Positions 1-64,000 of a DNA stretch of 64,000 nucleotides are shown here, one piece after another. The notes beneath the pieces were generated by a model, which did not search any database, had not been told where the DNA came from, and worked only from the letters and a program-made list of their open reading frames with translations. How positions within the stretch are numbered: position 1 is the stretch's first letter; every line of letters begins with the position of its first letter. A program made the translations under genes and the position numbers. Location of the stretch: sequence record NC_105514.1; one strand, 5' to 3'. This DNA comes from Escherichia phage JLBYU40.

Positions 1-15
1 TTTCAACTTTAATTA

Positions 16-750
16 TTACGCAACTTTTAATTTCTCAATATATTGTTGCGGGCTGCAACTATATTCTGCGCGTTCTTCTTCGGTCATACCTTCCCAACAT
101 AATTGCAGGCGGTCGGCTAGGAACTGATAATCATTATCATCCTCAAGAGATTCATCAATAAAGGTTTCACCTATCAATGTCACGCCGATTGATAGAATAT
201 CGTTAACGGCTTGCGCATCCAGCGTTTTAAATCCGTATGATGCCGCCGCTGATAGCACGCCTTTATGATCATCAATCATTGTAAAATCAGCGTTCGGATA
301 TAATTGTTTAAATAATTCAAAATAATAAGATTTATATACTGCGTCCTTGCTGTGGTATATTTCGCTAACCTTATCAGCTTCAAAATATTTGTGTAGTGTA
401 TCGCGGGAAAATACACGGATATTACTATCCCCACGCCCTCGCAATCCTTGTTTACGCAAATAATAATAATCCGACTTGCTCATCAGTCGAGCGGTACAGA
501 TAATGTTTAACGTGTTAACATCATTCATGCACTGGCGCATATATGTAACAAGGGGCAATAGTGTATCTTGCATTATTAAATCATGTTTGCAGGCTTCATT
601 TTTATACTTATTTAAATCTAAATTGCCCTCGCTATCAAAGCAAGGCGCTACACGATGAAACGAATTAATGATAGTGCCGTCCAGATCCCAAATCATGACG
701 CGGGAAATATGCGGGAAATTACGGGTAATATTCGTTTTAACTTGATTCAT
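16..750 (-). CDS. dmp: HAD-superfamily phosphatase, likely 5'-deoxyribonucleotidase (T5 Dmp-like)
   Basis: 244 aa; N-terminal IWDLDGTI (HAD DxDGT motif); first gene of a dmp-A1-A2-like array. Confidence 0.6.
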   Translation of the reverse strand: MNQVKTNITRNFPHISRVMIWDLDGTIINSFHRVAPCFDSEGNLDLNKYKNEACKHDLIMQDTLLPLVTYMRQCMNDVNTLNIICTARLMSKSDYYYLRKQGLRGRGDSNIRVFSRDTLHKYFEADKVSEIYHSKDAVYKSYYFELFKQLYPNADFTMIDDHKGVLSAAASYGFKTLDAQAVNDILSIGVTLIGETFIDESLEDDNDYQFLADRLQLCWEGMTEEERAEYSCSPQQYIEKLKVA

Positions 751-830
751 TTTGTTACGTTCTCCATTTAAGGGATTAGATTAATTCAGCATTACCCGCT
801 ATTTATAAGCGGGTAATAATAAATTAACTA

Positions 831-1223
831 TTAAAGACCATAAGCCAACGCATCAGCGATAAAACTAACATCTTCACCCGATACACTGGAACGAATCCCC
901 GCACAAGTATATACTTTTGCGCTGATCAATTGATCATCAAGACAAGCGGGGCAAGGCGCGACAACTGCAAAGGCTAGGCCGGATTTTACGGCGTCGATGA
1001 TAATCGTTTCTTGTTTCACCGTGTCAACATAAACGCCTGCGGCCTTAATGTAACTACTTGCGCGGCCTTGCGTATAGGCAAAGGTAGTAACCTGCAAAGC
1101 GTCATTAAAGTCTAGTAGTTCATCAATAACGTGCCCTGCCTCGACGTGGTAACGTTCGCCGTTAGAATAAACCAGAACAATTGAGGACTGAGCGCGATCG
1201 AATGGAATATTTTGCTTTTTCAT
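831..1223 (-). CDS. hypothetical pre-early protein
   Basis: 130 aa ORF, co-oriented and tightly packed with neighbours. Confidence 0.45.
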   Translation of the reverse strand: MKKQNIPFDRAQSSIVLVYSNGERYHVEAGHVIDELLDFNDALQVTTFAYTQGRASSYIKAAGVYVDTVKQETIIIDAVKSGLAFAVVAPCPACLDDQLISAKVYTCAGIRSSVSGEDVSFIADALAYGL

Positions 1224-1261
1224 ATTTATATAACTCCAATTAGTTTAATAAGGGGTTTAAT

Positions 1262-1519
1262 TTATTTGATAATAATCTGCATCTGGTACGGCGTTAATTC
1301 ACCGTTTACGGGTAAATTATTATCGCTTAGCCACTCATAAAAAGCACCATCATCATCAAAAGGGACAATATCGTTATCACGGGAATCGACGGAAATAATA
1401 CCATCCGTATTAGTTTTGGCGGCTAGGATAGGCCCGAAGCTGTAAACTTTATCAGATTCCATTTCATCCGGTGAAATGAATACTTTTTCGTCCAATGTTT
1501 TGGGAAGAGTAACTTTCAT
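1262..1519 (-). CDS. hypothetical pre-early protein
   Basis: 85 aa ORF, acidic. Confidence 0.4.
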   Translation of the reverse strand: MKVTLPKTLDEKVFISPDEMESDKVYSFGPILAAKTNTDGIISVDSRDNDIVPFDDDGAFYEWLSDNNLPVNGELTPYQMQIIIK

Positions 1520-1536
1520 TTAATTTAGCTCCTATA

Positions 1537-1562
1537 ATAGCGGCTATATTTCAAGCCGCTAG
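1537..1562 (-). terminator. intergenic hairpin after the A1-like gene
   Basis: 8-bp stem TAGCGGCT/AGCCGCTA with 8-nt loop. Confidence 0.35.
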
Positions 1563-1575
1563 GGGAATAATTTAA

Positions 1576-3330
1576 TTACGCGAAAAATTTACCGTTTTTA
1601 AAGTCAATCAAAGTACGCTGACCGTTTGCATAGGTAATTAAATGCGTTTGCGTCCAGCTTGACGCGCCAACGTTGTAACCCATATCCAGACTACCAGCTA
1701 CGCCAGCGGTATAAACGCCGCCATAAATGCTTGCCGTATGAGTATGCCCTGTGTTTAATTTGCCCAATTTCTTAAATTGTTTCGGGTTGCCACGGCTGCC
1801 GTTAATGCCATTGTGACCGTGTACGCCGCATTCAATGCCTGCAATTTTAAATGATTGGTCAGTTGTTAGAAAAATGGCGTTAAACTCGCAACCTGCAACC
1901 TTACGCAGCGCATAATCTAGCACGTTGAAAGTATCGTCTTTTTCTGCAATAGCTCCATAAATCGCGGCATTTAGGCGGTGATATAGTTCCGCGTTTGCGG
2001 GGTCGTCTTTAATGTTAGCATTACGATCATCCAGCCAACGGGATAGCGCCAAATCGTGATTCGATTCAACAATGATCGTTTGACTAAAATCACGTTCCAT
2101 CGATTCCAGCACGCGCCCCGTATCGATAAGATCATCCAGAACTTTATCACGTCCGGCGGCATACTGTTTTGCTAGGAATACACCCGAAGCGCGGTTGTGA
2201 TGGTTGCGTGATGTAAAGTCGTGAACGTCATGGATAAACTGATATTTTGGTTTAAGAATATCAAGCAAGCTATTTTCGCCAGCCCATGACGCGGCGGCGC
2301 AATCGTCATCTAATTTTTCAGCGTGAATATCACCATATTGCAAGCCTAAAACATGCCCCGATGTTTCATAACATCCGGCGGGAGTGGCGCAAACATTCAG
2401 ATCATAAAACACGCCGCTTTCGTCCATTGTTTCAAGCTGGCGAACAAAAAATTCCCCGTCGTCGTCGAACTCAACAATCAGCGCCCCGAAATTATGCAGT
2501 GCTTCCGCTTTCTGCCCTGCTTTCTGCTGAATGTAATTTTTGAGCGTTGCCGTTCCGGTTGAATACATGCGGCGCACAATTTCACCTTTTAAAGCTGGCA
2601 CGCTTTCGGCGGTGATTTTAGCGTGACCAATTGCCAGACCTTCAAGATTAAGCGCGGTTGCAGTTTCAGCGAATCCAGATAGCGGATAGTCTGCGGTTGG
2701 CAAAACATTAATTTCAGCCATGAAAGCAAAACGGCGATTATTCAAAAACACGTTTTTGCTGCAAATATATTTATCGAACGCGGAATCATATTTTATTCCA
2801 TCCGCGCCCTCGCCATTTTGGAATCCGTTTTTATTATAAATATACTTAGAAACAAGCAAATCAGCGCCACAATATTTAGCATATTGTTCGAGCGAGGACA
2901 AAAAGTTTTTATGCGGGAACGTATTATTCTGAATCGATGTAATAATAAAGCGTTTACCCTGCTTTACTTCCCATTGTTCAACCGTGCTAGAAACAATCCC
3001 CGCCGCTTCTGGGCGCTCATCGTTTTTAATGGCTTTTGCTGCTTTCGCCGCTTTCGGTTTAGCTGGTTTATTTGCTTCCAACCAATCACAAATGGCGGTC
3101 GAGTGTTTTGTTGTATCGTAGACCGCTTTTGATATATCGTCGCAGACCTCCAGTTTAGTGGCGCGCAGACGTTTACCATAGAAATTAAAGTCAGCGGCCA
3201 TTTTCAGGATAGCGGTTTGTTTTTCTGCGGAAATAATCATAGTATAAAACTCCATTAAAGGGACTAGGTTAATAACGGCAATATTGCCAAATATAACGCC
3301 TATTATTTGAGGCGTTATAATTTGCAACAT
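1576..3330 (-). CDS. A1: pre-early A1-like protein with C-terminal metallophosphoesterase motifs
   Basis: 584 aa; C-terminal GVHGHNGINGS...GHTHT calcineurin-like motifs; size and position match T5 A1. Confidence 0.55.
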   Translation of the reverse strand: MLQIITPQIIGVIFGNIAVINLVPLMEFYTMIISAEKQTAILKMAADFNFYGKRLRATKLEVCDDISKAVYDTTKHSTAICDWLEANKPAKPKAAKAAKAIKNDERPEAAGIVSSTVEQWEVKQGKRFIITSIQNNTFPHKNFLSSLEQYAKYCGADLLVSKYIYNKNGFQNGEGADGIKYDSAFDKYICSKNVFLNNRRFAFMAEINVLPTADYPLSGFAETATALNLEGLAIGHAKITAESVPALKGEIVRRMYSTGTATLKNYIQQKAGQKAEALHNFGALIVEFDDDGEFFVRQLETMDESGVFYDLNVCATPAGCYETSGHVLGLQYGDIHAEKLDDDCAAASWAGENSLLDILKPKYQFIHDVHDFTSRNHHNRASGVFLAKQYAAGRDKVLDDLIDTGRVLESMERDFSQTIIVESNHDLALSRWLDDRNANIKDDPANAELYHRLNAAIYGAIAEKDDTFNVLDYALRKVAGCEFNAIFLTTDQSFKIAGIECGVHGHNGINGSRGNPKQFKKLGKLNTGHTHTASIYGGVYTAGVAGSLDMGYNVGASSWTQTHLITYANGQRTLIDFKNGKFFA

Positions 3331-3528
3331 TTAACTAATCGGCATTAGACTAGAACTAACACCACAAACAACGGCGGCAATAAAGCAAAGTAAGCCTAAA
3401 CGCTTTGCCAATTTAGATTTACGTTTAAAATAATATGAATCTAAATCATTTTGAAAATAAGCGAATAGTAATGAGGCCGCCATAATAAATAAACCTAGAA
3501 TTAACGATTCAGTAGGGTAAAAGATCAT
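3331..3528 (-). CDS. small membrane protein
   Basis: 65 aa, two hydrophobic segments; start abuts A1 stop. Confidence 0.4.
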   Translation of the reverse strand: MIFYPTESLILGLFIMAASLLFAYFQNDLDSYYFKRKSKLAKRLGLLCFIAAVVCGVSSSLMPIS

Positions 3529-3582
3529 TTTAATAACTCCTGATTTAAGGGAAGAAAATAACTATCGCTAAACAGTTATATT

Positions 3583-3609
3583 CTTGCCCCCTCACTAGAA
3601 GGGGGCAAG
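3583..3609 (-). terminator. strong hairpin after the A2-like gene
   Basis: 9-bp G/C stem CTTGCCCCC/GGGGGCAAG. Confidence 0.45.
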
Positions 3610-3618
3610 GTATAACTA

Positions 3619-4026
3619 TTATTCGCCTGCGGCTTGTTTCACTTCATCGGCAACGCCTAACAGTTGCGCTACGGCGTCCAGCGTTTCAAGTTTTGCACTT
3701 TCCAGACTTGCCAGATCGTCGGCGTCTTTAATAATGCCGGAATCGATAGCATGTTTAGCAATAACGCGCACGTAATGCGCTTTGCGGATTGAGCTACCGC
3801 CGCCAACTTTACGCGGCTTATCGCTTTTCTGATACGCTTTTGCGCTGGTCAATTTTGACCGAACGGATACGGGAGAAGCCGCGCCAACTGCTTTTGCAAT
3901 TTCTTTTAAACCGTCGCTATTTGCGAAATCTAAACCGTTTTCATTGATTAACTGCTGGTACATAGAAACAGCTTTCTGAGTGTTTTCTTCATTCCATGAG
4001 AATTTTGCGGTTTTAACGTTAGTCAT
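3619..4026 (-). CDS. A2: pre-early A2-like protein
   Basis: 135 aa; synteny downstream of A1-like gene; strong hairpin terminator follows at 3583-3609. Confidence 0.45.
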   Translation of the reverse strand: MTNVKTAKFSWNEENTQKAVSMYQQLINENGLDFANSDGLKEIAKAVGAASPVSVRSKLTSAKAYQKSDKPRKVGGGSSIRKAHYVRVIAKHAIDSGIIKDADDLASLESAKLETLDAVAQLLGVADEVKQAAGE

Positions 4027-4124
4027 GGTAAAAACTCCTATTAGTTTAATTTAAGGGATAAGATTAACATAATGTTAATCATTATATTCCCCATATTTCA
4101 GAGGAATATAAAGTTAACACTAAA

Positions 4125-4376
4125 TTATAAAACAGCTTCCCATTTTTCGTTGCGTTGAACAACCTTTACAACGTCGCCGGATTTAACGCGAACGCTAAAA
4201 ACGGTTTTGCCGTTGTTACTACGTTCATTTTCAGCGTATACCGCGTCGATTGTATCAAACGGCATAAGCGCCGCACCTTTAATACGTTCGGCTTTTCCGG
4301 TTAATTCATCCGTTTTAGTAACGAAAGGAATAAAAACGGATTGACCAATTTTTGGCGCGGTAATAACGTTTTTCAT
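4125..4376 (-). CDS. hypothetical protein
   Basis: 83 aa ORF. Confidence 0.4.
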   Translation of the reverse strand: MKNVITAPKIGQSVFIPFVTKTDELTGKAERIKGAALMPFDTIDAVYAENERSNNGKTVFSVRVKSGDVVKVVQRNEKWEAVL

Positions 4377-4412
4377 AGTATAAACTCCGAGTTATTTGGT
4401 GGATTGTTCCGC

Positions 4413-4439
4413 ATTACCTGCTGGAAAGTAGCAGGTAAT
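4413..4439. terminator. intergenic hairpin
   Basis: 10-bp stem ATTACCTGCT/AGCAGGTAAT with 7-nt loop. Confidence 0.4.
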
Positions 4440-4574
4440 AAGTAACAATCCGCTCGCCAGTATAATCGATTTAAAGAACTCCACGTAGGCCGCTATATCC
4501 CAGTTAGGGGGCGGGATGCATTATGGTAAGCACCGACCGTCAAATTTTATCAAGTTATCGCTCTTATCGAACTG

Positions 4575-4598
4575 GGTACATCTTAAAACCTATCGGCT
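4575..4598. repeat. left arm of 24-bp inverted repeat
   Basis: GGGTACATCTTAAAACCTATCGGC; 23/24 match to the reverse complement of 4841-4864. Confidence 0.7.
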
Positions 4599-4604
4599 AG
4601 GTTG

Positions 4605-4808
4605 TCAAACTATTTTTTGCAGTTTTTTATGATTTTCTTTCAGGTCAATCATAATATTGCGCCAGATCATTTCCAGACCTTGCTGGCGGCCTTTCTTGTA
4701 CTGCTTAAATCGCCATTTTACCGATCTTTGCGCTACTGTCAACAATTTTTTAGTTTCGCTATCCAGTGCCTTGCTAGGTTTACCAGTGATCAATAAAGTT
4801 TGTTTCAT
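4605..4808 (-). CDS. small basic protein flanked by 24-bp inverted repeats
   Basis: 67 aa, K/R-rich; bracketed by near-perfect inverted repeats at 4575-4598 and 4841-4864. Confidence 0.35.
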   Translation of the reverse strand: MKQTLLITGKPSKALDSETKKLLTVAQRSVKWRFKQYKKGRQQGLEMIWRNIMIDLKENHKKLQKIV

Positions 4809-4840
4809 ATCGTCGATTCCTTATATTATATAAGTTTACC

Positions 4841-4864
4841 GCCGATAGGCTTTAAGATGTACCC
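4841..4864. repeat. right arm of 24-bp inverted repeat
   Basis: GCCGATAGGCTTTAAGATGTACCC. Confidence 0.7.
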
Positions 4865-5581
4865 AATTTTTAAAGAGCGTGGCGGTAAACTTCCCGCCGT
4901 GTAGTTCGTCATTGCCGCCCTACGAGGTAAATACTAGCAAATACCAAAAATGGCGCAACCTTATTTTTGTAAAGAAACGTAAAGACACGATTCACCGGAT
5001 GGCGTGCGGCGACCTGGGCGCGGCGCATTAAAATTAAAGGAAACGGGCGCGCGAATACCACAAAACATAGCAGATAGGCAAGTAATTTTTTCATTTATAT
5101 TTGCTTTGCCCTACTTGACAAAATCTAAAAAGCTCAGGGTAGCGATAAACGGGCTATCCCTTTATGATGGGATGCCTGAAAAATTTACCGCGTCAGAAAG
5201 CGTTTTAGGCGGCTTATTTTCGATTTAACAAATATTTAACAAAAGCAAAATTGAAAAATAGTTGAAAAAGGTCTTGACTTTTAAAAATCAAGACTAAACG
5301 AGTTATTTTATAAAATTAATTAATTGACTTTTGTTTGTTGTTGTGTATTAGAAAGATAGCAGACTAATAATTACTAGAATGATAATCATGCTGGTGGATT
5401 GTAACAGCCTGAACCATTAGCAGACTATTAATCACGGAAAATCTCATTAGCCAACTAACTATTTCATGATATATAATATACTTATAAATTAATGAGAAAT
5501 AATAAGTATAATAAATAATAACTACAGTAAATAATAACTATAAGAAATTATCGGCCTAAGTGAGAACCACTATCATTTAAG

Positions 5582-5689
5582 TTATCCACAAGTTTATTAA
5601 CAGCACAAAATGATTTGACACGATAGGCGGCGATATAAAGACTTATCTACAGACTTATCCACAGGTTATCCTACTGTATAAATATACAG
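5582..5689. repeat. left arm of ~110-bp imperfect inverted repeat with DnaA boxes
   Basis: TTATCCACA at 5582-5590 and 5655-5663, TTATCTACA at 5643, palindrome CTGTATAAATATACAG at 5674-5689. Confidence 0.65.
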
Positions 5690-5956
5690 GGTAAATGGGT
5701 AGTATATTATAAGGATGTCGATTTTAAGCGGCCTAAAACGCTTTCTAACGAGCTAAATGCGGTGGGGTAATATTAAAGTAAAGCCTTCACCCGTCGCCCT
5801 GGTGGCTTCGCCGTGTTTTGCTCTTTATTACACCGCTGCGCGGTTATCATAAAAATATGCGCTAGGCAAGGAAAATAAAAAGGTAAAATAATCTTTGCCT
5901 ATGCTAGAAAATTACCTTTATCATTCACTCACCGATTAACGAGGGAGGCTGAACAA

Positions 5957-6967
5957 ATGAGGCTTTATAAACCTGATAATGCCACCGTTTTAAAAGGTGC
6001 ATTGCGCAACCTGCTGGACGGTAGCAAGTCAACCAGCATTAAACATTTTATTAACAAGGTTGAAACTATTCATCAAAACTTTTTTGATGAATATGACGCC
6101 TATGATATGGATAGTTTTCTACCCTTATATAAGCAAGGGGCAACGCTAGTTTTATATAATCGGGATTGCCATATCTTTACAGGCAGGGGAGCGGGACCGG
6201 ATACCGATTTTATTGTTGCGCAGGGCAATACTATTGTTGCGTATCATAGCAATTCAGGCCGTCAATCATTTAATATAAATGCTTTTGAGCTTATTGGGCT
6301 TGATCTTATAAACGGGCTTTCTAGCATTGAGGGATTTTTAGATGTTATCTGGAAGTATTTACCCGCTGGATGGTATAAGCCGGATAATGACGGATCTCAA
6401 TATACCGCTATAATGGCTTTTGATGGCGATGGTAATTTTTTGTTACCTTCGAAATTATACCCTTATGTATATAATGATCTAATAGAAGAGGCTGGTTTTT
6501 CTTTCTGGAAAGATGATGATCAGCCCATTGACAATATAGAAAACCATGCTGTAAATTCTAACACTCAAAGCGTTAACACTCAAACTACTGAAAACAAAGG
6601 AAAAAATACCATGACCAAGATCGCTAATATCGTTGCCGCTAATAAATCCGCCGTTGTAAATGCTGCAAAACTGGAAGCGGGTAAAATTGCACTGACTCAA
6701 ATTACGAAAGTAGCGGCTAAAAAAGCACCGTTCATGATTAAAGGTTATATTGATACACCTATCGGTCGAGTAGTGATTGCCAACCTGCTGAGCGTAGCGG
6801 TTGACCAGTATGCCCCGAACAACCAGAAAGCGAAAGCGGTAGCAGGTGCAGCTATGGAAGCGGCTATGTTAGAAATGGTACAAAGTTTCAATATTGCTGA
6901 AATGATTGATGAAATGGTAAAAGGTATTGATATTTCTACTTTTACTACTAACACTGAAAGCGAGTAA
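5957..6967 (+). CDS. hypothetical pre-early protein (336 aa)
   Basis: RBS GAGGGAGG upstream of ATG; first gene of plus-strand cassette between inverted-repeat arms. Confidence 0.55.
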   Translation: MRLYKPDNATVLKGALRNLLDGSKSTSIKHFINKVETIHQNFFDEYDAYDMDSFLPLYKQGATLVLYNRDCHIFTGRGAGPDTDFIVAQGNTIVAYHSNSGRQSFNINAFELIGLDLINGLSSIEGFLDVIWKYLPAGWYKPDNDGSQYTAIMAFDGDGNFLLPSKLYPYVYNDLIEEAGFSFWKDDDQPIDNIENHAVNSNTQSVNTQTTENKGKNTMTKIANIVAANKSAVVNAAKLEAGKIALTQITKVAAKKAPFMIKGYIDTPIGRVVIANLLSVAVDQYAPNNQKAKAVAGAAMEAAMLEMVQSFNIAEMIDEMVKGIDISTFTTNTESE

Positions 6968-7084
6968 TAAATAATCTAATGTAAAGTTTTGTAAAGGCCG
7001 CCTTTTATGGTGGCCTTTTTTGTTATAATGCCTTTACACCGTTTGAGGACGGTTGAAAATTTCCCAAAAAATTGGAGGCTTAAA

Positions 7085-7315
7085 ATGGTTGCATATTCTT
7101 CTTCTGACGCTCTTTTCACTGGAAAAGGCTGGGTATCAAATCGCTGGATCATTCAAGAAATGGTGCAAGAATACGGCATTGCTAAAACTTACACTACCAT
7201 TCAGGCGCTTTATGATAATGATCAAATCGATCAGCAAACGGCTGGCTTTTTGCTGGATACCCTGAAGGCGGAACATTGCACCAAAAAACAAGCCGCTAAA
7301 ATTATTTTAATGTAA
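7085..7315 (+). CDS. hypothetical protein
   Basis: in-frame ATG at 7085 preceded by RBS TGGAGG; the longer 7007 start lacks an RBS. Confidence 0.45.
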   Translation: MVAYSSSDALFTGKGWVSNRWIIQEMVQEYGIAKTYTTIQALYDNDQIDQQTAGFLLDTLKAEHCTKKQAAKIILM

Positions 7316-7513
7316 TTAATAACGGGGCGTTACTTTCGCCCCACTAACTAGGAGAATGAAAATGGTTATTTTTCGAGCTATTTTAGCGGGTATCTTGGGC
7401 GCTATTTTATCGTTGTTTGCAATAGCTTTCGGTGTTCACGCCGTTATTATCGGCGCGGGGATTGCCATTTTTTCTTATTTGCTGGGCTGCATGACTAGTA
7501 AAGGAGAATAAAA

Positions 7514-7726
7514 ATGATCCGCAACGTTTCTCTTGCTCGTTCGAAAGGCTTTAAGCTGGTGGACGTTAACACGTTCGAGCGTGAAGATTGTAAAATCGAA
7601 TATGTAGCGCGGAATAAAAACGCTTTTCGTGTTACCGAGAAAAAATTCGATAAGCGCGGCAACGTGATAGCTGAAACAGTTAAACATTTTGCCACCTTTT
7701 ACGCTGCGTTTCGTGGGGTACTATGA
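7514..7726 (+). CDS. hypothetical protein
   Basis: 70 aa; RBS AAGGAGA upstream. Confidence 0.45.
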   Translation: MIRNVSLARSKGFKLVDVNTFEREDCKIEYVARNKNAFRVTEKKFDKRGNVIAETVKHFATFYAAFRGVL

Positions 7727-7849
7727 AAAGCGTTATCATTATTATCCTTGCAATGGTTGGCGGTTTTACCGCCACCTTATTTAAAAATGATCCCCTTTTA
7801 CTGGGGATTTTTATGCTTTTATCTGGCTATCTGATTGGGAGGTTATAAA

Positions 7850-8194
7850 ATGGTAATTTATGAAGGCAATCGTTTTGTTGCTAATTGCCGTCCTGCATTG
7901 CTAGCAAATTACTTAAATCAGCTTTCACCAGCTTATAAGGGCGTCATTAATATTTACGAGGGCAAAGCGCATTATAAGATTAATGCGGTCGTTGCCCGTG
8001 AACTAGCGTTTCAATTTTTGACCTTTGCATCTTGTGACGTTCAGGTCATGGGTGAGGCGTTAATTGCAGAAAATGATGATGATTTTATTAACATTTTTCG
8101 CAAGGTATGCACCGAGCGCCTGATAATGAAAGGCGCATATATTCAATCCACTGCGGATAGTATTGAAACAGCGTTTCGAAAGGTGGCGCAATGA
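7850..8194 (+). CDS. hypothetical protein
   Basis: ATG at 7850 preceded by RBS GGGAGG; internal start of the 7835 ORF. Confidence 0.45.
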   Translation: MVIYEGNRFVANCRPALLANYLNQLSPAYKGVINIYEGKAHYKINAVVARELAFQFLTFASCDVQVMGEALIAENDDDFINIFRKVCTERLIMKGAYIQSTADSIETAFRKVAQ

Positions 8195-8367
8195 AAAAGT
8201 TTTTAATAGCTGGCATGTTTCCCTTGTTGCCTTATGTAATTTGCTGGGCTTTATATGCTCATGGTGCTAGTGTTCCCGGTGTGGTGTCATTTGGTGTATC
8301 GGCGGGCTTTCTAGCTGGACTATTGGCAAGCGTATATTTACGCAAATAATTAATAACGGGGGTTATT

Positions 8368-8562
8368 ATGAGCAATAAAATTATTGTAACCAAAACTACC
8401 ACAATGGTTGACGTTTTTTATGTGCCCGATACGCCGGAAAACCGGCAAGCGGTCGAGCGTGGCGAGTATGATAAAGTGATTTATGATCACGATGGTTATT
8501 ATCAGCATTTGGTCGATTCCTACGGGGAGGAGGAGAAGATCACGCATCAATTACCTGACTGA
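8368..8562 (+). CDS. hypothetical protein
   Basis: 64 aa; RBS-like GGGGG upstream; last gene of the cassette. Confidence 0.45.
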   Translation: MSNKIIVTKTTTMVDVFYVPDTPENRQAVERGEYDKVIYDHDGYYQHLVDSYGEEEKITHQLPD

Positions 8563-8705
8563 TAACAAGCGGGGAGCAGATCCCCGTTTTTCACGCCTCC
8601 AGATAAATACCCCTCTGTTTTAGTATCCCCACCAAAATTAAACGCGTTAGAATGCGATTCAGGACGGTTTAGCGGTATATTAGAATTATTCACTACATAG
8701 GAATA

Positions 8706-8813
8706 CTGTATAAATATACAGTAGGATAAGCTGTGGATAAGTCTGTTAATAATGCCTCAAAATGGCTAGGATTTTGTCAAGTCAAATCGTGCTGTTGATA
8801 AGTCTGTGGATAA
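8706..8813. repeat. right arm of ~110-bp imperfect inverted repeat with DnaA boxes
   Basis: same 16-bp palindrome at 8706-8721; TGTGGATAA at 8732-8740 and 8805-8813; shared AACAGCAC...GATTTGAC blocks. Confidence 0.65.
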
Positions 8814-8829
8814 CTTAAATAGCAGTGTT

Positions 8830-8876
8830 TCTCACTTCCATTTTTAAATGCGAGTCATTATCATTTGCATTTCACT
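8830..8876. repeat. 47-bp direct repeat, copy 1
   Basis: TCTCACTTCCATTTTTAAATGCGAGTCATTATCATTTGCATTTCACT. Confidence 0.7.
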
Positions 8877-8933
8877 ATCTAACCGATAATCATTCCACTT
8901 TTTAAATGAGAATCATTTCACTTCCTGAATAGT

Positions 8934-8980
8934 TCTCACTTCCATTTTTAAATGCGAATCATTATCATTTGCATTTCACT
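8934..8980. repeat. 47-bp direct repeat, copy 2
   Basis: identical to copy 1 except one base. Confidence 0.7.
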
Positions 8981-9046
8981 TTTTAAATGAGATTGATTCT
9001 CATTATCATTCGCATTCAAGCGGGCAGGGCAATTGCCCTGCGCTTT

Positions 9047-9647
9047 TGTGCAAATCCGACATTGCTCCACTGGTGTTACGTGTGGGCATGTATGTGCGAA
9101 TCCGACAATTTTTGGTAGTGTGCAAATCCGACCCGAAAAATTTTTATAGTGTGCAAATCCGACAATGAATTTTCCCAAAAACTCCAGCAATCCGATGCTG
9201 CGCATCAATCCTGTGGAATTAGCTAGAATATGTGCAAATCCGACATGGGTTTATTTGTGCGAATCCGACAAGATTTTTGTGACTTTGATTGGAGGGTGTG
9301 TGATTGTATGGGTTTGAGGAGAAGATGAGAGAGTGAGAGAAATTTGAGGGAACTGTGAGAGGGGCGCAGGATTGGTGCGGAGCACCTGATTTGCGGGGAT
9401 TTTGGGGAAGAGTTGAGAAGATTTGGGTTAATTTGAGATAGGTGCAGAAAAAGCGAAATTTTATTAGCTAAAGGGGGTAAAATAGCTTGACAAGTGAAAA
9501 TTTCTGTGGCTCAAAAAACACAAGCAATCATGGGCCTTCGGCCCGAAATAATGCTGCTATTTTCAGGAGAGTAAGAGTTCCTAAAAACTTAGGCGTTTGT
9601 GCAAATCCGACCATAAATTTCTAGAAATGCAGTGTGCAAATCCGACA
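9047..9647. repeat. iteron array: 8 co-oriented copies of TGTGCRAATCCGACM
   Basis: copies near 9047, 9093, 9118, 9150, 9230, 9256, 9598, 9633. Confidence 0.7.
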
Positions 9648-9690
9648 GTAATTTCTGGAAATGTGTTTTCAAAAAATGTTTCCTAGAAAT

Positions 9691-9763
9691 AACCGCCCTC
9701 CCTATAACCGCCCTGTATTAAACCGCCTAGTATATGTTCCTAGAAACTTAGGAGAACCGCCCT
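9691..9763. repeat. cluster of four AACCGCC(C/T) repeats with CTAGAAA palindromes
   Basis: AACCGCCCT at 9691, 9706, 9755 and AACCGCCTA at 9721. Confidence 0.6.
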
Positions 9764-10110
9764 AGAAAGAGCGGTATCTCGTGAGAACTCTGGAGTTTCT
9801 AGGAAAGTGTTATGCCATCCTAGCAGATGAGCGGCAACAGGTGTATCATCTTGAACACAGATATTGCCTTTAAATATTATAAGGTAAATTAAAAGTAAAG
9901 TAGCCCCCATTACATGTGTGCTTACTCGTGGGGCGCGTGATTAATTACGTAAGTCCTCGACTGTCATACCCCTGTTGCTCGGTCGCAAAGAGTTAACGAA
10001 GTCTCGTGTAATAATCATCGCCCCTAGAGTTCAAAACAAGAGTTGTTTTTAATCTATGTGATTATTATAACATGTGCCGCAATGAGTTGTCAAGAAGATT
10101 TTGTTAACGT

Positions 10111-10338
10111 TTATACATCCTCTTCGAGATTGGTATTGGGATCGTAAATTTTCTTAGCTCCTGTATTTAATAGGAATCGCTCTGCAAGTTGTGGGTGAAT
10201 ATCAAAGAACTCTGTGCATCCTTCGAATCCCTTTAAATTACAGCGGTATTTCTTAAAGTAGATATGTGCAGCGGCTTCTAGATCTCTAGGATTATGGGTT
10301 TCATAGATTCCCATACACGTATAAATCGTCAAAACCAC
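10111..10338 (-). CDS. hypothetical protein
   Basis: 75 aa ORF. Confidence 0.35.
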   Translation of the reverse strand: MVLTIYTCMGIYETHNPRDLEAAAHIYFKKYRCNLKGFEGCTEFFDIHPQLAERFLLNTGAKKIYDPNTNLEEDV

Positions 10339-10454
10339 GATAAACTATCTTATCTAAGTTTAGTGTTTGAATCCTATTATGTGGGTTCATACTAATACTG
10401 ATCTTTGTTCTCTTAGGGATCTTCGTCAGATCCCTATTTGCAAGAATATATACT

Positions 10455-11171
10455 TTATATAGTGACATTCTTTCTAGCCTTGAGTTTGATACCGAGAGAT
10501 GCGAAGTAGATATAAGTTGCTAAATAGGACATAGCAGATCCTGTCTCTTCGTAAGACAGAGTCCCTTTCACGTACCGCTCATATTCTGGCTCTAGATTAA
10601 TAATCGTAGTACTTGGCAATCCTAGCGAATTACATAATGATTTGAATGTTTCTTTATCTCTATGAATCGCATAGTGAATGGCTTTCTCTGTAGGAGTTAG
10701 TTCTAGATCTTTGGTAATGGCTACGTGCAAACTCGCTATAGTCATGCCAATTCCACGATACGTTTCTTCCTTATTAAGGGAAGGTTTCTGTTTCTCTAGC
10801 TCAGGAAGATGTGCAAATTCTCCTTTCTTTCTAGGAATCTTATCATCACTAAGTAATGCTGTTAAGAAATCTGTTTCTTCATAGGCTGGGAGCACTTCAT
10901 CAATCAATACTAGAATAGAACTAGCATTGATACCTTTCGCACTAGGATCTAAAGATTTTAACGCTTTATTAGTTTCAACGTAGGAGCCTGCTAATACTAC
11001 CTTTGAGCTATTCCTATCATATTTAATTTTATTAGCTTCCCAACGTGCAGGACGATAATCAGATAGGAACATTACAGCATACTTCTGTTCATCAGTTAGC
11101 TCAGAGAAACATTTCTGGTTTGATTCTTTTGCTAATGCAATAAGATGCTTTAGTTTTTCTGCTTTATTCAT
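10455..11171 (-). CDS. hypothetical early protein
   Basis: 238 aa ORF. Confidence 0.5.
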   Translation of the reverse strand: MNKAEKLKHLIALAKESNQKCFSELTDEQKYAVMFLSDYRPARWEANKIKYDRNSSKVVLAGSYVETNKALKSLDPSAKGINASSILVLIDEVLPAYEETDFLTALLSDDKIPRKKGEFAHLPELEKQKPSLNKEETYRGIGMTIASLHVAITKDLELTPTEKAIHYAIHRDKETFKSLCNSLGLPSTTIINLEPEYERYVKGTLSYEETGSAMSYLATYIYFASLGIKLKARKNVTI

Positions 11172-11173
11172 TG

Positions 11174-11563
11174 TTAAACCTCTTGAGCTTTATCTTCTGT
11201 ATAGAAATCTTCGGTAGCTTGATAGTGTAATGTAAAGAATTCAAATGACAAGCAATCTGATGCTGTATTTTGAATGTATCTTAATTCATTAATAAAGGAT
11301 TCTTTGAAGATCTTACGGTTAGGTTTTAGTTCTATCAGTTGGTTAATAAGCTCACCGATTAATTCTATTGCATCATCTATATACTCATCCATAAATACTG
11401 GGGATTCATAGATTATTTCCTCAACTCCATTAGTAACTAAAGCTACTACAATTACCTCTCCGGCAGTTTCTTCAGGGTAGAGATAACCTGCATCTATTTT
11501 ACGAACAGTAACACGAGTTTGACTAGTAATTTGACGATTTATAGCAATAATATAATGTAACAT
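11174..11563 (-). CDS. hypothetical early protein
   Basis: 129 aa; 2-nt gap to downstream gene. Confidence 0.5.
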   Translation of the reverse strand: MLHYIIAINRQITSQTRVTVRKIDAGYLYPEETAGEVIVVALVTNGVEEIIYESPVFMDEYIDDAIELIGELINQLIELKPNRKIFKESFINELRYIQNTASDCLSFEFFTLHYQATEDFYTEDKAQEV

Positions 11564-11625
11564 AAATTCTCCTAATATGCCTCCCCCTAATAGAAGGTCT
11601 GGAGAGGCGTAGACCTATAAATTAA

Positions 11626-12246
11626 TTAGTAATCTCTTTTATCCTCATTAATAGCAGCCCCTAACGCCTCCATAATAACATCTTCTAAACTTCCATGTTT
11701 ACTAGGATTATTAAAATGAATAGTGCAAATAGAACTCCTAGAAACTCCAGCATCCGCAGGTGCTACGCTTCGCATATCAGATTCAAAAGCTTCTTGGGTA
11801 TGTTGCAACTGTACAGAAGGGCCGTAATCTTCACCAAACTTATATGACTTCGTACTACTTACCACACCCCCACAAGGAACATTGTGCATATCCGACATTA
11901 ATCTTTTATCGGAGTTACTCAGCATTGAGATTGGCCCTGACTGCCACGGATCTCGAATAGTCACAGGAGTACTAGGACGGTTAACCTCAGTCTTCACAAG
12001 TTTATAACCAGCATCTATTAATGTGTTAATAAGGTTATCAGCTGGAATGCGAGCCGTGCCAAAAATCTTACGAGCATCTTCGAGCTTACCTTCAAGATCT
12101 TTACAGGCTCTAAGGTCAGTGTGTGCAAATGTTAGCTTCATAGATTTGAACTGTACAGTGGCAGTTAAGTCTTTAAAGCTATAATCCCATGTGTTCAGTT
12201 CATGATCTGGTACTACTTGAATAGCTTGTTGTGTATTAAAAGTCAT
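11626..12246 (-). CDS. hypothetical early protein
   Basis: 206 aa ORF. Confidence 0.5.
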   Translation of the reverse strand: MTFNTQQAIQVVPDHELNTWDYSFKDLTATVQFKSMKLTFAHTDLRACKDLEGKLEDARKIFGTARIPADNLINTLIDAGYKLVKTEVNRPSTPVTIRDPWQSGPISMLSNSDKRLMSDMHNVPCGGVVSSTKSYKFGEDYGPSVQLQHTQEAFESDMRSVAPADAGVSRSSICTIHFNNPSKHGSLEDVIMEALGAAINEDKRDY

Positions 12247-12431
12247 TATTTATTCTCCAGTTTGTCTAACAGTTTATGGGCTGCTAGGTTATATTGTTTA
12301 AGCTCACGATTAAGGATTTGGTTTTCACATTTTAACTCCAAATTCTTATTATTAAGAATATTACAGATTAGTAGAAGTGCTAGTATAACTAGCAGGGAAC
12401 CCACGAGCATTAAAAGAAAAAGAGTTTCCAT
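12246..12431 (-). CDS. small membrane protein
   Basis: 61 aa, one hydrophobic helix. Confidence 0.4.
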   Translation of the reverse strand: METLFLLMLVGSLLVILALLLICNILNNKNLELKCENQILNRELKQYNLAAHKLLDKLENK

Positions 12432-12664
12432 TATTTAATTCCCATATAGCGTTTGAGGTATATGATGAAGTCTTCTGTTGTATGTTCTACGCTACCCTGA
12501 ACCACAAACAACTTTAAAGCCTCTCGCTGTAATTTAAGAGCAGCCAACTCACCACGTAATTTTGTTATATCTTCCGCTAGTTCTCTAGCTCTGCGCATAA
12601 TAGCAAATGATACAAATGTTACAATAAATAACATAACTGCTAAAATAATTACTATGATCTCCAT
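12431..12664 (-). CDS. small membrane protein
   Basis: 77 aa, N-terminal hydrophobic helix. Confidence 0.4.
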   Translation of the reverse strand: MEIIVIILAVMLFIVTFVSFAIMRRARELAEDITKLRGELAALKLQREALKLFVVQGSVEHTTEDFIIYLKRYMGIK

Positions 12665-12942
12665 ATTAACATCCAGCTCTTATCGTATATTTGGGCATGT
12701 TCTACTAATTCATTTATCGATATAGAATTATCGTAGATACCCTCTAGTAAACGTTTTCTGTCAAATTTATCAACCAAATACTCTGTGCCATTTATCACTA
12801 CCCTATACAGCTCTGGAACTAAGGAGTGTTTGTTTGGTATTGGGCGACTACCTAAGTCTATTTCATTATATCCCCACGTTGTTTTAAATAGTTTGTTACT
12901 AAGTGCTGCTAGTGGGTTTGACCATACAATATAGCTACTCAC
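12652..12942 (-). CDS. hypothetical protein
   Basis: 96 aa ORF. Confidence 0.4.
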   Translation of the reverse strand: MSSYIVWSNPLAALSNKLFKTTWGYNEIDLGSRPIPNKHSLVPELYRVVINGTEYLVDKFDRKRLLEGIYDNSISINELVEHAQIYDKSWMLIWRS

Positions 12943-13423
12943 TACTTATCTCCATTCTTAGCTTTGAAAACTTATTATACCAAACTATATGATTATCGTC
13001 AATTACAAATTTATGGTAACATGCTGGTACGGTATAAGTTCCATAATCCGTGACACGCTGCACAACCTTGTGTGCACACAGTCGACAACCATGCCCTTCT
13101 AAATGAGATCTAGCAGTCTGCCAGTAATAACCATCGTGATCTGGACAATAGATCTCGACTTGCTGTTGCATTGTCTTATAATTTACACGCTCATATCCGA
13201 AGAAAGCCCCGTGAGCTGCAACGGCTTTCTTGATAAATATAAGGTTTAGTGCTTCTTGCTGGAAGTCGGGATGTAGCTGCTTAATCTTAGTTCTATTAAT
13301 AGATCCATCCGATTTAATGAACCTATTTATTGGAAAGTTGTTAGCTTCCTCGATTAATAATTCATTTACTTTCTCTCTCATATTAGATACTCTCACAACT
13401 AAGATGGAAACATTCGTAAGCAT
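12935..13423 (-). CDS. hypothetical Cys/His-rich protein
   Basis: 162 aa; CPDHDG...HLEGHGCRLCAHK suggests metal binding. Confidence 0.45.
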   Translation of the reverse strand: MLTNVSILVVRVSNMREKVNELLIEEANNFPINRFIKSDGSINRTKIKQLHPDFQQEALNLIFIKKAVAAHGAFFGYERVNYKTMQQQVEIYCPDHDGYYWQTARSHLEGHGCRLCAHKVVQRVTDYGTYTVPACYHKFVIDDNHIVWYNKFSKLRMEISSE

Positions 13424-13661
13424 CCCCAGTAAACTCTTTATCTAGTAGTATACACTTAGCCTGGTCTTCGGGTACTCCAGCATCTAATAATTGTTGTTTA
13501 CTTGGCTTTTCAGCGAATACTTTTACAAAATACTCACCATCCTGATTATACTCATTTATATCTCTGGTAAGGACATATACTTGCATTTGAAGTTCCTTGA
13601 AAACATAAAAGGCCAGAACAATTAAGTCCTGGCCTCTAGAATTAGTGAAGTTGTTTACCAC
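13383..13661 (-). CDS. hypothetical protein
   Basis: 92 aa ORF. Confidence 0.4.
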   Translation of the reverse strand: MVNNFTNSRGQDLIVLAFYVFKELQMQVYVLTRDINEYNQDGEYFVKVFAEKPSKQQLLDAGVPEDQAKCILLDKEFTGDAYECFHLSCESI

Positions 13662-14079
13662 TTCGTAACATAGTGGCCGTTTCCATAAGACCTAGTGTAG
13701 TATCACGCTTATTGATCTGTTTACCGAGTTCATCGGTACGTTTACCGATGTAAGCGTTAATAGCCATATTCATAGCTGAGGCGAGATCTTCTTTGGTTAT
13801 CTCTTCGTCATCTAAGGCTAATTTAGCCAAAGAATCAAATGTGCTAGAGAGTCCTATAAGATCGGAGGTTTCTTTGGCCAAAATAGGATTAATATTATCT
13901 ACTGTTACTTCTAGCATGGAGTTAACAATATCTTCTCCGTCTACTAGACCAGATTCAATATTACTCTCCCACTCCTTCATCTGCTCCAATAATGGATTTT
14001 TCTTTTCTGTCATGGTAGAGGTTTCCTGTGTCAGTTGGTAAGAAGGATGATTGAGCTTTAGGCGGATGTTGTTTAGCAA
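13642..14079 (-). CDS. hypothetical protein
   Basis: 145 aa ORF; true start may be an internal Met. Confidence 0.4.
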   Translation of the reverse strand: MLNNIRLKLNHPSYQLTQETSTMTEKKNPLLEQMKEWESNIESGLVDGEDIVNSMLEVTVDNINPILAKETSDLIGLSSTFDSLAKLALDDEEITKEDLASAMNMAINAYIGKRTDELGKQINKRDTTLGLMETATMLRSGKQLH

Positions 14080-14422
14080 TCCAGTTAAGAATCAGTACAC
14101 GACTAGGAACAATATCAGTGTTGTACCAGAAATCATGAACCCATTGACGAGCATCCTCAAACTTACCAAATTTATATTCTTTCTTAAACAATTCAAACCC
14201 AAAACAATCTGGTGTAAAGTCTACTTCACGATATTGAACTACTTTAGAACCAGTTAGGTCTTGGATCGCTGCATTAATTTCTGTATGCGAGAATTTTGTT
14301 TCGTGAAACTTATTAAAGAATCGGTAGTTGAAGCGTCCGTTCGTTTCGACAAACAACTGGATGAAAAGATCGTTAAATTGGTTATCAAACCAGTAATTCT
14401 GTAGTTGTTGTAGTGCTGTCAT
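13961..14422 (-). CDS. hypothetical protein
   Basis: 153 aa ORF. Confidence 0.45.
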   Translation of the reverse strand: MTALQQLQNYWFDNQFNDLFIQLFVETNGRFNYRFFNKFHETKFSHTEINAAIQDLTGSKVVQYREVDFTPDCFGFELFKKEYKFGKFEDARQWVHDFWYNTDIVPSRVLILNWIAKQHPPKAQSSFLPTDTGNLYHDRKEKSIIGADEGVGE

Positions 14423-14619
14423 TTACGAACTCCGTTAATTGCCACGATGATGCCTTCATACATAAAAGGAAGTAGTTCAGAAGTGTAGAAGATATTTTCC
14501 GTTATTCCTAGATGTCGAAAAAGTATATTAAATAATGCTGTTAGAAATACAATCTGGGGCAGTAATACAAAATACTCAGTTACAATCTTTGGTGCCCGAT
14601 AAACAAGACGTTTTATCAT
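14419..14619 (-). CDS. small membrane protein
   Basis: 66 aa, hydrophobic. Confidence 0.35.
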   Translation of the reverse strand: MIKRLVYRAPKIVTEYFVLLPQIVFLTALFNILFRHLGITENIFYTSELLPFMYEGIIVAINGVRK

Positions 14620-14718
14620 TGTTTTTAAGTCTCCTTATTACTTTGGCCTGCTCCACAATAATGAAAACTGCGAGCACTAATAGTGCTATTAGCCCCGCAG
14701 TAATTGGTACTAAATCAA

Positions 14719-15096
14719 TCATGGGAGACGCCATACGTAATTAGCTGTCTGTAGAACCTTAGGTGTGTCATCATGATACATTACTACAGACTTTGGTGAA
14801 TAGCTATCAGCTAGCTCTTTACGAATCATCTTACATTCTTCACCAGTATCGATATTTTTAACTATCACTTTCATATTAAGAGGTGTTAATACAGAAAGCG
14901 GTTTCCAGAAGTCCTCAATCTCAATTCCTACCTTTTTCTCGATTACCATGAGGACTTCTAGTGTATCATCTGGAATACTAATATTATTATTCACAAACTG
15001 TAATATCTCATGTAAGGTATTTAATTCATTAAAATTAAGCTTCATCTTTAAGAATATCCTCAACCATATCACAGGACTGTTGCAATTCGTCAGCAA
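14719..15096 (-). CDS. hypothetical protein
   Basis: 125 aa ORF. Confidence 0.45.
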   Translation of the reverse strand: MLTNCNSPVIWLRIFLKMKLNFNELNTLHEILQFVNNNISIPDDTLEVLMVIEKKVGIEIEDFWKPLSVLTPLNMKVIVKNIDTGEECKMIRKELADSYSPKSVVMYHDDTPKVLQTANYVWRLP

Positions 15097-15280
15097 TGCG
15101 CTTAATATCGGTCTTCGTCACTCTACCGATTAACATCACCAGTAACATAGAAAGTATAATAAGTGGGACTGGAATAACAAATAAAGCTACCTTAACAACA
15201 TTCTTTGGCGTCCATGTGTGGTACTTAGTAACCAGTACACCAACCACAATTAGATAAAACGCTAGAATAAACATCATCAT
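15035..15280 (-). CDS. small membrane protein
   Basis: 81 aa, two hydrophobic helices. Confidence 0.4.
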   Translation of the reverse strand: MMMFILAFYLIVVGVLVTKYHTWTPKNVVKVALFVIPVPLIILSMLLVMLIGRVTKTDIKRIADELQQSCDMVEDILKDEA

Positions 15281-15558
15281 TTTTTAATCTCCGTAATTAT
15301 CTGAGCACGCATTACTTTATTAGGTAGTTTTGTATTCCCAGCAATTGCTTCAATATTGTTTAGTTTTTCTTTTAGAATATCTGAGCGTCTCTGTGCTAGT
15401 TCAATATCTTGTTCTTGTTCTATTAAGCGGCAGTGAAGTCCACTATTAGTAGTAAGCATACTCTCTATATTTTTTCGCATGCTTACAATACCAATAACCC
15501 CACCAATCGCTACTAGTGTCATAAGCACTAGCAATCCAATGAGAATTTCAGTTAACAT
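15277..15558 (-). CDS. small membrane protein
   Basis: 93 aa, N-terminal TM helix. Confidence 0.4.
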   Translation of the reverse strand: MLTEILIGLLVLMTLVAIGGVIGIVSMRKNIESMLTTNSGLHCRLIEQEQDIELAQRRSDILKEKLNNIEAIAGNTKLPNKVMRAQIITEIKK

Positions 15559-15721
15559 TAAATGCCCCTACATTTTTCGTTATTTGGCGTTACTTTGCAA
15601 ATCTCTACGTTTAGCTCATGAAGAGACTTGTCTACTTCAGTTAAGCGTATGTTAAGAGAAACCATATTATATATTAGTATTCCTATAAGGAATGACAGTA
15701 TTGAAATTGATACTCTTTCCA

Positions 15722-16018
15722 TTATTTCTTACCTTTCAGTTGCTTAACTTCACGCTCAAAAGATGCTGCACGACGTTCGGCAGTCGCTTGATGCTCTTTA
15801 GCAAAACGTGCTTCCTGTTTTGCAAGGTTGAATGCCATAGCATTCTTATTCAGAGAATCATACATCTTTTTCATTGCCGGAATAGACATCTTCATGAGCT
15901 GACCCTCAAATCCTTGCATGTCGAGGAGAATTGCTAATACATTGGCCATTTCAGTCTTGGTAAGGTTAGAGGCGTCGAAGTCTTTAGTCATGTTTTCCAT
16001 TAGAATTTCCTCTCTCAT
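15722..16018 (-). CDS. hypothetical protein
   Basis: 98 aa; directly downstream of early promoter 16033-16061. Confidence 0.5.
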   Translation of the reverse strand: MREEILMENMTKDFDASNLTKTEMANVLAILLDMQGFEGQLMKMSIPAMKKMYDSLNKNAMAFNLAKQEARFAKEHQATAERRAASFEREVKQLKGKK

Positions 16019-16032
16019 TAATTTATGAACTT

Positions 16033-16061
16033 ATTATACAGAATTTTAAGGCTTAAAGCAA
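16033..16061 (-). promoter_or_regulatory. early promoter (TTGCTT-17-TATAAT family)
   Basis: minus-strand -35 TTGCTT (plus AAGCAA 16056-16061), 17-bp spacer, -10 TATAAT, conserved A/T leader. Confidence 0.55.
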
Positions 16062-16078
16062 CTGAATTTTTTAATTAC

Positions 16079-16510
16079 TTACCAATCGTTAACAACGCCG
16101 GAGAACTCAGAAGCAAAAACTTTTTCAAATTTCTCTGCAATTTCAGGATGATCTTTGCAGATCAGCTCAATACATGCTTCTGGAGTCATTCCTTCATCTT
16201 CAGGATCACCATAGTATTTATCCCAAAGATCATCGGGAATGATATGCTCCGCCAAATCTTGGAAAGAGACTAACTGATAACGTTCTGCCTCCTCAGCGAT
16301 AAGAATTTCGCACAGATCTTTATCTATATCGCTACGATAATCCGCAATTAATAAGGCATTGCAAGCATGACACTCCCAAACCATCAAGCGTTCAGAAATA
16401 GGATTAGACTTATCCTGTACGTAAGACTGAAACAGGGTTCGGAAAGTTGCCTTAACTTGTTCAAACTTATCTGCTGCTGCGAAAACTAGAGCTTTATCAA
16501 CTTTGTTCAT
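16079..16510 (-). CDS. hypothetical acidic protein
   Basis: 143 aa; downstream of early promoter 16541-16569. Confidence 0.5.
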   Translation of the reverse strand: MNKVDKALVFAAADKFEQVKATFRTLFQSYVQDKSNPISERLMVWECHACNALLIADYRSDIDKDLCEILIAEEAERYQLVSFQDLAEHIIPDDLWDKYYGDPEDEGMTPEACIELICKDHPEIAEKFEKVFASEFSGVVNDW

Positions 16511-16540
16511 TTTGATTCCTTCTCATCAATTTATAAAGTA

Positions 16541-16569
16541 ATTATACAGAAACTTAAGCATTTTAGCAA
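16541..16569 (-). promoter_or_regulatory. early promoter
   Basis: -35 TTGCTA, 17-bp spacer, -10 TATAAT; leader ATAAATTGATGAGAAGG. Confidence 0.55.
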
Positions 16570-16677
16570 ATAAAACTTTTAATTAAAATGCCTAATCCTG
16601 TGCCAATAGCAATACAAATGATTATAAGTATTGCTATCGCCTGTATGATTCGTTTAATAATAACCTCAGCTATATAC

Positions 16678-17271
16678 TTAGACATTTATATCGCCACGCA
16701 ATACAGCAGCTACGTCTTCTCCTATTTGTAATACCTCGCCGGTAGTACAATTAACCACTCTATCGTAACTAGTAAACTTACCAGACACAATATCCTCTAG
16801 TGGAATTGGAGTTCTACTCATTTCAAATGAGACATTAATATAACGTGGATCACGTAAAGAAGTAGTATGTACATGTCCGTGAATATTTAGTTTGCCACGA
16901 AGTTCATTGGGATGCAAAGGGCAGTGAGATAGCCAAAACTTTTTGCCACCTCCAGTCTGTTTGCCTAGAGCTTGAATATCGTCATAAACTTCCGCTAAGT
17001 CCCTAATACTCAGTCCTTGACGCTCCGCATCATGATTACCCATAATGAGTTGATTAGGGACATTGTGGATAACCGACTTTAATTTGGCCAGACCTTCACG
17101 ACCTACTGCAATATCTCCTAGCAAAATAAGTTTTGTTCGTTTACCAATATGCTTGGATAAAGTATCTAGAATATACTCATCGTGCTCTTTCATGTTCTTA
17201 AACCACGGACGGAAACGTAGTGCTCCAGGGTGGTCTAAGTGCAAGTCTGACCAGAATTTAACCTTCATCAC
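16678..17271 (-). CDS. metallophosphoesterase (calcineurin-like)
   Basis: 197 aa; motifs DLHLD, GDIAVGREG, GNHD, GHVHT. Confidence 0.6.
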   Translation of the reverse strand: MMKVKFWSDLHLDHPGALRFRPWFKNMKEHDEYILDTLSKHIGKRTKLILLGDIAVGREGLAKLKSVIHNVPNQLIMGNHDAERQGLSIRDLAEVYDDIQALGKQTGGGKKFWLSHCPLHPNELRGKLNIHGHVHTTSLRDPRYINVSFEMSRTPIPLEDIVSGKFTSYDRVVNCTTGEVLQIGEDVAAVLRGDINV

Positions 17272-17555
17272 TTACTCCTTTTTTGTATTAAATTATCAAC
17301 CCAGGTAGTTAATACTCTAGTTTTAAACTCCTCGGGAGTCTCTCCTTCCTTAAGGTCTACCTCATTAAGGTAGGTAGTAAGCCTTGTTTCTATCTCTATT
17401 TCAGCAGGAGAATTAAAACAAAAATTGACTGCTATTCCAGAATATATTACTCCGGTATCCCCTTTGACGAAAGCATTAACTAATGCTCTCCAACGAAGGG
17501 CATCAATACGCATTGCTCGTAATTCTTCTCGTACTTCTTTCATTCTATCATTCAT
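17268..17555 (-). CDS. hypothetical protein
   Basis: 95 aa ORF. Confidence 0.4.
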   Translation of the reverse strand: MNDRMKEVREELRAMRIDALRWRALVNAFVKGDTGVIYSGIAVNFCFNSPAEIEIETRLTTYLNEVDLKEGETPEEFKTRVLTTWVDNLIQKRSK

Positions 17556-18430
17556 TAAAGAATCCTCTGTACACCGCAGCTATCAATTTTGTCTGTGGTA
17601 AATGTGGTGATTTTGCCAGTTTCATCGTTAACTTGCGCAACCGTCAACTGCCCGTTGAAAACACCGCCAGTATCAAGATAAACACGGTTCTGGTATAAAA
17701 TCGGGTAGGGTACTCCAGTATGCCCATGAAATACAAAGTCTACTCCATTAACTGGGGGTACTTCTACCATGTATTTTTCCTTAAATCCTGCATAACGCTG
17801 GAAATACGGGTGTTCCTCCCCATTTTTGGACAAGTAGAAGCCTATTTCTTGGATTACATCTCGATCCCATAAATATGGTTCAATATGGTATCCAGGATGG
17901 TCATGTGGGTCTTCCTTAGCTGCTTCTACTTGTGCAATAAGATTATCCCATACTGGGGTTTCTACTTCATTACCACATTCTTTGTACGTAAAAGGTACAC
18001 CACCATGAACAACACCAAACTTCTTACCACGATGTCTAACAGTTAGGAATACTGGCATTTTTTCAGCCATATCTTCGGCAATATTTTTAATTGTGTCTGC
18101 ATCTAGTTCATTCATGGCCCACATACCCCCATTATACATCCAATTAGTCCAATCTCCCACAATCATAAATTGATCATGATTACCACGGACACTGATAAAA
18201 CGTGGATTATATAGGAATTTGGCTAAAACTTGTAGGTTTTGTGTGCCTCGGTCAATTAAGTCACCAACACATACTACGCAATCTTTTTTGCTATTATAGC
18301 CAGCCAATTTCAACGCATCTTCTAGCAAATCATTGCATCCATGAATATCACCAACGAAAAACAAGTTGGCATCATCCGGCACTACTAGAGTTTTATGTAC
18401 ATTAAATTCTTTTTTCATAATTATTCCCAA
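17555..18430 (-). CDS. Ser/Thr protein phosphatase (PPP family)
   Basis: 291 aa; GDIHG, GDLIDRG, RGNHD motifs. Confidence 0.7.
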   Translation of the reverse strand: MGIIMKKEFNVHKTLVVPDDANLFFVGDIHGCNDLLEDALKLAGYNSKKDCVVCVGDLIDRGTQNLQVLAKFLYNPRFISVRGNHDQFMIVGDWTNWMYNGGMWAMNELDADTIKNIAEDMAEKMPVFLTVRHRGKKFGVVHGGVPFTYKECGNEVETPVWDNLIAQVEAAKEDPHDHPGYHIEPYLWDRDVIQEIGFYLSKNGEEHPYFQRYAGFKEKYMVEVPPVNGVDFVFHGHTGVPYPILYQNRVYLDTGGVFNGQLTVAQVNDETGKITTFTTDKIDSCGVQRIL

Positions 18431-18666
18431 ATAACAGTTAAAATAGTTGTGCCATAATCATTAGATAGTTGGAGAGTATAACCCTCTTTATAGAGGGCTT
18501 TTATAGCTTCATAACTAATTTCATCACGATTAAACTGCACAAAAGAACCCCCAATTCCCACAGAAGAAACTATTCTCTTTTTAACATACTTATATGGTTT
18601 CTTTCTGCTATTAAGGAGTGCAGCTCTATTTATCCTGGCTAAACATTTTGCTTGTTCCGCTAACAT
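18421..18666 (-). CDS. hypothetical protein
   Basis: 81 aa ORF. Confidence 0.4.
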   Translation of the reverse strand: MLAEQAKCLARINRAALLNSRKKPYKYVKKRIVSSVGIGGSFVQFNRDEISYEAIKALYKEGYTLQLSNDYGTTILTVIWE

Positions 18667-18670
18667 TTAA

Positions 18671-19075
18671 TTATCTCCAGTGGTTAGTATGCTTCTCAGC
18701 TTCTGTATCATTTGGCTCAAAGACAACATGACAATCAATAGCTTCCCAGAAAGCTTCACGGATTAAAGAGTTTTTAGCTATAATATCCAACTCTTCCCAT
18801 TCTTCTAATGTTTCTAGATCTGTATCAACTTCGGTATCACAGCCAACCAGCCCCAAAGAAACAACAATAGTAACGCGATCTTCACGTTGTTCGGGATAAA
18901 CATCAGCATATTCCCAAGCAGCTTCTTCAACATAATATTGTTGTTCCTTTTCTGGAAGTGACTTATACTTTTCTTCTGTAATACCCATCTCAACGGCGCG
19001 AGTACCACAAACTACATTGTTATTAATAATTAGATATGCATAGTTCATCGTAATACTCCTATTTCTTGGGGGCAA
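18671..19075 (-). CDS. hypothetical acidic protein
   Basis: 134 aa ORF. Confidence 0.45.
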   Translation of the reverse strand: MPPRNRSITMNYAYLIINNNVVCGTRAVEMGITEEKYKSLPEKEQQYYVEEAAWEYADVYPEQREDRVTIVVSLGLVGCDTEVDTDLETLEEWEELDIIAKNSLIREAFWEAIDCHVVFEPNDTEAEKHTNHWR

Positions 19076-19126
19076 AGATAGTCATTAATATGACTAAAAT
19101 CCGTACAAAGATAGATGATGTAATCA

Positions 19127-19345
19127 TTATCTCCACCGTGGATAGTCATTACAGGTATATTTAAATTCAATTTTCTGAGTAGGAGTAAATATCATATCAC
19201 CATTGGTGCTAATAGATGTAAGAGTAGTAGATACTGTTCGCATTTCTTGCGTTTGTACACAGTTCTGGGCTGCCATTTCTTGGGCATCCTTAGCTTTATA
19301 ATAGGCTTGTACCACTACCTTACCCAAGTGATTATATAATATCAT
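19127..19345 (-). CDS. hypothetical protein
   Basis: 72 aa ORF. Confidence 0.4.
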   Translation of the reverse strand: MILYNHLGKVVVQAYYKAKDAQEMAAQNCVQTQEMRTVSTTLTSISTNGDMIFTPTQKIEFKYTCNDYPRWR

Positions 19346-19445
19346 TAATTAATCCTCCCATCAATTTATATAAGTATTATACCAAAATTTTTAGCAAAAA
19401 GCAAGTAAAATAAAAGCCTGATCAGCTAAGATCAGGCTTTGTTTA

Positions 19446-19736
19446 TTAGTCCTCTGGATTATCATCCAGGAAATTTTTAATAGCTTCGTGCATAGTTTCT
19501 TTACGAAGCTGACGTCCAATCAGAATATGATTAGCTTCTACTCGACCATTAGGTAAGCGATCCGCCAGAACTACTACAGGAACTTGGCGTACGCCAAATT
19601 TCTGCATTAATTCTGTATTATCAGTCTCTTTATGGACTTCCAAATTATATTCATTGACTACTTTATCAAATACTGGCTCAAACATTTTGCAAGGATTGCA
19701 AGTAGAACCTTTCAATAGATATACTAATTTACTCAT
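19446..19736 (-). CDS. thioredoxin/glutaredoxin-like protein
   Basis: 96 aa; CNPC (CxxC) near N-terminus. Confidence 0.5.
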   Translation of the reverse strand: MSKLVYLLKGSTCNPCKMFEPVFDKVVNEYNLEVHKETDNTELMQKFGVRQVPVVVLADRLPNGRVEANHILIGRQLRKETMHEAIKNFLDDNPED

Positions 19737-20160
19737 AGTTATTAATGGCCTCTAAGAAGTTTTTCATAGTTTTTACGGTTGCGGTGCTCAGATCAAGATT
19801 TACACCCAAACACTCGGTTAATGCTTCCTGATAAGGAGCCTTTAATCTGCCTTCTGGGACTTCTACCTTCTTATATTCTTTATTTTTGACCTTTTTAATC
19901 ATAGTCTCTAGTACAAGAAGCGGTAATTTAGCACCTTCAATATCAGTACCCAAAAGTTCAGTTAAAATTTTATTAAGATCAAGACGAGTTAACTTTTTGC
20001 CCTTAGACATAGATGCACCTACCTTTGTATCAATAGATTTTTCCGCTTTCTTTTCGAGCTTTTTGTACTCAGGAGAGTCATGATCACGGAGTGCAATGTT
20101 TAGCTCGTAATGTGGTATACGAAAATGTTCCGCCATTTGAGTATAGAAACGATCAGACAT
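19729..20160 (-). CDS. hypothetical protein
   Basis: 143 aa ORF. Confidence 0.45.
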   Translation of the reverse strand: MSDRFYTQMAEHFRIPHYELNIALRDHDSPEYKKLEKKAEKSIDTKVGASMSKGKKLTRLDLNKILTELLGTDIEGAKLPLLVLETMIKKVKNKEYKKVEVPEGRLKAPYQEALTECLGVNLDLSTATVKTMKNFLEAINNYE

Positions 20161-20235
20161 AATATATACCTCTCTTAACTAATTTATGTATATATTATAT
20201 AATAACTGGGGCTAAAAGTCAACTACTTTTTTATC

Positions 20236-20652
20236 TTAATCTACTGCATGTATAAATCTTTTCCTAACTAGATACATAGTTATTGGGTAAATTGAGTACA
20301 TAAGTATCGGGGAGAAAAGGGTGAAATACGCTGTAACTCCCCCAGCTAACATCAAAGGTATTAATGCTAGAGTAAGGGCCATAAGAATCATGCCGAATGA
20401 AACAGCCAAAGCTATGGATATGGGATTCTCTAGTTCCATCCATAACCAACAATATTTCGTATCTCTATGGCAATTGCATTTACAAACGCCGAATGAACCC
20501 ATAATTATATACTCTAGTCCGTGAATAACCTTTACTAATAAGCTATTTCGGGTAGTTAATGCAATGATAGTAAAGACTATCATTAAAACGAATACTACTA
20601 GACTTATTTTCCAGATACCTAGCAGCATCATAGTGAATAGTTCTGCAAACAT
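20236..20652 (-). CDS. multi-pass membrane protein
   Basis: 138 aa with about four hydrophobic helices. Confidence 0.45.
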   Translation of the reverse strand: MFAELFTMMLLGIWKISLVVFVLMIVFTIIALTTRNSLLVKVIHGLEYIIMGSFGVCKCNCHRDTKYCWLWMELENPISIALAVSFGMILMALTLALIPLMLAGGVTAYFTLFSPILMYSIYPITMYLVRKRFIHAVD

Positions 20653-20729
20653 GGCTTTCTCCTATCTTCAAAAATTATTAAAGCCCCCTTTGCCTAAAAA
20701 GGCGGGAATATTCCCGCCTCAGTTATTAA

Positions 20730-21143
20730 TTAAACTAGTTCGACATGACCGCCATCATAGGTACCACGTTTTATTTCGTCGTGATAATCTCCTGAAGCAT
20801 TCCAATCAGCACCAAAACGAAGTTTAATGCCTAGTTCTTTACCAGCTTGTTCAAAAGCCTTTTTAACTGCCCAAAATGCTTCTAAGTCATTCCAATCAAT
20901 TTTGCCATTAATGTATGGAGCAAAATCAAGGGCATCCCCAGTAATATGCTTGCTTTTACTAGGATCTTTTAAAAATGAAGTACCATTAGCAATATTCTGG
21001 GCACTTTGTGCTACTGTACGAATACCCTGTACGATCGTGAAATCATATGGAGATAATTCTAAAGCTCTACGAGCTACTTTTTGTAGCTCTGGCTTAACGG
21101 TAGCTAATTGTTTTTCGCTATTTTTACCAAATTTAAAACTCAT
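20730..21143 (-). CDS. lys: endolysin, likely L-alanyl-D-glutamate peptidase (T5 Lys-like)
   Basis: 137 aa; H..D...H-type zinc peptidase residues; immediately downstream of putative holin. Confidence 0.65.
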   Translation of the reverse strand: MSFKFGKNSEKQLATVKPELQKVARRALELSPYDFTIVQGIRTVAQSAQNIANGTSFLKDPSKSKHITGDALDFAPYINGKIDWNDLEAFWAVKKAFEQAGKELGIKLRFGADWNASGDYHDEIKRGTYDGGHVELV

Positions 21144-21796
21144 ATTGATCTACCTAAAGATCTCTGTTGTGGAGAACAGAGCTTTGTTAAATACTCGTTA
21201 AATTTCTCAGAATCGGCCGCATCTACAGGATTATCTTTCCAAGCAATACCAATATATCCAGCATAGATATTGTTTAGATTGAAATACGGACAAGTGTATA
21301 TGTAATTAAAAGTAACGTTCTTAAACGCAGGTATATTTAACCCCATGTATTTATTTACTTTTACACTTAAATCCGATGCGTAGTTAAAGCCCTCTAAGTG
21401 ACGTCTATATAGCTCAGACGTTTTATTTACCGCTTTATCGGCCAAGTCAGCCCTATCTAATTGCGCATTGCTTTCCCATGCAATAATGTTAGAATAATCA
21501 TTAATGGCATCGGGTTTATACTTGACGACAAAAACAGCATCCGCACCCGTTTGAGAAAAGAGTACCATGCTCTTTTCTCTAGCTACATTAGGAAAGTTAT
21601 CTATCCTTTGAGTTTGAACATCCTGTAGAACCGCAGACGTGGAGAAAGTCTTTAAGAATGACATCACCTCGCTAGTATTACTAACAAATAAGAAAATAAT
21701 GACAGCAACTAAGATAGTTAGCAGACGTTTAAGAAGCGATGCTGGATCTTTCGCTTCTTGGAGCAGTACCGTTAATAATTGTAAGAACTTTTCCAA
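21140..21796 (-). CDS. putative holin
   Basis: 218 aa with one N-terminal TM helix; 4-nt overlap with endolysin start. Confidence 0.45.
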   Translation of the reverse strand: MEKFLQLLTVLLQEAKDPASLLKRLLTILVAVIIFLFVSNTSEVMSFLKTFSTSAVLQDVQTQRIDNFPNVAREKSMVLFSQTGADAVFVVKYKPDAINDYSNIIAWESNAQLDRADLADKAVNKTSELYRRHLEGFNYASDLSVKVNKYMGLNIPAFKNVTFNYIYTCPYFNLNNIYAGYIGIAWKDNPVDAADSEKFNEYLTKLCSPQQRSLGRSI

Positions 21797-21952
21797 TTGT
21801 AACCTCCTCTAACCAGTACCATTATACTAATTTTGGAGGAAAATTACAATGTGTTTTTAAAGATCACTTCTGGAGCATAAAATTTTGTCGTTGTCAAGAA
21901 GAATTTTAGATAAAAGAAAAGCCAGGGTCGTTAAACCCTGGCTTAAAACTAC

Positions 21953-22552
21953 TTACTCTTCGTTGTACCCATCGAATTGAGGTAACTGGGCTTTATTATA
22001 TTGCTCAGATCGATATTTTGCCAAGATTTCAATACGCTTATGGATTTCTTTGCTATCTAGATAGATATTTTTGTTGTCTTTTACCATCTCGTCGATTTCA
22101 TCTATTGAGAAGAATGGATAGTAGACATCTAGCATCATATCTTCTACGAACTTGTTGTAAGATTCATAGGCTTTCTTGATTTCTTGACCTTTCTCACAGA
22201 ATCCGCCAGAGAACGTGTGTCCCATTAACGTAGCATGTGGATGTACTACCCATCCATGACAGGATAGGAAAATTGTGCAGTAAGCAGAAGCACTAGGACC
22301 AATCAGATGTCCTATAACTGTTCCACGGCAATTAGCAATTAAGTTAGATAACTGTGCAGCAGTATCAACATAACCACCCGGGCCATTGATCATCAGATTA
22401 ATTTCGTCGTCCTCATTTGCCTGCATAAGTACCATTGATAAATCACGGTATTCATCCGGCGGGCCTAATTCTTCATCAAAGAAAAAGGTATACTCATTAG
22501 ATTGGCGAATGGAGTGAAACAGGTTAGTCTTTTCTTCTTTTTTATTAGTCAT
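21953..22552 (-). CDS. ClpP-like serine peptidase
   Basis: 199 aa; INGPGG (cf ClpP INSPGG) and GPSASAY Ser-motif-like segment. Confidence 0.45.
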   Translation of the reverse strand: MTNKKEEKTNLFHSIRQSNEYTFFFDEELGPPDEYRDLSMVLMQANEDDEINLMINGPGGYVDTAAQLSNLIANCRGTVIGHLIGPSASAYCTIFLSCHGWVVHPHATLMGHTFSGGFCEKGQEIKKAYESYNKFVEDMMLDVYYPFFSIDEIDEMVKDNKNIYLDSKEIHKRIEILAKYRSEQYNKAQLPQFDGYNEE

Positions 22553-22564
22553 AGCGATCCTTGA

Positions 22565-23317
22565 TTATCCAACTAGTGGTTCTAGCTCTAAGTCACAGAA
22601 GTTATAAACTTCTAGTTTAAGGTTATTGATACCATCGAATTTATTAACTAATTCGTGAGTAATATATTTTGCAGGAATACCACTTTCAGATGGATGATCT
22701 GATTTAATAGTGAACTTCTGCTCAGCGGGTACTACATTTACTATCAAAGAATCCATATCTAAATGGTTTGTTTCTCTTAGTAACTCTCCTTCATTGGGGA
22801 ATCTAACATCTGTTATTACGGCGACGTCTGGGTCGTCTTTAGCGATGGATTGCTCCAGAATTATGAGCCAAATGCGTTCATGCACCAGCTGCCTTCCTAG
22901 CTCTGTTCCTACGAGCTGTAACATTTTTCTCGGAGAAATAAATAAACTATAAAGACCATCTTCTTTACTCTCTGAGATAAGTTGTTGAGGATTAAGATAT
23001 TTTTCCTCAAAAATAGGCCAAACGTACGAGAAGTCTTCAAACTTATCGATACCATACTTAACCCACACATCTCTGGCTCGCTCCAATTGAGATTGTGTGA
23101 CTGTAAACCATTGGTCAATCTCTTTTCCCTTGCGCTCTCCTAGAAACTCTGGAGTTACACCGAGGATTACGGATGCAAGTTCATAAACGGGCTTAGCAAA
23201 ACTATAACGACGAGAAAAACACGTTGGATACGTGTCATTACACCAATCGATAATTAATTTTGCAACGGTATCTTTTCCCGAACCAGCTTCACCATGTAAA
23301 CCGACTAATACTGACAT
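22565..23317 (-). CDS. dnk: deoxynucleoside monophosphate kinase
   Basis: 250 aa; P-loop GEAGSGKDT; T5-like position. Confidence 0.6.
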   Translation of the reverse strand: MSVLVGLHGEAGSGKDTVAKLIIDWCNDTYPTCFSRRYSFAKPVYELASVILGVTPEFLGERKGKEIDQWFTVTQSQLERARDVWVKYGIDKFEDFSYVWPIFEEKYLNPQQLISESKEDGLYSLFISPRKMLQLVGTELGRQLVHERIWLIILEQSIAKDDPDVAVITDVRFPNEGELLRETNHLDMDSLIVNVVPAEQKFTIKSDHPSESGIPAKYITHELVNKFDGINNLKLEVYNFCDLELEPLVG

Positions 23318-23670
23318 TAATCTTTCCTATTTGTAATGGGTGGATAGTAAACTAAGCAACGTTTTTCTTGTAAACCTTGACGATAGAAGCAGACCATACC
23401 AGTCAGTCGTGAAATGTAAGAGTAAACTGCTTCCTCACATTTTGCTTTTGCATTCCAATCTTTGTATGGTATAACAACTACTACGCCGTCTTCTCCATTT
23501 GTAGCTAATTTCTTTTCAAACCTAAAGTTAAAGCTACAAGGTTGAAGTCCTTTAGGCCAGTCTACATGAGCTTGCTTTAACTCATGAGATGGCTCTGGTT
23601 TTATTTCTTCTGCACAGCCTGTGATTGTGATTGCGGCTGCGAGCAGTATTCCAAGTTTCCAGTTAAACAT
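23317..23670 (-). CDS. lipoprotein, candidate o-spanin
   Basis: 117 aa; signal peptide ending ITGC (lipobox-like); start overlaps the upstream gene by 70 nt. Confidence 0.4.
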   Translation of the reverse strand: MFNWKLGILLAAAITITGCAEEIKPEPSHELKQAHVDWPKGLQPCSFNFRFEKKLATNGEDGVVVVIPYKDWNAKAKCEEAVYSYISRLTGMVCFYRQGLQEKRCLVYYPPITNRKD

Positions 23671-24050
23671 GCTAATCTTTCCTCGAACTCTTTATTCTGC
23701 TTTTTAGCAATTAATGTTACCAATCCAGGCTTTGCAGCGATAACATCTTGACGACTAAGAGCTTTATCTAGCTGCTTAATCTTTTTGTCTAGATCTGCTT
23801 GCGAAATATTATTCATTGTGAAATACTGATTCATTCTAGTCTCACGAAGTTCGCTTTCAGCTTTCACCTTGTTAAGGGAAGTCTCTAGAGAAGAAATCTT
23901 TTTAGTAGCTACCGCAAGATCTCCCGCCAAAGTCTCCACTTTATTTACTAAGTGATAAGCACCGAACCCGATGCCTATCGCTAGACCTGCTCCCAGGATA
24001 TACCACTTACCGTGCCATATTCCTGAAAGAAGTTTTTGTATCAAATCCAT
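23601..24050 (-). CDS. N-terminal-anchored coiled-coil protein, candidate i-spanin
   Basis: 149 aa; N-terminal TM then coiled-coil; overlapped Rz/Rz1-like arrangement. Confidence 0.4.
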   Translation of the reverse strand: MDLIQKLLSGIWHGKWYILGAGLAIGIGFGAYHLVNKVETLAGDLAVATKKISSLETSLNKVKAESELRETRMNQYFTMNNISQADLDKKIKQLDKALSRQDVIAAKPGLVTLIAKKQNKEFEERLACLTGNLEYCSQPQSQSQAVQKK

Positions 24051-24705
24051 GCGCTGCTAACCTGTCTTTATCTGATACTTTAATTATATCAGGCTCACCA
24101 GTTCCTAGTACACCAAAGATATACTGTTCGAGAACTTGGTGTAAACGGTATAAGTTACTTTCAATTTCCTGCCACGGAATACCGGACTGATGGAAACGAA
24201 TGTTAGTCTGAATTACGAAGTTACGAACATCATCGTTATCGTTCTTTTTAATACCTTTCACATATGCAATCGGTACACGCAGTTCGGATAAGATACGTTC
24301 TGCTTTAGGTTTTGCTTCAGCTAGTAGATCACGCATTGTTTCACGAACATCTCCACGACTCTTATCCATTAAGTAAGAGCGAGCATGTAACCCCATCTCT
24401 TCCATTTTATCAAACATAGTGTCGAGATTAAACGTTTTGAAGCTAAATGCTGGATGCCAGCAGTACAGCTCGTGTAACCAGTAAACTTCACCTGCAACAA
24501 ATAGGGGGTTTACGAAGTATTCGAAATCACCACGGAAAGATAGCGAACCATCACGAAATACCTGGCGAGTATGCACAATGTTCTTTTCTGCATCATCGGT
24601 TACTTTAACCAGTAACTCCTCAGTTTTACGTTCCCACACACGATCTGGGTCGAACAAACTGTTCTGCAAATCATACACATCGGCGAACTTAGAAATAATC
24701 CTCAT
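24007..24705 (-). CDS. hypothetical protein
   Basis: 232 aa ORF. Confidence 0.5.
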   Translation of the reverse strand: MRIISKFADVYDLQNSLFDPDRVWERKTEELLVKVTDDAEKNIVHTRQVFRDGSLSFRGDFEYFVNPLFVAGEVYWLHELYCWHPAFSFKTFNLDTMFDKMEEMGLHARSYLMDKSRGDVRETMRDLLAEAKPKAERILSELRVPIAYVKGIKKNDNDDVRNFVIQTNIRFHQSGIPWQEIESNLYRLHQVLEQYIFGVLGTGEPDIIKVSDKDRLAAHGFDTKTSFRNMAR

Positions 24706-24859
24706 ATTTAATCCTCTTGCCTCAATCTATAAACATATTATACAAAAGTTTGGGCATCTAAGCAACTAAAATTTTATTATAAAAATAGCCCAGTCGCAAA
24801 AGTGCAGGCTGGGCTTTGTCATTATTTGCTTTTGCTAGTAAGTTGATTTAGTATCAATC

Positions 24860-25240
24860 TTATGTAATATTAGTTTCTCTAGCTTTACGCAGTACCCCTG
24901 CATTTCTCCACAATTTGATGTCAGCAACTGTTTCCTTATATGGGGCAATGGTAGAACCAATTGGGCCAGCAACTAATAGTCCAAAGAACCCTACAATACG
25001 CATGTAGAACAAGCATTCTTTGGCTGTCATATTATTTACTGCTTTTTTCTGCTTTTCATCTTTAAACTTCTGTTCTTGATCATCAATACGTAGATACTTA
25101 ATAAACCATTCAGCAGAATATTCGTCCAAATGTCTAATAATAGCTATCGCATATCCAGCACCGATTAAAAACCAAGTTGTAACAAGAATTAGTAATATAG
25201 TCATATTATCTCCAGTTAGGGCTAGCAGCCACCTCACCAC
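24860..25240 (-). CDS. membrane protein
   Basis: 126 aa, several hydrophobic helices. Confidence 0.45.
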   Translation of the reverse strand: MVRWLLALTGDNMTILLILVTTWFLIGAGYAIAIIRHLDEYSAEWFIKYLRIDDQEQKFKDEKQKKAVNNMTAKECLFYMRIVGFFGLLVAGPIGSTIAPYKETVADIKLWRNAGVLRKARETNIT

Positions 25241-25314
25241 TTACCGCACTAAGGGGCACGACTCCCTTATCCGTAACAGTTGCAGGTGACGCAACTCGGT
25301 CCTACGCGAGTTCT

Positions 25315-25599
25315 TTAAGTATTCTGCATTTCAGCTTTAAATTTTTTCATATTACGAGTTTTTCTATAAAAGAAAAACACAGATGTTGGGCCTAGAAGAA
25401 TATCCACAATAAATATCACAGATCTAGCACATCTGAGTAATGTTTTATCATCAAGAGGTGGCAGATCTAACGGTCGAGTTTTATGTATAACGTATAATAT
25501 TACATCTCTATTCTTAGAAATATACAGATCATCAACCAAGCTGTAAATAGCAACCACAGACCCAATGACGAACCAAAGAGCAAACGGAGAAATAATCAT
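25315..25599 (-). CDS. membrane protein
   Basis: 94 aa, two hydrophobic helices. Confidence 0.4.
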   Translation of the reverse strand: MIISPFALWFVIGSVVAIYSLVDDLYISKNRDVILYVIHKTRPLDLPPLDDKTLLRCARSVIFIVDILLGPTSVFFFYRKTRNMKKFKAEMQNT

Positions 25600-25892
25600 T
25601 TCAGATCCTTTTCATTAATTAGAATATTAGTAAACAGTGGAGTAACTCCTAGACTCATAGTGGGTCCAAACGTATTCATGGCTACCCACATTTGCATTGT
25701 GATCATCCCATCTTTAATCTCTGGATCTTTATATTCTTCGATACGTTTTTTGGCAAAGGCAACTACATCTGGGTTATTTTTATTTTCCTGGATATAGGCA
25801 TGCCAAAACTGGGTATTCTCACTACGTAGGAATGTTAAAATATCCTTAGTTGCTGGGATCTGTACTGTGCTATTGATGTTTAGTCTTTTCAC
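25596..25892 (-). CDS. hypothetical protein
   Basis: 98 aa ORF. Confidence 0.4.
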   Translation of the reverse strand: MKRLNINSTVQIPATKDILTFLRSENTQFWHAYIQENKNNPDVVAFAKKRIEEYKDPEIKDGMITMQMWVAMNTFGPTMSLGVTPLFTNILINEKDLK

Positions 25893-26289
25893 GTTCTTCT
25901 CTCCGACGTTTGCGTTCTTTCATCATATGAGCTGCTACAACTTCATGGTAGTAGTCATTAATGTTATCTTCTGGCAAGAAATGCTTAATAGTCATTAGCT
26001 GACAAATAACTCGATGAAGATGGTTATTTGGTAGACACAATTTTATACCTGCAACAAATCCAGAGAAGCCGGGAACACTAAACATGGGTTGGGCTTCTAC
26101 TCTACCTTCAGAGTTGATATTAAGCTCAATTGAGATACCCATTTTCATACTATAAAGCTGGCAATATTCTCCATTACCAGACCTTGACCAAACAGTAAAA
26201 TCCTCATCAATTTGATCTTGGATTTCTGTAATTGCAAATTTAATTCTAGGGTCTAAATTATTCATCTTCACCTTCAAAGTCGCAATCAT
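25870..26289 (-). CDS. hypothetical protein
   Basis: 139 aa; basic C-terminus. Confidence 0.45.
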   Translation of the reverse strand: MIATLKVKMNNLDPRIKFAITEIQDQIDEDFTVWSRSGNGEYCQLYSMKMGISIELNINSEGRVEAQPMFSVPGFSGFVAGIKLCLPNNHLHRVICQLMTIKHFLPEDNINDYYHEVVAAHMMKERKRRREEREKTKHQ

Positions 26290-26623
26290 AACGACAAGTA
26301 AAAGAATCAGAACTATTAGTACGTTGAGTGGTTATTTCACCGCGTTTGCTAATAGTAACGGCTGGAGTAGAAAAGTTTTTGTTAGTATAGATTTCTACTT
26401 TACCATTACGTTCTTTAACATCACGAACTTTACCATACTCGGTAATAATGCCGTTCTGTTGGACTTTAACACTGCCATTTTTCATAGAAACTTTGGTAGA
26501 TGCCAGAGAACCGAAACTAACTGCGGAGATCATCAGTGCAATAATAAACTTATTCATCTTCATCCTCCCCACTACAATCACGACATACATCATAATCGTT
26601 GAAAGAACGTTCGTGAGCTTCAC
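26258..26623 (-). CDS. secreted/periplasmic protein
   Basis: 121 aa with signal-peptide-like N-terminus. Confidence 0.4.
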   Translation of the reverse strand: MKLTNVLSTIMMYVVIVVGRMKMNKFIIALMISAVSFGSLASTKVSMKNGSVKVQQNGIITEYGKVRDVKERNGKVEIYTNKNFSTPAVTISKRGEITTQRTNSSDSFTCRYDCDFEGEDE

Positions 26624-26831
26624 ACCACCAAGAACAAGAATCGCAGAGGAACATTTCGGTTTTCTCCAGTGCTTGACCTAAAAGATCATCAGCTTCCTCA
26701 GCAGTAATCTTCAATCCGCACACATCTGCCACACGTTCTTTAATTAAACGACCTGCTTCGTGGTAAGACATACAGGTTCCCGCAACATCATGTTCAAGAA
26801 CATGAATGGCACAGTCTAGGCGATTTTTCAT
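26550..26831 (-). CDS. Cys-rich protein
   Basis: 93 aa; several Cys pairs; downstream of early promoter 26862-26890. Confidence 0.45.
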   Translation of the reverse strand: MKNRLDCAIHVLEHDVAGTCMSYHEAGRLIKERVADVCGLKITAEEADDLLGQALEKTEMFLCDSCSWWCEAHERSFNDYDVCRDCSGEDEDE

Positions 26832-26861
26832 TTCAAACCTCTCTCATCAATTTATAAATAT

Positions 26862-26890
26862 ATAATAGCAAGAAAAGAGAGGTTTAGCAA
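26862..26890 (-). promoter_or_regulatory. early promoter
   Basis: -35 TTGCTA, 17-bp spacer, -10 TATTAT; leader ATAAATTGATGAGAGAGG. Confidence 0.5.
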
Positions 26891-26907
26891 ATGAATTATT
26901 TCAGAAT

Positions 26908-27255
26908 TTAGTCATAGCACCACCATAATCCACGCTTACGCATGTCATGATCGCGATTATAGTCGTAATTTTCTGGATCTTTCATCACGCGATGTAGTTC
27001 TTGGCGATTCCCTTGACGAACCATTTTATTAGAATGCCACTTAACATTCTTACTAATAGAATTCCAGTTATAACCATCCTTTTTCTCATTACGAATGGTT
27101 GCTTCCTTCATTTCCTGTTCTACATCATCCCAGGATTTAGCATAAATAACACGAATCCAGTAGCCATTTTCTTTTAGGAAAGAATATTCTTGAGAGAATT
27201 GCTCTTTAGACTTCCACCACTGATCACCAGATTGTCTACGATAAGTACGGCTCAT
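26908..27255 (-). CDS. hypothetical Trp/basic-rich protein
   Basis: 115 aa ORF. Confidence 0.45.
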   Translation of the reverse strand: MSRTYRRQSGDQWWKSKEQFSQEYSFLKENGYWIRVIYAKSWDDVEQEMKEATIRNEKKDGYNWNSISKNVKWHSNKMVRQGNRQELHRVMKDPENYDYNRDHDMRKRGLWWCYD

Positions 27256-27376
27256 ATTACCTCCATTAAGTCTTTTAAATTAACCTAATGTGGATGAATT
27301 TTATTATACATAAACTATCTCCCTGTATACAGAAAAACCCCAGACTACTTATTCAATAGCTGGGGTTTGTTATTAA

Positions 27377-27691
27377 TTACAGATCGGGGCGTTCATCTTC
27401 GAAACAGCCTGAGCTGATTCCTTCTCCGAATCCTACAAAGCCATCAAATTCATCATTTGAGATGCCAATAATCATTGCTTCCATTTTCCTGATCTCCGAG
27501 GTTTTCATACCTGCTTTACTATTCTTATAGTATTTGCGAGGGTTCCCACACATCCAACAAGAACAGATGCAAGGAGTAGTAGTGACAATACCTAACCGCT
27601 TGGGGCTTTCTTCATGTGGGAAGACTGTCCAATACTTCTTGCGATTGTTCTTCACACGTTGCCGGTGATGGCGTCTTAATGCTCGATCCAC
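27377..27691 (-). CDS. Cys-rich basic protein
   Basis: 104 aa; CICSCWMC cluster. Confidence 0.4.
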   Translation of the reverse strand: MDRALRRHHRQRVKNNRKKYWTVFPHEESPKRLGIVTTTPCICSCWMCGNPRKYYKNSKAGMKTSEIRKMEAMIIGISNDEFDGFVGFGEGISSGCFEDERPDL

Positions 27692-27772
27692 ACATTTCTC
27701 CTAAAACTTGGGAGATAAATGGAGTTTGCTCGACTACCTTGCGTAGCTGGGAGAAATCGTATCCAAACCCCA

Positions 27773-28141
27773 TTACATCGCCTGAGTAAATGTACGACTA
27801 ATAACGTCGTTCTGTTGTTCACGAGTCAGTGCGTTAAATCGAACAGCGTAGCCAGATACACGGATAGTTAATTGAGGGTATTTTTCAGGATGTTTCTGTG
27901 CGTCTAAAAGCTGATCACGACTTAACACATTGACATTTAGGTGCTGACCGCCTTCGATTTGAGGGGCGACTTCCACTTTGACTTCACGGAAGGCTTCGGG
28001 ATCGAATTGTGGTGTGATACCTTCTAGATCTTCAACTAGAACTTTCTGTTTAAGTTCACCGTTATCGGAGTATAGCTGAATGATCTGATTTTCATGAACG
28101 AGATTGATTACGCCAGATTTAAGATTTTGATATGCTTTCAT
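27773..28141 (-). CDS. autonomous glycyl-radical cofactor (GrcA/YfiD-like)
   Basis: 122 aa; C-terminal RVSGYAVRF glycyl-radical motif. Confidence 0.6.
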
Positions 28142-28183
28142 TAGATCTCCCTGATGTTAGAATTTGGCTCAGCTCTTTATTCT

Positions 28184-28378
28184 CTATAGTTTACCACGAT
28201 ATACAGAAACTGTCTTACCAGTTTGGTTCATAACGTATGCTACTTCATCTTCTTTTAAGAAGATTGCTTGATCTATTCCAGAAATAGCTATGCTTTTATT
28301 TCTGGGATTAAACCCTACGCTTTTACCAACATGGATCTGCTCACCACCATCAGTGGACATTATTTTAACTGTTAACAT
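28184..28378 (-). CDS. hypothetical protein
   Basis: 64 aa ORF. Confidence 0.35.
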   Translation of the reverse strand: MLTVKIMSTDGGEQIHVGKSVGFNPRNKSIAISGIDQAIFLKEDEVAYVMNQTGKTVSVYRGKL

Positions 28379-28415
28379 AATTGCTCCTATATTTAGCTAT
28401 CTCTAGCTCTTTTAA

Positions 28416-28491
28416 TGGTAGTTAGTAGTGGATTTGAACCACTGTAGTCGCTCCGTATGAAGGAGGTGCATAACCACTCTGCCAACTAACT
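28416..28491 (-). tRNA. tRNA (anticodon CAT; Met, fMet or Ile2)
   Basis: hand-folded: 7-bp acceptor AGTTAGT/ACTAACT, T-arm, encoded CCA, anticodon loop TTCATAC. Confidence 0.55.
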
Positions 28492-28587
28492 GTTATGTTT
28501 TACTAGACTAAGTAAGTATTCTTTATACTCTTTAGACCAATTAGCTTTTTTAAACTTTCCTGGACGCATAGTCTTAATTCCTAAATT

Positions 28588-28664
28588 TGGTACTCCGGGA
28601 GGGATTTAAACCCCCGATCTCTCGGTTATCAGCCGAGTGCTTTAGATCGCTAAGCTACCGAAGC
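28588..28664 (-). tRNA. tRNA-Ile (GAT)
   Basis: acceptor with two G-U pairs, T-arm, CCA, anticodon loop CTGATAA. Confidence 0.55.
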
Positions 28665-28665
28665 A

Positions 28666-28893
28666 TTAACATTTTACAGCAGAACGTTTGCCATTTCTAG
28701 GTGCACCTGGAAGTCGTGCACGTTCTGCCATTCTTCGCTTAATCTTTGAGATATCTTCTAGTGTTTGTTCTTCAGGCTTAATACCTGAAACACTACACCA
28801 CTGATTACCATCCCATGCGGTAATGATCATAACACCGTTACTCATGATCTTTTCTGTGAAAGTAATCCTCATTATAGCAACTCGTCTAAGCAA
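28666..28893 (-). CDS. hypothetical protein
   Basis: 75 aa ORF. Confidence 0.35.
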   Translation of the reverse strand: MLRRVAIMRITFTEKIMSNGVMIITAWDGNQWCSVSGIKPEEQTLEDISKIKRRMAERARLPGAPRNGKRSAVKC

Positions 28894-29165
28894 GAGGTAT
28901 ATTTAAGTTTACCATCTTTATCTACTTTGATTTCGACTTCCGCTCGTGGTACTTGACGAACTACACCATGAATCATCTTATAGTTAATAGACTTAGACGG
29001 TTCATAATCTTTTGTGAAGACTTGCTTAATCGTTACTACCTTGTACCCATCACGCGGTGTTAACACAACAACTTGATCACCTTCTTTGATCTTCCAAGAG
29101 CTAGGAAATTCATAGGTATAGCGTTGACCACCAGTTTGGAACACAACAGAAAGATAACGTTTCAT
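28872..29165 (-). CDS. hypothetical protein
   Basis: 97 aa; downstream of early promoter 29195-29223. Confidence 0.45.
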   Translation of the reverse strand: MKRYLSVVFQTGGQRYTYEFPSSWKIKEGDQVVVLTPRDGYKVVTIKQVFTKDYEPSKSINYKMIHGVVRQVPRAEVEIKVDKDGKLKYTSCLDELL

Positions 29166-29194
29166 TTGGTTTCCCTCTCATTAATTTATATAAA

Positions 29195-29223
29195 TATTAT
29201 AACAAGAAATAAGAGAGAAAGCA
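29195..29223 (-). promoter_or_regulatory. early promoter
   Basis: -35 TTGCTT, 17-bp spacer, -10 TATAAT; leader ATATAAATTAATGAGAGGG. Confidence 0.55.
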
Positions 29224-29232
29224 AATGAATTT

Positions 29233-29427
29233 TTAATAAAGTTTAGTCACTTCATAAACTATACTACGAGATTCTTTATTTCGTTCTATTAAATTAGTAT
29301 ATGCTTTTTCAGCTTCATTTTTAGTATTAAAGTCTATAACGTGGGAGGTATTCGCTCTATTTGATTGACTATACCAGATAACTACTAACAGTTTAAACAT
29401 AATAGTCCTTAAATTGGTGCTGGGCAC
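29233..29427 (-). CDS. hypothetical protein (start uncertain)
   Basis: 64 aa ORF; listed start overlaps a tRNA 3' end, so the internal Met near 29400 is more likely. Confidence 0.3.
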   Translation of the reverse strand: MPSTNLRTIMFKLLVVIWYSQSNRANTSHVIDFNTKNEAEKAYTNLIERNKESRSIVYEVTKLY

Positions 29428-29501
29428 AGGATTCGAACCTGCAGCGGGATTACTCCTCCTGATTACAAATCAGGTGCATTCAACCATTCTGCCAACCCAG
29501 C
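29415..29501 (-). tRNA. type II tRNA, anticodon unresolved (canonical register TGT)
   Basis: perfect acceptor, GGTTCGAATCC T-arm, CCA, ~15-nt variable arm; anticodon stem CCTGA/TCAGG with loop TTTGTAA. Confidence 0.45.
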
Positions 29502-29666
29502 AGAACCCGTTATTTCAACGGGATTTCTTTTTCAATAACAGGAGACTTATCAGTCATAACTGCCATTGCCATTTGTTGTAGAAATTCAAAGGTGAAGGCT
29601 ACACGTTCTTCACCAATCTCTACTTCTACACGTTTCTTTTGTTTGTCGATCTTGACTTTTAGGTTA

Positions 29667-29918
29667 TCAGCCATTAGATAGTACAGTACTGGTAGTTGGC
29701 AATACTACAGATGAAGCAACAGTATTTAAATGCTTTCTCCAGTCTAGGTTAAATTGTTTTCGAAACTCTTCATAAGGTTCTTCTGGATAAAAGCTAAAAC
29801 CTCCTTTCTCATCATTCAGGATAACAGTGCCGTCAGTTTGTTCGTATGCTCGGTATGTTTCTCCAATAACAATAACTCGTTTATCAGTACTTTTATTACG
29901 GAACTCAAAAACGTGCAT
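29667..29918 (-). CDS. hypothetical protein
   Basis: 83 aa ORF. Confidence 0.4.
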   Translation of the reverse strand: MHVFEFRNKSTDKRVIVIGETYRAYEQTDGTVILNDEKGGFSFYPEEPYEEFRKQFNLDWRKHLNTVASSVVLPTTSTVLSNG

Positions 29919-29934
29919 AACGTTTCCTTAAAGT

Positions 29935-30010
29935 TGGAGCGGCTAGAGGGAATCGAACCCTACTCAGCGAGGCTTGGAAGGCCTGCGGCACAACCCGTAT
30001 GCTTAACCGC
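29935..30010 (-). tRNA. tRNA-Gly (TCC)
   Basis: acceptor GCGGTTA/TAGCCGC, T-arm GGTTCGATTCC, CCA, anticodon loop CTTCCAA. Confidence 0.55.
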
Positions 30011-30018
30011 TTATTATT

Positions 30019-30094
30019 TGGCTGGAGAAGGAGGAATCGAACCTACCATTAACGGAGTCAAAGGCCGTTGTGCTAACCGTTACACTACTCTCCA
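30019..30094 (-). tRNA. tRNA-Gln (TTG)
   Basis: U1-A72 acceptor, anticodon loop CTTTGAC, CCA. Confidence 0.55.
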
Positions 30095-30100
30095 ATTATT

Positions 30101-30176
30101 TGGCTGGGATGCCACGGATCGAACGTGGAACCTTCGGAGTCAGAGGCCGACGATCTGCCAATTGATCTACATCCCA
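30101..30176 (-). tRNA. tRNA-Gln (CTG)
   Basis: U1-A72 acceptor, anticodon loop CTCTGAC, CCA; close paralog of the previous tRNA. Confidence 0.55.
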
Positions 30177-30188
30177 ATAATTTTTATT

Positions 30189-30383
30189 CTACGGAAAAAT
30201 TGTTGTTGGCTCAGATTCTTCCAAACGTTTGCCTTCATGATCTACTCGAATAACTCCGCATCCCTCGCAAATCACAACAGCACCGTAGCCTTCTTTAACT
30301 TCAGCTTCTGTAATCAAACCAGAAAGATCACCAGTATCTCTGCCCCACATATCAATGGAGCATTGTTTGCAGAAATCAGCCAT
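30189..30383 (-). CDS. hypothetical Cys-containing small protein
   Basis: 64 aa ORF. Confidence 0.4.
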   Translation of the reverse strand: MADFCKQCSIDMWGRDTGDLSGLITEAEVKEGYGAVVICEGCGVIRVDHEGKRLEESEPTTIFP

Positions 30384-30408
30384 ATTTTATTTCCTATTTA
30401 AGTTAATT

Positions 30409-30485
30409 TGGGGTGGCTAGTGGAATTCGAATCCACATAGGCCTGATTCACAATCAGGATCATTAACCAATTATGATATAGCCAC
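30409..30485 (-). tRNA. tRNA-His (GTG)
   Basis: perfect acceptor, D, anticodon (loop TTGTGAA) and T stems; discriminator C; CCA. Confidence 0.65.
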
Positions 30486-30853
30486 AATTGAAAACTCGCA
30501 GGGTTAGCGAAACCATCCTCAATTAGCATGTTCTAGAATACTAATCAAGTTATCTCCTATTGCACGCAGCTCAAGACGAGTACGAATTTTCAATTGTGGC
30601 GGCTCTCCGAAACTCTTCTACTCTAGCCTTAGCAGCTTACTCCCGAACGCATGTCGGGAAAGTCTTACTAAGAGCATCAAATAGCACCGTTACACTTTGA
30701 GCCATTGATGTATCAAGGAATAGAAGGACTTGAACCTTCATGAGTTAGACCATTTAACTCAACCGCTTTTAAGGTATATTTCTAGGAGTGGATGTTCCTA
30801 GTAAACCTATTGGGCAGTCCCGTCTACCAATTCCGGCATATTCCAAGAATTAT

Positions 30854-31105
30854 TTAAAACTTATAGCCTTCAGGAACCTTATCTTTAACACCGTCATACT
30901 TAGCCTGAATGTAGTAGTCTGGTACATGATCTTTTGGCAGATTTTTATTAGTATCATGAACCTCAGCTCTAGCTTCTTCTTCAGAATCAAAGCCACGATA
31001 CCAGATTTCACCGCCCCACCCACGTTCACTTTCAGTATACTTAACAATATGTTTCATAAGGTTTTCCTTATAAGTTGGAGGAAGGTAATGGAGTCGAACC
31101 ATCAC
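30854..31105 (-). CDS. hypothetical protein
   Basis: 83 aa ORF between tRNA blocks. Confidence 0.45.
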   Translation of the reverse strand: MMVRLHYLPPTYKENLMKHIVKYTESERGWGGEIWYRGFDSEEEARAEVHDTNKNLPKDHVPDYYIQAKYDGVKDKVPEGYKF

Positions 31106-31165
31106 CGTATCACTACAGCGGGCTAGTTTTCAAGACTAGTTGCGTACCACTACGCCCTACCTTCC
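31076..31165 (-). tRNA. tRNA-Ser (TGA), type II
   Basis: acceptor GGAAGGT/ACCTTCC, anticodon loop CTTGAAA, long variable arm, CCA. Confidence 0.55.
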
Positions 31166-31172
31166 ATTTGTT

Positions 31173-31263
31173 TGGCGGAAGAGGAGAGATTTGAACTCTC
31201 AAGCCGTTTTACCAGTCAGCCACTTTCCAAGCGGTTTTCGTCGCCAATTCGATTTGCTCTTCC
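31173..31263 (-). tRNA. tRNA-Ser (GGA), type II
   Basis: perfect acceptor, T-arm GAGAG-TTCAAAT-CTCTC, CCA, long variable arm; 4-bp anticodon stem with one G-U, loop TTGGAAA. Confidence 0.45.
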
Positions 31264-31299
31264 AATAATAAGATGATGCCTCTATCACACCAGGCAGTT

Positions 31300-31372
31300 A
31301 CGCCTCGCTGGGATTCGAACCCATTAAAACAGCTCAACCGAGATAGTAGGTTTAGTTTACTCTGACCATCAA
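31300..31372 (-). other. tRNA-like element (T-arm only)
   Basis: canonical T-arm (rc of CTGGGATTCGAACCC) in a slot between two tRNAs, but no complementary acceptor or anticodon stem found. Confidence 0.2.
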
Positions 31373-31375
31373 ATT

Positions 31376-31452
31376 TGGTGCGTGACAAGGGATTCGAACC
31401 CTCAAAACCCGACTTCTAAGGACGGTATGTATGCCAATTCCATCAATCACGC
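31376..31452 (-). tRNA. tRNA (anticodon TAG, Leu-type; short variable loop)
   Basis: good acceptor, T-arm, CCA; anticodon stem has one U-U mismatch, loop CTTAGAA. Confidence 0.4.
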
Positions 31453-31457
31453 GTATT

Positions 31458-31531
31458 TGGTGGAGAAAGAGGGAGTTGAACCCTCGTCTTCTGCGTGCAA
31501 AGCAGATGTTCTACCATTAAACTATATCCCC
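31458..31531 (-). tRNA. tRNA-Ala (TGC)
   Basis: G3-U70 pair in acceptor, anticodon stem TCTGC/GCAGA, loop TTTGCAC, CCA. Confidence 0.6.
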
Positions 31532-31769
31532 AAATTCTTTAGTTTACTAAGGCTATTAGCTCGGCGTAACTACAGCACCTTCGCTTCGAGCGGAAGTAAC
31601 CGCGTCATCTCGCAAACCCGATACACTATTCAGTTGCCGCTGAATCTAGTGGACTAATCTAGAACCTCTCCCAAATCGTAGGGATCGTGCTTTTTGGCAG
31701 CCAGTCCTAGGTCGAGCTAATACCTTAGTGAACTATGATGAGGATTTCTCCTCATCAATTTATATAAAT

Positions 31770-31798
31770 ATTATAACAAGAAATTAAGCATCAAGCAA
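31770..31798 (-). promoter_or_regulatory. early promoter driving a noncoding leader plus tRNA block
   Basis: -35 TTGCTT, 17-bp spacer, -10 TATAAT; about 200 nt without a plausible ORF before tRNA-Ala. Confidence 0.5.
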
Positions 31799-31816
31799 AT
31801 GAGTTTTTCTTGAAAT

Positions 31817-31895
31817 TGGTAGATCGCCTGGGACTCGAACCCAGAACCTTCCGATTAAAAGTCGGATGCTACTAAACCTATTGAGCTAGCGATCT
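31817..31895 (-). tRNA. tRNA-Lys (TTT)
   Basis: perfect acceptor, anticodon stem TCCGA/TCGGA, loop CTTTTAA, CCA. Confidence 0.6.
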
Positions 31896-32084
31896 ATTAA
31901 TAACTATTGTATACTTCTTTAATAGAGTGAACTTTCAAGTAAGGGTGATTAGTACTAAACTCTATCATTACTTCATCCCAATTTTTACCATAATGAGCAA
32001 GTAAGGATTTTGATGTATTCTTACCTAAACGTTTGTCACTTACTACTAATCGAAATACTTTCATTTCGAAATCCTCTATTAAAG

Positions 32085-32162
32085 TGGAAGCGGGTGCAGG
32101 AATCGAACCTACCTCTTTCTAGCTTATGAGACTAGCGATCTCTACCAGAGATCTAACCCGCA
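32085..32162 (-). tRNA. tRNA (anticodon CAT; Met, fMet or Ile2)
   Basis: unpaired 1-72 (U-U), D-stem GATC/GATC, anticodon loop CTCATAA, CCA. Confidence 0.45.
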
Positions 32163-32168
32163 ATTGTT

Positions 32169-32246
32169 TGGTCTCCGTGGGAGGATTTGAACCCCCGACC
32201 CTATCGCCCCAAACGAAACGCTCTGGCCAAACTGAGCTACACGGAG
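32169..32246 (-). tRNA. tRNA-Pro (TGG)
   Basis: perfect acceptor, D-arm GCTC/GAGC, anticodon loop TTTGGGG (stem with one U-U), CCA. Confidence 0.5.
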
Positions 32247-32619
32247 AATATTATTTCTTTAACCACAGCAAAGATAAGCCCAGCATACTAAAACCGCTAA
32301 CTAATCCGATACATTTTTCTTCTATAGTAAAAGTATCTAGATTAAATGCTGTTATAGCTATTGGCATACACCATAATGCCATAAAAACTTGAGATATCTT
32401 GTGTTTCATTTTGCTTTCCTTCTCTTCACTTTATAAAATATATTATACAGATAATAAAGCAGAATAGCAAATGAATTTTTAATAAATTTACTTATTGTGT
32501 AGGCCACCTGGAGGCTACCAACCCCACGGCTGACAAAGAAGTTTGCGAGACCTCTCTTAAATGCCAGAATAGACCCGCCGGTCTATCGGAACCTACATAA
32601 TAAGTAAACTTTATAGTGT

Positions 32620-32740
32620 CATTCTAGACAGGACTCGAACCTGTTATCACTTGTGCGGACTTACGAGAACCATTCTTTCACTCGAATCGAACGAGCTTCT
32701 GCCCCCGCCAAGCTGGTTTCCCCATCAACCACGCTAGAAT
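32620..32740 (-). other. oversized tRNA-like element (~120 nt)
   Basis: canonical T-arm (rc of ACAGGACTCGAACCTGT) but the only complementary acceptor partner lies ~115 nt away; no CCA. Confidence 0.2.
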
Positions 32741-32862
32741 GTTTGATTGTTTTCAGTGCAAGAGTCCGAGTCTTGGACACGACCGCTTCGCAAGTACATA
32801 GGCGGCTTATCATGAGTCAGCACTTCCGAATTGCTAGCTTCGTGTTCTGCACTGAAATTTTG

Positions 32863-33210
32863 TTAATTTAATAGTAAAGTACGATCTACTTCACCATTAA
32901 TTGTTCGGCATTCTTCTGGGATTGCTGGTGTAGTCTTATATTCCCACCATTCAGAACCATCATATTCACCACGTTCTAACCAAGTTCCATCGGTAAACCA
33001 TACGTTACCATAAAGCAATTGTCCGCCGAAACCAGAATCATATTTAAAGTCTAGATTATCTAGAAAATCTTCAATATCTTTTTCTGTATAACCTACGGGT
33101 AATACCCAAACTTCTTTATCCCCATAATAACCGAATTCTATCTTAATACACTTAACTTCAGAATTAGTATTCTTTAGGGCAAGTAACAATTCTTCTTTAG
33201 CATTAATCAT
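32863..33210 (-). CDS. hypothetical acidic protein
   Basis: 115 aa ORF. Confidence 0.45.
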   Translation of the reverse strand: MINAKEELLLALKNTNSEVKCIKIEFGYYGDKEVWVLPVGYTEKDIEDFLDNLDFKYDSGFGGQLLYGNVWFTDGTWLERGEYDGSEWWEYKTTPAIPEECRTINGEVDRTLLLN

Positions 33211-33236
33211 AGCGTATTTCTCGTGCTAGTTTAGTT

Positions 33237-33313
33237 TGGCGCGACCGATGGGATTCGAACCCACATTCTCTCCCGTGACAGGGGAGTACCATTACCAAGC
33301 CAGCCCCGGTCGC
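33237..33313 (-). tRNA. tRNA-Asp (GTC)
   Basis: perfect acceptor, anticodon stem CTCCC/GGGAG, loop CTGTCAC, CCA. Confidence 0.65.
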
Positions 33314-33322
33314 ATAATTCAT

Positions 33323-33508
33323 TTACTCAGCTTTGAGTTTTTCAATAGCTGCATTAAGTTCCTTAAGAAACTCTTTTCGTACATTAAGACGATTAAGACT
33401 TACTAGTATATCATGTTTAAGTTCTTCGATGTATTTCTTCTCAACTTCAATATTGTTGATAGTGCTATCACGATGAACTTCTAGCTGTGCAATTACGTTC
33501 TTGGACAT
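33323..33508 (-). CDS. hypothetical coiled-coil protein
   Basis: 61 aa ORF. Confidence 0.35.
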   Translation of the reverse strand: MSKNVIAQLEVHRDSTINNIEVEKKYIEELKHDILVSLNRLNVRKEFLKELNAAIEKLKAE

Positions 33509-33610
33509 GCTTGTTTCCTCAGTTATTAATGAAAATGGTATCTGTGGCTGAATTCGATGTCAGCAATGATAGCTGGTTGGCTACCGGTTTACTTAACTCT
33601 ACACAGAATT

Positions 33611-33688
33611 TGGCGGTTCCTGCTGGATTCGAACCAGCAACCCTCAACTTAACAAGATGCCGCTCTAACCAATTAGAGCTAAGGAACC
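33611..33688 (-). tRNA. tRNA-Asn (GTT)
   Basis: perfect acceptor and T-arm, CCA; anticodon loop TTGTTAA but stem has two mismatches. Confidence 0.45.
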
Positions 33689-34183
33689 ATATAAGTCAGA
33701 ACTAGAGTTAATACGTTCTAGATATTTACTAAGATCTCTAGAATTTATACTAAACCACTCATGTTCTTTTAAATCTTTGAAATACTGGTGAATTAGTTTT
33801 TCACCTTTTCGTTTGTCAAACCAAAAAGACCAATGCTCTAACTTATAATCCCTATAAGGGGAATAAGTCTGATATTGAGCTAATCTCTCTTTTGGATTTT
33901 GACTCATACCTATTTTATACTGATTTTTCCATGCAGGATTACTAATACAGTATACAAAACCTTCAGAAATAGGAAGTTTATTTTCCTGCTTAAACTTTAT
34001 AAAGGAAAGTGCAGCAAGTTTTCTCGAATACATAGTATTTGTATTCTTTTTGGTATTACCATTGGTTCCTGAAAGATTTATATATTCTTCCATAAATCTT
34101 TGGATTAGTTCTGCGGTTATATAGAAGGGCTCATTAGTAACAATACCTTTCTTTACCAAACTATCAAAAACTCTTGTATGCAC
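33665..34183 (-). CDS. T5orf172-domain (GIY-YIG-like) protein
   Basis: 172 aa; GFVYCISNP...YKIGMSQNPKERLAQY resembles the T5orf172 motif; 3' end overlaps tRNA-Asn by ~24 nt. Confidence 0.55.
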   Translation of the reverse strand: MHTRVFDSLVKKGIVTNEPFYITAELIQRFMEEYINLSGTNGNTKKNTNTMYSRKLAALSFIKFKQENKLPISEGFVYCISNPAWKNQYKIGMSQNPKERLAQYQTYSPYRDYKLEHWSFWFDKRKGEKLIHQYFKDLKEHEWFSINSRDLSKYLERINSSSDLYGSLALIG

Positions 34184-34204
34184 TACTTCTTTCCTTTAGT
34201 AATT

Positions 34205-34280
34205 TGGACGACCGCATGAGATTTGAACTCACATAAAAAGGATTTGCAATCCTTCGCCTAAGCCATTCAGCCAACGGTCG
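34205..34280 (-). tRNA. tRNA-Cys (GCA)
   Basis: acceptor with terminal G-U, anticodon stem AAGGA/TCCTT, loop TTGCAAA, CCA. Confidence 0.55.
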
Positions 34281-34357
34281 GTTTATCTTGTTCTGTCATG
34301 TTGCTTCTCCAGTTCAATTTATGTAATTATTATACAGAACTTTTGGAAACTAAGCAA

Positions 34358-34627
34358 CTACATTTTTAAGAATTTGATGCCTTTCTTTTTCTTCTTATAT
34401 TTCCACGTTAATGGATTCTGCCGATTGTGAACGCTTGAGATCTTCGTCTCGTCAAAGTTCTTCAATATCATGTAATCACAAGATAATTGTTCTAATGGAA
34501 TGTGATCACCGTCAAAAGCATATACATAAGGCTGTTGACTAACACGATAATGATAGACTTTGTTAATTCTACGTTTTAGCGACTTATCAGCGCAGTAAAT
34601 AAAGAAGTTTTCAGGATGCATCAGCAT
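34358..34627 (-). CDS. hypothetical basic protein
   Basis: 89 aa ORF. Confidence 0.4.
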   Translation of the reverse strand: MLMHPENFFIYCADKSLKRRINKVYHYRVSQQPYVYAFDGDHIPLEQLSCDYMILKNFDETKISSVHNRQNPLTWKYKKKKKGIKFLKM

Positions 34628-34638
34628 CTCCTTCGATT

Positions 34639-34713
34639 TGGTGCACCCTGTTCGTATCGAACGAACCTCTCAAGCTCTTCAGGCAAGCGCTAATCCATCT
34701 CAGCTAAAGGTGC
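34639..34713 (-). tRNA. tRNA, probably Phe (GAA)
   Basis: good acceptor, T-arm, CCA; anticodon loop CTGAAGA but stem has two U-U mismatches. Confidence 0.4.
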
Positions 34714-34719
34714 AAATTT

Positions 34720-34796
34720 TGGCAAACCTACTAGGACTCGAACCTAGACCGTACGGTTTTGGAGACCGACATGCTGTCCAGTAACACTCTAGGAAT
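34720..34796 (-). tRNA. tRNA-Trp (CCA)
   Basis: anticodon arm CGGTCTCCAAAACCG as in bacterial tRNA-Trp; perfect T-arm; acceptor has two U-U mismatches; CCA. Confidence 0.5.
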
Positions 34797-34804
34797 GCAG
34801 AAAT

Positions 34805-34881
34805 TGGCGTCCTGTGCGGGGATCGAACCCGCAAATCCTACCTTGAAAGGGTAGTGACTTTACCAGTTTGTCTAACAGGAC
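34805..34881 (-). tRNA. tRNA-Glu (TTC)
   Basis: perfect acceptor, anticodon stem CTACC/GGTAG, loop CTTTCAA, CCA. Confidence 0.65.
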
Positions 34882-34888
34882 TTAAATT

Positions 34889-34979
34889 TGGTGTTGGATG
34901 ATGGAGTCGAACCACCCGAGACCCTTCCGAGTCGGCAGATTTACAGTCTGCTTCGCTACCTCTACGATACTAATCCAAC
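34889..34979 (-). tRNA. tRNA-Tyr (GTA), type II
   Basis: anticodon arm GCAGACTGTAAATCTGC, long variable arm, CCA. Confidence 0.65.
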
Positions 34980-35107
34980 ATATTTAAAAGTATTCAAATA
35001 CTAGTTTAAACACTTTTAAATATGTTTCCGAATTAGATAACTATTATATCAAGTTTTAAGGCACTGAGCAAGTCAAATTTTAAAGAACTTGCTCAGTGCT
35101 GTATTAG

Positions 35108-35383
35108 TTAGTCGAACTTAGGAGTGACAGTTAAGGAGAACGGAAGTTCGAAAACTTCTTCGCCCTCATTACTAACGGTAACTACACGACCTTTAAGTTC
35201 AGACATTAAAATATCAATATCAGCTTTTGCATCTGGAGCCATGCCAGCTTCAATACATTTAGCTTTAACTTCCGGTAAAAGCTCTACGTTATAGAGATAG
35301 AGCCACTCAATCTCACCTTCCCAGTCTTCCCAGGATTTGCAGATTGCACTTTCAATACCAGTTGCTACAACACGATTTTGCAT
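35108..35383 (-). CDS. hypothetical acidic protein
   Basis: 91 aa ORF with early promoter upstream. Confidence 0.45.
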   Translation of the reverse strand: MQNRVVATGIESAICKSWEDWEGEIEWLYLYNVELLPEVKAKCIEAGMAPDAKADIDILMSELKGRVVTVSNEGEEVFELPFSLTVTPKFD

Positions 35384-35473
35384 TAATTAACTCCTTCATC
35401 AATTTATATAACTATTATACCAGAAATTTAAAGTAAAAGGCAAGTACATTTTTAAAAATTCTGTTTGGAGGAG

Positions 35474-35680
35474 CTAAACTCCAGATTTTTCGGCCAAGTC
35501 TAGACTAATAAGAGTTATAGCCATAATTGCTGCACCGTGTTCTTTTTCTCCGGTGTTTTTAGCAGAGTCTATAATATCCTTAATCTGTTCGTAATAACTT
35601 TTTACTTCTTGTTCAATGCCTGCCTCGGCTATCATGCCTTTAGCCATGAATCGTTGCATGGTAATTTCAGGATTAGCCAT
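35474..35680 (-). CDS. hypothetical protein
   Basis: 68 aa ORF. Confidence 0.4.
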   Translation of the reverse strand: MANPEITMQRFMAKGMIAEAGIEQEVKSYYEQIKDIIDSAKNTGEKEHGAAIMAITLISLDLAEKSGV

Positions 35681-35855
35681 GTTGTTTCTCCAGTTTCATT
35701 TTTAATAGTTTACAGATGAAATCAACGTCTTCATCTGTGCCTAAGTCTCTATCCTCAAGGGTCGCCTTGAAGTTTTTCGTCAATTCCATGAGGATGACTT
35801 CCCTAGAACGACGTGTTGGCGGAGGTGGATGTCTATACATCTTATTTCCTTAATT

Positions 35856-35932
35856 TGGTAGGGGTGGTGGGATTCGAACCCACAAAACCTGAATTTTAAG
35901 TCCAGTACCTATGCCAATTCGATTACACCCCC
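35856..35932 (-). tRNA. tRNA (anticodon TAA, Leu-type; short variable loop)
   Basis: acceptor GGGGGTG/CACCCCT, anticodon stem CTGGA/TTCAG, loop CTTAAAA, CCA. Confidence 0.45.
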
Positions 35933-36148
35933 GTGTAATTTAGTCAATTACTTTTGAAGCTTCAAGGTAGTCGATATAGTGTACGTTTTCTACCGTAATC
36001 ATATAATCTGCCACTTTATCCATAGCTTGGGCTTCAGAGGTAGCTCTGGCTAACCTATATCCTTTTTTATATTCATCAGAGTATTCTCTATCTTGAATAA
36101 ACACAACATAAACTACGTATAATTCCACTTGTAACCCCCTAATTAAGT

Positions 36149-36226
36149 TGGTGGCTCCCCGAGGATTCGAACCTACGTACCTTCCGGTTATGAGCCGGGT
36201 GCTCATACCATATGAGCTTGAGAACC
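36149..36226 (-). tRNA. tRNA (anticodon CAT; Met, fMet or Ile2)
   Basis: acceptor with two G-U pairs, D-arm GCTC/GAGC, anticodon loop CTCATAA, CCA. Confidence 0.5.
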
Positions 36227-36232
36227 AAAATC

Positions 36233-36321
36233 TGGCGGAAGAAGTGGGAATCGAACCCACAAGGCTATATTTCAAACCGACAGATTAGCAATCTGCTGCA
36301 ATACCGTTATGCTATTCTTCC
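36233..36321 (-). tRNA. tRNA-Ser (GCT), type II
   Basis: perfect acceptor, anticodon stem GCAGA/TCTGT, loop TTGCTAA, long variable arm, CCA. Confidence 0.6.
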
Positions 36322-36342
36322 GAATTTATAAGATATATTATA

Positions 36343-36862
36343 TTAGAAATTTAGCTTCATAGCAAGAAAATTTTTCAAGTTTTCGGTAGACATCTCATCT
36401 ACATCTACAGGAGAAACAAAGCCGTTTAATTTTCTAGCAAATTTTTCACCATCGGGATCATTGTCTCCAACAGCTACCAATTTAAAAGGTAGTAATTTCA
36501 GTTGCTTTAATAACGCTTTTCCTGGAGAAGAACCCAACATTGCTAGGGCTGGATAACCAGCGTTATGTAACGCAACTGCCTTAAATACAGATTCAGCAAT
36601 CAATACTACTTTTTCATCTCCATTGAGAGTTTCTAGTCCCCATACACACTGGGTAGTAGAATAAGTAAAGTATTTAGCTTCAAAGGGGCACTTACCATGA
36701 CCTTTTGGAGCAGAAGGATTATAAGTTTGATAGCCCCTCAACATCCCAGAGAAGTCATACAACGGGACTGTTAGCCATCCTTCTGGACTTAACCAGCAAT
36801 GATATTTATCTGTATCAAATCCCCTAGATAAGAGGTGCTGTGTTAGCTCATCAACATTCATA
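36343..36862 (-). CDS. Toprim-domain protein
   Basis: 173 aa from the Met at 36862 beside an early promoter; IAES...VAVGDNDPDGEKFA resembles the Toprim E + DxD signature. Confidence 0.45.
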
Positions 36863-37036
36863 TTTGGTTCCTCTCTCAAATTTATAGATATATTATACAG
36901 AGAATTTAGCATTCAAGCAATCAAATTTTTTAACTTTTTAGAGGAAAATCATAGGGCGCTTAAGGGTAACAGATAAGTGGTGAGGACCAAAATTTGTGAC
37001 CCCACTAAAAATCCGGGGGCAATTTTTAAAGACCCC

Positions 37037-37065
37037 TTGACATTTTCGCTGGGGTAGTGTAAAGT
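37037..37065 (+). promoter_or_regulatory. sigma70-type promoter of the plus-strand island
   Basis: perfect -35 TTGACA (37037-37042), 17-bp spacer, -10 TAAAGT preceded by TG; unlike the phage early promoter family. Confidence 0.5.
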
Positions 37066-37127
37066 ATATGTTATGGATGAGTGATCAAAGAGACACACAT
37101 TTTCTATATACTAGGAGGTGTCAAAAA

Positions 37128-38114
37128 ATGACAGAAGAAGTAGCTAAGAGTCCTGAGACCGTCGCTAGCGTTGCAGCAGAACTGCACCGTCACGAGGAAT
37201 CAGATAAGAAAAAGTGGGAGAAGGTCAGAGCCTACGAAGAAAAACATCGTGAACACGATGATGAAGAAGATGACGATGATGAACATTGTCATAAATATGG
37301 AAAACATAAAATGCAAGAACCAGTAAACGTATTCACTAGTGGCTTCCCTGGCCTACTGGGTGGTTACCCAGCAAACGCAGGTGCTTTCGGTGGTGAAGGT
37401 ATGGGACTATTCGGAGCTATCCTAATCGGTGCTCTATTAACAGGTGGATTCGGTGGTTTCGGTGGATTCGGTGGACGTGGTGTAGTTGGTGAAGGTACCG
37501 CAGTTGATGCAGTACTTCAGAACCAAGATACCGCTAGTATTCTAGCAGCTATTAACACTACTCGTACAGAAGCTAATCAGGGTACTGGGGCTGTGTTAAG
37601 CGCAGTTAACAATGGTTTTAGCCAGACATCCCAAAACCAGAGCCGTGATACTCAGTCTGTACTAACTACGATTTATGGTACAGGTGCTAATCTGTCTAAT
37701 CAGATCTGCCAGGAAACTCGCAACGTTATTCAGGGTCAGTTCGATCTTTCTCGCCAGATTGATCAATCTTTCGCAGCTAACCAGATAGCTCGTGCACAAG
37801 ATAAATTTGATTCTGCACAGATCGCTTTCCAGCAGACTTTACAAACTAATAACCAGTTTGCCGCTGTTCAGGCTCAGATGTGTGCTAACCAGAACTCTCT
37901 GGAACGTCAGATCGCTGAATGTTGCTGTGAACTTCAGACTGCGATCGCTGGTGTAACTACTGCGCGTATCCAGGATGAGTTAGATGCATGTCGCCTACGT
38001 GAGGCAATCGCTGCGGGTAATGGTGCTAACGATCAGGTAATTAATCAAATCGCTGTAAGTCTTGGTGCAATCACTCAGACTCTGGCTGGTCTGCAGGCTA
38101 AACTGCCGGCTTAA
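37128..38114 (+). CDS. glycine-zipper membrane protein with acidic/His-rich N-terminus and Q/N-rich C-terminus
   Basis: 328 aa from ATG 37128 (RBS TAGGAGGTG); GLFGAILIGALLTGGFGGFGGFGG segment; CCC motif; GC visibly above flanks. Confidence 0.55.
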   Translation: MTEEVAKSPETVASVAAELHRHEESDKKKWEKVRAYEEKHREHDDEEDDDDEHCHKYGKHKMQEPVNVFTSGFPGLLGGYPANAGAFGGEGMGLFGAILIGALLTGGFGGFGGFGGRGVVGEGTAVDAVLQNQDTASILAAINTTRTEANQGTGAVLSAVNNGFSQTSQNQSRDTQSVLTTIYGTGANLSNQICQETRNVIQGQFDLSRQIDQSFAANQIARAQDKFDSAQIAFQQTLQTNNQFAAVQAQMCANQNSLERQIAECCCELQTAIAGVTTARIQDELDACRLREAIAAGNGANDQVINQIAVSLGAITQTLAGLQAKLPA

Positions 38115-38135
38115 TATTAAGGGGAGGAGCCCATT

Positions 38136-38552
38136 ATGAGTAAATATGGTTTTGTAAATAACGGACTTAATCAAAGTATGGGCTCCCAGCAGCCCATTCC
38201 GGGTCTGGATAACCCCTACTTACAACAATTGCAACAGCGTTTAGCAGAAGCGCAACAGATGCAGCAACAACTCCAGCAAAACCCTGGAAGTGTGAGTCCT
38301 ATGCAAATGATGCAGCAAATGAGCGGGCAGTCGCAAATGCCTCAACAAATGCAGCAACAGGTGCCTCAGCAGCAAGTTCAGCAACAAACCCAACAACCGC
38401 AGGTTTCTGCGGAAGGACAGGCAGTACTAGCCCTTTTCGAAGACTTCGCAAAGACAGAGGATGGGAAACAGCTTGTATCACTTATGGGTAAGTTTAATAG
38501 CTTCTGCCAAAGCCAGGTTGCAAAAGCTCAAAATAGTGGTAATAACTCCTAA
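38136..38552 (+). CDS. glutamine-rich low-complexity protein
   Basis: 138 aa; RBS GGGGAGGAG; long Q/M/P-rich stretch. Confidence 0.5.
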   Translation: MSKYGFVNNGLNQSMGSQQPIPGLDNPYLQQLQQRLAEAQQMQQQLQQNPGSVSPMQMMQQMSGQSQMPQQMQQQVPQQQVQQQTQQPQVSAEGQAVLALFEDFAKTEDGKQLVSLMGKFNSFCQSQVAKAQNSGNNS

Positions 38553-38561
38553 GGAGGAATT

Positions 38562-38756
38562 ATGTGTTGCAGAAAATCTGTTTCGTGCTGCCCAATGCCT
38601 GTAGCACGTTGTTGCTCTCCAGCAATGTTTACGCAAATACCGGCGTTCAATCCGTTTGCCTTTAAGCCTACTCTTATCCTGCCCCCTAGAGTAGATTTTC
38701 AGTCAAGATTGGCCTCCCGTATGGGTAGTTGCTGTAACAAGAGTATATGGTTCTAA
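38562..38756 (+). CDS. small Cys-rich protein
   Basis: 64 aa; RBS AAGGAGG; four CC doublets. Confidence 0.45.
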   Translation: MCCRKSVSCCPMPVARCCSPAMFTQIPAFNPFAFKPTLILPPRVDFQSRLASRMGSCCNKSIWF

Positions 38757-38769
38757 GGAACCAAACAAT

Positions 38770-38810
38770 AAAGCCCCTAGTCGAAAGACTTAGGGGCTTT
38801 TCTTTTATCT
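38770..38810 (+). terminator. Rho-independent terminator of the plus-strand island
   Basis: ~11-bp GC-rich stem with GAAA loop followed by TTTTCTTTTATCTT. Confidence 0.6.
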
Positions 38811-38851
38811 TAAATACAGAAAAGCCCTGCGCTCTCTAGGAAACGCAGGGC
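38811..38851 (-). terminator. Rho-independent terminator for the SPFH gene
   Basis: 9-bp stem AGCCCTGCG/CGCAGGGCT with a T-run on the minus strand. Confidence 0.55.
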
Positions 38852-38876
38852 TTATTTCAGATGTTACATGCGGGTA

Positions 38877-39824
38877 TTATTTATTACGCATATCCATAAT
38901 CATTTGGCCATCATAGCCAGTGCCAACCACAGTCTGCGGTACACCACCTTGGTATTTCTGAGCACGAATCATTTCAACTTCCAGTTGCTTCCAGCGAATC
39001 ATCTCAGGAGTAATGGTACGTTGCAATGCGGCGTTAGCTTCAGCTTCTTTCTTAGCTGCATATAGTTTAGCATCTGCGTCACGTTCATTGGCAATAGCTT
39101 GGTTGTTGCGAGCTTCACGGTCTGCTTCTGCTTGTTTAACTTTTTGCTGTGCTTCCTGTTCAACGCGAGCCAGTTCAGCTTTCGCAGCATTAACTTGCTC
39201 TTCACGAACTTTGGTATTCTGTACCTGTTCCATGATTACCGGTGGCAAAGTAATATCCTGAAGGAATACCTGCTTAACTGTATAACCATATGGGCGTGCA
39301 TACTCTTCAACTTCCTGTTGAATTGCAGTTTGCAATTGAGCCTGAATTTTAGCATCAAACAAATCTTGTGCTTTAGGTACAGACTTACCAAACTCACGAA
39401 TAGTAGACAGTAATTTTTCAGTTACATACTTGTCTAGTGCCTGATCCTGAGTACCTGCGTTAATACGGTTAATTGGTGCCTTAGAACCATCAAACTGCAA
39501 CATAACAGTCAGGTCAACAGTGGATTTAAACTTATCCTGGCTAGGAACCTGAAGTTTATCTAATTTTACAGCAATATCTTTTGTACTAAAAGTGTCGAAA
39601 GATGCAAATGGGTTTACAAGATGGAAACCTGGTAATACTGGGTTAGGATCTACTTTACCCAGAAATGTTTGGGTTTTAACCGTACCATCAGAAACAATAG
39701 TATATGAATTAAAAGCTAGGATTAAACCTGCTAAACCAACTACAGCACCAATACCCCAACGTTTAATAGTACGAATTACTTTCTGCTCAGAAGTCAGTTC
39801 TTTCATATTTTTAGTATTAAACAT
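38877..39824 (-). CDS. SPFH/band-7 (prohibitin/HflC-like) membrane protein
   Basis: 315 aa; N-terminal TM helix, SPFH-like core, long charged coiled-coil C-terminus. Confidence 0.6.
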   Translation of the reverse strand: MFNTKNMKELTSEQKVIRTIKRWGIGAVVGLAGLILAFNSYTIVSDGTVKTQTFLGKVDPNPVLPGFHLVNPFASFDTFSTKDIAVKLDKLQVPSQDKFKSTVDLTVMLQFDGSKAPINRINAGTQDQALDKYVTEKLLSTIREFGKSVPKAQDLFDAKIQAQLQTAIQQEVEEYARPYGYTVKQVFLQDITLPPVIMEQVQNTKVREEQVNAAKAELARVEQEAQQKVKQAEADREARNNQAIANERDADAKLYAAKKEAEANAALQRTITPEMIRWKQLEVEMIRAQKYQGGVPQTVVGTGYDGQMIMDMRNK

Positions 39825-39858
39825 ATATTTCCTTTGTTTTAGTTACAGTTAATAAAAT

Positions 39859-39933
39859 TGGCCGAGGTGACAGGATTCGAACCTGCATAAAGGAATTTAG
39901 AAGACTCCTGCCTCTCCCTTAGACTACACCCCG
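39859..39933 (-). tRNA. tRNA-Arg (TCT)
   Basis: acceptor CGGGGTG/CACCTCG, anticodon stem GGAGT/ATTCC, loop CTTCTAA, CCA. Confidence 0.5.
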
Positions 39934-40435
39934 TTTAAGTATTTTTAAGAACTCTCGTAAAAACTCTTAAAAATACAGACGATACCGGGAGAGTCATAGG
40001 TCTCACTCATTAAGTATTTCAAGACAAAATACAGTAACGTCTATTATTTTCCAGTTTAAGTCAGGGTGACTTAGTGGTTATGTCCTGCGGTATATTGAGG
40101 ACTCGGTTAGGCTTGGGGTCATGACTTCCCGCCTTTTGCTGCTACTCAACAGGAGTTATCGCGAATTACCTGTGCTATTGTGCACCATTAGTGACATCTC
40201 TCATGCCAGCATTTCCCACTTTGTGGATAGCTTGAAAAACTACTCCGATATGGAGAAAGAACTTCACTATCCTAGAATACCTTCTAAAGTTCTTCTTTAG
40301 CCTGGACATAGTTAAATCGTAATAAAACTATTCAGCAGACCGGTTGGTTAGTCTGGAACCAACTACCGCGTGGTTTAGGCAGTGCGCAACTAACCTCGGA
40401 AGCTTTTACGTTAAAAGCATCAGTTATCCAGTTCT

Positions 40436-40507
40436 TACCGACCGTAGGATTCGAACCTACATCTTCCACCAGTTACGGCTTGATAATACCAATTATACTA
40501 GGACGGC
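40436..40507 (-). tRNA. tRNA, anticodon unresolved
   Basis: perfect T-arm, acceptor with one U-U mismatch, no encoded CCA; no convincing anticodon stem by eye. Confidence 0.3.
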
Positions 40508-40730
40508 AGTGTTACTACATAAGTGATTTCCACACCCCACTATTTATAAATTAGAGAAGAGTTTAGGGAAGAGGTTTCAGACGCCTCATTTTACACGTTC
40601 TAGCCACTAACCGGGATTGCCGCCCCCTGTGTACTAGTTTTACAACTAACCCACCGACTCTATTCAATGCACTCCGGTTGGGATTCTGCACTCAGCGTAA
40701 TCGGCTCGCTGTTCCCTAATTTATGAATAT

Positions 40731-40759
40731 ATTATACAGAATTTATAAGCATTTAGCAA
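40731..40759 (-). promoter_or_regulatory. early promoter
   Basis: -35 TTGCTA, 17-bp spacer, -10 TATAAT. Confidence 0.5.
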
Positions 40760-40767
40760 ATGAATTT

Positions 40768-41202
40768 TTAGAAAAATTCACTAGCGATCAAAGCAGTTGT
40801 TTTACCGTCATAACGTCCAGGAAATTCTGCCTTAATAGTTTTCATTAATAGAGCTTTGGTAATACCTGGGTTTAATTTAACCAGTTCTGCAAAATACTCA
40901 CGAATTTCAGTTTCAGTCAGTTGACTTGGCTGATACTCTTGCAGCATGGAATAAAGCAGTTGCTCATAGTCTACATCAGTAGGAACTTTCGTACCAACTT
41001 TAATAGCGCGCTGCTTTGCATTTTCTAGAGCCTTAATCTGAGCTTTCAGATAGGCTACAAACTCGGTTCGAGTAACAATGTCTTTATCAATACGTTGCAG
41101 GTCGCCAATCATGGTCTGAAGATTAAGTGCCCGCTCTTTATCACCGTGAGTACGTGCTAGACTAAGCAGTCCACGAAGGGTCATTAGGATATTTTCACCC
41201 AT
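40768..41202 (-). CDS. hypothetical protein
   Basis: 144 aa ORF. Confidence 0.45.
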   Translation of the reverse strand: MGENILMTLRGLLSLARTHGDKERALNLQTMIGDLQRIDKDIVTRTEFVAYLKAQIKALENAKQRAIKVGTKVPTDVDYEQLLYSMLQEYQPSQLTETEIREYFAELVKLNPGITKALLMKTIKAEFPGRYDGKTTALIASEFF

Positions 41203-41440
41203 TATTTCATCCCCAATGCTTGGTTAAAAGATTGTTCTGTCATAACTGCTGAGACTTTGGCGAAATCAAACTTTTTAGGGTTCGTAGTGATTTCAGCAAC
41301 GTTAGAAGTTTTAACAGTTTTCGTAGTACGAATACCGCGAGTGTTAACACCAATAATTACAACTGATTTCATATTTCGCTTCCTCTCATTAATTTATGAA
41401 AGTATTATACAGAAATTTAAGTATTTAAGCAAGTAAATTT

Positions 41441-41908
41441 TTAAGTTTTAGTGACAACAGGTTTATAAAACGTATGTCCCTTAATCTTAGTTGTTTTCTT
41501 AAACTTCTTTGTCCAGTAAGGTTTATCTTTACCACTATGGAAGTATAGTGCTCCATGTGTAGGATCTTGTGGTAAATCAACGTAGTATATCACTCTAGCT
41601 AAATTCTTAGCGGTTTGCCAAGCCTCATCAGTTTTATCAACTTTTGGTCTCTTAGATACCCAAGAGAACTGGTTAGACTGATATACTACTTTACAGTAGG
41701 AATCTGGGAATTTACCGGAGTTTACACGGTTTTTAGTAACATGTGCAATCGCCGTCATTCCCTTTATGCCCTCACCACGACTTTCGAAATAGATATTTTT
41801 AGCAATGCAATCTATTTCTTTTGCATCGTGCGATGCCTGACTACTAAAGCTGAAGGTAAGGGCAGCTACTAAAAGCAAAGCTGCCTTCATTCTTTTTACT
41901 ACTGCCAA
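41441..41908 (-). CDS. secreted cell-wall hydrolase (SleB-like)
   Basis: 155 aa; signal peptide; IAHVTKNRV...FPDSYCKVVYQSNQFSW resembles the SleB hydrolase core. Confidence 0.5.
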   Translation of the reverse strand: MAVVKRMKAALLLVAALTFSFSSQASHDAKEIDCIAKNIYFESRGEGIKGMTAIAHVTKNRVNSGKFPDSYCKVVYQSNQFSWVSKRPKVDKTDEAWQTAKNLARVIYYVDLPQDPTHGALYFHSGKDKPYWTKKFKKTTKIKGHTFYKPVVTKT

Positions 41909-42213
41909 TCATATTCAACACGATTGGGATTTTCTTTATACCCTAAGTCAAGCAAATCATTACGCATATTTTGCTTAGCTACTGGGTTCGAGGTTACTAG
42001 TACCACTTTCTTTGGTCTCTGCCCAAATTCTAAGAGTAAACGAAGAATTTGATAACCTTCCATACCATCTACAGCCAAGTCATTATCCATATAAACGAAA
42101 TGGCCTGTGGTATCAGTTTTATTCAGAAACTCTACAGCGGCTTCTGGGGTTCGAATGATAATGTCCATTCCGTGAAGATTGCGCACGTCATCAATCAAAA
42201 TATGAAAAGTCAT
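41899..42213 (-). CDS. hypothetical protein (possible receiver-like fold)
   Basis: 104 aa; weak resemblance only. Confidence 0.35.
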   Translation of the reverse strand: MTFHILIDDVRNLHGMDIIIRTPEAAVEFLNKTDTTGHFVYMDNDLAVDGMEGYQILRLLLEFGQRPKKVVLVTSNPVAKQNMRNDLLDLGYKENPNRVEYDWQ

Positions 42214-42655
42214 AATAGCCTCGTTTCATCAATTTAAAAATATATTATACACATAATTTAGTAAATTAGCAAATACATTTTTAAATTGTGAAACTAGTAA
42301 ACCGATAAACAGCCTAGAGGCGCCACAGGCCATATCTTATGAGCCATGTACCTTTGATCTAGGGTTTGAATCATCAATGAATACTTTGCATCTTTTAGCT
42401 TTAGAAGTTTAGAAGTTTGAGTTCTTTAAACTTTTCAGCTTTCATACTTAAATGTTGATCTTTGAAGTTGTGTCGGTAATATCAACGACGCTTTGTTTTT
42501 ACGTGTCAGATTAAATGTCTGATGTAATAAACATAATCTCCAATAGATTATACTTTATAGTATGGTCAGCGGTCTTATTTAACCTCGTATTTCAACCGCT
42601 GCTGCGAGGTAAGATGCTTGGGCTTTCGTCTACCGATTTACTAGCTTTTAAATTA

Positions 42656-43294
42656 TTACTCTACTTCAATGAAGGTAGAGGCGTTAGACTCGGACAGAAC
42701 AAAGTCAACATTTGTTGCAAAGTCCTGATATTCCTCGTCATGCTGTTTAATCAGCTTTTCCAGTTCCAGCGGATCAATCAAGAATGGGGTATTCTTGAGT
42801 TCCAGCAGGTTGAGCTGCATTTTAACTTCATCTTCGGAAGTTTTCTTATCGCGGGTAGCCATGCTATCCTGCAAACGCTCATATTTAGCATCAAACTGTG
42901 CTTTCTGCGTATTAAACTTAACCGTAGCGGCATGGAACTGCTTACGCATGTTAGCCAGCAGTTGGGCTTTAAGTTCCATAGAACGCTTAGCTTCAATTGC
43001 TTCCGCAACGGTCATCTTACGAGAGCCAATCTCAACGATTGTTTCAGCATTGCTTTTAATCAGAGCAGCTTTGATACGATCACGCTGGGACATCATATCC
43101 AGGAGAGATTGGAAATCTGCCTTAATACGAGCAGACAGATCGTCTACTTCGATTGCAGCGCCAACTACAACCTTATTTTTATCCTTACCTTCACCAACAG
43201 CGATCAGAAGCTGCTGTTCAGTAGCTTTACGGATTTTAGCTTCCAGAGATTTGATAGTTGCCAGAGCGCGGGTTTTAGAAATACGAGTAGTCAT
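42656..43294 (-). CDS. hypothetical coiled-coil protein
   Basis: 212 aa; plus-strand ORFs here are antisense shadows. Confidence 0.5.
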   Translation of the reverse strand: MTTRISKTRALATIKSLEAKIRKATEQQLLIAVGEGKDKNKVVVGAAIEVDDLSARIKADFQSLLDMMSQRDRIKAALIKSNAETIVEIGSRKMTVAEAIEAKRSMELKAQLLANMRKQFHAATVKFNTQKAQFDAKYERLQDSMATRDKKTSEDEVKMQLNLLELKNTPFLIDPLELEKLIKQHDEEYQDFATNVDFVLSESNASTFIEVE

Positions 43295-43570
43295 TATTTG
43301 CTTCCTTATATGAAGTTTGAGATTTGAATTTGTTTAAAGTTGGTCTATTACAGACCAATTGCCAGCAGAGTGCGCAGAACAGTATCGTTACTGTTATCAA
43401 TTTTAGGATTAGCACGATTTAGCAGATCAAAGATTTTCTGGACACCTGATTGACGTTCAGCCATACGACGGATACCCAGATTACGAGTAGCTTTCTTACC
43501 ATTTTTACGAACATTTTTAGATACTGGCGTATTTGTTTTCCTTTTATTGTTTTCTCAAATTTATGAATAT

Positions 43571-43599
43571 ATTATACAGAATTTTGGGGCCGGAAGCAA
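43571..43599 (-). promoter_or_regulatory. early promoter
   Basis: -35 TTGCTT, 17-bp spacer, -10 TATAAT. Confidence 0.5.
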
Positions 43600-43600
43600 A

Positions 43601-44302
43601 TCAAATTTTCATTTTTTCGATCATAGCTGCAACACAATAGCTTTCAACTAAGGCATCAAATGCAGGATCATGCTTAACCGGATAGATCCCATAACGAATA
43701 GTGTCCATCTTCTCCATTTTAGCTATTGCCCAGCTAATAGCTTCGGTCTCTAGAGCCTTATAACTGTATCCAGCTTGCATCCAGAGATTACGAAGAGATC
43801 GAACATTACCCAAATTCCAGAATTTCCACGGAACTACCTCTTCATTGGTTCCAGCATGGAACGTGTTTGCAGAGTAGATAGTCATATCAAATTCTGGGCC
43901 ATTGCCATAATACAAAGCATTTTCGCCTAGAGCCAACTCCATAATATTTTGAGCCATAGAGAAGGCAGCATAGTTAGAGCCGAGCTTATTAGTACAGTGA
44001 TGTTTACCATTTTGGAAGGCAATCAGTTTTGGATTACGTTCCTTCATAGCTTCCATTATGTGAATAGCAGAGGGGCTATTTTTAGCTTGATCCATCCAGA
44101 ATGCTAGAGTAGATGCTGTAACTTTGGCACCAGAATTAAGCTGATCCTGCACATCCAAAGTAACAAATACTAAGTCAGGGTCTTTGTCAATCCCATGCAT
44201 AGCCACAAAAGCGAAAGAAGGCATTGCGATATGAGTAGTACCACAATCTCCTGGAGTTCCTAGAGATTCAATATCTAGCATACCAAATGGTTTTACTTTC
44301 AT
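43601..44302 (-). CDS. putative DEDD-type 3'-5' exonuclease
   Basis: 233 aa; FGMLDIESLG (DxE) and C-terminal HDPAFDALVESY (H-x4-D). Confidence 0.45.
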   Translation of the reverse strand: MKVKPFGMLDIESLGTPGDCGTTHIAMPSFAFVAMHGIDKDPDLVFVTLDVQDQLNSGAKVTASTLAFWMDQAKNSPSAIHIMEAMKERNPKLIAFQNGKHHCTNKLGSNYAAFSMAQNIMELALGENALYYGNGPEFDMTIYSANTFHAGTNEEVVPWKFWNLGNVRSLRNLWMQAGYSYKALETEAISWAIAKMEKMDTIRYGIYPVKHDPAFDALVESYCVAAMIEKMKI

Positions 44303-44330
44303 AACTTATCCTTTATTGTGTAGAAAACTA

Positions 44331-44567
44331 TTAAAGAGCTGTCTCTTTAATAGACTCCCACTTCTTGGGGTCTTTAAAACCAGGAAGCATATCCTCACTG
44401 ACATCCCAGTTCTCTTCCATAGAGAAGTCGGGCCATTCATTCCAGCTACCTTCCAGCTCTTCATAACAGGCATCCATTACCTCATGAATAGAAAGTCGTG
44501 TATAATCCCTAGCTGACTTATGGGTGCTAGCACGGTTAAAATCATTCTTTGCTACAAAATTACGCAT
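44331..44567 (-). CDS. hypothetical acidic protein
   Basis: 78 aa ORF. Confidence 0.4.
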   Translation of the reverse strand: MRNFVAKNDFNRASTHKSARDYTRLSIHEVMDACYEELEGSWNEWPDFSMEENWDVSEDMLPGFKDPKKWESIKETAL

Positions 44568-44608
44568 AGTTTCTCCAAATAAGAGGGGCCTTCGCCCCCT
44601 GATTTAAA

Positions 44609-44824
44609 TCACTTGCCCAGCAGTTTAAGGATATTTTCCATAATAGTTTGGGCAGATTTTTCACTCTTGTTGGTTTCAGCCAACTTTAAAGCGAGTTCTT
44701 CCTGCTGTTTCTGAATATCCGCAGCAATTTTTTGATCAGCCTCAATACGAGCTTGAAGCTCATCAGTGATAGTGGTAAAGGAAGCAACGATTTCAGTAAC
44801 AGAACGTGGTTTCTTAGAGAACAT
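44609..44824 (-). CDS. hypothetical coiled-coil protein
   Basis: 71 aa ORF. Confidence 0.4.
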   Translation of the reverse strand: MFSKKPRSVTEIVASFTTITDELQARIEADQKIAADIQKQQEELALKLAETNKSEKSAQTIMENILKLLGK

Positions 44825-44887
44825 AAAAATATCCTTGATTAGTTAGAGAATTAGTAGATTGTAGGGGCTTCTGCCCCTATTTATCTA

Positions 44888-45403
44888 TTACTTCGCTTTA
44901 CGCTTGCGAGCTGGTTTAGCAGATTTACGAGCAGAATCACCCGTGAACTTAATGCCTACACCGTAACACAGAGCACGAACGTTATCTTTGCTATACTCTA
45001 CACCGAAGATATTTGGCTTAACAGAACCAAACTGTCCACGAGTATCACGCAATACATCTGCCGTTGGTTTGCGTTTCTGGTTAACTGCTTTCTCGTAATC
45101 TTTCATGGCCATGCCATTACGAGGGAACAATTCTGCTCCAGCATTGAAACTCAGTGCTACTGGAACAGATTTGTGACCGTAACCCTGTACATAGGTCACA
45201 AGGCGGGCTACAGAACGAGTTGCGTTCTTAGCCTTCGGCTTTTGACGAATCGGAGCCGGACGATTCAGTGCCTGTGCAGCTTGAGCATCAGTAGGGTGCT
45301 TGCGCAGGTGGCGTTCCAGACGAGCTTTGCGGTTAGCCTCAGTCTGAGGGAAAGTTTTAACTGTAGTAGCTGCTTGAGTTTTTGCGTTTTTCTGCTTAGC
45401 CAT
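44888..45403 (-). CDS. basic, probably nucleic-acid-binding protein
   Basis: 171 aa, K/R/A-rich termini. Confidence 0.45.
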   Translation of the reverse strand: MAKQKNAKTQAATTVKTFPQTEANRKARLERHLRKHPTDAQAAQALNRPAPIRQKPKAKNATRSVARLVTYVQGYGHKSVPVALSFNAGAELFPRNGMAMKDYEKAVNQKRKPTADVLRDTRGQFGSVKPNIFGVEYSKDNVRALCYGVGIKFTGDSARKSAKPARKRKAK

Positions 45404-45441
45404 TATTTATTTTCCTTTTTGTTTATCAATTTATGAAGTAT

Positions 45442-45470
45442 ATTATACGAGAATTTGAAGCGTTTAGCAA
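45442..45470 (-). promoter_or_regulatory. early promoter
   Basis: -35 TTGCTA, 17-bp spacer, -10 TATAAT. Confidence 0.5.
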
Positions 45471-45486
45471 ATGAATTTTTTAAAAA

Positions 45487-45765
45487 TTATCTACCAACCA
45501 TCTTGGCTTGTTCTGCATCGGAAACATATTGATACGCTCCTTTATTATACGCTGGAGCAGTACACATTTTCTTACGCTCAATCTCTTCTTGAGCTTTTCT
45601 TTCGCGTTCAGCTAATTCTTCGTCCAGATAAACTAAACGTTGTTCTGGAGGGGGTGGAAGACGTGTCTCTGGCTCACCAATATTAGCCTTTCTTATTTGA
45701 CGAGGTGATTGTGCACGTTTTCTCAATGGTTTAAATCCTAATGAATTTGAGTTATAAATCCGCAT
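45487..45765 (-). CDS. hypothetical protein
   Basis: 92 aa ORF. Confidence 0.4.
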   Translation of the reverse strand: MRIYNSNSLGFKPLRKRAQSPRQIRKANIGEPETRLPPPPEQRLVYLDEELAERERKAQEEIERKKMCTAPAYNKGAYQYVSDAEQAKMVGR

Positions 45766-45841
45766 AAAGCCCTCCTCACTTTCAATATGAATATTATACT
45801 AAATTAGAGGGCTTTAAGCAAGAAGATTTTTAATTTATTTA

Positions 45842-46330
45842 TCACATCTCGGCCATTTCAGCTTCAGTAATAACTGTGTTACACAATGCATCTACAGCTT
45901 CATTACCACTAATACCAGAATGTCCTTTAACCTTAATAAAGGTAGGATTAGTATTGTGAAAGTTGATATACTGCTGTGTTAATTTAAATGCTTCCTGCCA
46001 AAGTTCTAGATTAAGAGGGACTTCACCATCTGCTTTCTTCCAGCCTTTCCTTTGCCAAGAAAACATCCAACTTTCCATACCATTTTTGCAATAAGCAGAA
46101 TCAGTATAGATAACAATTGGTCTATTATCTTTTTTAACTGACCAACGTAGAGCCTCTACAATAGCCGTGAGTTCCATCTCATTATTTGTAGTTTTAGGAC
46201 TATATCCAGATTTAGAACCTAAACGATCGTCGTTATCATCATAGACAATAAAACCCCAAGCACCTGGACCTGGATTAGACTTACAAGCACCATCTGTATA
46301 AATGTGGAAAACCGACATTATACCTCCCAA
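45842..46330 (-). CDS. rnh: ribonuclease H
   Basis: 162 aa; YTDGAC...GPGAWG, TNNEMEL, YTDSAY RNase HI motifs. Confidence 0.7.
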   Translation of the reverse strand: MGGIMSVFHIYTDGACKSNPGPGAWGFIVYDDNDDRLGSKSGYSPKTTNNEMELTAIVEALRWSVKKDNRPIVIYTDSAYCKNGMESWMFSWQRKGWKKADGEVPLNLELWQEAFKLTQQYINFHNTNPTFIKVKGHSGISGNEAVDALCNTVITEAEMAEM

Positions 46331-46599
46331 CTAATTTTAAGACCCATGTCTACAAAGGCGGCTTCTCGGTAGTATTGTGAGAGATGATACCCCTTATCCG
46401 ATAAGGTTTTTAGTACCGATTTAGCTGCTCCTGGCATTTCTCTAGGATTATATAGCCATCTAGCGTAAGGATTATCTCGAATAATTACTTCTGTATTTCC
46501 AGACTTAGCAGCTTCTACAATCTTTTCTTCTATAAACTTTAGAAATGCGGGTACTTCTGTTAATCCTGCAAGTTCTTGGGCTTCTTTGGCTGAAATCAT
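46318..46599 (-). CDS. hypothetical protein
   Basis: 93 aa ORF. Confidence 0.45.
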   Translation of the reverse strand: MISAKEAQELAGLTEVPAFLKFIEEKIVEAAKSGNTEVIIRDNPYARWLYNPREMPGAAKSVLKTLSDKGYHLSQYYREAAFVDMGLKISWEV

Positions 46600-46692
46600 T
46601 GTATACCTCCAATTTATAAAATATATTATATTTAAATTTCACTAAATAAGCAAATGAAATTTAAATATAATAGCCCCGAAGGGCTATTTAAG

Positions 46693-47532
46693 TTAAGAGG
46701 ACATTTTAGCTTTAAGAGCCGGATGCGGATCATATCCTTCAAGCTGGAAGGACCAAGCTGCCGTATTATTTTCTAATAAATCGTAAAGATCTACAAACTC
46801 TGGCATTACTAGAGTAGGTAAAGCACGAGGTTTACGTTTTACCTGCTCTTCTACCTGTTCCATGTGGTCATTATAGATATGAGTATCACCGCCACTAAAG
46901 ATAAGATAACGAGGTTTTAATCCTGTCAGTTTTGCTAATATGTGCGTTAATAAAGCATAACTAGCAATATTGAAAGGTAAACCGAGGAAACAATCTACAG
47001 AACGTTGGGTCCATTTAAGATCTAGGTATCCATCGTTACTTACATAGCACTGGAAGCCGTAGTGACATGGTGGTAATGCCATTTTATCAAGTTCAGCTAC
47101 GTTCCATGCAGAAACTAGATGTCTGCGGCCATGAGGATTATTCTTGAGTCCTTCAATAAGTTCTATAATCTGATCTCTCCCACCAAAGTTGCGCCACTGT
47201 TTACCATATACTGGTCCTAGATTACCCTTATCATACCCCATACTTATAGCTTGGTCTTCATAATTTGGAGTCCAGATGGTCCACTGTCCTTCGTCACGAC
47301 CAAATGTGAATACACGTAGATCATGGAGATTTGTGGAACCAGACAAGAACCATAAGAGTTCTCCTACTACTGATTTCCAGGCCAGGCGTTTAGTAGTTAC
47401 AGCCGGGAATCCCTCACGTAGGTCGAACTTAGCATAGGAATCAAAAATCGAAACTGTGCCCGTTCCTGTACGATCGTTACGTGGTTCACCTAGTAAAATT
47501 ACATCTGTCAAAATTTTTAAGTATTGTTGCAT
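46693..47532 (-). CDS. thyA: thymidylate synthase
   Basis: 279 aa; catalytic-Cys motif PPCH and RLAWKSVVGELLWFLSGSTN. Confidence 0.8.
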   Translation of the reverse strand: MQQYLKILTDVILLGEPRNDRTGTGTVSIFDSYAKFDLREGFPAVTTKRLAWKSVVGELLWFLSGSTNLHDLRVFTFGRDEGQWTIWTPNYEDQAISMGYDKGNLGPVYGKQWRNFGGRDQIIELIEGLKNNPHGRRHLVSAWNVAELDKMALPPCHYGFQCYVSNDGYLDLKWTQRSVDCFLGLPFNIASYALLTHILAKLTGLKPRYLIFSGGDTHIYNDHMEQVEEQVKRKPRALPTLVMPEFVDLYDLLENNTAAWSFQLEGYDPHPALKAKMSS

Positions 47533-48065
47533 TAATAAGTAACCAATTCCTGTACAAATCGCAGGCTGTTATCACTGTTTGCGCCAGTTGCGTAAACTAA
47601 ACGAGTAGATTCATAGTTGTAATCTAGAATCGTATTATCCAGATGTACATCTGCCTCTAGTTTTTGATCACTAAAGATTGTGGATACAAAAGCACTTTCA
47701 ATATGTCCATGAATATACATTTCTAGAAGAAGGTTAGCCCCACCTAGAACTACTGTCTGCTGATCTTTCAGAAATGTAGGTAAAGCATCCCCAATCTTAG
47801 AAATTGGAGTGTAAATATCATGTGTAATATCGTCTGGCAGTGGACGATCAGCACGAATAAATAGGTCAGAAGCTCCAATCATACGTTCTCTAACGGCGTA
47901 TGGAAGAGCTAAATAAGTACCCGCACCAATGATGATGTTATCTGGATTCAACACGTCCAGTTGAGAATAGAAAGCATCTAGTTCTTCTTTGAAGGAACCC
48001 CATGGAAGTTTACCGCGGAGGCCGAACTCCCCATTCGGCCCAACTGCATACATTGCTGTAATCAT
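47532..48065 (-). CDS. frd: dihydrofolate reductase
   Basis: 177 aa; GKLPW and N-terminal fold motifs; start overlaps thyA stop. Confidence 0.7.
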   Translation of the reverse strand: MITAMYAVGPNGEFGLRGKLPWGSFKEELDAFYSQLDVLNPDNIIIGAGTYLALPYAVRERMIGASDLFIRADRPLPDDITHDIYTPISKIGDALPTFLKDQQTVVLGGANLLLEMYIHGHIESAFVSTIFSDQKLEADVHLDNTILDYNYESTRLVYATGANSDNSLRFVQELVTY

Positions 48066-49207
48066 AAGAAATCTCCAAATTCATTACCTAGATCTTTCAG
48101 AGTATCAGCAGAGGTCTCAGTTACCTGACCTACACGGTAAGCTGCACCAATCTGGATTTCTTGCGGAGCAGGCTGTAGAGAAGTAGTATCCAACCAGTTC
48201 ATGATCCATGGAATAGGGTTTTTGGTGATTACTGGTAAGTGACTAGGCCATTCTACACCGATGTGCATAAATGCATTACGTCCCACAAAGTACAGATATT
48301 CTTCTAGAAGTTCTGCATTCAAGCCAATCAGACTACGACCTTTGAAAATGAAATGACCCCATTCAATTTCAGTTTTCAGAGTTTTCAGGAGCTGTGCTGG
48401 TGCTTTAGCCACTGCTTCATCTACCAGATCTTTGTCAAACTGCTGAAACATAATCTGGATGATTGCTTTGGACATCTGAGTGTGCAGAGCTTCATCTTTA
48501 GCGATTAATTGCAGATTTTTAGCAATACCTTGCAGAATATCGTTCTCTGCTAATGCAAAGGTACATGCAAAGGATGCGTAAAACTGCATTGCTTCCAGAC
48601 CATAGATAGCAAAGTAAGCGTCTAATAGTTTAGCCTGAGTTTCACGTTTAACTTCAGGGAACTCCGTTTCTGGATATGTATTGTCGCCACGATGATCGCG
48701 TACTGCGATGAAATACTGACCTAACTGGTACAGTTCATCGAATAGTTCAACAGAATCAGCGATGCGTGCGAATGCTTCTTGGTTTTTGGTTACAGAATCA
48801 ATAAATTCTGCTGGGTCAGTCAGCACATTACGAATAATATTGCTATAAGCACGACTATGCAGGTCTTCAAAATAGCTCCACTGTTTGAGCATACCTTCCA
48901 ATTCTGGACGACTTACAAGTGGCATAATAGCTGCTTCAGGGGCACGACTGATAAAGGAATCAGTTTGAGTCTGCCATGCTAGGTTCAGGAGTGTAATTTC
49001 CTGAATTTCCCGTGGGAGGTTAGGCCATTGTTTCTTATCTGCTTCCAGACTGATTTCAGTTTCAGTCCAAAATTGAGAGCGTTGCAGAAGTGCCAGACGT
49101 TCTAGTTCTGGATGTGCTACACGTACATAATCTGCGATACCGAGAGAATCTCCCAGGAAAAGGTCAGCATTAGTATGATCCCAATTCAGGTTTAGTAAAG
49201 TAGTCAT
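48062..49207 (-). CDS. nrdB: ribonucleotide reductase class Ia small subunit
   Basis: 381 aa; di-iron/tyrosyl-radical family signature; 4-nt overlap with frd. Confidence 0.75.
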   Translation of the reverse strand: MTTLLNLNWDHTNADLFLGDSLGIADYVRVAHPELERLALLQRSQFWTETEISLEADKKQWPNLPREIQEITLLNLAWQTQTDSFISRAPEAAIMPLVSRPELEGMLKQWSYFEDLHSRAYSNIIRNVLTDPAEFIDSVTKNQEAFARIADSVELFDELYQLGQYFIAVRDHRGDNTYPETEFPEVKRETQAKLLDAYFAIYGLEAMQFYASFACTFALAENDILQGIAKNLQLIAKDEALHTQMSKAIIQIMFQQFDKDLVDEAVAKAPAQLLKTLKTEIEWGHFIFKGRSLIGLNAELLEEYLYFVGRNAFMHIGVEWPSHLPVITKNPIPWIMNWLDTTSLQPAPQEIQIGAAYRVGQVTETSADTLKDLGNEFGDFL

Positions 49208-49313
49208 TGATTTTCCTCTTTCTCACTATTTCAGGAATATTATAGCAAATCTGGTAGCGATTAGCAAGTAAAATTTCAAAGAAAAAGGAGACCCGAAGAT
49301 CTCCTTATTTTTA

Positions 49314-51644
49314 TTAAATAGTACAACCGCCTGATGCACAACCGGCTGCTTCTTCTCCTGCACCACCACCATTAGCGGTGTTGAAGTTTGCGTAGTAGAA
49401 AGTCTTCCACCCATACTTAACAGCAGTCATGAAATCACGAACTACTACTGGACCAGGAATGATTTCATTCTCAAACTTGGTGTAGTCATAGTACATATTC
49501 GTACTGATAGACTGACTGAAGAATTTCTGCATAGTTGCTACCCATTTGATCCACTCGATACGATCTACATCATAAGCCAGTTTATAGCTCATTAACGTTT
49601 CCCAATCGGTTGCACCCGGAGCAATTGCAATTACTTTATTCACTGCACTACCCTTGATAGATACAATCTTACGAGGCGGTTCAATAGAGTTAGTAACACC
49701 TAACAGAACAGAAGAACTTTCTCCCGGCATCTGAGCAGTCAGAACAGAGTTACGCATACCATATTTCAGAATATCTGCACGTAGAGACTCCCAATCCATT
49801 TCTAGACCTACGGATACCAGTTCATCAACAGTTTTCTTGTACGTGTCGATTACCAGAATTCCTTTAGATGGTTTAGTACGATCAAACCACTCACATGCAC
49901 CCTGTTCTTTAGCTAGGCGTACAGAGGCTTTATGTAGGAAGTAGGACAGTTTTTCAGCCTCACGGTGAATCCAGTTACGGGCTTCAATACCTTCGTAAGC
50001 CAGACCTTCTGCTGCCATTGCACCTGCTGCGTTCATTAGGCCAATACCAACATTACGACGTTTCTTAGCCGTATATTCCATAGTTGGGAACGGATAATCC
50101 TGAATTTCGATAATTGTATCAACGAATTTCAGAAGGATGTAGCAAGTTTTTTCCCACTCAGCTAGAGATTCCATGCGTCCAAGTACAACACCACCTAAGT
50201 TACACAGAGATACTTCACCAATATCCTCCGGCTTCATTTGATCAAGCTGCTCTTTTGTCTTATACAGCTCTGTAATGTGATGGAATGGGCGTGTAGGCTG
50301 AGTAATCTCAACACAAAGGTTTGTCATACGGATCGGATCAAGGAAATTACCGTGACGATTAGATTCCCCGATGTGATGAGCATACATACGTCCTGTTTCC
50401 ATTCGGATACGTAGCCAAGTATCTAGGATTTCTTTTGCAGAGACTTTAGGAGCTGCAGGAACTGTTTTTCCTTCGTGGTCGATCTTTGTAAGAGATGCCA
50501 CACGTTTCTCCGCTGCCACGTAGATTTCTTCAAATTTAGCCTCGTCATCACTATAAAACGCTTCATGAACTTCTGGAGCATAGAAGTATGACATTAGCGT
50601 AATATCTTCATTTTTCAGATAACGTTTTAACAAAAGATTGTTGAAGCTCAGAGAATAATCCATCTTATCGATTTTATTCTCATCTGTAGCACGTTGTTGC
50701 TTAACCTGCATTAATTGAATGATTTCAGGGTCGAAGTATGGATAAGACACTGTAGCAGAACCACCACGAGTTTGCTGAGTATTGGCCTTTACTGAGCGGT
50801 CAATGTGTCGATAATATGGCAGTTTTCCGGAATGCGGGAATGCCCCATTTCGCACCGGATCAGCAATTGATCGGCTTTCAAGATGATACCCGATTCCCGC
50901 TCTGGCTGCGACCATTTTGAAGACGATGTGCTCGGCGGTGTCGATTGAATCCAACGTGTCAGTGGAATCCACGAGGCAGCAACTAGCAAATCCACGGTCA
51001 CTAGAGCGCAGACCAACCAGTGGCGGCGTAGGAACGTTGATTTTGTGGAGCGACATTGCGTTGTAGAGGTCGATTGCATCTAGAATTGTCCAGTTAGGTT
51101 GAGATAACATCGCCATTGCCATACCCATGTAGGCAAACTGCGGGGTTTCGTAAATTTCACCAGTGGCTATGTTACGACGGGAATACTTATCAAAGAACTG
51201 CTTCAGCCCACCACTAGTAAAAAGACGGTCACGATCATGGTCGATAACCTGATTCAGAGCTTCAAATTGCTCATCGGTAATCCATGCACTCATGTCTTCC
51301 CATGCACCTACGCTAACCATGTGGTCATGGAAGAAGCGTAGAGAAGGTGGTTCGAAAGAGTCATAAAGGCGTTTACGCATTTGCGCAAGACGTAATTCCT
51401 TTGCTGGCACATCGTATGCTGGGTTATCTTTGATAAGACTTTCAGCAGCTTTAATTAATGCGTCCATCAGAGTGTCGGAATCTACAACCCCTTTAGGTAG
51501 AGTTTTTTGAGCAGCCATAGTAATGGCTGACCAGCTTACATCAACTGTTTTGCAACCATACTCTGCCCAACCATTGAGTTTTTCAGGAGCAAAGTCTTCT
51601 ACAGTACCGTCACGTTTAATTACTTTTTCAATGCGATGGCTCAT
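49314..51644 (-). CDS. nrdA: ribonucleotide reductase class Ia large subunit
   Basis: 776 aa from the Met at 51644 (RBS AAAGGAAAG); ATP-cone VIKRDGTVEDF; C-terminal Cys pair; the longer 51749 start is probably not used. Confidence 0.75.
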   Translation of the reverse strand: MSHRIEKVIKRDGTVEDFAPEKLNGWAEYGCKTVDVSWSAITMAAQKTLPKGVVDSDTLMDALIKAAESLIKDNPAYDVPAKELRLAQMRKRLYDSFEPPSLRFFHDHMVSVGAWEDMSAWITDEQFEALNQVIDHDRDRLFTSGGLKQFFDKYSRRNIATGEIYETPQFAYMGMAMAMLSQPNWTILDAIDLYNAMSLHKINVPTPPLVGLRSSDRGFASCCLVDSTDTLDSIDTAEHIVFKMVAARAGIGYHLESRSIADPVRNGAFPHSGKLPYYRHIDRSVKANTQQTRGGSATVSYPYFDPEIIQLMQVKQQRATDENKIDKMDYSLSFNNLLLKRYLKNEDITLMSYFYAPEVHEAFYSDDEAKFEEIYVAAEKRVASLTKIDHEGKTVPAAPKVSAKEILDTWLRIRMETGRMYAHHIGESNRHGNFLDPIRMTNLCVEITQPTRPFHHITELYKTKEQLDQMKPEDIGEVSLCNLGGVVLGRMESLAEWEKTCYILLKFVDTIIEIQDYPFPTMEYTAKKRRNVGIGLMNAAGAMAAEGLAYEGIEARNWIHREAEKLSYFLHKASVRLAKEQGACEWFDRTKPSKGILVIDTYKKTVDELVSVGLEMDWESLRADILKYGMRNSVLTAQMPGESSSVLLGVTNSIEPPRKIVSIKGSAVNKVIAIAPGATDWETLMSYKLAYDVDRIEWIKWVATMQKFFSQSISTNMYYDYTKFENEIIPGPVVVRDFMTAVKYGWKTFYYANFNTANGGGAGEEAAGCASGGCTI

Positions 51645-51682
51645 TTGGCTTTCCTTTTTATAGTTATCAGGATTTAAGGAAT

Positions 51683-51711
51683 ATTCTACTTTATTATCGG
51701 TCATTAGGCAA
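51683..51711 (-). promoter_or_regulatory. candidate nrdA promoter
   Basis: -35 TTGCCT, 17-bp spacer, -10 TAGAAT, about 40 nt upstream of the proposed nrdA start. Confidence 0.4.
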
Positions 51712-51786
51712 ATAAAATTTTCTGATAGAAAAGGCCCGAGTATTTTCATACCCAGGCCCTGTATATTACCAGTCTAGCTTTTTAGC

Positions 51787-52008
51787 TTATTCAATTACTT
51801 TAGCTCTAGCTACTTCTTTTAATAGAATATCTATGGAGGTGCTCAGCTCGTTATAATTGAATGGTTTATTTGGATTTGAGGTTACAATTTTCCACGCTAG
51901 GGTTGTCTTAGGACTTTCTTCCCCTTCCTTACGTGTAATCATATTAGCAGCACTCAGTGAAGTACGATGTATTTTAGTTTTACGGCTCAGATGAACGACG
52001 TTTCCCAT
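51787..52008 (-). CDS. hypothetical basic protein
   Basis: 73 aa from internal Met (MGNVVHLSRK) with RBS; the listed longer ORF overlaps phoH. Confidence 0.4.
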   Translation of the reverse strand: MGNVVHLSRKTKIHRTSLSAANMITRKEGEESPKTTLAWKIVTSNPNKPFNYNELSTSIDILLKEVARAKVIE

Positions 52009-52009
52009 A

Positions 52010-52771
52010 TTACACCTTCCCCATGTCTTTAAAAATATCATAGAATGCTTTAGACTCAACAGAACGAACGTTATCAATCAATTCGATCATTGAGAAGGGG
52101 GCATTTTCGTATTTCTCATAGACTTCCATAAGGAGTGCTAGACCTGAGTCGCCTTTAATGTCTTTCTGGGCTATATCTCCGCAGATAATTAAACGGCAGT
52201 CTTGTCCTACACGAGTTAGGAGACAAATCATTGCCTCAACGGAAATATTCTGAGCTTCATCGACAATTACATAGGAGTTGTTGAAAGTTCTGCCACGAGC
52301 ATGTTCGATAGCCAAAAATTTAATTTTCTGACGTTCGACATACCCTTTATATGCATGATCGCCAATGGCCCATTTCATACCATCAGCTATTGGCTCCAAC
52401 CAAGGCTCTAGCTTTTCCGCTAGATCACCAGGAAGCATACCAAGAGACTTACCTAGAGGTTCATTAGGACGTACGAGAATCACTTGCTCAATATCTGAGT
52501 GAATGTCTACTAGTTCCTGAGCTGCAAGAACGGACGGAATAAAGGTTTTACCAGTACCTGGCTCACCGATACCCACAGTCACTGTGTTGTTCTTGATCAT
52601 ATTGATATATGATTTTTGCTCGCGGTTTTTACCTACTAGGGATTTAGCAACTGGGTTAGCGTAATCATTAGAAAAATCAGCCTGAATTACGTTATTCTCA
52701 TATTTGTTGCCACGCTTTCTTGAACCATTGCGGTTCTCTCTTTTTTGACGTGCTTTTCCCATAAATAACAC
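52010..52771 (-). CDS. phoH: PhoH-like ATPase
   Basis: 253 aa; Walker A GEPGTGKT and Walker B VIVDEAQN. Confidence 0.75.
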   Translation of the reverse strand: MLFMGKARQKRENRNGSRKRGNKYENNVIQADFSNDYANPVAKSLVGKNREQKSYINMIKNNTVTVGIGEPGTGKTFIPSVLAAQELVDIHSDIEQVILVRPNEPLGKSLGMLPGDLAEKLEPWLEPIADGMKWAIGDHAYKGYVERQKIKFLAIEHARGRTFNNSYVIVDEAQNISVEAMICLLTRVGQDCRLIICGDIAQKDIKGDSGLALLMEVYEKYENAPFSMIELIDNVRSVESKAFYDIFKDMGKV

Positions 52772-53056
52772 TCCTATAGTGTACTTCGCTAACAGAGGAT
52801 CAACAAAAAGATCTTGTTTATCAACTTACAAATATATTATACCAATATATACAGTAAAAAGCAACTACAATTTTAAATAAGCCTATGATATTGCATTTAA
52901 ATAAAAAATTTGCTTGCTTTTAACGTGAGATGTGTGATACTAGATAATCATTTTATATCGCGTGCACGAGTGCGTGATTATACAATTTTTAATAGAGATT
53001 GGCAAATAAAATTTTTTGACTCAGATCATGTTATAGAACTTTATAGTAAAATATTG

Positions 53057-53085
53057 TTGACATCCGCCCTCGAATGAGTTATAAT
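53057..53085 (+). promoter_or_regulatory. consensus sigma70 promoter upstream of nrdD
   Basis: -35 TTGACA, 17-bp spacer, -10 TATAAT; FNR-like TTGAC-N4-ATCAT at 53016-53029. Confidence 0.55.
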
Positions 53086-53114
53086 AGTAGTCTTAGTTAG
53101 AGAAGGAGGGTGTA

Positions 53115-54989
53115 ATGAATCGTAATGAAGAACTAAAATATAAAGAAATGCAGGCGTTAATTAGAAACTGCAAAGAGATTATCGAAGGGTCAGCAGATGA
53201 AGAGCTGCTGTTTAATAATGCTAATAAACCCTCAGAACGTTTCCCTACACAAAGGGATATGCTTGCAGGTGAATTGAGTAAGTATCTAATTCTAGAAGAA
53301 ATGCCAATTCAGATTCGAAATGCTCATATGATTGGGGATATTCATTTCCATGATGCTGATTATGCTGCATTAGGCATGACTAACTGTTGCCTGGTAGCTC
53401 TGGAAGATATGTTGAAGAATGGTATGAAGGTTGGTAATGCTGAAATTAGCACTCCAAACTCTATCACTACTGCGGCGGCTATTACTGCTCAGATTATCAC
53501 TCAGGTTAGCTCCCATCAGTATGGTGGTACTTCTGTAGATCGCCTTGATGAAGTATTAGCCCCTTATGTTCGTAAATCCTATGACAAAAATCATGCGTTT
53601 GCAAAACGCTGGACTAAGGATGAGGCCAAAGCATCCGTAATGGCTACGGAGATGACTGAAAAAGAAGTCTATGATGCTTGTCAGGGTCTAGAGTATGAGA
53701 TCAATACGATGTTCAACTCTAATGGTCAGAGTCCATTTATTACCTTTGGTTTTGGTCTAGGAACTTCTTGGGAAGCTCGTCTAGTACAGAAAGCAATACT
53801 GAAAGTACGTATGGATGGTTTAGGTATCAATAAACGTACAGCTATCTTCCCGAAACTGGTATTTGTACTTCGTGATGGAGTAAATATGAAACCAGGAGAT
53901 GTTAATTATGACATCAAGAAGTTAGCTATGAAATGTACTGCTGAACGTATGTATCCAGATTATATCAGCTATGACAAAGTTGTAGAAGTTACTGGAGACT
54001 ACAAAGTTTCTATGGGCTGCCGTTCATTCCTAGCTGCTACAGAAGATGGTGAAACTGCAGGTCGTAATAACTTAGGTGTTGTTTCTGTAAACTTGCCTAG
54101 AATTGCTATCGAAGCTGAAGGAAATATTGACCTATTCTTTGATTTGCTTGAGCTACGTGTAGATACAGCATTAAAAGCGTTGGAGTGGAGAGTTGATCGC
54201 TTAAAATACATTCAAGCTAAAGCTGCACCCATCCTCTATATGTCAGGAGCCTTTGGGTTACGCTTAGGGCCTGATGAATATGTATTTGATCATTTCTATA
54301 ACCGTGCTTCTGTATCTCTAGGGTATATTGGTTGCCATGAAATGCTACAGTTCATGTTTGGCAAAGATGTAGACACAATGTCCGAGACCTGCATTAAGTT
54401 TGTTCAGCGTGTATTGCAGTACATGCGAGATAGAGTCGATCAGAAGAAGGAAGAAACTAAGTTAGGTTATAGCCTGTATGCTACACCATCAGAATCCCTA
54501 TGTGATCGTTTTTGTCGTCTAGACCGTGAATATTTCCCGGAGCATGAAGATATTCTGTCTAAAGGATACTACACTAACTCGCACCACCTTGATGTAGAAC
54601 GCAAAGTTGCTCCCAATGTGAAATTTGATTATGAATCTAATTTTACTCCGATTGCTTCTGGTGGGTGCATTTCCTATGTAGAACTACCAGATATGAAACG
54701 ATTCCCAGATGCACTGGAATGGGTTATTAATTATGCTGCTAGTAAAGTTCATTACTTCGGTATTAATACTCCAGTGGATTCTTGTGGTAAATGTGGATTC
54801 TTAGGTGAAACAATAGCATCCGAAGATGGATTTAAGTGCCCTATCTGTGGTAATCATGACCCCGAAACTCTTGAAGTAACTCGTCGAGTTTGTGGGTATC
54901 TTGGAAATCCAGGTGCTCGTCCATTTAACCCGGGCAAACAGCACGAGGTTATGGGCAGAGTGAAACATCAGGATATTCGAGCTAAATAA
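53115..54989 (+). CDS. nrdD: anaerobic ribonucleoside-triphosphate reductase (class III)
   Basis: 624 aa; C-terminal RRVCGYLG glycyl-radical motif and CxxC zinc ribbon. Confidence 0.75.
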   Translation: MNRNEELKYKEMQALIRNCKEIIEGSADEELLFNNANKPSERFPTQRDMLAGELSKYLILEEMPIQIRNAHMIGDIHFHDADYAALGMTNCCLVALEDMLKNGMKVGNAEISTPNSITTAAAITAQIITQVSSHQYGGTSVDRLDEVLAPYVRKSYDKNHAFAKRWTKDEAKASVMATEMTEKEVYDACQGLEYEINTMFNSNGQSPFITFGFGLGTSWEARLVQKAILKVRMDGLGINKRTAIFPKLVFVLRDGVNMKPGDVNYDIKKLAMKCTAERMYPDYISYDKVVEVTGDYKVSMGCRSFLAATEDGETAGRNNLGVVSVNLPRIAIEAEGNIDLFFDLLELRVDTALKALEWRVDRLKYIQAKAAPILYMSGAFGLRLGPDEYVFDHFYNRASVSLGYIGCHEMLQFMFGKDVDTMSETCIKFVQRVLQYMRDRVDQKKEETKLGYSLYATPSESLCDRFCRLDREYFPEHEDILSKGYYTNSHHLDVERKVAPNVKFDYESNFTPIASGGCISYVELPDMKRFPDALEWVINYAASKVHYFGINTPVDSCGKCGFLGETIASEDGFKCPICGNHDPETLEVTRRVCGYLGNPGARPFNPGKQHEVMGRVKHQDIRAK

Positions 54990-55031
54990 GCTAATCAGCT
55001 GGGTTGCTAGTCGACCTGGCTTTTATTTTAT

Positions 55032-55060
55032 TTGCTTTCAGCCAAAAATTTATATATAAT
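55032..55060 (+). promoter_or_regulatory. plus-strand early promoter
   Basis: TTTATTTGCTTTCAG...17...TATAAT then ATAAATTTGAGAGG leader; near-duplicate of the promoter at 62722-62750. Confidence 0.55.
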
Positions 55061-55088
55061 AGATTTATAAATTTGAGAGGAGAAAGCT

Positions 55089-55370
55089 ATGAGCGAGTTG
55101 CTTCCTAAAGTAGATGTCTCCCATCTTGGAGAGCCTAGTGAAGAACGTAAGGCTCTAGATTGGTTGGGTGGATTTGATTATCGTCGTGTTGTTGCAACAT
55201 GGAATGATAAGAAAGTTAAGAAGTTTCGGGTACATTATGTAGGTAAAGACAAGTGGCTCTGGATTGATTATGAAGAATCAAAGGGGTCTACTAAGGCTGT
55301 GAAAATTTATTGTATGTATGGGTATTATTATGCTCACTGTGATAAGAATGAATTTACAGTACAGAACTAA
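55089..55370 (+). CDS. hypothetical protein
   Basis: 93 aa; RBS GAGAGGAGAAAG. Confidence 0.5.
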   Translation: MSELLPKVDVSHLGEPSEERKALDWLGGFDYRRVVATWNDKKVKKFRVHYVGKDKWLWIDYEESKGSTKAVKIYCMYGYYYAHCDKNEFTVQN

Positions 55371-55379
55371 GGAACAAGA

Positions 55380-55583
55380 ATGAAAAACGTAAAACATCTT
55401 AAATATCGCTTAATTTACAACGGACGTATGGAAACAGAAGATCTGGCCCAATTAGCTATTAATTCTAATGAGGTTACGGTGCGTGCTCTGGCAATTGAAA
55501 AGTTGCGTGCCTCTTATGAAAATCGTGTTATGGAACTGGAGGAGAAACTTTATGGACTTCTTGAATCAGAATCTAAAAAGTAA
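55380..55583 (+). CDS. hypothetical protein
   Basis: 67 aa ORF. Confidence 0.4.
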   Translation: MKNVKHLKYRLIYNGRMETEDLAQLAINSNEVTVRALAIEKLRASYENRVMELEEKLYGLLESESKK

Positions 55584-55746
55584 TCCAGAAAACATGCTTA
55601 TTGAGCAATGGAACTTTGGTTATAATGCTGGTGTAGCTACTTGTATTGCTAGATTGGATACGCTTATTAAGCAAGAAAAGGTACGCCCTGAGGAAGCAAT
55701 TTTACTCCAAAATATTATCGAAGGATTTAAGCAAGGAATCGTATAG
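55552..55746 (+). CDS. hypothetical protein
   Basis: 64 aa from ATG 55552 with RBS GGAGGAGAAA; internal start of the longer listed ORF. Confidence 0.4.
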   Translation: MDFLNQNLKSNPENMLIEQWNFGYNAGVATCIARLDTLIKQEKVRPEEAILLQNIIEGFKQGIV

Positions 55747-56582
55747 TGCGTAGATTAGTTATTATTAGCGGTGCAGGTTTGAGTGTTGAAAGTGGTGTAC
55801 GAGCTTTTCGTACTGATACTGCTAGTGGTAAAGCATTGTGGGATGATTATGATCTAGAAGAAGTATGTAATATTCATGCCTTTCGTGGTAATTTTTATCA
55901 TAAAACCCATATGTTTTACAACAAACGTCGTGAAGAGCTAAAAACTGTTGAACCCAATCTTGCACATTTGCGTATTGGTGAATGGTATAAACAATATCCA
56001 GGTCAAGTAGTAAACTTGACTACCAACGTTGATGACCTTATTGAGCGTGCTGGCGTTCCACATAGTGACATTCTGCACATTCACGGATATTTAAAAGAGG
56101 TTGTTGTAGCTGATAGCTACAATAGTAGCAATAAACGGATTATTGATGTAGGGTATAATTCTATTGATCCAGATGATTATAAATGGGTTAAACCTAATGT
56201 AATCTTCTTTGGAGAACATGCTCCTGCATACGCAGAAATGTATAATGTTTTTGATGGTATTACCAGTCAAGATATGATCATTGTGGTTGGTTGCTCTAAT
56301 CAAGTAATTAACTTCTACTGGGAATTATTTCCTGTTCTTAATTTGACTGCTGCCAAACTAATGGTAGTTAACTACTATGATAGTGCCATAGCAGCAGAGC
56401 CAGGCTATCAAGGTATGACTCGTAGTGAGATGTACCAACTGGAAGATCGTGGTATTCCTTACTGGAGTAAAGGTGCAGTAGATGCTTTTAGTGACCCTGA
56501 TTTTATTGCTCGTGTGGAAGCCCATTTAGAGGGTAGACCTTATGTGCCGGAGAGAAGGGGAAACAGATATGTCCATAGTTAA
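55746..56582 (+). CDS. Sir2-like (sirtuin-family) NAD-binding protein
   Basis: 278 aa; GAGLSVESGVRAFR, TTNVDDLIERAG and HIHGYL sirtuin-type motifs. Confidence 0.6.
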   Translation: MRRLVIISGAGLSVESGVRAFRTDTASGKALWDDYDLEEVCNIHAFRGNFYHKTHMFYNKRREELKTVEPNLAHLRIGEWYKQYPGQVVNLTTNVDDLIERAGVPHSDILHIHGYLKEVVVADSYNSSNKRIIDVGYNSIDPDDYKWVKPNVIFFGEHAPAYAEMYNVFDGITSQDMIIVVGCSNQVINFYWELFPVLNLTAAKLMVVNYYDSAIAAEPGYQGMTRSEMYQLEDRGIPYWSKGAVDAFSDPDFIARVEAHLEGRPYVPERRGNRYVHS

Positions 56583-56751
56583 ATCTGTTTATACACATCC
56601 CGATGATATATTTGTATGGGCGGACGGTAGTTGGTGCTATCGCTGTGAGCTGTGGGAAATGGACTATAAATCCGATGACTATGGTGTCATATATGTTGAT
56701 ACGGCTGAGTATGATACGTTCTTAGAAAGGAACAAAAATGGAAATAAGTAA
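56569..56751 (+). CDS. hypothetical acidic protein
   Basis: 60 aa from ATG 56569 with RBS AGAAGGGGA. Confidence 0.35.
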   Translation: MSIVKSVYTHPDDIFVWADGSWCYRCELWEMDYKSDDYGVIYVDTAEYDTFLERNKNGNK

Positions 56752-57244
56752 TACTCCAATTATTTTTCTAGATATTGATGGGGTGCTCAATTCGAGCATC
56801 TCCCACCATCATGCGCCTGATCATGAAAAGATTTTCTTTGGAAGTGACTGGGTTTTCAAACCGCTTCTCAAGGCTTTTCAGGACTTTATTCGTCCTTCTC
56901 CGATAATGATTGTTGGAGTATCCTCATGGTTCCCTGTCAGGAATGAGATGGAGAACGTTCAGATTATGACCGGATTAGGTCTTATCGATCGTTTTCTTGG
57001 TACAACGGATTTTACTGGTGGTGGGCTATCTAGGGGTAATTCTGTTCTTCGCTTCGTTGAAAAGCATAAGCTCAAACATTGGTGTGTGCTGGATGATGCT
57101 GGTGCTATGATGTACCAGTATCCAACGGTTATAGTCAACGGTAGAACTGGAATAAATCTTCAAGATTTAAGAGCTGTTAGCTATATGCTAGAATTTAGCC
57201 CAGATCTTGAAATGTGTAAATCCTTACAACAATTTAAGGTGTAA
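56738..57244 (+). CDS. HAD-like hydrolase
   Basis: 168 aa; N-terminal IIFLDIDGVLN (DxDGV). Confidence 0.45.
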   Translation: MEISNTPIIFLDIDGVLNSSISHHHAPDHEKIFFGSDWVFKPLLKAFQDFIRPSPIMIVGVSSWFPVRNEMENVQIMTGLGLIDRFLGTTDFTGGGLSRGNSVLRFVEKHKLKHWCVLDDAGAMMYQYPTVIVNGRTGINLQDLRAVSYMLEFSPDLEMCKSLQQFKV

Positions 57245-57246
57245 AT

Positions 57247-57675
57247 ATGTTCAATAATGTATTCTCTAAAGAAGCTAACCCAATTTTGGTTAACTTTTGG
57301 CGTACTCTCCCGGCTAGCCTGTATAATGAGGCTATTAACTCCTTGAAAATATGGTGTGAAAATAATGAAATCTCCTTTGCTTTTAAAGATGATATTGATG
57401 AGGCCCCCTGTATTGGTTTAGTTGTGCAGGTAGAGGATGGTCTTGAAGAGATTGTGGGCTGGAAAGAGTTAGACGAAATGGGCTTAGTTTTTGCGTTAAA
57501 TTATAAGCTGTTTATGCCTGCTAAGCATCGCCTCGTTGTTAACCATAAAACTAGTGAATCTCCTGGTTTTCAGGTTAATGAACGTTATGGTTGGTCTTAC
57601 TCACCGGAAGAAGTAAATGAGGGGATTCAGAAACTTCGCCGTTTTGGTTATCAGATTCCGGGTTTAACTGCTTAA
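57247..57675 (+). CDS. hypothetical protein, paralog A
   Basis: 142 aa; shares D(D/E)PCIG...W(K/N)EL(D/S)(E/A)MGL(V/I)(F/V)ALN(Y/F)(K/S)LF(M/H)P and ...Y(Q/V)(I/P)PGL(T/N) with the next ORF. Confidence 0.5.
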   Translation: MFNNVFSKEANPILVNFWRTLPASLYNEAINSLKIWCENNEISFAFKDDIDEAPCIGLVVQVEDGLEEIVGWKELDEMGLVFALNYKLFMPAKHRLVVNHKTSESPGFQVNERYGWSYSPEEVNEGIQKLRRFGYQIPGLTA

Positions 57676-57684
57676 GGAGGCAGA

Positions 57685-58077
57685 ATGGAACAAGTATATT
57701 GGCGTCAGATTGATCCTAGTTTGGTGAAGCGTGCGGAGAAGCTGCTACAACGTTGGTTGGGGGTAAGACAAGCCTCCTTCACTTTTCCGGAGCAGCAAAT
57801 AGACGATCCCTGTATTGGTGTTTTCCTATCAGGCTACGCTAGGGAATGGGAATTGGATTGGAATGAATTGTCTGCTATGGGCTTGATTGTTGCCCTAAAC
57901 TTCTCTTTGTTCCATCCACGTGGTTTGGCCATATGTCGTGTGCCTGATGACGGTTGTTCGCCCCATCTTTTACAGGTGGAAGATGATATTTGGGAGTACA
58001 CTCCAGATATTCTCACAGAAGCTAAAGAACAATTAAATCGTGTTGGGATTTATGTTCCGGGCTTAAATGATGAATGA
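57685..58077 (+). CDS. hypothetical protein, paralog B
   Basis: 130 aa; tandem paralog of 57247-57675; RBS AGGAGG. Confidence 0.5.
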   Translation: MEQVYWRQIDPSLVKRAEKLLQRWLGVRQASFTFPEQQIDDPCIGVFLSGYAREWELDWNELSAMGLIVALNFSLFHPRGLAICRVPDDGCSPHLLQVEDDIWEYTPDILTEAKEQLNRVGIYVPGLNDE

Positions 58078-58168
58078 TTTTTATTAGCTGAAATTTGTAA
58101 TCCGGGCTATTAGTGCTCGGATTATTACATAATCTTTCCAGTCGATTGACAGTCAAAATAAATTGTCG

Positions 58169-58197
58169 TTGACAATTTGGATGGATTATGTAATAAT
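58169..58197 (+). promoter_or_regulatory. candidate promoter with palindromic TTGACA repeats
   Basis: GATTGACAGTCAA...GTTGACAAT with an A/T-rich -10-like AATAAT at 17 bp. Confidence 0.3.
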
Positions 58198-58216
58198 ATA
58201 TGTATTGGAGGTGAGG

Positions 58217-58669
58217 ATGTCATTCACACAGCAAGAACTTTTAGATAACTTCCGATATGAAGATGGTAAGTTATTTAGAACTACAGGAAGAAATGCAGGG
58301 AAAGAATGTTGTGTTTCTACGGGTAACGGATATTATCGTATATCTCTAGGGAATAGGACTATGCTTCGGCATAGAGCAATATTTTTAATGCATCATGGAT
58401 ACTTACCTGATTTAGTAGATCATGTGAATACTATAAAAGGTGATGATCGTATTGAAAATCTTAGAGAGCAGACAGTGTCCGGTAATCTAAGAAATATCAA
58501 ATATAAGAAAGGAATGCATGTTTACCCTTCTGGTAGTAAGAACTGGCAAGTAGTATTTACTATTAACCGTAAACGTATAGTTAAAGGAACATATGACAAC
58601 TATGAGGTTGCATGTTCTATGGCCAAGATGTTTAGAGGTCAATTATACGGTAGGGAATCAATCCAGTAA
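58217..58669 (+). CDS. HNH homing-endonuclease-like protein
   Basis: 150 aa from ATG 58217 (RBS GGAGGTGAGG); HRAIFLMHHGYLP...VDHVNTIKGDDRIENLR. Confidence 0.55.
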   Translation: MSFTQQELLDNFRYEDGKLFRTTGRNAGKECCVSTGNGYYRISLGNRTMLRHRAIFLMHHGYLPDLVDHVNTIKGDDRIENLREQTVSGNLRNIKYKKGMHVYPSGSKNWQVVFTINRKRIVKGTYDNYEVACSMAKMFRGQLYGRESIQ

Positions 58670-59204
58670 AATTTCATTTGCAAGGGAGTATTATTTTATA
58701 GTATAATATTCCCATAAATGAGAGACATTAGTAAAAATTGATTTTGCTAATTTTTCTTGTTTACAATCCGCGATACGGAACAGTTAGGCTGCCCCATTAA
58801 GGGTTGTTTTAACTGTTACGTGTTAGTTTTTAAACAAATAGTTAATAGAATACTTAGCGATCTGCGTCCCATAGGAACCCTGGTAAGGCCTCGAAGCAAC
58901 CTAGTATGAGGTGGTTGTGAAGTGAGATGGGAGGAGTGAAAAACTCCGAGACGTGATTCTGTAAGTTATATTGCATCTAGTATGAGCTAGTATATGAAGC
59001 ATTAGGTGAGCAAATCTGGCTTAGCGGCCATCCTCAAGGATTTGTGCGGTATAACAAAGCAGCAGCGCAGCGTGAAAGTGGAAGTTGCCACCCCACTTCA
59101 GTATTTGCGATTAATTTGTTGAGAAATTGACAGTAACAGTTGTTCTATTCTTTCTGAATAGTCCTAAAGAAAACTTATTTCATTTCCAACACAGGAGTAT
59201 TGTT

Positions 59205-61991
59205 GTGTTTTCAATCCTACAAGGTCATGCAGGATTTCATCGCGATTTAGCCACAGGCAATTGGCGAGAAGTTAAAGCAGAAGACTATCTTTTTGCTAAA
59301 AGATTTTCCTCAAAGCATCCTGAAGGTAAACCAGCTTCAATGCCCTTCAAGTTTGATGTAATTGATGAAGTTGATCCTCAAACCCTAGTAGAAATGCTTC
59401 CTCTTATGAGACGTTTAACGTCTGACCCTCATATCGTTGCGGTACGAGGTCGATGTCTTGCACCTAAAAATAATGTGCGACGTAAGAAGGGCAACTTTAA
59501 TGTATCTAACCCAAGTCATATAATTGCAATGGACGTGGATGGTATTGTAGATACAGGTGGTTGTAACAAGTTTGATCTTGTTGGCATGGCCCGACATATT
59601 ATTAGGATGTTAAATAGTATTAGTGAGGATATGTTTCCTCTTGATGCAGGGTTTATCGCTCATGCATCATCTTCGGCTGGGCTAAAACCAGGTATCCGAA
59701 TGCACTTAATACTAGAATCTAATGTTAAAGTAACTCAGGGTCAAATCAAGTTCTTATTTACATCTATCAATGAAAGTAGTAGACAAAAGTATGGCTTTGA
59801 TATTGCCGACTTAGCTTATTACTCTTCCGTACAGCTCCATTATTTTGCAGATCCGTTATTTACAGATGGTATAGTAGATCCGTTTAAAGCGGAGGGTGCT
59901 TCACGTCTGGTATTTGTTAAGGGTTCTAAAGTAAATTTACCCAATAATCTGGTTGACTATGAAACAACTAGAGGCGAGTTTAAAGAGGAGTTTTACTCTT
60001 TACTCGATCAAATTAAAGGTAAAAAAGCCGCCTCCGATAAAGTAGAGGAAACTATCAGCGAACTAGAAGAAGCTGAGGATGGAGTGTATCTACGTATTAT
60101 TCCTAAACTCTATCACAGGGCTTTAGAGGATGGTGTTGATTTTGCATGGCTAGAAAAAGAAATCCGTCCAGCCTTATCAGAGTATATTGCAACTAAAGAT
60201 AATAGTCGTAATATTCAAGACTACTTTAACAACGGTCGTAAGCAGGCTCTGAAAGCGTTTGTTAATAATTCTAAACGTGATATACCGGATGTTTTAAAAG
60301 GTATTCCACTTAAAAAGCTAGAAACTAACTCTCTAGAGACTGATAACTTCTTGAAATTAAATACTGTACCACCAGAAGGTTATATGACTTTTGTAAAAGC
60401 AAGTCTAGGTACAGGTAAAACTACGGCGGTTGTGCGTTGGCTGGATTCAGGAGTTATTAAGGGTAATTTCTTAGCAATTACCAATACTAGGGCACTAGTG
60501 TCTTCAAATGCTAAGAAATTTAGTGCAGGACAATATGATAAGTCTGTAGATATGCTTAATTTTAAGCGCGGTGCTATTGACCGTATGTCCACAACTATTC
60601 ACTCTTTACATAAGTTCAAGAGTTTTATTGGTCAAATTGATGCAATCTTTATCGATGAATGTGATGCTGTAATGAATGACCTATTATTCGCCCCGGTTGT
60701 TAAGCAACGTCGCGAGTGTATTCAGGTTCTTCGGGATATTCTTGCAACTGCAAAAATCATTATATTATCTGATGGTGATATTAGTGCTGAAACAATTGAA
60801 GCATATGGTTCTTTGATTGAGTTTGATAAACCGGTTGCATTTTATAATCATCACCGTAAGATGCTGTCAAAAGCTCATGCTTATGAGTTCCCTGATGAAT
60901 CTAGTATTTGGGTTGCACTTCAGACTTCTCTAGAGATGGGTGAGAAATCTATTCTGGTATCTGACTGTGGGCCGGATGAGCTGAATGAGAAGGGCATGGC
61001 ATTGCGTCATAATACGGGTGCATTAGTTAAGGAAATCCACTCAAACTCTACGTCTGATGTAGATATTAGACGTATCCTGGATTACACAACTAATGAGTTA
61101 ATTGACCAACAAATTGATTGCTTATTATGTAGTCCATCCGTAACGAGTGGTGTTGACTTCAACTATTTTGATAACGTATTCGTTATTACTAGAACCAGTA
61201 ATCAGGCGCCAAACATGCGTTTCCAAGCAATCAGGCGCGACCGTGGTGCTCAGAACATCTATTATTTTATTGATAAATCCACTAGTGGATTCTCCGCAGG
61301 TTCCGAACAATATAATATTGATGAAGGTTGGCTGGAGTTAGCACAGCAATTATACGCACGTCGCAGAGAGCTAGAATCTAGGAACTATACTAGTACTTTA
61401 CGTTATTACTTGCTTGATCAGGGTGCAACTATTGATATTTTCAGCGAAAGCTGGGGAACTATTGAAGGTGCTGGTAAAGAGTACACAGAAGAGCGAATTA
61501 AAGCTATTCTACATTCAACTCCGGATTATTGTGCTCCACGTCATGCGGATGCGTATGAAGCTAAACTACTTCTTGTTCGCTATTATCATCTCGAGTCTAT
61601 TAAAGATGTAACAGTTGAGCATGTTGAACAATATATCAAAGATAAACCAAATGATCGAGCTGCATTCTTCCATAAGATGCATGAGATGTTCTGGGAAGAT
61701 ATTAAGAAGTGTTCAAATGTGACCATTAAACCATTCATAGAAGCTCTGAAAGGTAAGAAGAAGGATTTCTTCCTTAAAACAGGTCAGAGTGCTAACCCAA
61801 AATATGCTAGAATGTATCTTGGTATGATGGGTATTGGTAAGGATATGAACACTGAAAATATTGTAGACTGGTACAGAACCTATTGTAAAATCGAGTGTAT
61901 GCCAATTCCTTTCAAATTCATGACAGAGGAAGAGAAGGCTATGGCAGAAGAAGTAATGTCCGAACTTGGAGCAACCAATGAAGATGCATAA
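59205..61991 (+). CDS. large Walker A/B NTPase, helicase/replication-initiator-like
   Basis: about 928 aa from GTG 59205 (RBS AGGAG); ORF track gives 954 aa from a TTG; Walker A GTGKT, Walker B FIDECD. Confidence 0.5.
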   Translation: MFSILQGHAGFHRDLATGNWREVKAEDYLFAKRFSSKHPEGKPASMPFKFDVIDEVDPQTLVEMLPLMRRLTSDPHIVAVRGRCLAPKNNVRRKKGNFNVSNPSHIIAMDVDGIVDTGGCNKFDLVGMARHIIRMLNSISEDMFPLDAGFIAHASSSAGLKPGIRMHLILESNVKVTQGQIKFLFTSINESSRQKYGFDIADLAYYSSVQLHYFADPLFTDGIVDPFKAEGASRLVFVKGSKVNLPNNLVDYETTRGEFKEEFYSLLDQIKGKKAASDKVEETISELEEAEDGVYLRIIPKLYHRALEDGVDFAWLEKEIRPALSEYIATKDNSRNIQDYFNNGRKQALKAFVNNSKRDIPDVLKGIPLKKLETNSLETDNFLKLNTVPPEGYMTFVKASLGTGKTTAVVRWLDSGVIKGNFLAITNTRALVSSNAKKFSAGQYDKSVDMLNFKRGAIDRMSTTIHSLHKFKSFIGQIDAIFIDECDAVMNDLLFAPVVKQRRECIQVLRDILATAKIIILSDGDISAETIEAYGSLIEFDKPVAFYNHHRKMLSKAHAYEFPDESSIWVALQTSLEMGEKSILVSDCGPDELNEKGMALRHNTGALVKEIHSNSTSDVDIRRILDYTTNELIDQQIDCLLCSPSVTSGVDFNYFDNVFVITRTSNQAPNMRFQAIRRDRGAQNIYYFIDKSTSGFSAGSEQYNIDEGWLELAQQLYARRRELESRNYTSTLRYYLLDQGATIDIFSESWGTIEGAGKEYTEERIKAILHSTPDYCAPRHADAYEAKLLLVRYYHLESIKDVTVEHVEQYIKDKPNDRAAFFHKMHEMFWEDIKKCSNVTIKPFIEALKGKKKDFFLKTGQSANPKYARMYLGMMGIGKDMNTENIVDWYRTYCKIECMPIPFKFMTEEEKAMAEEVMSELGATNEDA

Positions 61992-62496
61992 ACCAATGCC
62001 TCCTATGGCATTTATCCTAGAAAAGCTTAGGTATGACGAAAGTACTGGGGACTTAATTTGGTTATCTGGCCCAAGGAAGGGAAAGATAGCGGGCTCCAAA
62101 ATGAAAACTGGGAGACAGTTAGAGTTTATGATAAATGGAGAGCATACAGCTTACTTAGCCCATAGAATAATCTGGTTTATAAAGACAGGCGAAGATCCTG
62201 GAGATAAAACTATCGACCACAAAGACGGTGATAGTTTAAACAACTTGTGGGATAATTTACGTAAGGCTACCTATTCCGAAAATGGAAAGAATAAGAAGTG
62301 TTCTACTAATTCTACCGGATTCACTGGAGTTGTAAAACGAGGTAATAGGTATATGGCCTACGCTTACTGCAATGGAAAACAGCATATTTTTGGTAGACGA
62401 GATACCCCGGAAGAAGCCCATCAGCTATACCTTAGGGGAGTTAAAGAACTGTTTGGTGAATTTAATCCCTCGGAGAGATATGACAGTGAAGAATAA
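61966..62496 (+). CDS. HNH endonuclease with AP2-like domain
   Basis: 176 aa; IDHKDGDSLNNLWDNLR then GFTGVVKRGNRYMAYAYCNGKQHIFGRRDTPEEAH; start overlaps upstream stop. Confidence 0.55.
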   Translation: MEQPMKMHKPMPPMAFILEKLRYDESTGDLIWLSGPRKGKIAGSKMKTGRQLEFMINGEHTAYLAHRIIWFIKTGEDPGDKTIDHKDGDSLNNLWDNLRKATYSENGKNKKCSTNSTGFTGVVKRGNRYMAYAYCNGKQHIFGRRDTPEEAHQLYLRGVKELFGEFNPSERYDSEE

Positions 62497-62713
62497 AAAA
62501 TGGGAAACAAGGAAGTTCCCCGTAAAAGAGCGTAAAGTTCCTGTTTACGATACTTCGGAAAAGCTATGTAGGGTGGTACCGCACAGATTAGCTGGCATCC
62601 CTAACATATCCGAATGGTTACTTAAACAACGGAAAACAAACGTGTCTCTTCGCATCGGCTTTGAGTTAGATAAAGTCTATGCTGAACTTGCTTCTTTGCT
62701 CAAGGAATCGTAA
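62480..62713 (+). CDS. hypothetical basic protein
   Basis: 77 aa from ATG 62480; the longer listed ORF overlaps the HNH gene. Confidence 0.35.
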   Translation: MTVKNKKWETRKFPVKERKVPVYDTSEKLCRVVPHRLAGIPNISEWLLKQRKTNVSLRIGFELDKVYAELASLLKES

Positions 62714-62721
62714 AAATTTAT

Positions 62722-62750
62722 TTGCTTTCAGGAAAATTTTTCTGTATAAT
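62722..62750 (+). promoter_or_regulatory. plus-strand early promoter
   Basis: -35 TTGCTT, 17-bp spacer, -10 TATAAT, then ATAGATTCATAAATTTGAGAGAGAGGAG leader. Confidence 0.6.
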
Positions 62751-62783
62751 AGATTCATAAATTTGAGAGAGAGGAGTTTAAAT

Positions 62784-63488
62784 ATGGCTGGTTCTCGCAG
62801 AAAGAAACATATCCATGAAATCCCGGATGAAGTCTTTAAAAAAGTTATAGAGCATCTGGAGAACGGTGGTACTAAGAAAGCAGCATGTGAAATGCTTGGC
62901 GTATCATCCAATCCAACTATGGAAAGGATGATTGAAGAATGGCAAGACCGCCAGATTCAAGTTGCCGAGATGAAGAAAAAGAAACGTGGTACACTCATTG
63001 AAGGTATTGAGTTGGCCAACGTTATTGAACAGTATCTATCTGGCGATTCTTTTGAAGAAATTGCCGACCGTAATTACCGCTCTGTAGCAATGGTTAAATC
63101 TGTTCTGGAACGCTATGGTGCTTTGCTTCGTTTGAACGATATTGTAGACCCATTGAATCCTCCAATTATTCCTGATGATGCTGTGGCAGAAGAATTTGAA
63201 GTTGGTGAGCTTGTTTGGGTTCCTGGATACCAGTGTATTGGTGAAATCAAAAAAGCAATGGATAATCCTGTTGGTTGTTACCGTGTTTGGCTTCTATCAG
63301 AAGGCAAACAACAGAACGTCCATTATATGAATTACGAGCTGGCTTCTGTTAAACATCTGGAAAAGTTAGGGGTAGACGTAAAATCTCTAGGGTATAAATG
63401 GACTCGTGAAGAAATTATCACACTGATTAATGAAGCTGTTAAGGCTGCCTTGAAACTTGATAAAGAAAAAGGAAAACGCCGTGAGTAG
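62784..63488 (+). CDS. hypothetical protein, possibly DNA-binding
   Basis: 234 aa from ATG 62784 (RBS GAGGAG); the longer 62679 start lies within the promoter. Confidence 0.5.
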   Translation: MAGSRRKKHIHEIPDEVFKKVIEHLENGGTKKAACEMLGVSSNPTMERMIEEWQDRQIQVAEMKKKKRGTLIEGIELANVIEQYLSGDSFEEIADRNYRSVAMVKSVLERYGALLRLNDIVDPLNPPIIPDDAVAEEFEVGELVWVPGYQCIGEIKKAMDNPVGCYRVWLLSEGKQQNVHYMNYELASVKHLEKLGVDVKSLGYKWTREEIITLINEAVKAALKLDKEKGKRRE

Positions 63489-63732
63489 ACTAACTGATTT
63501 ACTTAAAGATGGAGAAGTAAAAACTCTGTATCGTAGAAGCTGGGATAATGATAATAATGGCTTAGTGTTACTAACTTTAGATGCTGACTCAGATGTAGCT
63601 ACTCAGCATACCTGGGTAGCCGGTAACTATCCATATAGCGAGGTTGTTTCATTAACAGTATGCGAAGCTATTGCTGACGATTGGGAGGTTGCCAGCATTG
63701 ATGATATGCTCGCTGTTGGCCTGGTGGAGTAA
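63481..63732 (+). CDS. hypothetical acidic protein
   Basis: about 83 aa from in-frame GTG 63481; the ORF-track start is a TTG. Confidence 0.35.
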   Translation: MSRLTDLLKDGEVKTLYRRSWDNDNNGLVLLTLDADSDVATQHTWVAGNYPYSEVVSLTVCEAIADDWEVASIDDMLAVGLVE

Positions 63733-63835
63733 CTACTTAAAAATTTCAGTTGCTTAATCCTACAATTCTTGATATAATATTCTCATAGTTTGAAAGAACT
63801 ATTCTGTTTAATTCTTAATTAAGGAAATATAAAAT

Positions 63836-64000
63836 ATGACTACTCCAACTCAGTGGACTGATGAACTGTTCGAAAAAATGTCTTCCGAATACGTTGCTCG
63901 TATGGAGCAATTCCCAGAGGATGAACGTCCGGGTGTTAGCATGGAAATTGTTAGCGAAATTGCCCAGGAAAATGGTGTAACTCCGAACGGTTTTCGTATG
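63836..64000 (+). CDS. hypothetical protein, 5' partial (runs off window)
   Basis: ATG 63836 with RBS AAGGAAAT; open to the window end. Confidence 0.45.
   Translation, partial: MTTPTQWTDELFEKMSSEYVARMEQFPEDERPGVSMEIVSEIAQENGVTPNGFRM

Follow-up and report, generated by a model that had tools for sequence, protein, structure and literature searches.

The closest described system to the locus studied here is the pre-early region of phage T5, in which several genes already have a phenotype. Toxicity was reported for genes 008, 011 and 015 in one study (PMC8201957) and for 011, 013 and 015 in another, in which 013 was also lytic (bioRxiv 10.64898/2026.04.02.716235). In E. coli, T5 011 is toxic and disorganises the nucleoid (PMC8201957; bioRxiv 10.64898/2026.04.02.716235), and 013 is toxic and lyses the cells on expression (bioRxiv 10.64898/2026.04.02.716235), a toxicity that was not seen by Mahata et al. 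(PMC8201957). Gene 012 was not toxic in published screens (PMC8201957). The product of gene 015, T5.015, was described by Mahata et al. (2021, PMC8201957) as an Ung-binding, Ung-dependent AP-site nickase. Moreover, a T5 mutant deleted from hegG to 017 is viable, and small plaques appear when this deletion is combined with left-arm deletions (mutant DLDR) (bioRxiv 10.64898/2026.04.02.716235).

Position, gene content and control elements

We compared with T5 a stretch of 64,000 nucleotides of Escherichia phage JLBYU40 (NC_105514.1), hereafter the window, and in particular its plus-strand region 5957-8562. Positions 1-9855 of the window are collinear with T5 109-10608 (left terminal repeat), and megablast matches to the region were found in 529 phage records, mostly of Salmonella, Escherichia and Klebsiella phages; the Tequintavirus assignment is that of the records whose taxonomy was read among these 529. 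The region lies in first-injected terminal-repeat DNA, with the leftward dmp-A1-A2 arm on one side (orthologues of dmp, A1 and A2 on the minus strand, 16-4026) and the injection-stop repeat region on the other (inverted-repeat arms and iss-type repeats at 8685-9654). The initial annotation of this DNA had read it as a plus-strand pre-early cassette of a T5-like phage, and both the collinearity with T5 and the megablast matches bear this out: the region is most probably the rightward pre-early (first-step-transfer) operon, orthologous to T5 genes 011 to 017. The description concerns the copy of the cassette at the one genome end that the window spans; in a T5-type operon the region would be duplicated at the right end.

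Eight conserved genes occupy 5957-8562 on the plus strand, namely five larger ORFs and three hydrophobic ORFs of 41-52 aa. All lie at, or a few bases from, the places where they had first been called, and their conservation, pN/pS and excess of synonymous variants confirm that they exist. Position, strand, promoter, terminators and gene order are those of T5 (NC_005859, left terminal repeat), and six of the eight proteins have T5 counterparts, with identities of 91, 97, 67, 100, 93 and 92% to T5.011, 012, 013, 014, 015 and 017, respectively. The order T5.011-T5.017 is kept, apart from T5.016, which is missing and in whose place a 52-aa gene is found. JLBYU40 also differs from T5 in having no hegG upstream, a 41-aa gene inserted between 014 and 015, and a short (49-aa) allele of 013; within the cassette, the 41-aa and 52-aa micro-ORFs are the only indels relative to T5. 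From the 49-aa ORF through the 52-aa ORF the genes are separated by gaps of at most 3 nt or joined by ATGA overlaps, and an 18-nt spacer precedes the 64-aa gene.

This cassette is already known: each of the eight ORFs has matches among the PHROG families, and GenBank annotates at least seven of them, seven being exact protein matches to JLBYU40 CDSs and the 49/51-aa ORF having no exact match. Given these PHROG families, and given that the 336-aa protein belongs to a Pfam family, the claim that the genes hold no recognisable motifs is, in a narrow sense, incorrect. As for the micro-ORFs, which had been called unlisted, this was true of the ORF list then in use, but the 41-aa and 52-aa ones are the GenBank genes JLBYU40_14 and JLBYU40_16.

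The operon appears to be driven by a sigma-70 promoter upstream of 011, as in T5, where this promoter was experimentally characterised according to Annor et al. (bioRxiv 10.64898/2026.04.02.716235). The promoter and operon leader (5872-5956, plus strand) match the annotated T5 promoter 6411-6489 at 83 of 84 T5 bases with one 1-nt gap, and present a -35 hexamer TTGCCT (5895-5900), a -10 hexamer TATCAT (5919-5924) and the downstream SD GAGGGAGG. Behind the first gene stands a Rho-independent terminator (6993-7029, plus strand), made of a hairpin at 6993-7018 with a 10-bp stem (6 GC pairs) and a T-run; the hairpin aligns to the annotated T5 terminator 7534-7559 with its stem pairing preserved. 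A candidate extended -10 element, TGTTATAAT (7021-7029, plus strand), overlaps this terminator and may constitute an internal promoter. At the end of the operon, the hairpin CGGGGA-GCAGA-TCCCCG followed by TTTTT (8570-8591, plus strand) aligns to the annotated T5 terminator 9275-9296.

The cassette is enclosed by a 153-nt inverted repeat, whose arms are 73% complementary. The left arm (5558-5710) matches T5 9542-9411 in inverted orientation, corresponds to the IRC-spacer-IRD of Davison (bioRxiv 10.1101/866236) and contains TTATCCACA motifs that resemble DnaA boxes, and the right arm (8685-8837), IRD'-spacer-IRC' with DnaA boxes, is the beginning of the injection-stop-signal repeat region. An Rfam scan of 5000-10000 gave nothing near any gathering score. 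That the 15-mer TAATTAATAACGGGG might be an intergenic motif recurring throughout the genome was considered and rejected, only two exact copies being found, both within the cassette.

The larger proteins and the nickase label

The first gene (5957-6967, plus strand) encodes the 336-aa T5.011 orthologue, a full-length member of DUF7566 (PF24450; E = 2.6e-114, 382.7 bits against a cut-off of 27, residues 2-336 corresponding to profile positions 5-336) and of phrog_4263 and phrog_16673. Its N-terminal half is lineage-specific and is joined by a low-complexity linker to a helical domain at the C-terminus (about residues 205-336). Only this C-terminal third of DUF7566 is widespread, being found in 688 clusters either alone or fused to varied N-termini, HIRAN among them. 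HIRAN is a DNA-binding domain; Pfam found none in the 336-aa protein, and it occurs only in distant relatives sharing the C-terminal domain. The GenBank label of UGO56125.1, DNA N6-adenine methyltransferase, was rejected, since no methyltransferase family matched in Pfam at E-values up to 1 or in NCBIfam at E-values up to 0.1, and no PDB relative was found for it either. Remote homology search and structure prediction, which the initial annotation had proposed for this protein, gave no answer: sequence and profile searches of the PDB returned no relative (best E-value 1.2), and the full-length AlphaFold2 model, built from a 30-sequence alignment, had a pLDDT of 50.7 and was for that reason left out of the fold search. 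From these analyses, neither a fold nor a function could be assigned to it.

The 70-aa basic protein (pI 10.0; 7514-7726, plus strand), the T5.014 orthologue, and the 114-aa protein (7850-8194, plus strand), a full-length T5.015 orthologue, are encoded by the pair of genes under the strongest constraint in the cassette, each present in 26 of 26 loci with a pN/pS of 0.09. Searching the PDB with both gave no match. By its relation to T5.015, the 114-aa ORF is a predicted Ung-dependent AP-site nickase, although database labels contradict each other on this point. RefSeq and PHROGs (phrog_4227) put the Ung-dependent endonuclease name on the 70-aa protein (T5.014), whereas UniRef gives the name "DNA-(apurinic or apyrimidinic site) endonuclease" to the 114-aa ORF and T5.015 alike; as the same function is thereby placed on the neighbours T5.014 and T5.015, one label must be wrong. 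The main text of the nickase paper gives neither size nor residue numbers for the protein (PMC8201957). The list of genes that Mahata et al. cloned or omitted (001, 004, 006 and 010 omitted) fits the NC_005859 numbering, NC_005859.1 is the record cited by Annor et al. (bioRxiv 10.64898/2026.04.02.716235), and in another T5 record the 70-aa protein is called "ORF015". The logic of the locus tags favours the 114-aa protein as the nickase, and the label on the 70-aa protein probably stems from a numbering mix-up. This mislabel spreads via automated annotation, and correcting it would be worthwhile.

Two further genes encode small proteins. For the 76-aa soluble T5.012 orthologue (7085-7315, plus strand; pN/pS 0.16), a mechanical ORF list had placed the start at 7007, while the SD match (-9.3 kcal/mol) and the T5.012 orthologue support 7085. 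The last gene of the cassette encodes the 64-aa T5.017 orthologue, an acidic protein (pI 4.7; 8368-8562, plus strand). NCBIfam and Pfam searches with the seven small proteins returned sub-threshold noise only.

The three hydrophobic micro-genes

The 49-aa protein (7362-7511, plus strand; phrog_5607, E = 2.7e-31) corresponds to T5.013 (hhalign 99.9%), which in T5 has 59 aa and is annotated with two transmembrane domains. The SD supports a start at 7362, as the ATG upstream at 7356 has a poor SD spacing. The 41-aa gene (phrog_19184; 7723-7848, plus strand) has its start codon in an ATGA that also contains the stop of the 70-aa gene. Its family is found in 158 phage records, with homologues in Epseptimavirus at about 50% identity that conserve GGF...FKxDP...GYLxGRL, and the near-repeat GGGGTGTTATAAAATG / GGGAGGTTATAAAATG flanks the module. 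The 52-aa gene (phrog_35622; 8191-8349, plus strand) overlaps the stop of the 114-aa gene in the same manner, and its product contains the glycine-zipper motif G35xxxG39xxxG43xxxS47. Its family is confined to 41 phage records, all at least 90% identical, and to 3 clusters among 5.8 billion proteins.

ORFs of only 41-52 codons could be chance open frames in intergenic gaps, and the exact 51-aa translation from 7356 is indeed missing from the protein collection; a tblastn search of the phage collection with the 49-aa protein gave no matches, presumably because of low-complexity masking, so that local loci were used instead. On the contrary, the micro-ORFs are open in every relative carrying them, and synonymous variants are in excess in each: pN/pS, which ranges from 0.08 to 0.31 across all eight ORFs, is 0.12 for the 49-aa ORF (binomial P = 1e-9), 0.31 for the 41-aa ORF (P = 5e-5) and 0.08 for the 52-aa ORF (P = 2e-8), the last statistics resting on 24 variant sites because the family is so narrow. 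In addition, each micro-ORF has a PHROG family of its own and an SD site, two are exact JLBYU40 GenBank CDSs, related phages have annotated homologues of all three, and the orthologue 013 has a phenotype. Chance frames are therefore extremely improbable, and the data support the three micro-ORFs as genuine genes under purifying selection.

The initial annotation had given each micro-ORF its own RBS. SD/anti-SD duplex energies at the eight starts range from -6.1 to -11.4 kcal/mol, compared with an average of -2.1 (sd 3.1) kcal/mol for 85 ATGs in 5000-9000, and in this sense the claim is correct; it needs tempering for the 41-aa and 52-aa ORFs, whose matches are moderate (-6.1 and -7.2 kcal/mol) and which start by ATGA overlap with the preceding stop codon, here and in nearly all relatives examined. 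It is from their conservation only that we infer the translation of these two ORFs. In the RNA-seq rows examined for Bas33 (PMC13250531), bas33_0173, which is homologous to the 41-aa protein, scores 1.6, its neighbours reaching about 320-600; this is probably a read-assignment artefact of a 126-nt overlapped gene.

This arrangement raises the question whether the act of translation alone matters, the two ORFs passing ribosomes onward, from 014 to 015 in one case and from 015 to 017 in the other, while their peptides have no function. Both end 1-18 nt before the next start, in addition to the ATGA overlap at their own start, and a predicted stem (about 7619-7636 with 7717-7735; z = -2.1) covers the start codon of the 41-aa ORF. 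We nonetheless regard such a relay as very improbable, considering that the pN/pS values indicate selection at the amino-acid level, that the hairpin pattern and specific motifs are preserved at about 50% identity, and that in phages lacking these ORFs the same junction sequence directly couples 014 to 015 and 015 to 017, so that no relay ORF is needed.

The peptides themselves are predicted to be two-helix membrane hairpins. GRAVY is 1.16-1.74 for the three micro-proteins, the highest value being that of the 49-aa protein, which forms one unbroken 44-residue hydrophobic stretch, while the 41-aa and 52-aa proteins have two stretches each. These last two share with T5.013 the size class, the hairpin hydropathy and the operon, but no sequence relation could be detected between the two, or of either to 013; paralogy among the three families was ruled out (hhalign probability at most 14%). 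In size, two-helix hairpin and glycine-zipper or small-xxx-small motifs they resemble holins, viroporins and small membrane-permeabilising phage proteins, a likeness that is functional only; one family member, T5 013, causes lysis when over-expressed. Unlike holins, they would be expressed first rather than last, in a host that must live about 40 more minutes. No holin-family match was found in Pfam or PHROGs, no endolysin is nearby, and the operon is pre-early.

A proposed role in host takeover

We consider it highly likely that the cassette is a non-essential, modular accessory set for host takeover, lying outside the essential A1/A2 machinery and including micro-proteins that would act on the inner membrane. 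The initial annotation had proposed candidates for undescribed host-takeover or anti-defence factors; host takeover rather than housekeeping is retained here, but "undescribed" was an overstatement, since T5.015 has been published (PMC8201957), as has the toxicity of 011, 013 and 015 (bioRxiv 10.64898/2026.04.02.716235).

Under this proposal, host RNA polymerase would transcribe the operon during the first minutes, ahead of the entry of the remaining genome; the first terminator would lower the dose of the genes downstream, and the candidate extended -10 element just past it may add transcripts. The two micro-ORFs absent from T5 would be translated by ribosomes terminating on the preceding gene (translational coupling). 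The products would then be a two-domain DUF7566 protein, toxic and nucleoid-disorganising in T5, with a C-terminal helical domain common to hundreds of phage protein clusters; a T5.015-type nickase, which would bind host Ung and cut the abasic sites made by Ung, leading to arrest of host replication and division; three small soluble proteins (76, 70 and 64 aa); and three unrelated inner-membrane hairpin proteins of 41-52 aa. The latter may insert N-in/C-in as helical hairpins, oligomerise via small-xxx-small or glycine-zipper faces and, at an early stage of infection, perturb the integrity of the inner membrane or host factors bound to the membrane, a mode of action suggested by the lytic phenotype of T5.013. 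This membrane mechanism is extrapolated from one orthologue, 013, over-expressed from a plasmid.

The slot after 015, which holds the 52-aa gene here and the T5.016 region in T5, is hypervariable, different small genes being found in different phages, and in this it resembles an arms-race locus. At least one gene of the cassette, micro-ORFs included, might neutralise restriction-modification or other host immunity while DNA transfer pauses after the first step. Restriction of types I, II and III is resisted by Tequintaviruses except where the sites are in first-injected DNA, and the factor responsible is presumably expressed from this same DNA (PMC10644984); moreover, Annor et al. noted that dispensable genes may matter in defence-carrying hosts (bioRxiv 10.64898/2026.04.02.716235). 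An anti-defence function is nevertheless distinctly unlikely. Phages of the genus Epseptimavirus, reported to be sensitive to restriction (PMC10644984), likewise carry the 41-aa family, 014 and 015, and a putatively DT57C-type locus (L030) is without 011, 012, the 52-aa gene and 017, while DT57C is restriction-resistant (PMC10644984). With the 52-aa gene in 41 records only, this distribution argues against the micro-ORFs as a genus-wide Tequintavirus anti-restriction factor, and Pfam, PHROGs and NCBIfam gave no homology to known anti-defence proteins.

Another possibility is superinfection exclusion, in which the inner-membrane hairpins would block DNA entry by competing phages once the first DNA is inside. 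Known exclusion proteins are small, membrane-located, early, non-essential and patchy in distribution, T4 Imm being a functional parallel. The micro-proteins are likewise small, located at the inner membrane, expressed first, non-essential, patchy and replaceable in the slot by other, unrelated small membrane proteins, and, if exclusion were true, their diversity would reflect competition among related phages. However, T5's own second-step DNA crosses the same membrane minutes later, the sole known phenotype of a family member (013) is lysis or toxicity, and no sequence similarity to exclusion proteins was found in Pfam or PHROGs, which makes exclusion clearly improbable.

With host takeover as the preferred reading, the cassette as such adds nothing new to the T5 picture, being annotated, with one biochemically characterised gene and three published toxicity phenotypes, and dispensable in the laboratory. 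The 41-aa and 52-aa micro-genes are conserved membrane genes that T5 does not have; as they are absent from the model phage, every published T5 screen has missed them. In other T5-like phages, unrelated micro-genes of 53, 45 and 39 aa are found either at the same junction or at the one beside it (after 015, or 014-015). It is possible, if unlikely, that such stop-start-coupled micro-proteins are fast-turnover pre-early membrane effectors, swapped at fixed recombination junctions and each countering a different membrane-level threat. If so, the threats would be membrane-acting abortive-infection effectors or competing phages, and the diversity of anti-defence or exclusion micro-genes would have a hot spot at the junction that follows 015. 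The fixed ATGA-coupled junctions, at least one of which (after 015) swaps unrelated small genes, provide a concrete shortlist of candidates for membrane-level, exclusion or counter-defence functions encoded in first-injected DNA.

Identity and layout of the cassette

The plus-strand cassette at 5957-8562 is the known T5.011-T5.017 operon, whose genes are annotated and whose functions are partly known. The five larger ORFs and three micro-ORFs described in the initial annotation were all found, and its placement of the cassette was also correct. In order, all on the plus strand, they are the 336-aa ORF (5957-6967), the 76-aa ORF (7085-7315), the 49-aa micro-ORF (7362-7511), the 70-aa ORF (7514-7726), the 41-aa micro-ORF (7723-7848), the 114-aa ORF (7850-8194), the 52-aa micro-ORF (8191-8349) and the 64-aa ORF (8368-8562). 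A mechanical ORF list extended three of them to starts at 7007, 7356 and 7835 (a TTG), but the shorter starts are the ones backed by Shine-Dalgarno pairing and by the T5 orthologues. Energies of pairing with the 16S 3' end lay between -6.1 and -11.4 kcal/mol for the eight starts, against a mean of -2.1 (sd 3.1) for 85 ATGs in 5000-9000. The statement that each micro-ORF has its own ribosome site needs qualification, as the 41-aa and 52-aa ORFs have moderate sites only and start by an ATGA overlap on the preceding stop codon.

Each ORF matched its own PHROG family (in ORF order phrog_4263, 5145, 5607, 4227, 19184, 4379, 35622 and 6973), and the 336-aa protein is a full-length member of Pfam DUF7566. 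Identity to T5 was 91% for 011, 97% for 012, 67% for 013, 100% for 014, 93% for 015 and 92% for 017, while protein comparison with T5 gave no counterpart of the 41-aa and 52-aa ORFs. These two are nonetheless annotated CDSs in JLBYU40 and many further phages, and by exact-sequence comparison seven of the eight products were identical to JLBYU40 proteins, including UGO56125.1 and JLBYU40_14 to JLBYU40_17, which are encoded on a contig of 109,776 bp. Considering family membership, T5 identities and annotated CDSs, the cassette is therefore already catalogued, and the idea that it holds undescribed factors had to be abandoned.

A megablast search with 5400-9000 returned 529 phage records, mostly of Salmonella, Escherichia and Klebsiella phages, the top ones at ~92% identity; all records whose taxonomy was checked were Tequintavirus. 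Local blastn showed that 109-10608 of phage T5 (NC_005859), which is its left terminal repeat and first-step-transfer DNA, is collinear with window 1-9855. The cassette lies between the minus-strand arm of dmp, A1 and A2 orthologues (16-4026) and the injection-stop repeat region. Set against T5, exactly two of its segments are inserted or replaced, 7729-7837 and 8196-8347, and these are the 41-aa and 52-aa micro-ORFs. Also missing is T5 hegG (T5.010), an HNH homing-endonuclease gene that splits the T5 repeat regions (window ~5328-5416 versus T5 5419-6018); window 5230-5950 is a continuous, AT-rich and repeat-rich non-coding stretch.

The 85 nt 5' of the first gene match 83 of the 84 bases of T5's annotated promoter with one gap, with hexamers TTGCCT and TATCAT, and the T5 promoter upstream of 011 has been described as experimentally characterised (bioRxiv 10.64898/2026.04.02.716235). 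A strong hairpin with a T-run 3' of the first gene (6993-7018, plus strand) and the operon-end terminator (8570-8591, plus strand) both align to annotated T5 terminators. Just past the first one, TGTTATAAT (7021-7029) forms a perfect extended -10 element that is also present in T5, a candidate internal promoter. The whole cassette is bracketed by a 153-nt inverted repeat (5558-5710 / 8685-8837, 73% complementary) with DnaA-box-like motifs TTATCCACA and TGTGGATAA. Its arms correspond to Davison's IRC-spacer-IRD and IRD'-spacer-IRC', described as carrying DnaA boxes with highly variable spacing between the arms and proposed to be part of the injection stop signal (bioRxiv 10.1101/866236). Beyond the cassette, the non-coding stretch 8829-9654 contains injection-stop-type repeats, namely two 67-nt direct repeats (8829-8895 and 8933-8999) and, from 9045 to 9654, a TGTGC(A/G)AATCCGAC unit that is present eight times.

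The micro-ORFs as genes and predicted membrane proteins

Among 36 related loci from IMG/VR, we analysed the 26 with full flanks on both sides. Genes 014 and 015 were present in all 26, a 013 type in 23 (in two allelic forms), the 41-aa ORF in 15 and the 52-aa ORF in 8. Every full-length micro-ORF copy retained an open frame, some 41-aa copies being lengthened to 43-47 aa. Summed pairwise pN/pS was 0.12 for the 49-aa, 0.31 for the 41-aa and 0.08 for the 52-aa ORF, with accepted larger genes at 0.09-0.17, and synonymous changes were in excess among distinct single-site variants (P = 1e-9, 5e-5 and 2e-8, respectively). These selection statistics contradict the view that the micro-ORFs are chance ORFs, as does the direct coupling of the flanking genes in phages without them, and we give this view almost no weight. 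The same two observations contradict a purely regulatory relay function, which we consider very improbable.

Searched by tblastn, the 41-aa protein had matches in 158 phage records, 39 of them below 60% identity; two low-identity records that we examined were Epseptimavirus phages and kept the pattern GGF..T.FK.DP..LG....GYL.GRL. BF23 and Bas32 are also carriers of the 41-aa gene. The 52-aa protein matched only 41 records, all at 90% identity or more, and a set of 5.8 billion proteins contains just three 90% clusters of it, so that its family is, judged by this count, young and narrow.

In the Salmonella phage vB_STy-RN29 (Epseptimavirus; locus L041:1382-1623) we also noticed a homologue of the 41-aa protein that is 46 aa long, is not annotated and has a TTG start. 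Ahead of it, a second unannotated hydrophobic micro-ORF, 39 aa as read from the sequence, overlaps the 014 stop by ATGA. Because of this arrangement, chains of coupled membrane micro-ORFs seem general in the cassette operon. In a Bas33 RNA-seq table (PMC13250531), the 41-aa homologue bas33_0173 has a value of ~1.6 and its operon neighbours ~320-600; the low value probably reflects the discarding of reads overlapping two features, this 126-nt gene overlapping its neighbour, rather than silence.

All three micro-proteins are hydrophobic (GRAVY 1.16-1.74). In the 41-aa and 52-aa proteins, a short polar turn lies between two hydrophobic stretches; in the 49-aa protein, a single stretch runs without a break over 44 residues, and for the T5 orthologue of this protein two transmembrane domains are annotated. 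Basic residues at either end suggest an N-in/C-in hairpin topology. Glycine-zipper and small-xxx-small motifs mediate helix packing, and reading the sequences revealed G35xxxG39xxxG43xxxS47 in the 52-aa protein and small-xxx-small ladders in the other two. Profile-profile comparison matched the 49-aa family to T5.013 (99.9%) and gave no kinship among the three micro-protein families (probability at most 14%).

Gene modules at the junctions around 015

Phages without the 41-aa gene have CGTGGGGTGTTATAAAATGGT at the 014/015 junction, whereas those with it have GGGGTACTATGA at the gene start and GGGAGGTTATAAAATGGT at the gene end. A near-repeat thus borders the 41-aa module and keeps the ribosome site of 015 intact. 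In a predicted RNA stem (7619-7636 / 7717-7735), part of the 014 coding sequence pairs with the Shine-Dalgarno sequence and start codon of the 41-aa ORF; the 7600-7760 region has an MFE of -44.6 kcal/mol (z = -2.1, with 5 of 200 shuffles folding as well). This stem, in which the 014 side is almost invariant, could enforce translational coupling.

The slot directly after 015 always has the same ATGA start, and its contents vary by phage. In some phages it is empty and 017 is coupled directly; in others it is occupied by one of two unrelated hairpins (the 52-aa one or another of 53 aa), by a 45-aa protein whose C-terminal segment is hydrophobic, by a 31-aa ORF that is conserved, or by soluble proteins of 66-87 aa. 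The 31-aa ORF, MKLYIFVGNVEAANDSAGGDNVRHYWQKYIY, overlaps the 015 stop by ATGA in T5 (locus L033:4342-4437, ~8642-8737 of NC_005859) and in eight further loci (L007, L013, L024, L030, L021, L026, L028 and L034); the window lacks it. Its 96-nt stretch has a pN/pS of 0.27 in its own frame versus 1.35 in the frame of the overlapping annotated T5.016, a gene reported as rare within the family (bioRxiv 10.64898/2026.04.02.716235). T5 may possess an unannotated 31-aa micro-gene, and the start of T5.016 may be misplaced.

An exact 15-nt repeat, TAATTAATAACGGGG, occurs at 7313-7327 and 8347-8361, starting with the TAA stop of the 76-aa and 52-aa genes, respectively; the 64 kb contain no further exact copy, and in many relatives the linker ahead of 017 resembles 'AATAACGG.G.GTTA'. 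The 15-nt repeat may serve as a recombination junction at which gene modules are exchanged.

Proposed functions of the operon in light of T5

In T5, 015 binds Ung and nicks Ung-made abasic sites, arresting replication and division (Mahata et al., PMC8201957). Which ORF carries this activity is labelled inconsistently: the name 'endonuclease nicking abasic sites generated by host Ung' goes to the 70-aa T5.014 in RefSeq NC_005859 and in phrog_4227, UniRef gives 'DNA-(apurinic or apyrimidinic site) endonuclease' to the 114-aa T5.015, and another T5 record calls the 70-aa protein 'ORF015'. The cloned-gene list of Mahata et al. omits 001, 004, 006 and 010 (PMC8201957), which in NC_005859 numbering are dmp, A1, A2 and hegG, and Annor et al. 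cite NC_005859.1 explicitly (bioRxiv 10.64898/2026.04.02.716235). On these locus-tag grounds we favour the 114-aa protein as the nickase and consider the label on the 70-aa protein a likely numbering error. We observed that this label is spreading via automated annotation; in several RefSeq records the endonuclease name sits on the gene that overlies the 41-aa match. One Epseptimavirus record names the 014 orthologue 'minor tail protein'.

Remote homology and structure prediction were proposed for the 336-aa protein in the initial annotation. At full length the protein gave a poor model (pLDDT 50.7); its C-terminal domain, modelled from a deeper alignment, folded confidently (pLDDT 88.9) into a bundle of helices, one of them 40 residues long. 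When 1.84 billion representatives were searched with a profile, 688 clusters were hit. In most of them only residues ~200-330 are matched; the proteins measure 84-544 aa and have varied N-termini or none, and standalone versions of 110-140 aa exist. Five of 42 sampled proteins bear an N-terminal HIRAN domain, a fusion noted in distant relatives of the C-terminal domain (L039:6001-7401; proteins P0340, P0359, P0370 and P0378); one of these is surrounded by a series of small hypothetical genes on a contig of 52 kb judged phage-like. We infer that 011 is a two-module protein with a shared, probably partner-binding C-terminal domain. The GenBank name of UGO56125.1, 'putative DNA N-6-adenine methyltransferase', was unsupported in Pfam, NCBIfam and PDB searches.

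Annor et al. found 011, 013 and 015 among seven toxic T5 genes, 011 giving uneven nucleoids and 013, with two transmembrane domains, lysed ghost cells; their T5 DLDR, with hegG-017 and left-arm deletions and keeping only 009, hdi, A2 and A1, was viable with smaller plaques (bioRxiv 10.64898/2026.04.02.716235). By CRISPRi-ART in T5, the top fitness genes were early-infection genes, notably A1 and A2 (PMC11879866). At most, the HIRAN fusions together with the uneven nucleoids seen in T5 hint at DNA-related targets of 011. Extrapolating from lysis upon 013 over-expression, the 41-aa and 52-aa proteins may perturb the membrane. A role in superinfection exclusion is an unlikely alternative, to which we assign about the same low probability as to an anti-defence role. 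Tequintaviruses are resistant to restriction except where the first-injected DNA itself contains sites, a resistance put down to a factor presumably expressed from that DNA (PMC10644984); the distribution among loci and phage records speaks against the micro-ORFs being the genus-wide anti-restriction factor.

In the scenario of host attack that we prefer, host RNA polymerase would transcribe the operon right after first-step transfer, terminators would set gene dosage, and the packed genes would be translated by coupling. The host chromosome would then be attacked by 015 with Ung and by 011, and the inner membrane by the three hairpin micro-proteins. What keeps this otherwise known operon of interest is two unstudied membrane micro-genes absent from T5, together with the swap site after 015.

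Follow-up and report, generated by a model that had tools for sequence, protein, structure and literature searches.

The conserved non-coding repeat block at ~8620–9780 of the DNA stretch studied here (64,000 nucleotides of Escherichia phage JLBYU40, record NC_105514.1; below, the window) is, as judged from its sequence, an ortholog of Repeat Region 3 of bacteriophage T5, a module at the right-hand end of the long terminal repeat. On the same grounds the window is assigned to a T5-like phage of the family Demerecviridae. We propose that the block is a two-part nucleoprotein platform that would control the two-step transfer of phage DNA into the host cell, and we give this reading a probability of about 0.55. 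The block itself is an already described feature, a highly conserved non-coding region of T5-like phages that has been published and annotated, and finding it here is a rediscovery.

The pause of T5 DNA entry at ~8% of the genome and the subsequent restart have been a standing question for more than 50 years. The block is the accepted cis-acting candidate for this pause; therefore dissecting it correctly would be important for phage biology and for the way in which host defence systems exploit the pre-early window. We add several handles to this dissection: next to the DnaA boxes, an almost perfect LexA box and Fur-like boxes; a core of the DRD repeats whose conservation reaches to Vibrio phages and which always straddles the repeat end, which distinguishes “stop” from “end formation”; and an unannotated unit of a promoter and a hairpin adjoining the repeat. 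In the searched literature on the T5-type region we found no mention of the LexA box beside the DnaA boxes, of Fur-like boxes in the DRE repeats, of the DRD core in Vibrio phages straddling the repeat end, or of the promoter-hairpin unit.

The T5 genome record (GenBank AY543070) has a misc_feature at 9140–10149 named “injection stop signal (iss)”. Global alignment places it at 8554–9442 of the window, with 79% aligned identity between the block and T5. The iss, the nick, the terminator and the end of the left terminal repeat annotated in T5 all align onto the block. A megablast search with the region matched 473 phage records, nearly all of them T5-like phages of Salmonella, Escherichia and Klebsiella. 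The T5 sequence of this region was first reported in 1987 and further described in 2005, and DRE and DRD repeats are listed as components of the presumed iss region (Davison 2020, bioRxiv 10.1101/866236). Our repeat inventory agrees with that description (IRD'-spacer-IRC' with DnaA pairs, two DRE, a series of DRD). The order of the elements is also that of T5: terminator, IRD'-spacer-IRC' with its DnaA pairs, DRE1 and DRE2, nick palindrome, DRD series, the repeat end and then an overrun of ~270 bp into unique DNA. The differences are the number of DRD copies (nine in T5 and eight here, where the copy 137 nt after DRD8 is absent) and small differences in sequence.

In bacteriophage BF23 the border of first-step and second-step DNA is described as non-coding and rich in direct repeats, inverted repeats and DnaA boxes, and functional studies of the region are called lacking by the authors (PMC10644984). 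BF23 resembles the window in having a 9743-bp terminal repeat whose end aligns to position 9512, but its DRD5 lies 10 bp further left (spacing 71/35 vs 81/25 here). [quoted passage not shown] A sequence-only reading of the window had taken the repeats, near the boundary of a T5-like terminal repeat, for a candidate array that stops injection or binds protein, which agrees with the T5 annotation and with the discussion in the literature.

The same reading placed the repeat field at 8830–9770, at the end of the pre-early region. The elements that it named are there, but the limits have to be moved. The conserved block begins at ~8620, so a left edge at 8830 omits the inverted repeat with LexA and DnaA boxes at 8685–8837, and the end of the terminal repeat falls inside the field, at 9512. 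Columns 8620–9720 are 85–100% conserved among 19 non-identical relatives, compared with ~30–60% in the flanks. The gene order (dmp-A1-A2, the block, early genes) is kept, and the block separates the rightward pre-early operon from the leftward early genes. The operon ends in a hairpin with a T-run (8570–8591, plus strand) that aligns to the “putative rho-independent terminator” of T5 (9275–9296), and between it and the first leftward ORF at 10111 there is no supported ORF. The earlier observation that ~1.2 kb is free of ORFs is borne out: the longest ORFs of the block have at most 86 aa, six of them matched no PHROG family, and no gene is annotated in the block in the curated T5 and BF23 records. 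An Rfam 15 scan of 8300–10600 (E <= 1) returned nothing credible, only two sub-threshold matches at chance level. Comparison of the neighbouring ORFs with Pfam and PHROG revealed a homing-endonuclease fragment, families of unknown function and no candidate DNA-binding protein except A2. Searching for related loci with a flanking early protein yielded a single locus.

The left part of the block contains IRD'-spacer-IRC' (8685–8837; column conservation 0.93 over 19 relatives). Within it lies a near-consensus LexA box, TACTGTATAAATATACAGTA, at 8704–8723, which, like the SOS operators of E. coli type, fits TACTGTATATATATACAGTA, here in 19 of 20 positions. Two pairs of consensus DnaA boxes with 3-bp gaps follow (8732–8740 and 8744–8752; 8793–8801 and 8805–8813), and strict TTATCCACA boxes in such pairs are shared with oriC-type DnaA clusters. 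Unlike SOS operators and oriC, the predicted sites lie in the non-coding end of the terminal repeat of a lytic phage. All the LexA, Fur and DnaA sites are consensus matches and are treated as candidate operators.

The inverted partner, “IRC-spacer-IRD” (Repeat Region 2 of T5, Davison 2020), is present ~3 kb to the left, at 5558–5710, as a T5-type iss region requires; the two 153-nt arms are 73% complementary. The partner has strict DnaA boxes at 5582 and 5655 (plus strand) and a LexA-like box at 5672–5691 (17/20), and the two arms contain 4 of the 10 strict DnaA boxes of the window. The pattern CTGT-N8-ACAG, the core of the LexA palindrome, occurs three times in 64 kb (0.67 expected). Across lineages the LexA boxes retain 18–19 of 20 positions. 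Weak promoter-like sites overlap both LexA boxes (5683–5710, plus strand; 8712–8685, minus strand). The paired DnaA boxes, which are the main stop candidates in the literature, begin just left of the field 8830–9770. No site fitting the IHF consensus was found in the block.

Two 47-bp direct repeats, reported earlier as being 104 bp apart, occupy 8829–8875 and 8933–8979, differ in one base and start 104 nt from each other. Self-alignment extends them to 67 nt at 88% identity. They are the published DRE repeats of ~66 bp, and the 15-mers of the field are the published DRD (Davison 2020). DRE1 (8829–8895, plus strand) is AT-rich, 67 nt overall with a near-exact core of 47 nt; DRE2 together with a third copy of TCATTATCATTYGCATT, found by self-alignment and motif scan, spans 8933–9016 (plus strand). 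The best Fur-box-like match of the block (8989–9007, 16/19) is in the DRE2 element. There are 10 Fur-like matches in the region compared with 0.65 expected, a ratio to be read with the fact that the Fur consensus is AT-rich, as are the DRE repeats. The lowest-GC stretch of the window is near 5450, not in the DRE repeats.

DRE2 is followed by a near-invariant palindrome (by column conservation), GCGGGCAGGGCAATTGCCCTGCGC, at 9017–9046 on the minus strand. The major single-strand interruption annotated in T5 (“7.9% nick”, 9748/9749) aligns to 9043/9044 of the minus strand; another T5 nick, at 22336/22337 (AY543070), is annotated as identified by a consensus match. The nick palindrome region 9000–9060 folds somewhat better than shuffled sequences (z = -2.1). 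The palindrome includes a KOPS-like GGGCAGGG, which as a single copy is by itself not significant. DRD repeats were rejected as general companions of nick sites, since the CCTGCGC site at 38827 has no DRD. Arithmetic from Davison 2020 places the first-step shear point of T5 DNA 521 bp left of the repeat end. Transferred to the window, this estimate (~7.9%, with no stated error) corresponds to ~8991, and all DRD repeats and the AACCGCC/CTAGAAA cluster are to the right of it.

The eight co-oriented 15-mers claimed previously are eight exact plus-strand copies of TGTGCRAATCCGACM starting at 9047, 9093, 9119, 9150, 9231, 9256, 9598 and 9633, where window shuffles predict 0.01. DRD1-6 (9047–9270, plus strand), with start-to-start distances of 46, 26, 31, 81 and 25, lie inside the terminal repeat. 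DRD7-8 (9598–9661, plus strand) lie outside it in a 35-nt tandem unit, each followed by a TTTCTRGAAA palindrome. The spacing 46-26-31-(81 or 71)-(25 or 35)-~343-35 recurs in nearly all relatives, with the fifth copy moving by exactly 10 bp between them. A count over the relatives gave 330 copies, every one in the same orientation. Conservation is 0.92–1.0 in the DRD cores, 0.74 in the shifted fifth copy and 0.87 in the spacers.

Vibrio phage Chazly21, with an A1 protein of only ~31% identity, shares the DRD core GTGCAAATCCGA, the DnaA pair and the LexA box, and all three are also present in a second Vibrio-type lineage. Conservation in the Vibrio phage does not extend to the gene adjoining the array. 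Proteus phage PM135 has no DRD array. Shewanella phage 1/4 has an A1 homolog, with neither a T5-like layout nor DRD. A search for two DRD cores in 185,579 bacterial and archaeal genomes, which addresses arrays and not single sites, gave eight unrelated matches, none of them enterobacterial or vibrio, and thus points to the absence of a host chromosomal array. Three GTGCAAAT 8-mers used as a loose pattern in the viral collection gave at least 120 unrelated tandem-repeat loci. In an informal comparison by eye, none of the CRP, FadR, PurR, CytR, NtrC and XerC consensus sequences fits the 15-mer. The A2 gene (3619–4026, minus strand) matches a PHROG annotated as “DNA binding protein”, and in the literature A2 is reported to bind dsDNA as a dimer and to be needed for the second step. 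Its identity is 42% in the DRD-bearing Vibrio phage and 40% in the DRD-less PM135; A2 was rejected as a protein tracking DRD because its similarity is uncorrelated with DRD presence.

The compositional extreme of the window is a C-depleted, G/A-rich tract at 9271–9486 (plus strand). It had been noticed as purine-rich at 9300–9440; indeed 9284–9480 is 67.5% purine, but with 5.6% C the label “C-depleted” is better. The tract holds both the most C-depleted and the most purine-rich 200-nt stretches of the 64-kb window, has a GC skew of +0.64 to +0.75 and is kept in a divergent relative (L023). An inverted repeat pairs 9171–9213 with 9367–9409. The last elements of the block are AACCGCCY repeats and CTAGAAA elements (9676–9770, plus strand). 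The four AACCGCC(C/T) repeats interleaved with CTAGAAA that were described from the letters alone were recovered in 9691–9762, with copies at 9691, 9706, 9721 and 9755. The whole window has six AACCGCCY (1.84 expected), and CTAGAAA occurs six times in 9618–9802 (both strands) compared with 28 times in the window. AACCGCC is also found 35 nt inside the left end of T5, and apart from this 7-mer the two repeat boundaries of T5 have no significant motif in common.

By homology, the terminal repeat of JLBYU40 would end after 9512, the position to which the annotated repeat ends of T5, BF23 and MM-1 and eight contig ends from right repeat copies align. The conserved right terminus, TTGACAAGTGAAAATTTCTGTGGCTC, was located by alignment at 9487–9512 (plus strand). 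Thus the boundary is inside the repeat field and not elsewhere, with DRD1-6 within the repeat and DRD7-8 and the AACCGCC/CTAGAAA cluster outside it. In eight genomes the repeat ends 256–258 nt after DRD6, always with ...TTCTGTGGCTC. Beyond the end, repeats run on to ~9780 (~270 bp), as in the T5-type iss region. Just outside the terminal repeat, 41 nucleotides (9527–9567) are near-invariant by column conservation and include the hairpin GGGCCTTCGGCCC at 9532–9544. Wherever both repeat copies of a lineage are available, DRD copies occur on both sides of the end: six are inside and three outside in L023 and L008, three and three in L155 and L180, and in Chazly21 the repeat boundary of the record falls within a DRD-like copy. 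Further outside lies a conserved extended -10 promoter whose predicted transcript runs through a long variable hairpin toward the repeat end. A perfect leftward promoter is located at 10093–10064, and no intrinsic terminator separates it from the repeat end.

In the two-part platform that we favour, the left part (~8685–9046) would enter the cell last in the first step, offering high-affinity candidate operators (LexA, paired DnaA, Fur-like) to abundant host proteins and also carrying the nick palindrome. Bound while emerging, it may hold the DNA jointly with the inverted partner at 5558–5710. The right part (DRD, C-depleted tract, repeat end, AACCGCC) would not yet have entered the cell while the transfer is paused. 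This part is a candidate array of sites for one conserved factor. Its role would come later, most plausibly in being gripped before any other DNA when A1 and A2 restart the transfer. The sequence comparisons establish the homology, the anatomy, where the repeat ends and that the motifs are kept across the family; we infer every binding event, the stop role and the restart role. The 15-mers and AACCGCC, on which the earlier reading laid weight, are weaker candidates for the stop than the DnaA-box/DRE part, since they are right of ~8991 and two of the 15-mers and all AACCGCC are outside the repeat. A more specific model, a “host-operator trap” (LexA/DnaA/Fur) combined with a terminus-defining DRD array, seems to us rather improbable. 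Host repressors loaded on near-consensus sites would physically arrest the entering DNA, and a separate factor conserved across Demerecviridae would read the DRD 15-mers. Together with the promoter-driven hairpin, this factor would restart the entry and set the right end of the 9.5–10 kb repeat during concatemer processing.

It is possible, although less so than the platform, that the main function of the right half is to signal the formation of genome ends and the start of packaging. A terminase or an accessory protein would read DRD at the concatemer junction and set the cut at 9512, and the same recognition would help to duplicate the terminal repeat; the components would be DRD1-6, the C-depleted tract, the terminus, the invariant hairpin, DRD7-9, AACCGCC and the promoter with the long hairpin. 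The T7 concatemer junction has a promoter, a hairpin and arrays of short repeats, and the R sites of lambda cosB form a terminase recognition array at the genome end. The block is similar in having short repeated sites beside an end-creating cut, with a promoter and a long hairpin nearby; it differs in that the motif is missing from the other repeat boundary and in the repeat length (~9.5–10 kb, not 160 bp). As with a cos- or pac-like signal, repeated sites adjoin the repeat end: T5-like, divergent and Vibrio lineages all have DRD arrays on either side of it. The fixed distance of the end inside the DRD field in eight genomes, the near-invariant 41 nt and the promoter reading toward the end all favour end formation, and DRD copies straddling and lying outside the repeat fit it at least as well as a transfer role. 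However, the two T5 boundaries share AACCGCC alone, PM135 lacks the array, the direction of T5 packaging is deduced from general phage biology, and we found no description of a T5 terminase cut or recognition site in the literature. More doubtful is a role in transcriptional punctuation and regulation between the convergent units, in which LexA, DnaA and Fur operators would regulate weak promoters flanking the inverted repeats and the palindromes would terminate transcripts. The RNA of the minus strand of the tract, C-rich and G-poor, could then be a Rho loading site that stops leftward early or non-coding transcripts entering the repeat. Its predicted composition over 9480–9284 (39% C, 6% G) fits this, as do the terminator at 8570–8591, the promoter-like sites overlapping both LexA boxes and the leftward promoter that meets no intrinsic terminator. 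Yet a simple promoter and terminator scan of the block gave counts matching shuffle expectation (7 vs 7.0 for promoter-like sites), and termination leaves unexplained eight precisely spaced identical 15-mers conserved across subfamilies.

An iteron-type replication origin or a plasmid-like maintenance site is hardly probable. It would consist of DnaA boxes, DRE as an AT-rich unwinding region and DRD as iterons bound by a phage initiator, and all these architectural components are indeed found within 600 nt. Origins of the RK2 oriV type have DnaA boxes, AT-rich repeats and irregularly spaced co-oriented repeats of ~15–17 bp. The block has comparable DnaA boxes, an AT-rich repeat region and irregularly spaced co-oriented 15-mers, but it differs from RK2 oriV in that no initiator gene is adjacent and the array straddles a genome terminus, whereas the published T5 origins are mid-genome. 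The arrangement of the DnaA boxes has been likened to oriC (Davison 2020). Against an origin, Pfam and PHROG show no initiator-like or replication family among the neighbouring ORFs, as an iteron system would call for, and DRE is not the lowest-GC stretch of the window. Additionally, electron microscopy puts the T5 origins near the genome centre (cited by Davison 2020), and the replication genes are still silent in the first step (Davison 2020). It is also very unlikely that the pause results from DNA structure alone (cruciforms, bends, the nick), with no sequence-specific proteins and with repeats serving solely to build that structure. Palindromes and inverted repeats are dense in the block and the nick palindrome has its folding excess, but the 15-mers lack palindromic symmetry, all face the same way and are conserved base by base, which suggests protein recognition. 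Moreover, in vitro the complete T5 genome is ejected into FhuA proteoliposomes (cited by Davison 2020), and thus DNA alone does not block the transfer.

The repeat field at 8830-9770 is an already published feature that was rediscovered here, because the 47-mers and 15-mers picked out in the sequence-only reading are the DRE and DRD repeats of T5. The phage itself is T5-like. The region matches 473 phage records with identity up to 93%, nearly all of them T5-like phages from Salmonella, Escherichia, and Klebsiella; in the majority of these records it either has no annotation or lies under a "DTR/LTR" feature. The T5 "Repeat Region 3" includes an IRD'-spacer-IRC' inverted repeat with paired DnaA boxes, two 66-bp DRE, nine DRD, and palindromes, and it overruns the terminal repeat by ~270 bp (Davison 2020, bioRxiv 10.1101/866236). 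As described for T5, the window contains an element at 8685-8837, to the left of the repeat field, with a 153-nt inverted partner at 5558-5710.

Pairwise alignment with T5 (AY543070) places its "injection stop signal (iss)" (9140-10149) at 8554-9442 of the window, its "major DNA single-chain interruption" (9748/9749) at 9043/9044, and the end of its left terminal repeat (1-10219) at 9512. The annotated repeat ends of BF23 (9743) and MM-1 (10407) both align to the same position 9512. Eight right-terminal-repeat contig ends in IMG/VR all fall at ...TTCTGTGGCTC, 256-258 nt past the sixth 15-mer. Thus DRD1-6 are inside the terminal repeat, and DRD7-8 and the AACCGCC/CTAGAAA cluster are outside it. 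The window begins at the equivalent of position 109 in the T5 terminal repeat and thus lacks ~108 nt of the left end of the genome; in T5 this stretch holds a copy of AACCGCC, 35 nt in from the end.

The components of the field were recovered as originally described. Two direct 47-mers (8829-8875 and 8933-8979), offset by 104 nt, are identical apart from one base; with its extension the DRE repeat reaches 67 nt at 88% identity. Eight exact copies of the 15-mer TGTGCRAATCCGACM, all on the plus strand, span 9047-9647, with 0.01 expected. The purine-rich tract at 9284-9480 (67.5% purine, 5.6% C) contains both the most C-depleted and the most purine-rich 200-nt stretches of the whole 64 kb. Four AACCGCCY repeats at 9691-9762 interleave with CTAGAAA elements, and the total for the window is six against 1.84 expected. 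The region had been described as free of ORFs, and the ORFs of the block are indeed at most 86 aa long and have no PHROG family match. The slightly wider tract at 9271-9486 is G-rich on the plus strand and is the compositional extreme of the entire window; for leftward transcripts, a minus-strand RNA from it would have the base composition of a Rho loading site, with C at 39% and G at 6%.

The proposal that the field is an injection stop agrees with an assignment that is accepted but unproven. First-step DNA is defined via shearing of infected cells, and the shear point of T5 is estimated at ~9618 of the 10,139-bp repeat, 521 bp short of its right end (Davison 2020, bioRxiv 10.1101/866236). 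Transferred to the window, this estimate is ~8991, within DRE2, and DRD1-8 together with the AACCGCC/CTAGAAA cluster are all to the right of it. [quoted passage not shown] In the model proposed by Davison, the DnaA boxes are held by membrane-bound DnaA, after which A1/A2 cut the DNA; the author states that this model leaves the many repeats without a role (bioRxiv 10.1101/866236). [quoted passage not shown] We found no demonstrated function for the DRE, DRD, or AACCGCC repeats in the literature.

The left part of the block is rich in putative host operators. Of the ten strict matches to the DnaA box consensus in the window, two are at 8732 and 8805 on the minus strand and two, in the inverted partner, at 5582 and 5655 on the plus strand. 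Beside the DnaA-box pairs there is a near-consensus LexA box, TACTGTATAAATATACAGTA, at 8704-8723 (19/20 consensus match), and a LexA-like box (17/20) occupies 5672-5691 in the inverted partner; CTGT-N8-ACAG occurs just three times in 64 kb. The LexA box is kept at 19/20 in T5 and BF23, at 18-19/20 in divergent lineages, and at 18/20 in two Vibrio-phage lineages and Proteus phage PM135. The terms "LexA" and "SOS" are both absent from the text of Davison 2020 (bioRxiv 10.1101/866236), and our literature searches found no report of this box. Matches resembling a Fur box cluster in the DRE repeats (10 against 0.65 expected, the best 16/19). Those of at least 15/19 in 64 kb are only at 120-144, 4068-4086, and 8989-9007, all within the terminal repeat, one just upstream of A2 and one in DRE2, and AT-rich context may inflate them. 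All LexA, DnaA, and Fur sites are consensus matches and are not evidence of binding.

Conservation among 19 non-identical relatives is 85-100% per column from ~8620 to 9720 and ~30-60% in the flanks. The DRD cores reach 0.92-1.0, and the shifted fifth copy 0.74. The DRD spacing is fixed: 46, 26, 31, 81|71, 25|35, ~343, and 35, to which the T5 type adds 137. The fifth copy (9231-9245 in the window) takes one of two positions exactly 10 bp apart in different relatives (81/25 or 71/35), and DRD1 and DRD6 remain 207-209 nt apart. Over 46 loci, 330 copies are co-oriented and none is on the opposite strand. Within the early ORF 11626-12246, the 15-mer TGTGCATATCCGACA at 11883-11897 is one mismatch away from DRD, and most relatives have one additional DRD-like match ~1.7-2.1 kb past the array.

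In IMG/VR the DRD pair pattern is confined to contigs of 104-123 kb. Vibrio phage Chazly21 (MN966731, Ermolyevavirinae), whose A1 is ~31% identical, has eight co-oriented DRD cores GTGCAAATCCGA surrounding the end of its 7,636-bp repeat, and a tandem AT-rich repeat, two paired DnaA boxes, and a LexA palindrome in the repeat interior. At 11900-12760 of the locus the core appears as TCGGATTTGCAC; the CCTGCGC motif immediately precedes one copy, a G-rich tract with a TTGAC end recurs, and the repeat boundary of the record is inside a DRD-like copy. In a second Vibrio-type lineage three DRD copies lie inside and three outside the repeat, and in a divergent enterobacterial lineage the corresponding numbers are six and three. 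A DRD array is absent from Proteus phage PM135, which carries other repeats, and no such arrays were found in the genomes of enterobacteria or vibrios. The DRD core is spread from enterobacterial to Vibrio-type phages, and therefore a candidate factor reading it would be highly conserved. A2 is the sole neighbouring protein with a DNA-binding annotation; its similarity does not track DRD presence.

We consider the block to be a two-part platform for two-step DNA transfer, with a probability of about 0.55. The left part and its inverted partner would be bound during entry and so hold the DNA; the DRD array would remain outside the cell at the pause and be the first DNA engaged on restart. The main rival, which is possible though less probable and is compatible with the platform, is that the right half fixes where the genome ends and initiates packaging. 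The DRD array straddles the repeat end in every case, and a promoter and a long hairpin adjoin it. The terminus and the flank outside it hardly vary; in the 19 relatives this holds for the 41 nt at 9527-9567, just past the repeat end, which include the hairpin GGGCCTTCGGCCC. However, the left and right repeat boundaries share no significant motif. Compared with the transfer platform, it is less likely that the block is a replication origin, or that its role is limited to transcription or to structure.

The adjoining unit at 9790-10093 (minus strand) lies a short way beyond the terminal repeat and may encode a structured RNA or work as a DNA palindrome. Its sigma-70 promoter at 10093-10064 is a perfect TTGACA-18-TATAAT with TG (extended -10), kept as TGTTAT(A/C)AT in 17 of 23 relatives. 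The predicted transcript (fold z = -3.7) has a small hairpin followed by a long one at ~9923-10030; in seven alignable relatives, 13 of the 70 predicted pairs show compensatory changes. Five versions of the core, unrelated in sequence between lineages, are each predicted to fold into a single long hairpin (108-149 nt), far better than shuffled sequences (z between -4.9 and -8.3), and the unit has no Rfam match. The Vibrio phage has a similar promoter, an identical CATAG start, and the small 5' hairpin, but the fold is weaker (z = -1.9). The 75-aa ORF at 10111-10338 (minus strand) is a homing endonuclease fragment (phrog_18411, E = 7e-26; PF13455), in keeping with how poorly 9800-10400 is conserved and with the cassette-like variation seen there. 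A second nick-type CCTGCGC motif, with no DRD adjacent, is at 38827-38860 within a terminator-like hairpin, at ~32% of a T5-sized genome and near the classical 32.6% nick.

What the first reader, a model, noticed from the sequence alone, without database searches (positions are those of the whole stretch)
16033..52900. More than 20 copies of one early promoter module with a conserved leader
Seen: upstream of most minus-strand operons the same module recurs: TTGCTT/TTGCTA, exactly 17 bp, TATAAT, then an A/T leader ending in the RBS (consensus TATAATATATTCATAAATTGATGAGAGG). Copies lie near 16050, 16555, 19390, 24750, 26875, 29210, 31785, 32440, 34330, 35420, 36890, 40745, 41420, 42255, 43585, 45455, 46640 and 52840; two near-identical plus-strand copies are at 55032-55060 and 62722-62750. 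Established: T5 early promoters are very strong sigma70 promoters. The conservation extends past -10 into the transcribed leader.
Basis: partly seen in the sequence, partly recalled or inferred. Interest (0 to 1): 0.4.

Follow-up and report, generated by a model that had tools for sequence, protein, structure and literature searches.

The report
Early promoters of a T5-like phage

Summary
TTGCT-N18-TATAAT occurs 23 times in the window against 0.05 expected. A matrix scan that allows 16-18 bp spacers raises this to 27 copies between 16033 and 63778.

The window is the left 64 kb of a T5-like phage (Demerecviridae). 26 of 27 scanned sites (25 of the modules listed here plus a weak site inside nrdA) were mapped to T5. 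All but the nrdA site fall on promoter features of the T5 reference record. These include the named promoters P-F30, P11, P13a/b, P14a/b, P15a/b/c, P16-17, P-D/E33, P-H207, P-N25 and P-N26.

The same consensus, with AAAAATT at -43 and TAAATT at +1, was published for phage AKFV33 in 2012. The role of the N25 initial transcribed sequence in promoter escape has been studied since 1986.

What this analysis adds:
- The "leader" has two parts: a promoter-locked ATAAATT block and an ordinary ribosome-binding site.
- The ATAAATT block is the slowest-evolving part of the module.
- The architecture is specific to the early class.
- It recurs in Pantoea and Vibrio members of the family.

A recombination-junction role was tested and found no support. 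Verdict: already known, low interest.

The parts
16007..16102 (-). Early promoter module (core TTGCTT-17-TATAAT at 16033-16061); ATG at 16000
   Evidence: maps to T5 promoter feature 16245-16319 at 98.6% identity
16515..16610 (-). Early promoter module (core 16541-16569, TTGCTA); ATG at 16510
   Evidence: maps to T5 P-F30
19350..19445 (-). Early promoter module (core 19376-19404), directly preceded by a terminator hairpin; ATG at 19345
   Evidence: maps to T5 promoter 18550-18624
20168..20263 (-). Weaker variant (core 20194-20222, TTGACT-17-TATAAT, ATAAATT kept); ATG at 20160
   Evidence: 26 bits; maps to T5 promoter 19368-19442
24711..24806 (-). Early promoter module (core 24737-24765), terminator hairpin upstream; ATG at 24705
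   Evidence: maps to T5 promoter 24443-24517
26836..26931 (-). Variant with TATTAT -10 (core 26862-26890); ATG at 26831
   Evidence: 46 bits; maps to T5 promoter 26722-26796
29170..29265 (-). Early promoter module (core 29196-29224); ATG at 29165
   Evidence: maps to T5 P11
31744..31839 (-). Early promoter module (core 31770-31798) in front of stable RNA and tRNA-Ala/Leu; the leader forms a hairpin
   Evidence: maps to T5 P13b
32416..32511 (-). Early promoter module (core 32442-32470); ATG at 32409
   Evidence: maps to T5 P13a
34303..34398 (-). Early promoter module (core 34329-34357), upstream of tRNA-Cys
   Evidence: maps to T5 P14b
35017..35112 (-). Early promoter module (core 35043-35071, TTGCTC) in front of the tRNA-Tyr/Glu/Trp/Phe cluster; no ribosome-binding site
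   Evidence: maps to T5 P14a
35388..35484 (-). Variant with 18-bp spacer (core 35414-35443, TTGCCT); ATG at 35383
   Evidence: 52 bits; maps to T5 P15c
36311..36406 (-). Early promoter module (core 36337-36365) in front of tRNA-Ser; ATAAATT kept, no ribosome-binding site
   Evidence: maps to T5 P15b
36866..36961 (-). Early promoter module (core 36892-36920); ATG at 36861
   Evidence: maps to T5 P15a, for which early transcripts were seen by primer extension in PMC7472727
40705..40800 (-). Early promoter module (core 40731-40759) in front of a stable RNA region and tRNA-Arg; ATAAATT kept, no ribosome-binding site
   Evidence: maps to T5 P16-17
41378..41473 (-). Early promoter module (core 41404-41432), the best-scoring copy; ATG at 41372
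   Evidence: maps to T5 P-D/E33
42218..42313 (-). Early promoter module (core 42244-42272); ATG at 42213
   Evidence: maps to T5 promoter 43067-43141
43545..43640 (-). Early promoter module (core 43571-43599)
   Evidence: maps to T5 promoter 44393-44467
45416..45511 (-). Early promoter module (core 45442-45470); ATG at 45403
   Evidence: maps to T5 P-H207
45767..45862 (-). Early promoter module (core 45793-45821) with a diverged initial transcribed sequence; ATG at 45765
   Evidence: maps to T5 promoter 46337-46411
46599..46694 (-). Early promoter module (core 46625-46653), terminator hairpin upstream; ATG at 46599
   Evidence: maps to T5 promoter 46937-47011
49213..49308 (-). Early promoter module (core 49239-49267), terminator hairpin upstream; ATG of nrdB at 49207
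   Evidence: maps to T5 promoter 50061-50135
52810..52905 (-). Early promoter module (core 52836-52864) upstream of phoH
   Evidence: 100% identical to T5 promoter 53638-53712
54992..55086 (+). Early promoter module (core 55032-55060), terminator hairpin upstream; ATG at 55089
   Evidence: maps to T5 promoter 55708-55782
58638..58733 (+). Variant with 18-bp spacer (core 58678-58707, TTGCAA), followed by a leader of about 400 nt before the origin-binding protein gene
   Evidence: 37 bits; aligns from its -10 onward with T5 promoter 58999-59073
62682..62776 (+). Early promoter module (core 62722-62750), the orthologue of T5 P-N25; ATG of D2 at 62784
   Evidence: maps to T5 P-N25 feature 63043-63117 at 95.6% identity
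63710..63804 (+). Early promoter module (core 63750-63778), the orthologue of T5 P-N26
   Evidence: maps to T5 P-N26 feature 64068-64142 at 98.3% identity

Best explanation
These are the early-class promoters of a T5-like phage, read by unmodified host RNA polymerase with sigma-70. Each is a composite of about 75 bp:
- an A-tract at about -46 to -41 that resembles a proximal UP-element subsite;
- a -35 hexamer TTGCTw;
- an AT-rich spacer of 17 bp (rarely 18);
- a perfect -10 TATAAT followed by A;
- an AT-rich discriminator;
- a start at the A about 7 nt after the -10;
- the initial transcribed sequence (ITS) ATAAATT.

Where a protein gene follows, a strong Shine-Dalgarno sequence (GAGAGG) and an ATG at about +20 to +28 come next.

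The upstream half gives fast, tight polymerase binding. The conserved start region governs the late steps of initiation, namely promoter escape, as shown experimentally for P-N25. The short, unstructured, A/U-rich leader with a strong ribosome-binding site gives efficient translation. One such module heads each short early operon, tRNA and stable-RNA clusters included.

Shown here: presence, enrichment, one-to-one orthology with annotated T5 promoters, class specificity, register and purifying selection. Inferred: the exact start sites in this phage, and that the escape function measured on N25 explains the conservation at every copy.
For: - Enrichment: 23 matches against 0.05 expected. 27 copies score far above shuffles.
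- Identity: the window is a T5-like phage. Of the 27 sites mapped, 26 fall on promoter features of T5 AY543070, among them P-N25, P-N26, P-H207 and P-D/E33.
- Class specificity in T5: 29 of 30 matrix hits lie in the early region, none in the pre-early repeat. Late P-G25 and P-J5 and pre-early P-H22 lack the module.
- ATAAATT sits 6 nt (15 copies) or 7 nt (3 copies) after TATAAT. It persists before tRNA and stable-RNA genes. TAAATT is found upstream of 13 of 17 module-linked gene starts and 0 of 53 internal SD-ATG starts.
- Orthologue mismatch rates: flanks 9.9%, hexamers 1.1%, +1 to +8 0.4%.
- Paralogues average only 56% identity, with conserved islands, so the copies are constrained sites and not recent duplicates.
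- The same extra features appear when only TTG-N20-TATAAT is used as the criterion in Pantoea phage AAS21 and in Vibrio phages AG74 and D261b.
- Literature: the same consensus, including AAAAATT at -43 and TAAATT at +1, was reported for AKFV33 (PMC3326045). Early promoters share the discriminator ATATT (PMC7472727). Replacing the N25 ITS from +3 to +20 cuts full-length RNA to a tenth, and the native ITS is described as optimally suited for escape (PMC12464699).
Against: - No transcription start site was mapped for this phage. +1 is transferred from T5 N25, and its exact position rests on memory of the published N25 sequence; the tool-read papers support it only indirectly.
- The ITS carries TG at +7/+8 (+8/+9 in N25). 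In randomised-ITS experiments on other promoters, TG at +5 to +7 slows escape (PMC5961368). 'Optimised for escape' is therefore not self-evident from sequence.
- Among orthologues the discriminator is not especially conserved (8.9% mismatch), even though a consensus ATATT has been reported.
- Why a specific non-consensus -35 (TTGCTw, only 3-4 of 6 matches to TTGACA) is kept across the whole family is not explained by promoter strength alone.
Confidence: 0.93

Rival explanations
1. The conserved block after the -10 is mainly a translational element: an A/U-rich enhancer plus ribosome-binding site shared by early mRNAs. It would not be part of the promoter.
For: In about 18 copies the ATG lies 19-27 nt after the presumed start, and a purine-rich Shine-Dalgarno sequence follows ATAAATT. 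Leaders are mostly unstructured, at 0 to -6 kcal/mol.
Against: ATAAATT is kept before tRNA and stable-RNA genes, where no ribosome-binding site follows (36337, 40731). Its register is fixed relative to TATAAT, not to the ATG. TAAATT is absent upstream of 53 internal SD-ATG gene starts (0/53 against 13/17). The N25 ITS effect is seen in transcription with pure polymerase.
Confidence: 0.07
2. Besides intrinsic strength, the class-specific parts (TTGCTw, discriminator, ATAAATT) are the cis-target through which a phage protein recognises early promoters or early transcripts and shuts them off at the early-to-late switch. Candidates are gpT5.026 or D5.
For: The module is confined to the early class. 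The +1 to +8 block evolves more slowly than the hexamers. The same non-consensus features persist from Escherichia to Vibrio phages. The switching mechanism is stated to be unknown, and gpT5.026 affects polymerase contacts with the -5/+2 region, with early transcripts about 5-fold up in its absence (PMC7472727).
Against: The promoters need no phage factor for activity, and the ITS effect is reproduced with pure polymerase. gpT5.026 has only weak effects in vitro. No binding data exist, and nothing here tests binding.
Confidence: 0.12
3. The modules act as dispersed homology patches at which gene cassettes are exchanged between related phages, like the promoter-early stem-loop repeats of T4-like phages.
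For: Homology breakpoints between the window and T5, Shivani and bastian fall inside modules 22 times out of 148, against 5.9 expected (p about 1e-7). Several lie exactly at a module edge, for example 29236, 31813, 46617 and 49232/49237. Five modules abut a terminator hairpin.
Against: Against noncoding sequence only, the enrichment disappears (11 of 62 against 21% expected, p = 0.78). Breakpoints shared by several genomes are not independent events. Paralogue identity averages 56%, which is low for homologous recombination.
Confidence: 0.04
4. TAAATT at +2 to +7 is a -10-like element that holds sigma-70 and causes a promoter-proximal pause, for instance to let a ribosome load.
For: Sequence resemblance only: T-A at its first two positions and T at the last. 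Such pauses are known at lambda pR' (PMC4005639).
Against: No paper read here reports such a pause at N25. The idea rests on resemblance recalled from memory and was not tested.
Confidence: 0.04

Closest known systems
Bacteriophage T5 early promoters (P-N25, P-N26, P-H207, P-D/E33, P11-P16/17 and others), as annotated in AY543070 and characterised by the Bujard and Ksenzenko groups
   Same: Same positions in a collinear genome and 85-100% sequence identity. Same architecture: A-tract, TTGCTw, 17-18 bp spacer, TATAAT-A, AT-rich discriminator, ATAAATT. Same restriction to the early gene class.
   Different: Nothing of substance. This phage lacks some T5 homing-endonuclease insertions next to the promoters, and individual copies differ by a few bases.
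Promoter consensus reported for the T5-like phage AKFV33 (PMC3326045)
   Same: TTGCTw, 17-18 bp spacer, TATAATA, AAAAATT at about -43 and TAAATT at +1, in 32 promoters.
   Different: That paper treats the downstream block only as AT-richness. It does not separate it from the ribosome-binding site or compare subfamilies.
T4 early 'uber' promoters (UP/-35/TGn/-10)
   Same: Strong phage promoters for unmodified host polymerase, with consensus information beyond the two hexamers and an upstream A/T-rich element (PMC2988021).
   Different: The T4 early class is described as having excellent matches to the -35 and TGn elements. The T5 class keeps a non-consensus TTGCTw, mostly lacks a canonical TGn and has a conserved initial transcribed sequence.
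T4 middle promoters (MotA box wwwTGCTTtA plus -10)
   Same: The string tTTGCTTaA around the -35 of many copies resembles the MotA box.
   Different: The MotA box lies 12 +/- 1 bp from the -10. Here the equivalent box would end 15 bp from it. The T5 promoters also work without phage factors. This is resemblance only.

Membership tests
T5-type early promoters (sigma-70 dependent) | -35 hexamer TTGCTw and -10 TATAAT(A) separated by 17-18 bp | tested here: met
   23 exact TTGCT-N18-TATAAT matches plus 4 near variants. 25 copies have a 17-bp spacer and 2 have 18 bp. A follows TATAAT in 22 of 23.
T5-type early promoters (sigma-70 dependent) | AT-rich block AAAAATT around -43 | tested here: met
   Columns -10 to -7 upstream of the -35 are A in 19-22 of 23 copies, followed by T.
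T5-type early promoters (sigma-70 dependent) | Conserved TAAATT at the start region, with an AT-rich discriminator | tested here: met
   ATAAATT lies 6-7 nt after TATAAT in 18 of the 26 copies examined.
T5-type early promoters (sigma-70 dependent) | Orthology with mapped T5 promoters in a collinear genome | tested here: met
   Of the 27 sites mapped, 26 overlap T5 promoter features, 14 of them with historical names. The exception is the weak 51683 site. 58678(+) aligns with T5 promoter 58999-59073 from its -10 onward.
T5-type early promoters (sigma-70 dependent) | Restriction to the early gene class | tested here: met
   In the window, no copy lies in the pre-early region at 1-10 kb apart from one borderline half-match. 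In T5, 29 of 30 hits are in the early region.
T5-type early promoters (sigma-70 dependent) | Transcription starts at the predicted +1, and the promoter is recognised by E. coli sigma-70 holoenzyme without phage factors | not testable with these tools
   Known for the T5 orthologues from the literature. Not measured for this phage.
UP-element-containing promoters | A/T-rich element upstream of the -35 that is contacted by the alpha C-terminal domain | tested here: inconclusive
   An A-tract is present at the position of the proximal subsite. The subsite consensus is recalled from memory, and no binding can be tested.
T4 MotA-dependent middle promoters | MotA box wwwTGCTTtA positioned 12 +/- 1 bp from the -10 | tested here: not met
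   The sequence resembles the box, but with TTGCTT-17-TATAAT the box would end 15 bp from the -10.
T4 MotA-dependent middle promoters | Presence of MotA and AsiA homologues in the phage | not tested
   No protein search was run for this.
Promoter-early stem-loop (PeSL-like) recombination repeats | A stem-loop joined to each early promoter, and mosaic junctions concentrated at the repeats | tested here: not met
   Only 5 of 26 modules abut a hairpin. Junctions are not enriched over other noncoding DNA (p = 0.78).

The most novel reading that the evidence does not exclude
The early-class signature consists of the non-consensus TTGCTw and, above all, the ATAAATT start block. That block is the slowest-evolving part of the module and is retained from Escherichia to Vibrio phages. 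On this reading the signature is not only a strength and escape optimum. It is also the cis-code by which a still-unidentified phage function tells early promoters or early transcripts from pre-early and late ones and shuts them off. The mechanism of that switch in T5 is still unknown.
Probability: 0.1. Interest if true: 0.5.

Novelty: already known. Interest (0 to 1): 0.13.

Why it matters
It matters little as a discovery. These promoters were mapped in the 1970s-80s, are annotated in the T5 reference genome, and one of them is a standard tool of molecular biology. The analysis is useful as annotation of this particular phage, giving 27 early promoters and their operon heads. It also shows that the start-region block is a promoter element under the strongest constraint and is shared across the family. 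That makes it a sensible target for anyone studying T5's unexplained early-to-late switch.

Tried and rejected
1. Modules as recombination junctions. Breakpoints against T5, Shivani and bastian are enriched over all sequence but not over noncoding sequence. Rejected as unsupported. The coding mask was crude, and events shared between genomes are not independent.

2. Recent duplication or a mobile repeat. Paralogues average 56% identity (maximum 77%) with conserved islands separated by free positions. Rejected.

3. Known RNA family in the leader. An Rfam gathering-threshold scan of the window returned only tRNAs.

4. T4 MotA-box analogy. The spacing criterion is not met.

5. The generic sigma-70 scan found no excess of promoter-like sites (35 against 44 expected). 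It also misses the TTGCTT copies, because that hexamer matches TTGACA at only 3 of 6 positions. This is a limit of the tool, not evidence against the promoters.

6. The original papers (Gentz and Bujard 1985; Kammerer et al. 1986) are not held in the library. Their content is cited only through later papers or marked as memory.

It shows only that multi-copy loci sit on contigs of 104-128 kb, and it is not a census.
Full report
**Observation.** The pattern TTGCT-N18-TATAAT occurs 23 times in the 64-kb window: 20 times on the minus strand between 16033 and 52864, and 3 times on the plus strand at 55032, 62722 and 63750. The mean in 100 dinucleotide-preserving shuffles is 0.05.

Column counts over the 23 copies show conservation well outside the two hexamers:
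- an A-tract just upstream of the -35 (A in 19-22 of 23 at four columns);
- C and T at positions 4 and 5 of the -35;
- an AAATTTCTG-like end of the spacer;
- A right after TATAAT (22 of 23);

A matrix scan, then a two-half matrix allowing 16-18 bp spacers, adds 20194 (TTGACT), 26862 (TATTAT), 35414 (TTGCCT, 18 bp) and 58678(+) (TTGCAA, 18 bp). That gives 27 copies scoring 26-61 bits, against at most 21 bits in shuffles. The two plus-strand copies it called near-identical are about 80% alike (read).

**What the DNA is.** The window is 94-96% identical over 20 kb to Salmonella and Escherichia T5-like phages. Its origin-binding protein is 99.6% identical to that of Escherichia phage BB1. The window is collinear with T5 from base 109 of the T5 record onward. 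It therefore covers the left terminal repeat with the pre-early genes, followed by most of the early region including the tRNA cluster (22 tRNAs).

**Correspondence with known promoters.** The T5 reference record AY543070 carries 75-bp 'promoter' features throughout this region, many with the historical names of experimentally mapped promoters. I blasted 179-bp pieces around 27 scanned sites against T5. Those were 26 of the modules listed here plus a weak site at 51683 inside nrdA; 58678(+) was found later and handled separately.
- 26 sites land on such a feature at 85-100% identity: P-F30, P11, P13b, P13a, P14b, P14a, P15c, P15b, P15a, P16-17, P-D/E33, P-H207, P-N25 (62722+), P-N26 (63750+) and twelve unnamed ones.
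- The exception is the weak 51683 site, which I do not count as a module.
- The 58678(+) copy aligns from its -10 onward with the T5 promoter at 58999-59073.

**Class specificity.** Scanning 117.9 kb of T5 with the window-derived matrix gives 30 hits above 20 bits.
- 29 lie in the early region (10.2-81.7 kb) and none in the pre-early terminal repeat.
- The one in the late arm is the annotated promoter of lpp.
- The annotated late promoters P-G25 and P-J5 and the pre-early P-H22 have other -35 hexamers and no ATAAATT.

In the window, the first 16 kb hold only one borderline half-match, at 5448.

**Dissecting the 'leader'.** I took +1 as the A seven bases after TATAAT, as in N25. That position comes from my memory of the published N25 sequence. 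It is consistent with the +3 to +20 substitution described and with the +5/+6 G's of N25anti.
- In about 18 copies the ATG follows at +19 to +27, with a purine-rich Shine-Dalgarno sequence between.
- Copies in front of tRNA or stable-RNA genes (36337, 40731, and 35043 in a diverged form) keep the ATAAATT block but have no ribosome-binding site. In 31770 the GAGGAG is buried in the stem of a -13.8 kcal/mol hairpin.
- ATAAATT lies exactly 6 nt (15 copies) or 7 nt (3 copies) after TATAAT.
- TAAATT is found upstream of 13 of 17 module-linked SD-ATG starts and upstream of 0 of 53 internal SD-ATG starts.

So the block is tied to the promoter and not to translation initiation. The rest of the 'leader' is an ordinary strong ribosome-binding site on a short, mostly unstructured RNA.

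**Selection.** 30 orthologous module pairs with T5, Shivani and bastian aligned without gaps over 195 nt. Mismatch rates were:

| Segment | Mismatch rate |
|---|---|
| 120 flanking bases | 9.9% |
| Discriminator | 8.9% |
| Spacer | 6.7% |
| Upstream 20 nt | 4.3% |
| +9 to +20 | 3.1% |
| Each hexamer | 1.1% |
| +1 to +8 | 0.4% |

Paralogous copies within the window share on average 56% of 75 positions (maximum 77%). Identity is high at the hexamers and intermediate at the A-tract and start block, while paralogous spacers share only about 42% of positions. This is the pattern of independently constrained sites, not of recently copied repeats.

**Depth in the family.** To avoid circularity I selected sites in three distant relatives with TTG-N20-TATAAT only. 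The relatives were Pantoea phage AAS21 (origin-binding protein 74% identical), Vibrio phage AG74 (Ermolyevavirinae, 46%) and Vibrio phage D261b (39%). In each, the unconstrained flanks again show the A-tract, C at -35 position 4, A after the -10, and cATAAAtT (AAA.T in D261b) at the start. Every multi-copy locus listed lies on a contig of 104-128 kb, the size of T5-like genomes.

**What is already published.**
- Niu et al. 2012 report for the T5-like phage AKFV33 32 promoters with consensus TTGCTw and TATAATA, 17-18 bp apart, with AAAAATT at -43 and TAAATT at +1 (PMC3326045).
- Klimuk et al. 2020 state that all early T5 promoters share ATATT in the discriminator, verify several promoters by primer extension, show that gpT5.026 shifts the early/late balance, and say that the switching mechanism is unknown (PMC7472727).
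- Hsu and Han 2025 summarise that N25 is rate-limited at escape, and that replacing +3 to +20 (Kammerer et al. 1986) lowers full-length RNA tenfold. [quoted passage not shown]

From memory, Gentz and Bujard 1985 already noted homologies outside the classical promoter region. That paper is not held in the library.

**Mechanism.** The best-supported account is the established one. Host sigma-70 holoenzyme binds these modules unaided, helped by the upstream A-tract and the perfect -10. The conserved start region acts at the late steps of initiation. The short leader and strong ribosome-binding site complete a high-expression cassette, repeated in front of each short early operon and each tRNA block.

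Some points remain unexplained by strength alone:
- the family-wide retention of a specific non-consensus -35;
- the extreme constraint on +1 to +8;
- the TG at +7/+8, a dinucleotide that slows escape at nearby positions in other promoters (PMC5961368).

These leave some room for an additional class-recognition role, which cannot be tested here.

**Alternatives tested.** Homology breakpoints between the window and three relatives fall in modules more often than expected from all sequence (22 of 148 against 5.9), but not more often than expected within noncoding DNA (11 of 62 against 21%, p = 0.78). Only 5 of 26 modules abut a terminator hairpin. A PeSL-like recombination role is therefore not supported. 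The likeness of tTTGCTTaA to the T4 MotA box fails the spacing criterion: 15 bp rather than 12 +/- 1. Rfam finds nothing but tRNAs.

**Verdict.** This is a correct observation with a correct reading, of a feature that is already known and annotated. Interest is low. The modest additions are the split of the leader into a promoter element and a ribosome-binding site, the measurement that the start block is the most constrained part, and its presence across Demerecviridae subfamilies.

Noticed in passing
window 53057-53085 (+), with a divergent site at 53005-52977 (-): A perfect sigma-70 consensus promoter (TTGACA-17-TATAAT) lies in front of nrdD (ATG at 53115). Its start region (TTAGTT) differs from the early module. 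A divergent TTGCCA-17-TATAAT site has a GC-rich start region. Both correspond to annotated T5 promoters that lack the module.
   Followed up: partly
window 36152-36226 (-) and 40436-40507 (-): Two Rfam tRNA matches (40.3 and 35.5 bits) were not called by ARAGORN. The first sits where T5 has tRNA-Ile2 (CAU). The second lies inside the region T5 annotates as stable 'RNAX'.
   Followed up: no
window 31738-31763 (-), the leader of the 31770 module: The leader folds into the hairpin GATGAGGA-GAAA-TCCTCATC (-13.8 kcal/mol), which buries the Shine-Dalgarno-like GAGGAG. It precedes what T5 annotates as stable RNA2H of unknown function.
   Followed up: no
window 24003/24016, 25903-26265, 35862-36139 and 49232/49237: The T5 HNH homing-endonuclease genes (hegF, hegE, hegA, hegH) are absent from this phage. 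In T5, Shivani and bastian, hegH is inserted right after the -10/discriminator of the nrdB promoter, between promoter and gene.
   Followed up: partly
window 58708-59126 (+): The 18-bp-spacer module at 58678 is followed by a leader of about 400 nt before the origin-binding protein gene. Just upstream of its -10, window 58093-58701 (including the -35 and spacer) is replaced relative to T5.
   Followed up: no
window 5448-5477 (+): A borderline half-match (26 bits) lies in the pre-early region: TATAAT-atactt-ATAAATTAATGAGAAA with a poor -35 (TAGCCA). It sits in a 230-bp segment that has no counterpart in T5.
   Followed up: no
window 51683-51711 (-): A weak module-like site (TTGCCT-17-TAGAAT, 17 bits) lies inside the nrdA coding region. 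T5 does not annotate it, and it is probably not functional.
   Followed up: no
window 1-9900: This stretch corresponds to the T5 left terminal repeat (first-step-transfer DNA with the pre-early genes A1 and A2 and the injection stop signal region). The window therefore starts about 100 bp from a genome end.
   Followed up: partly
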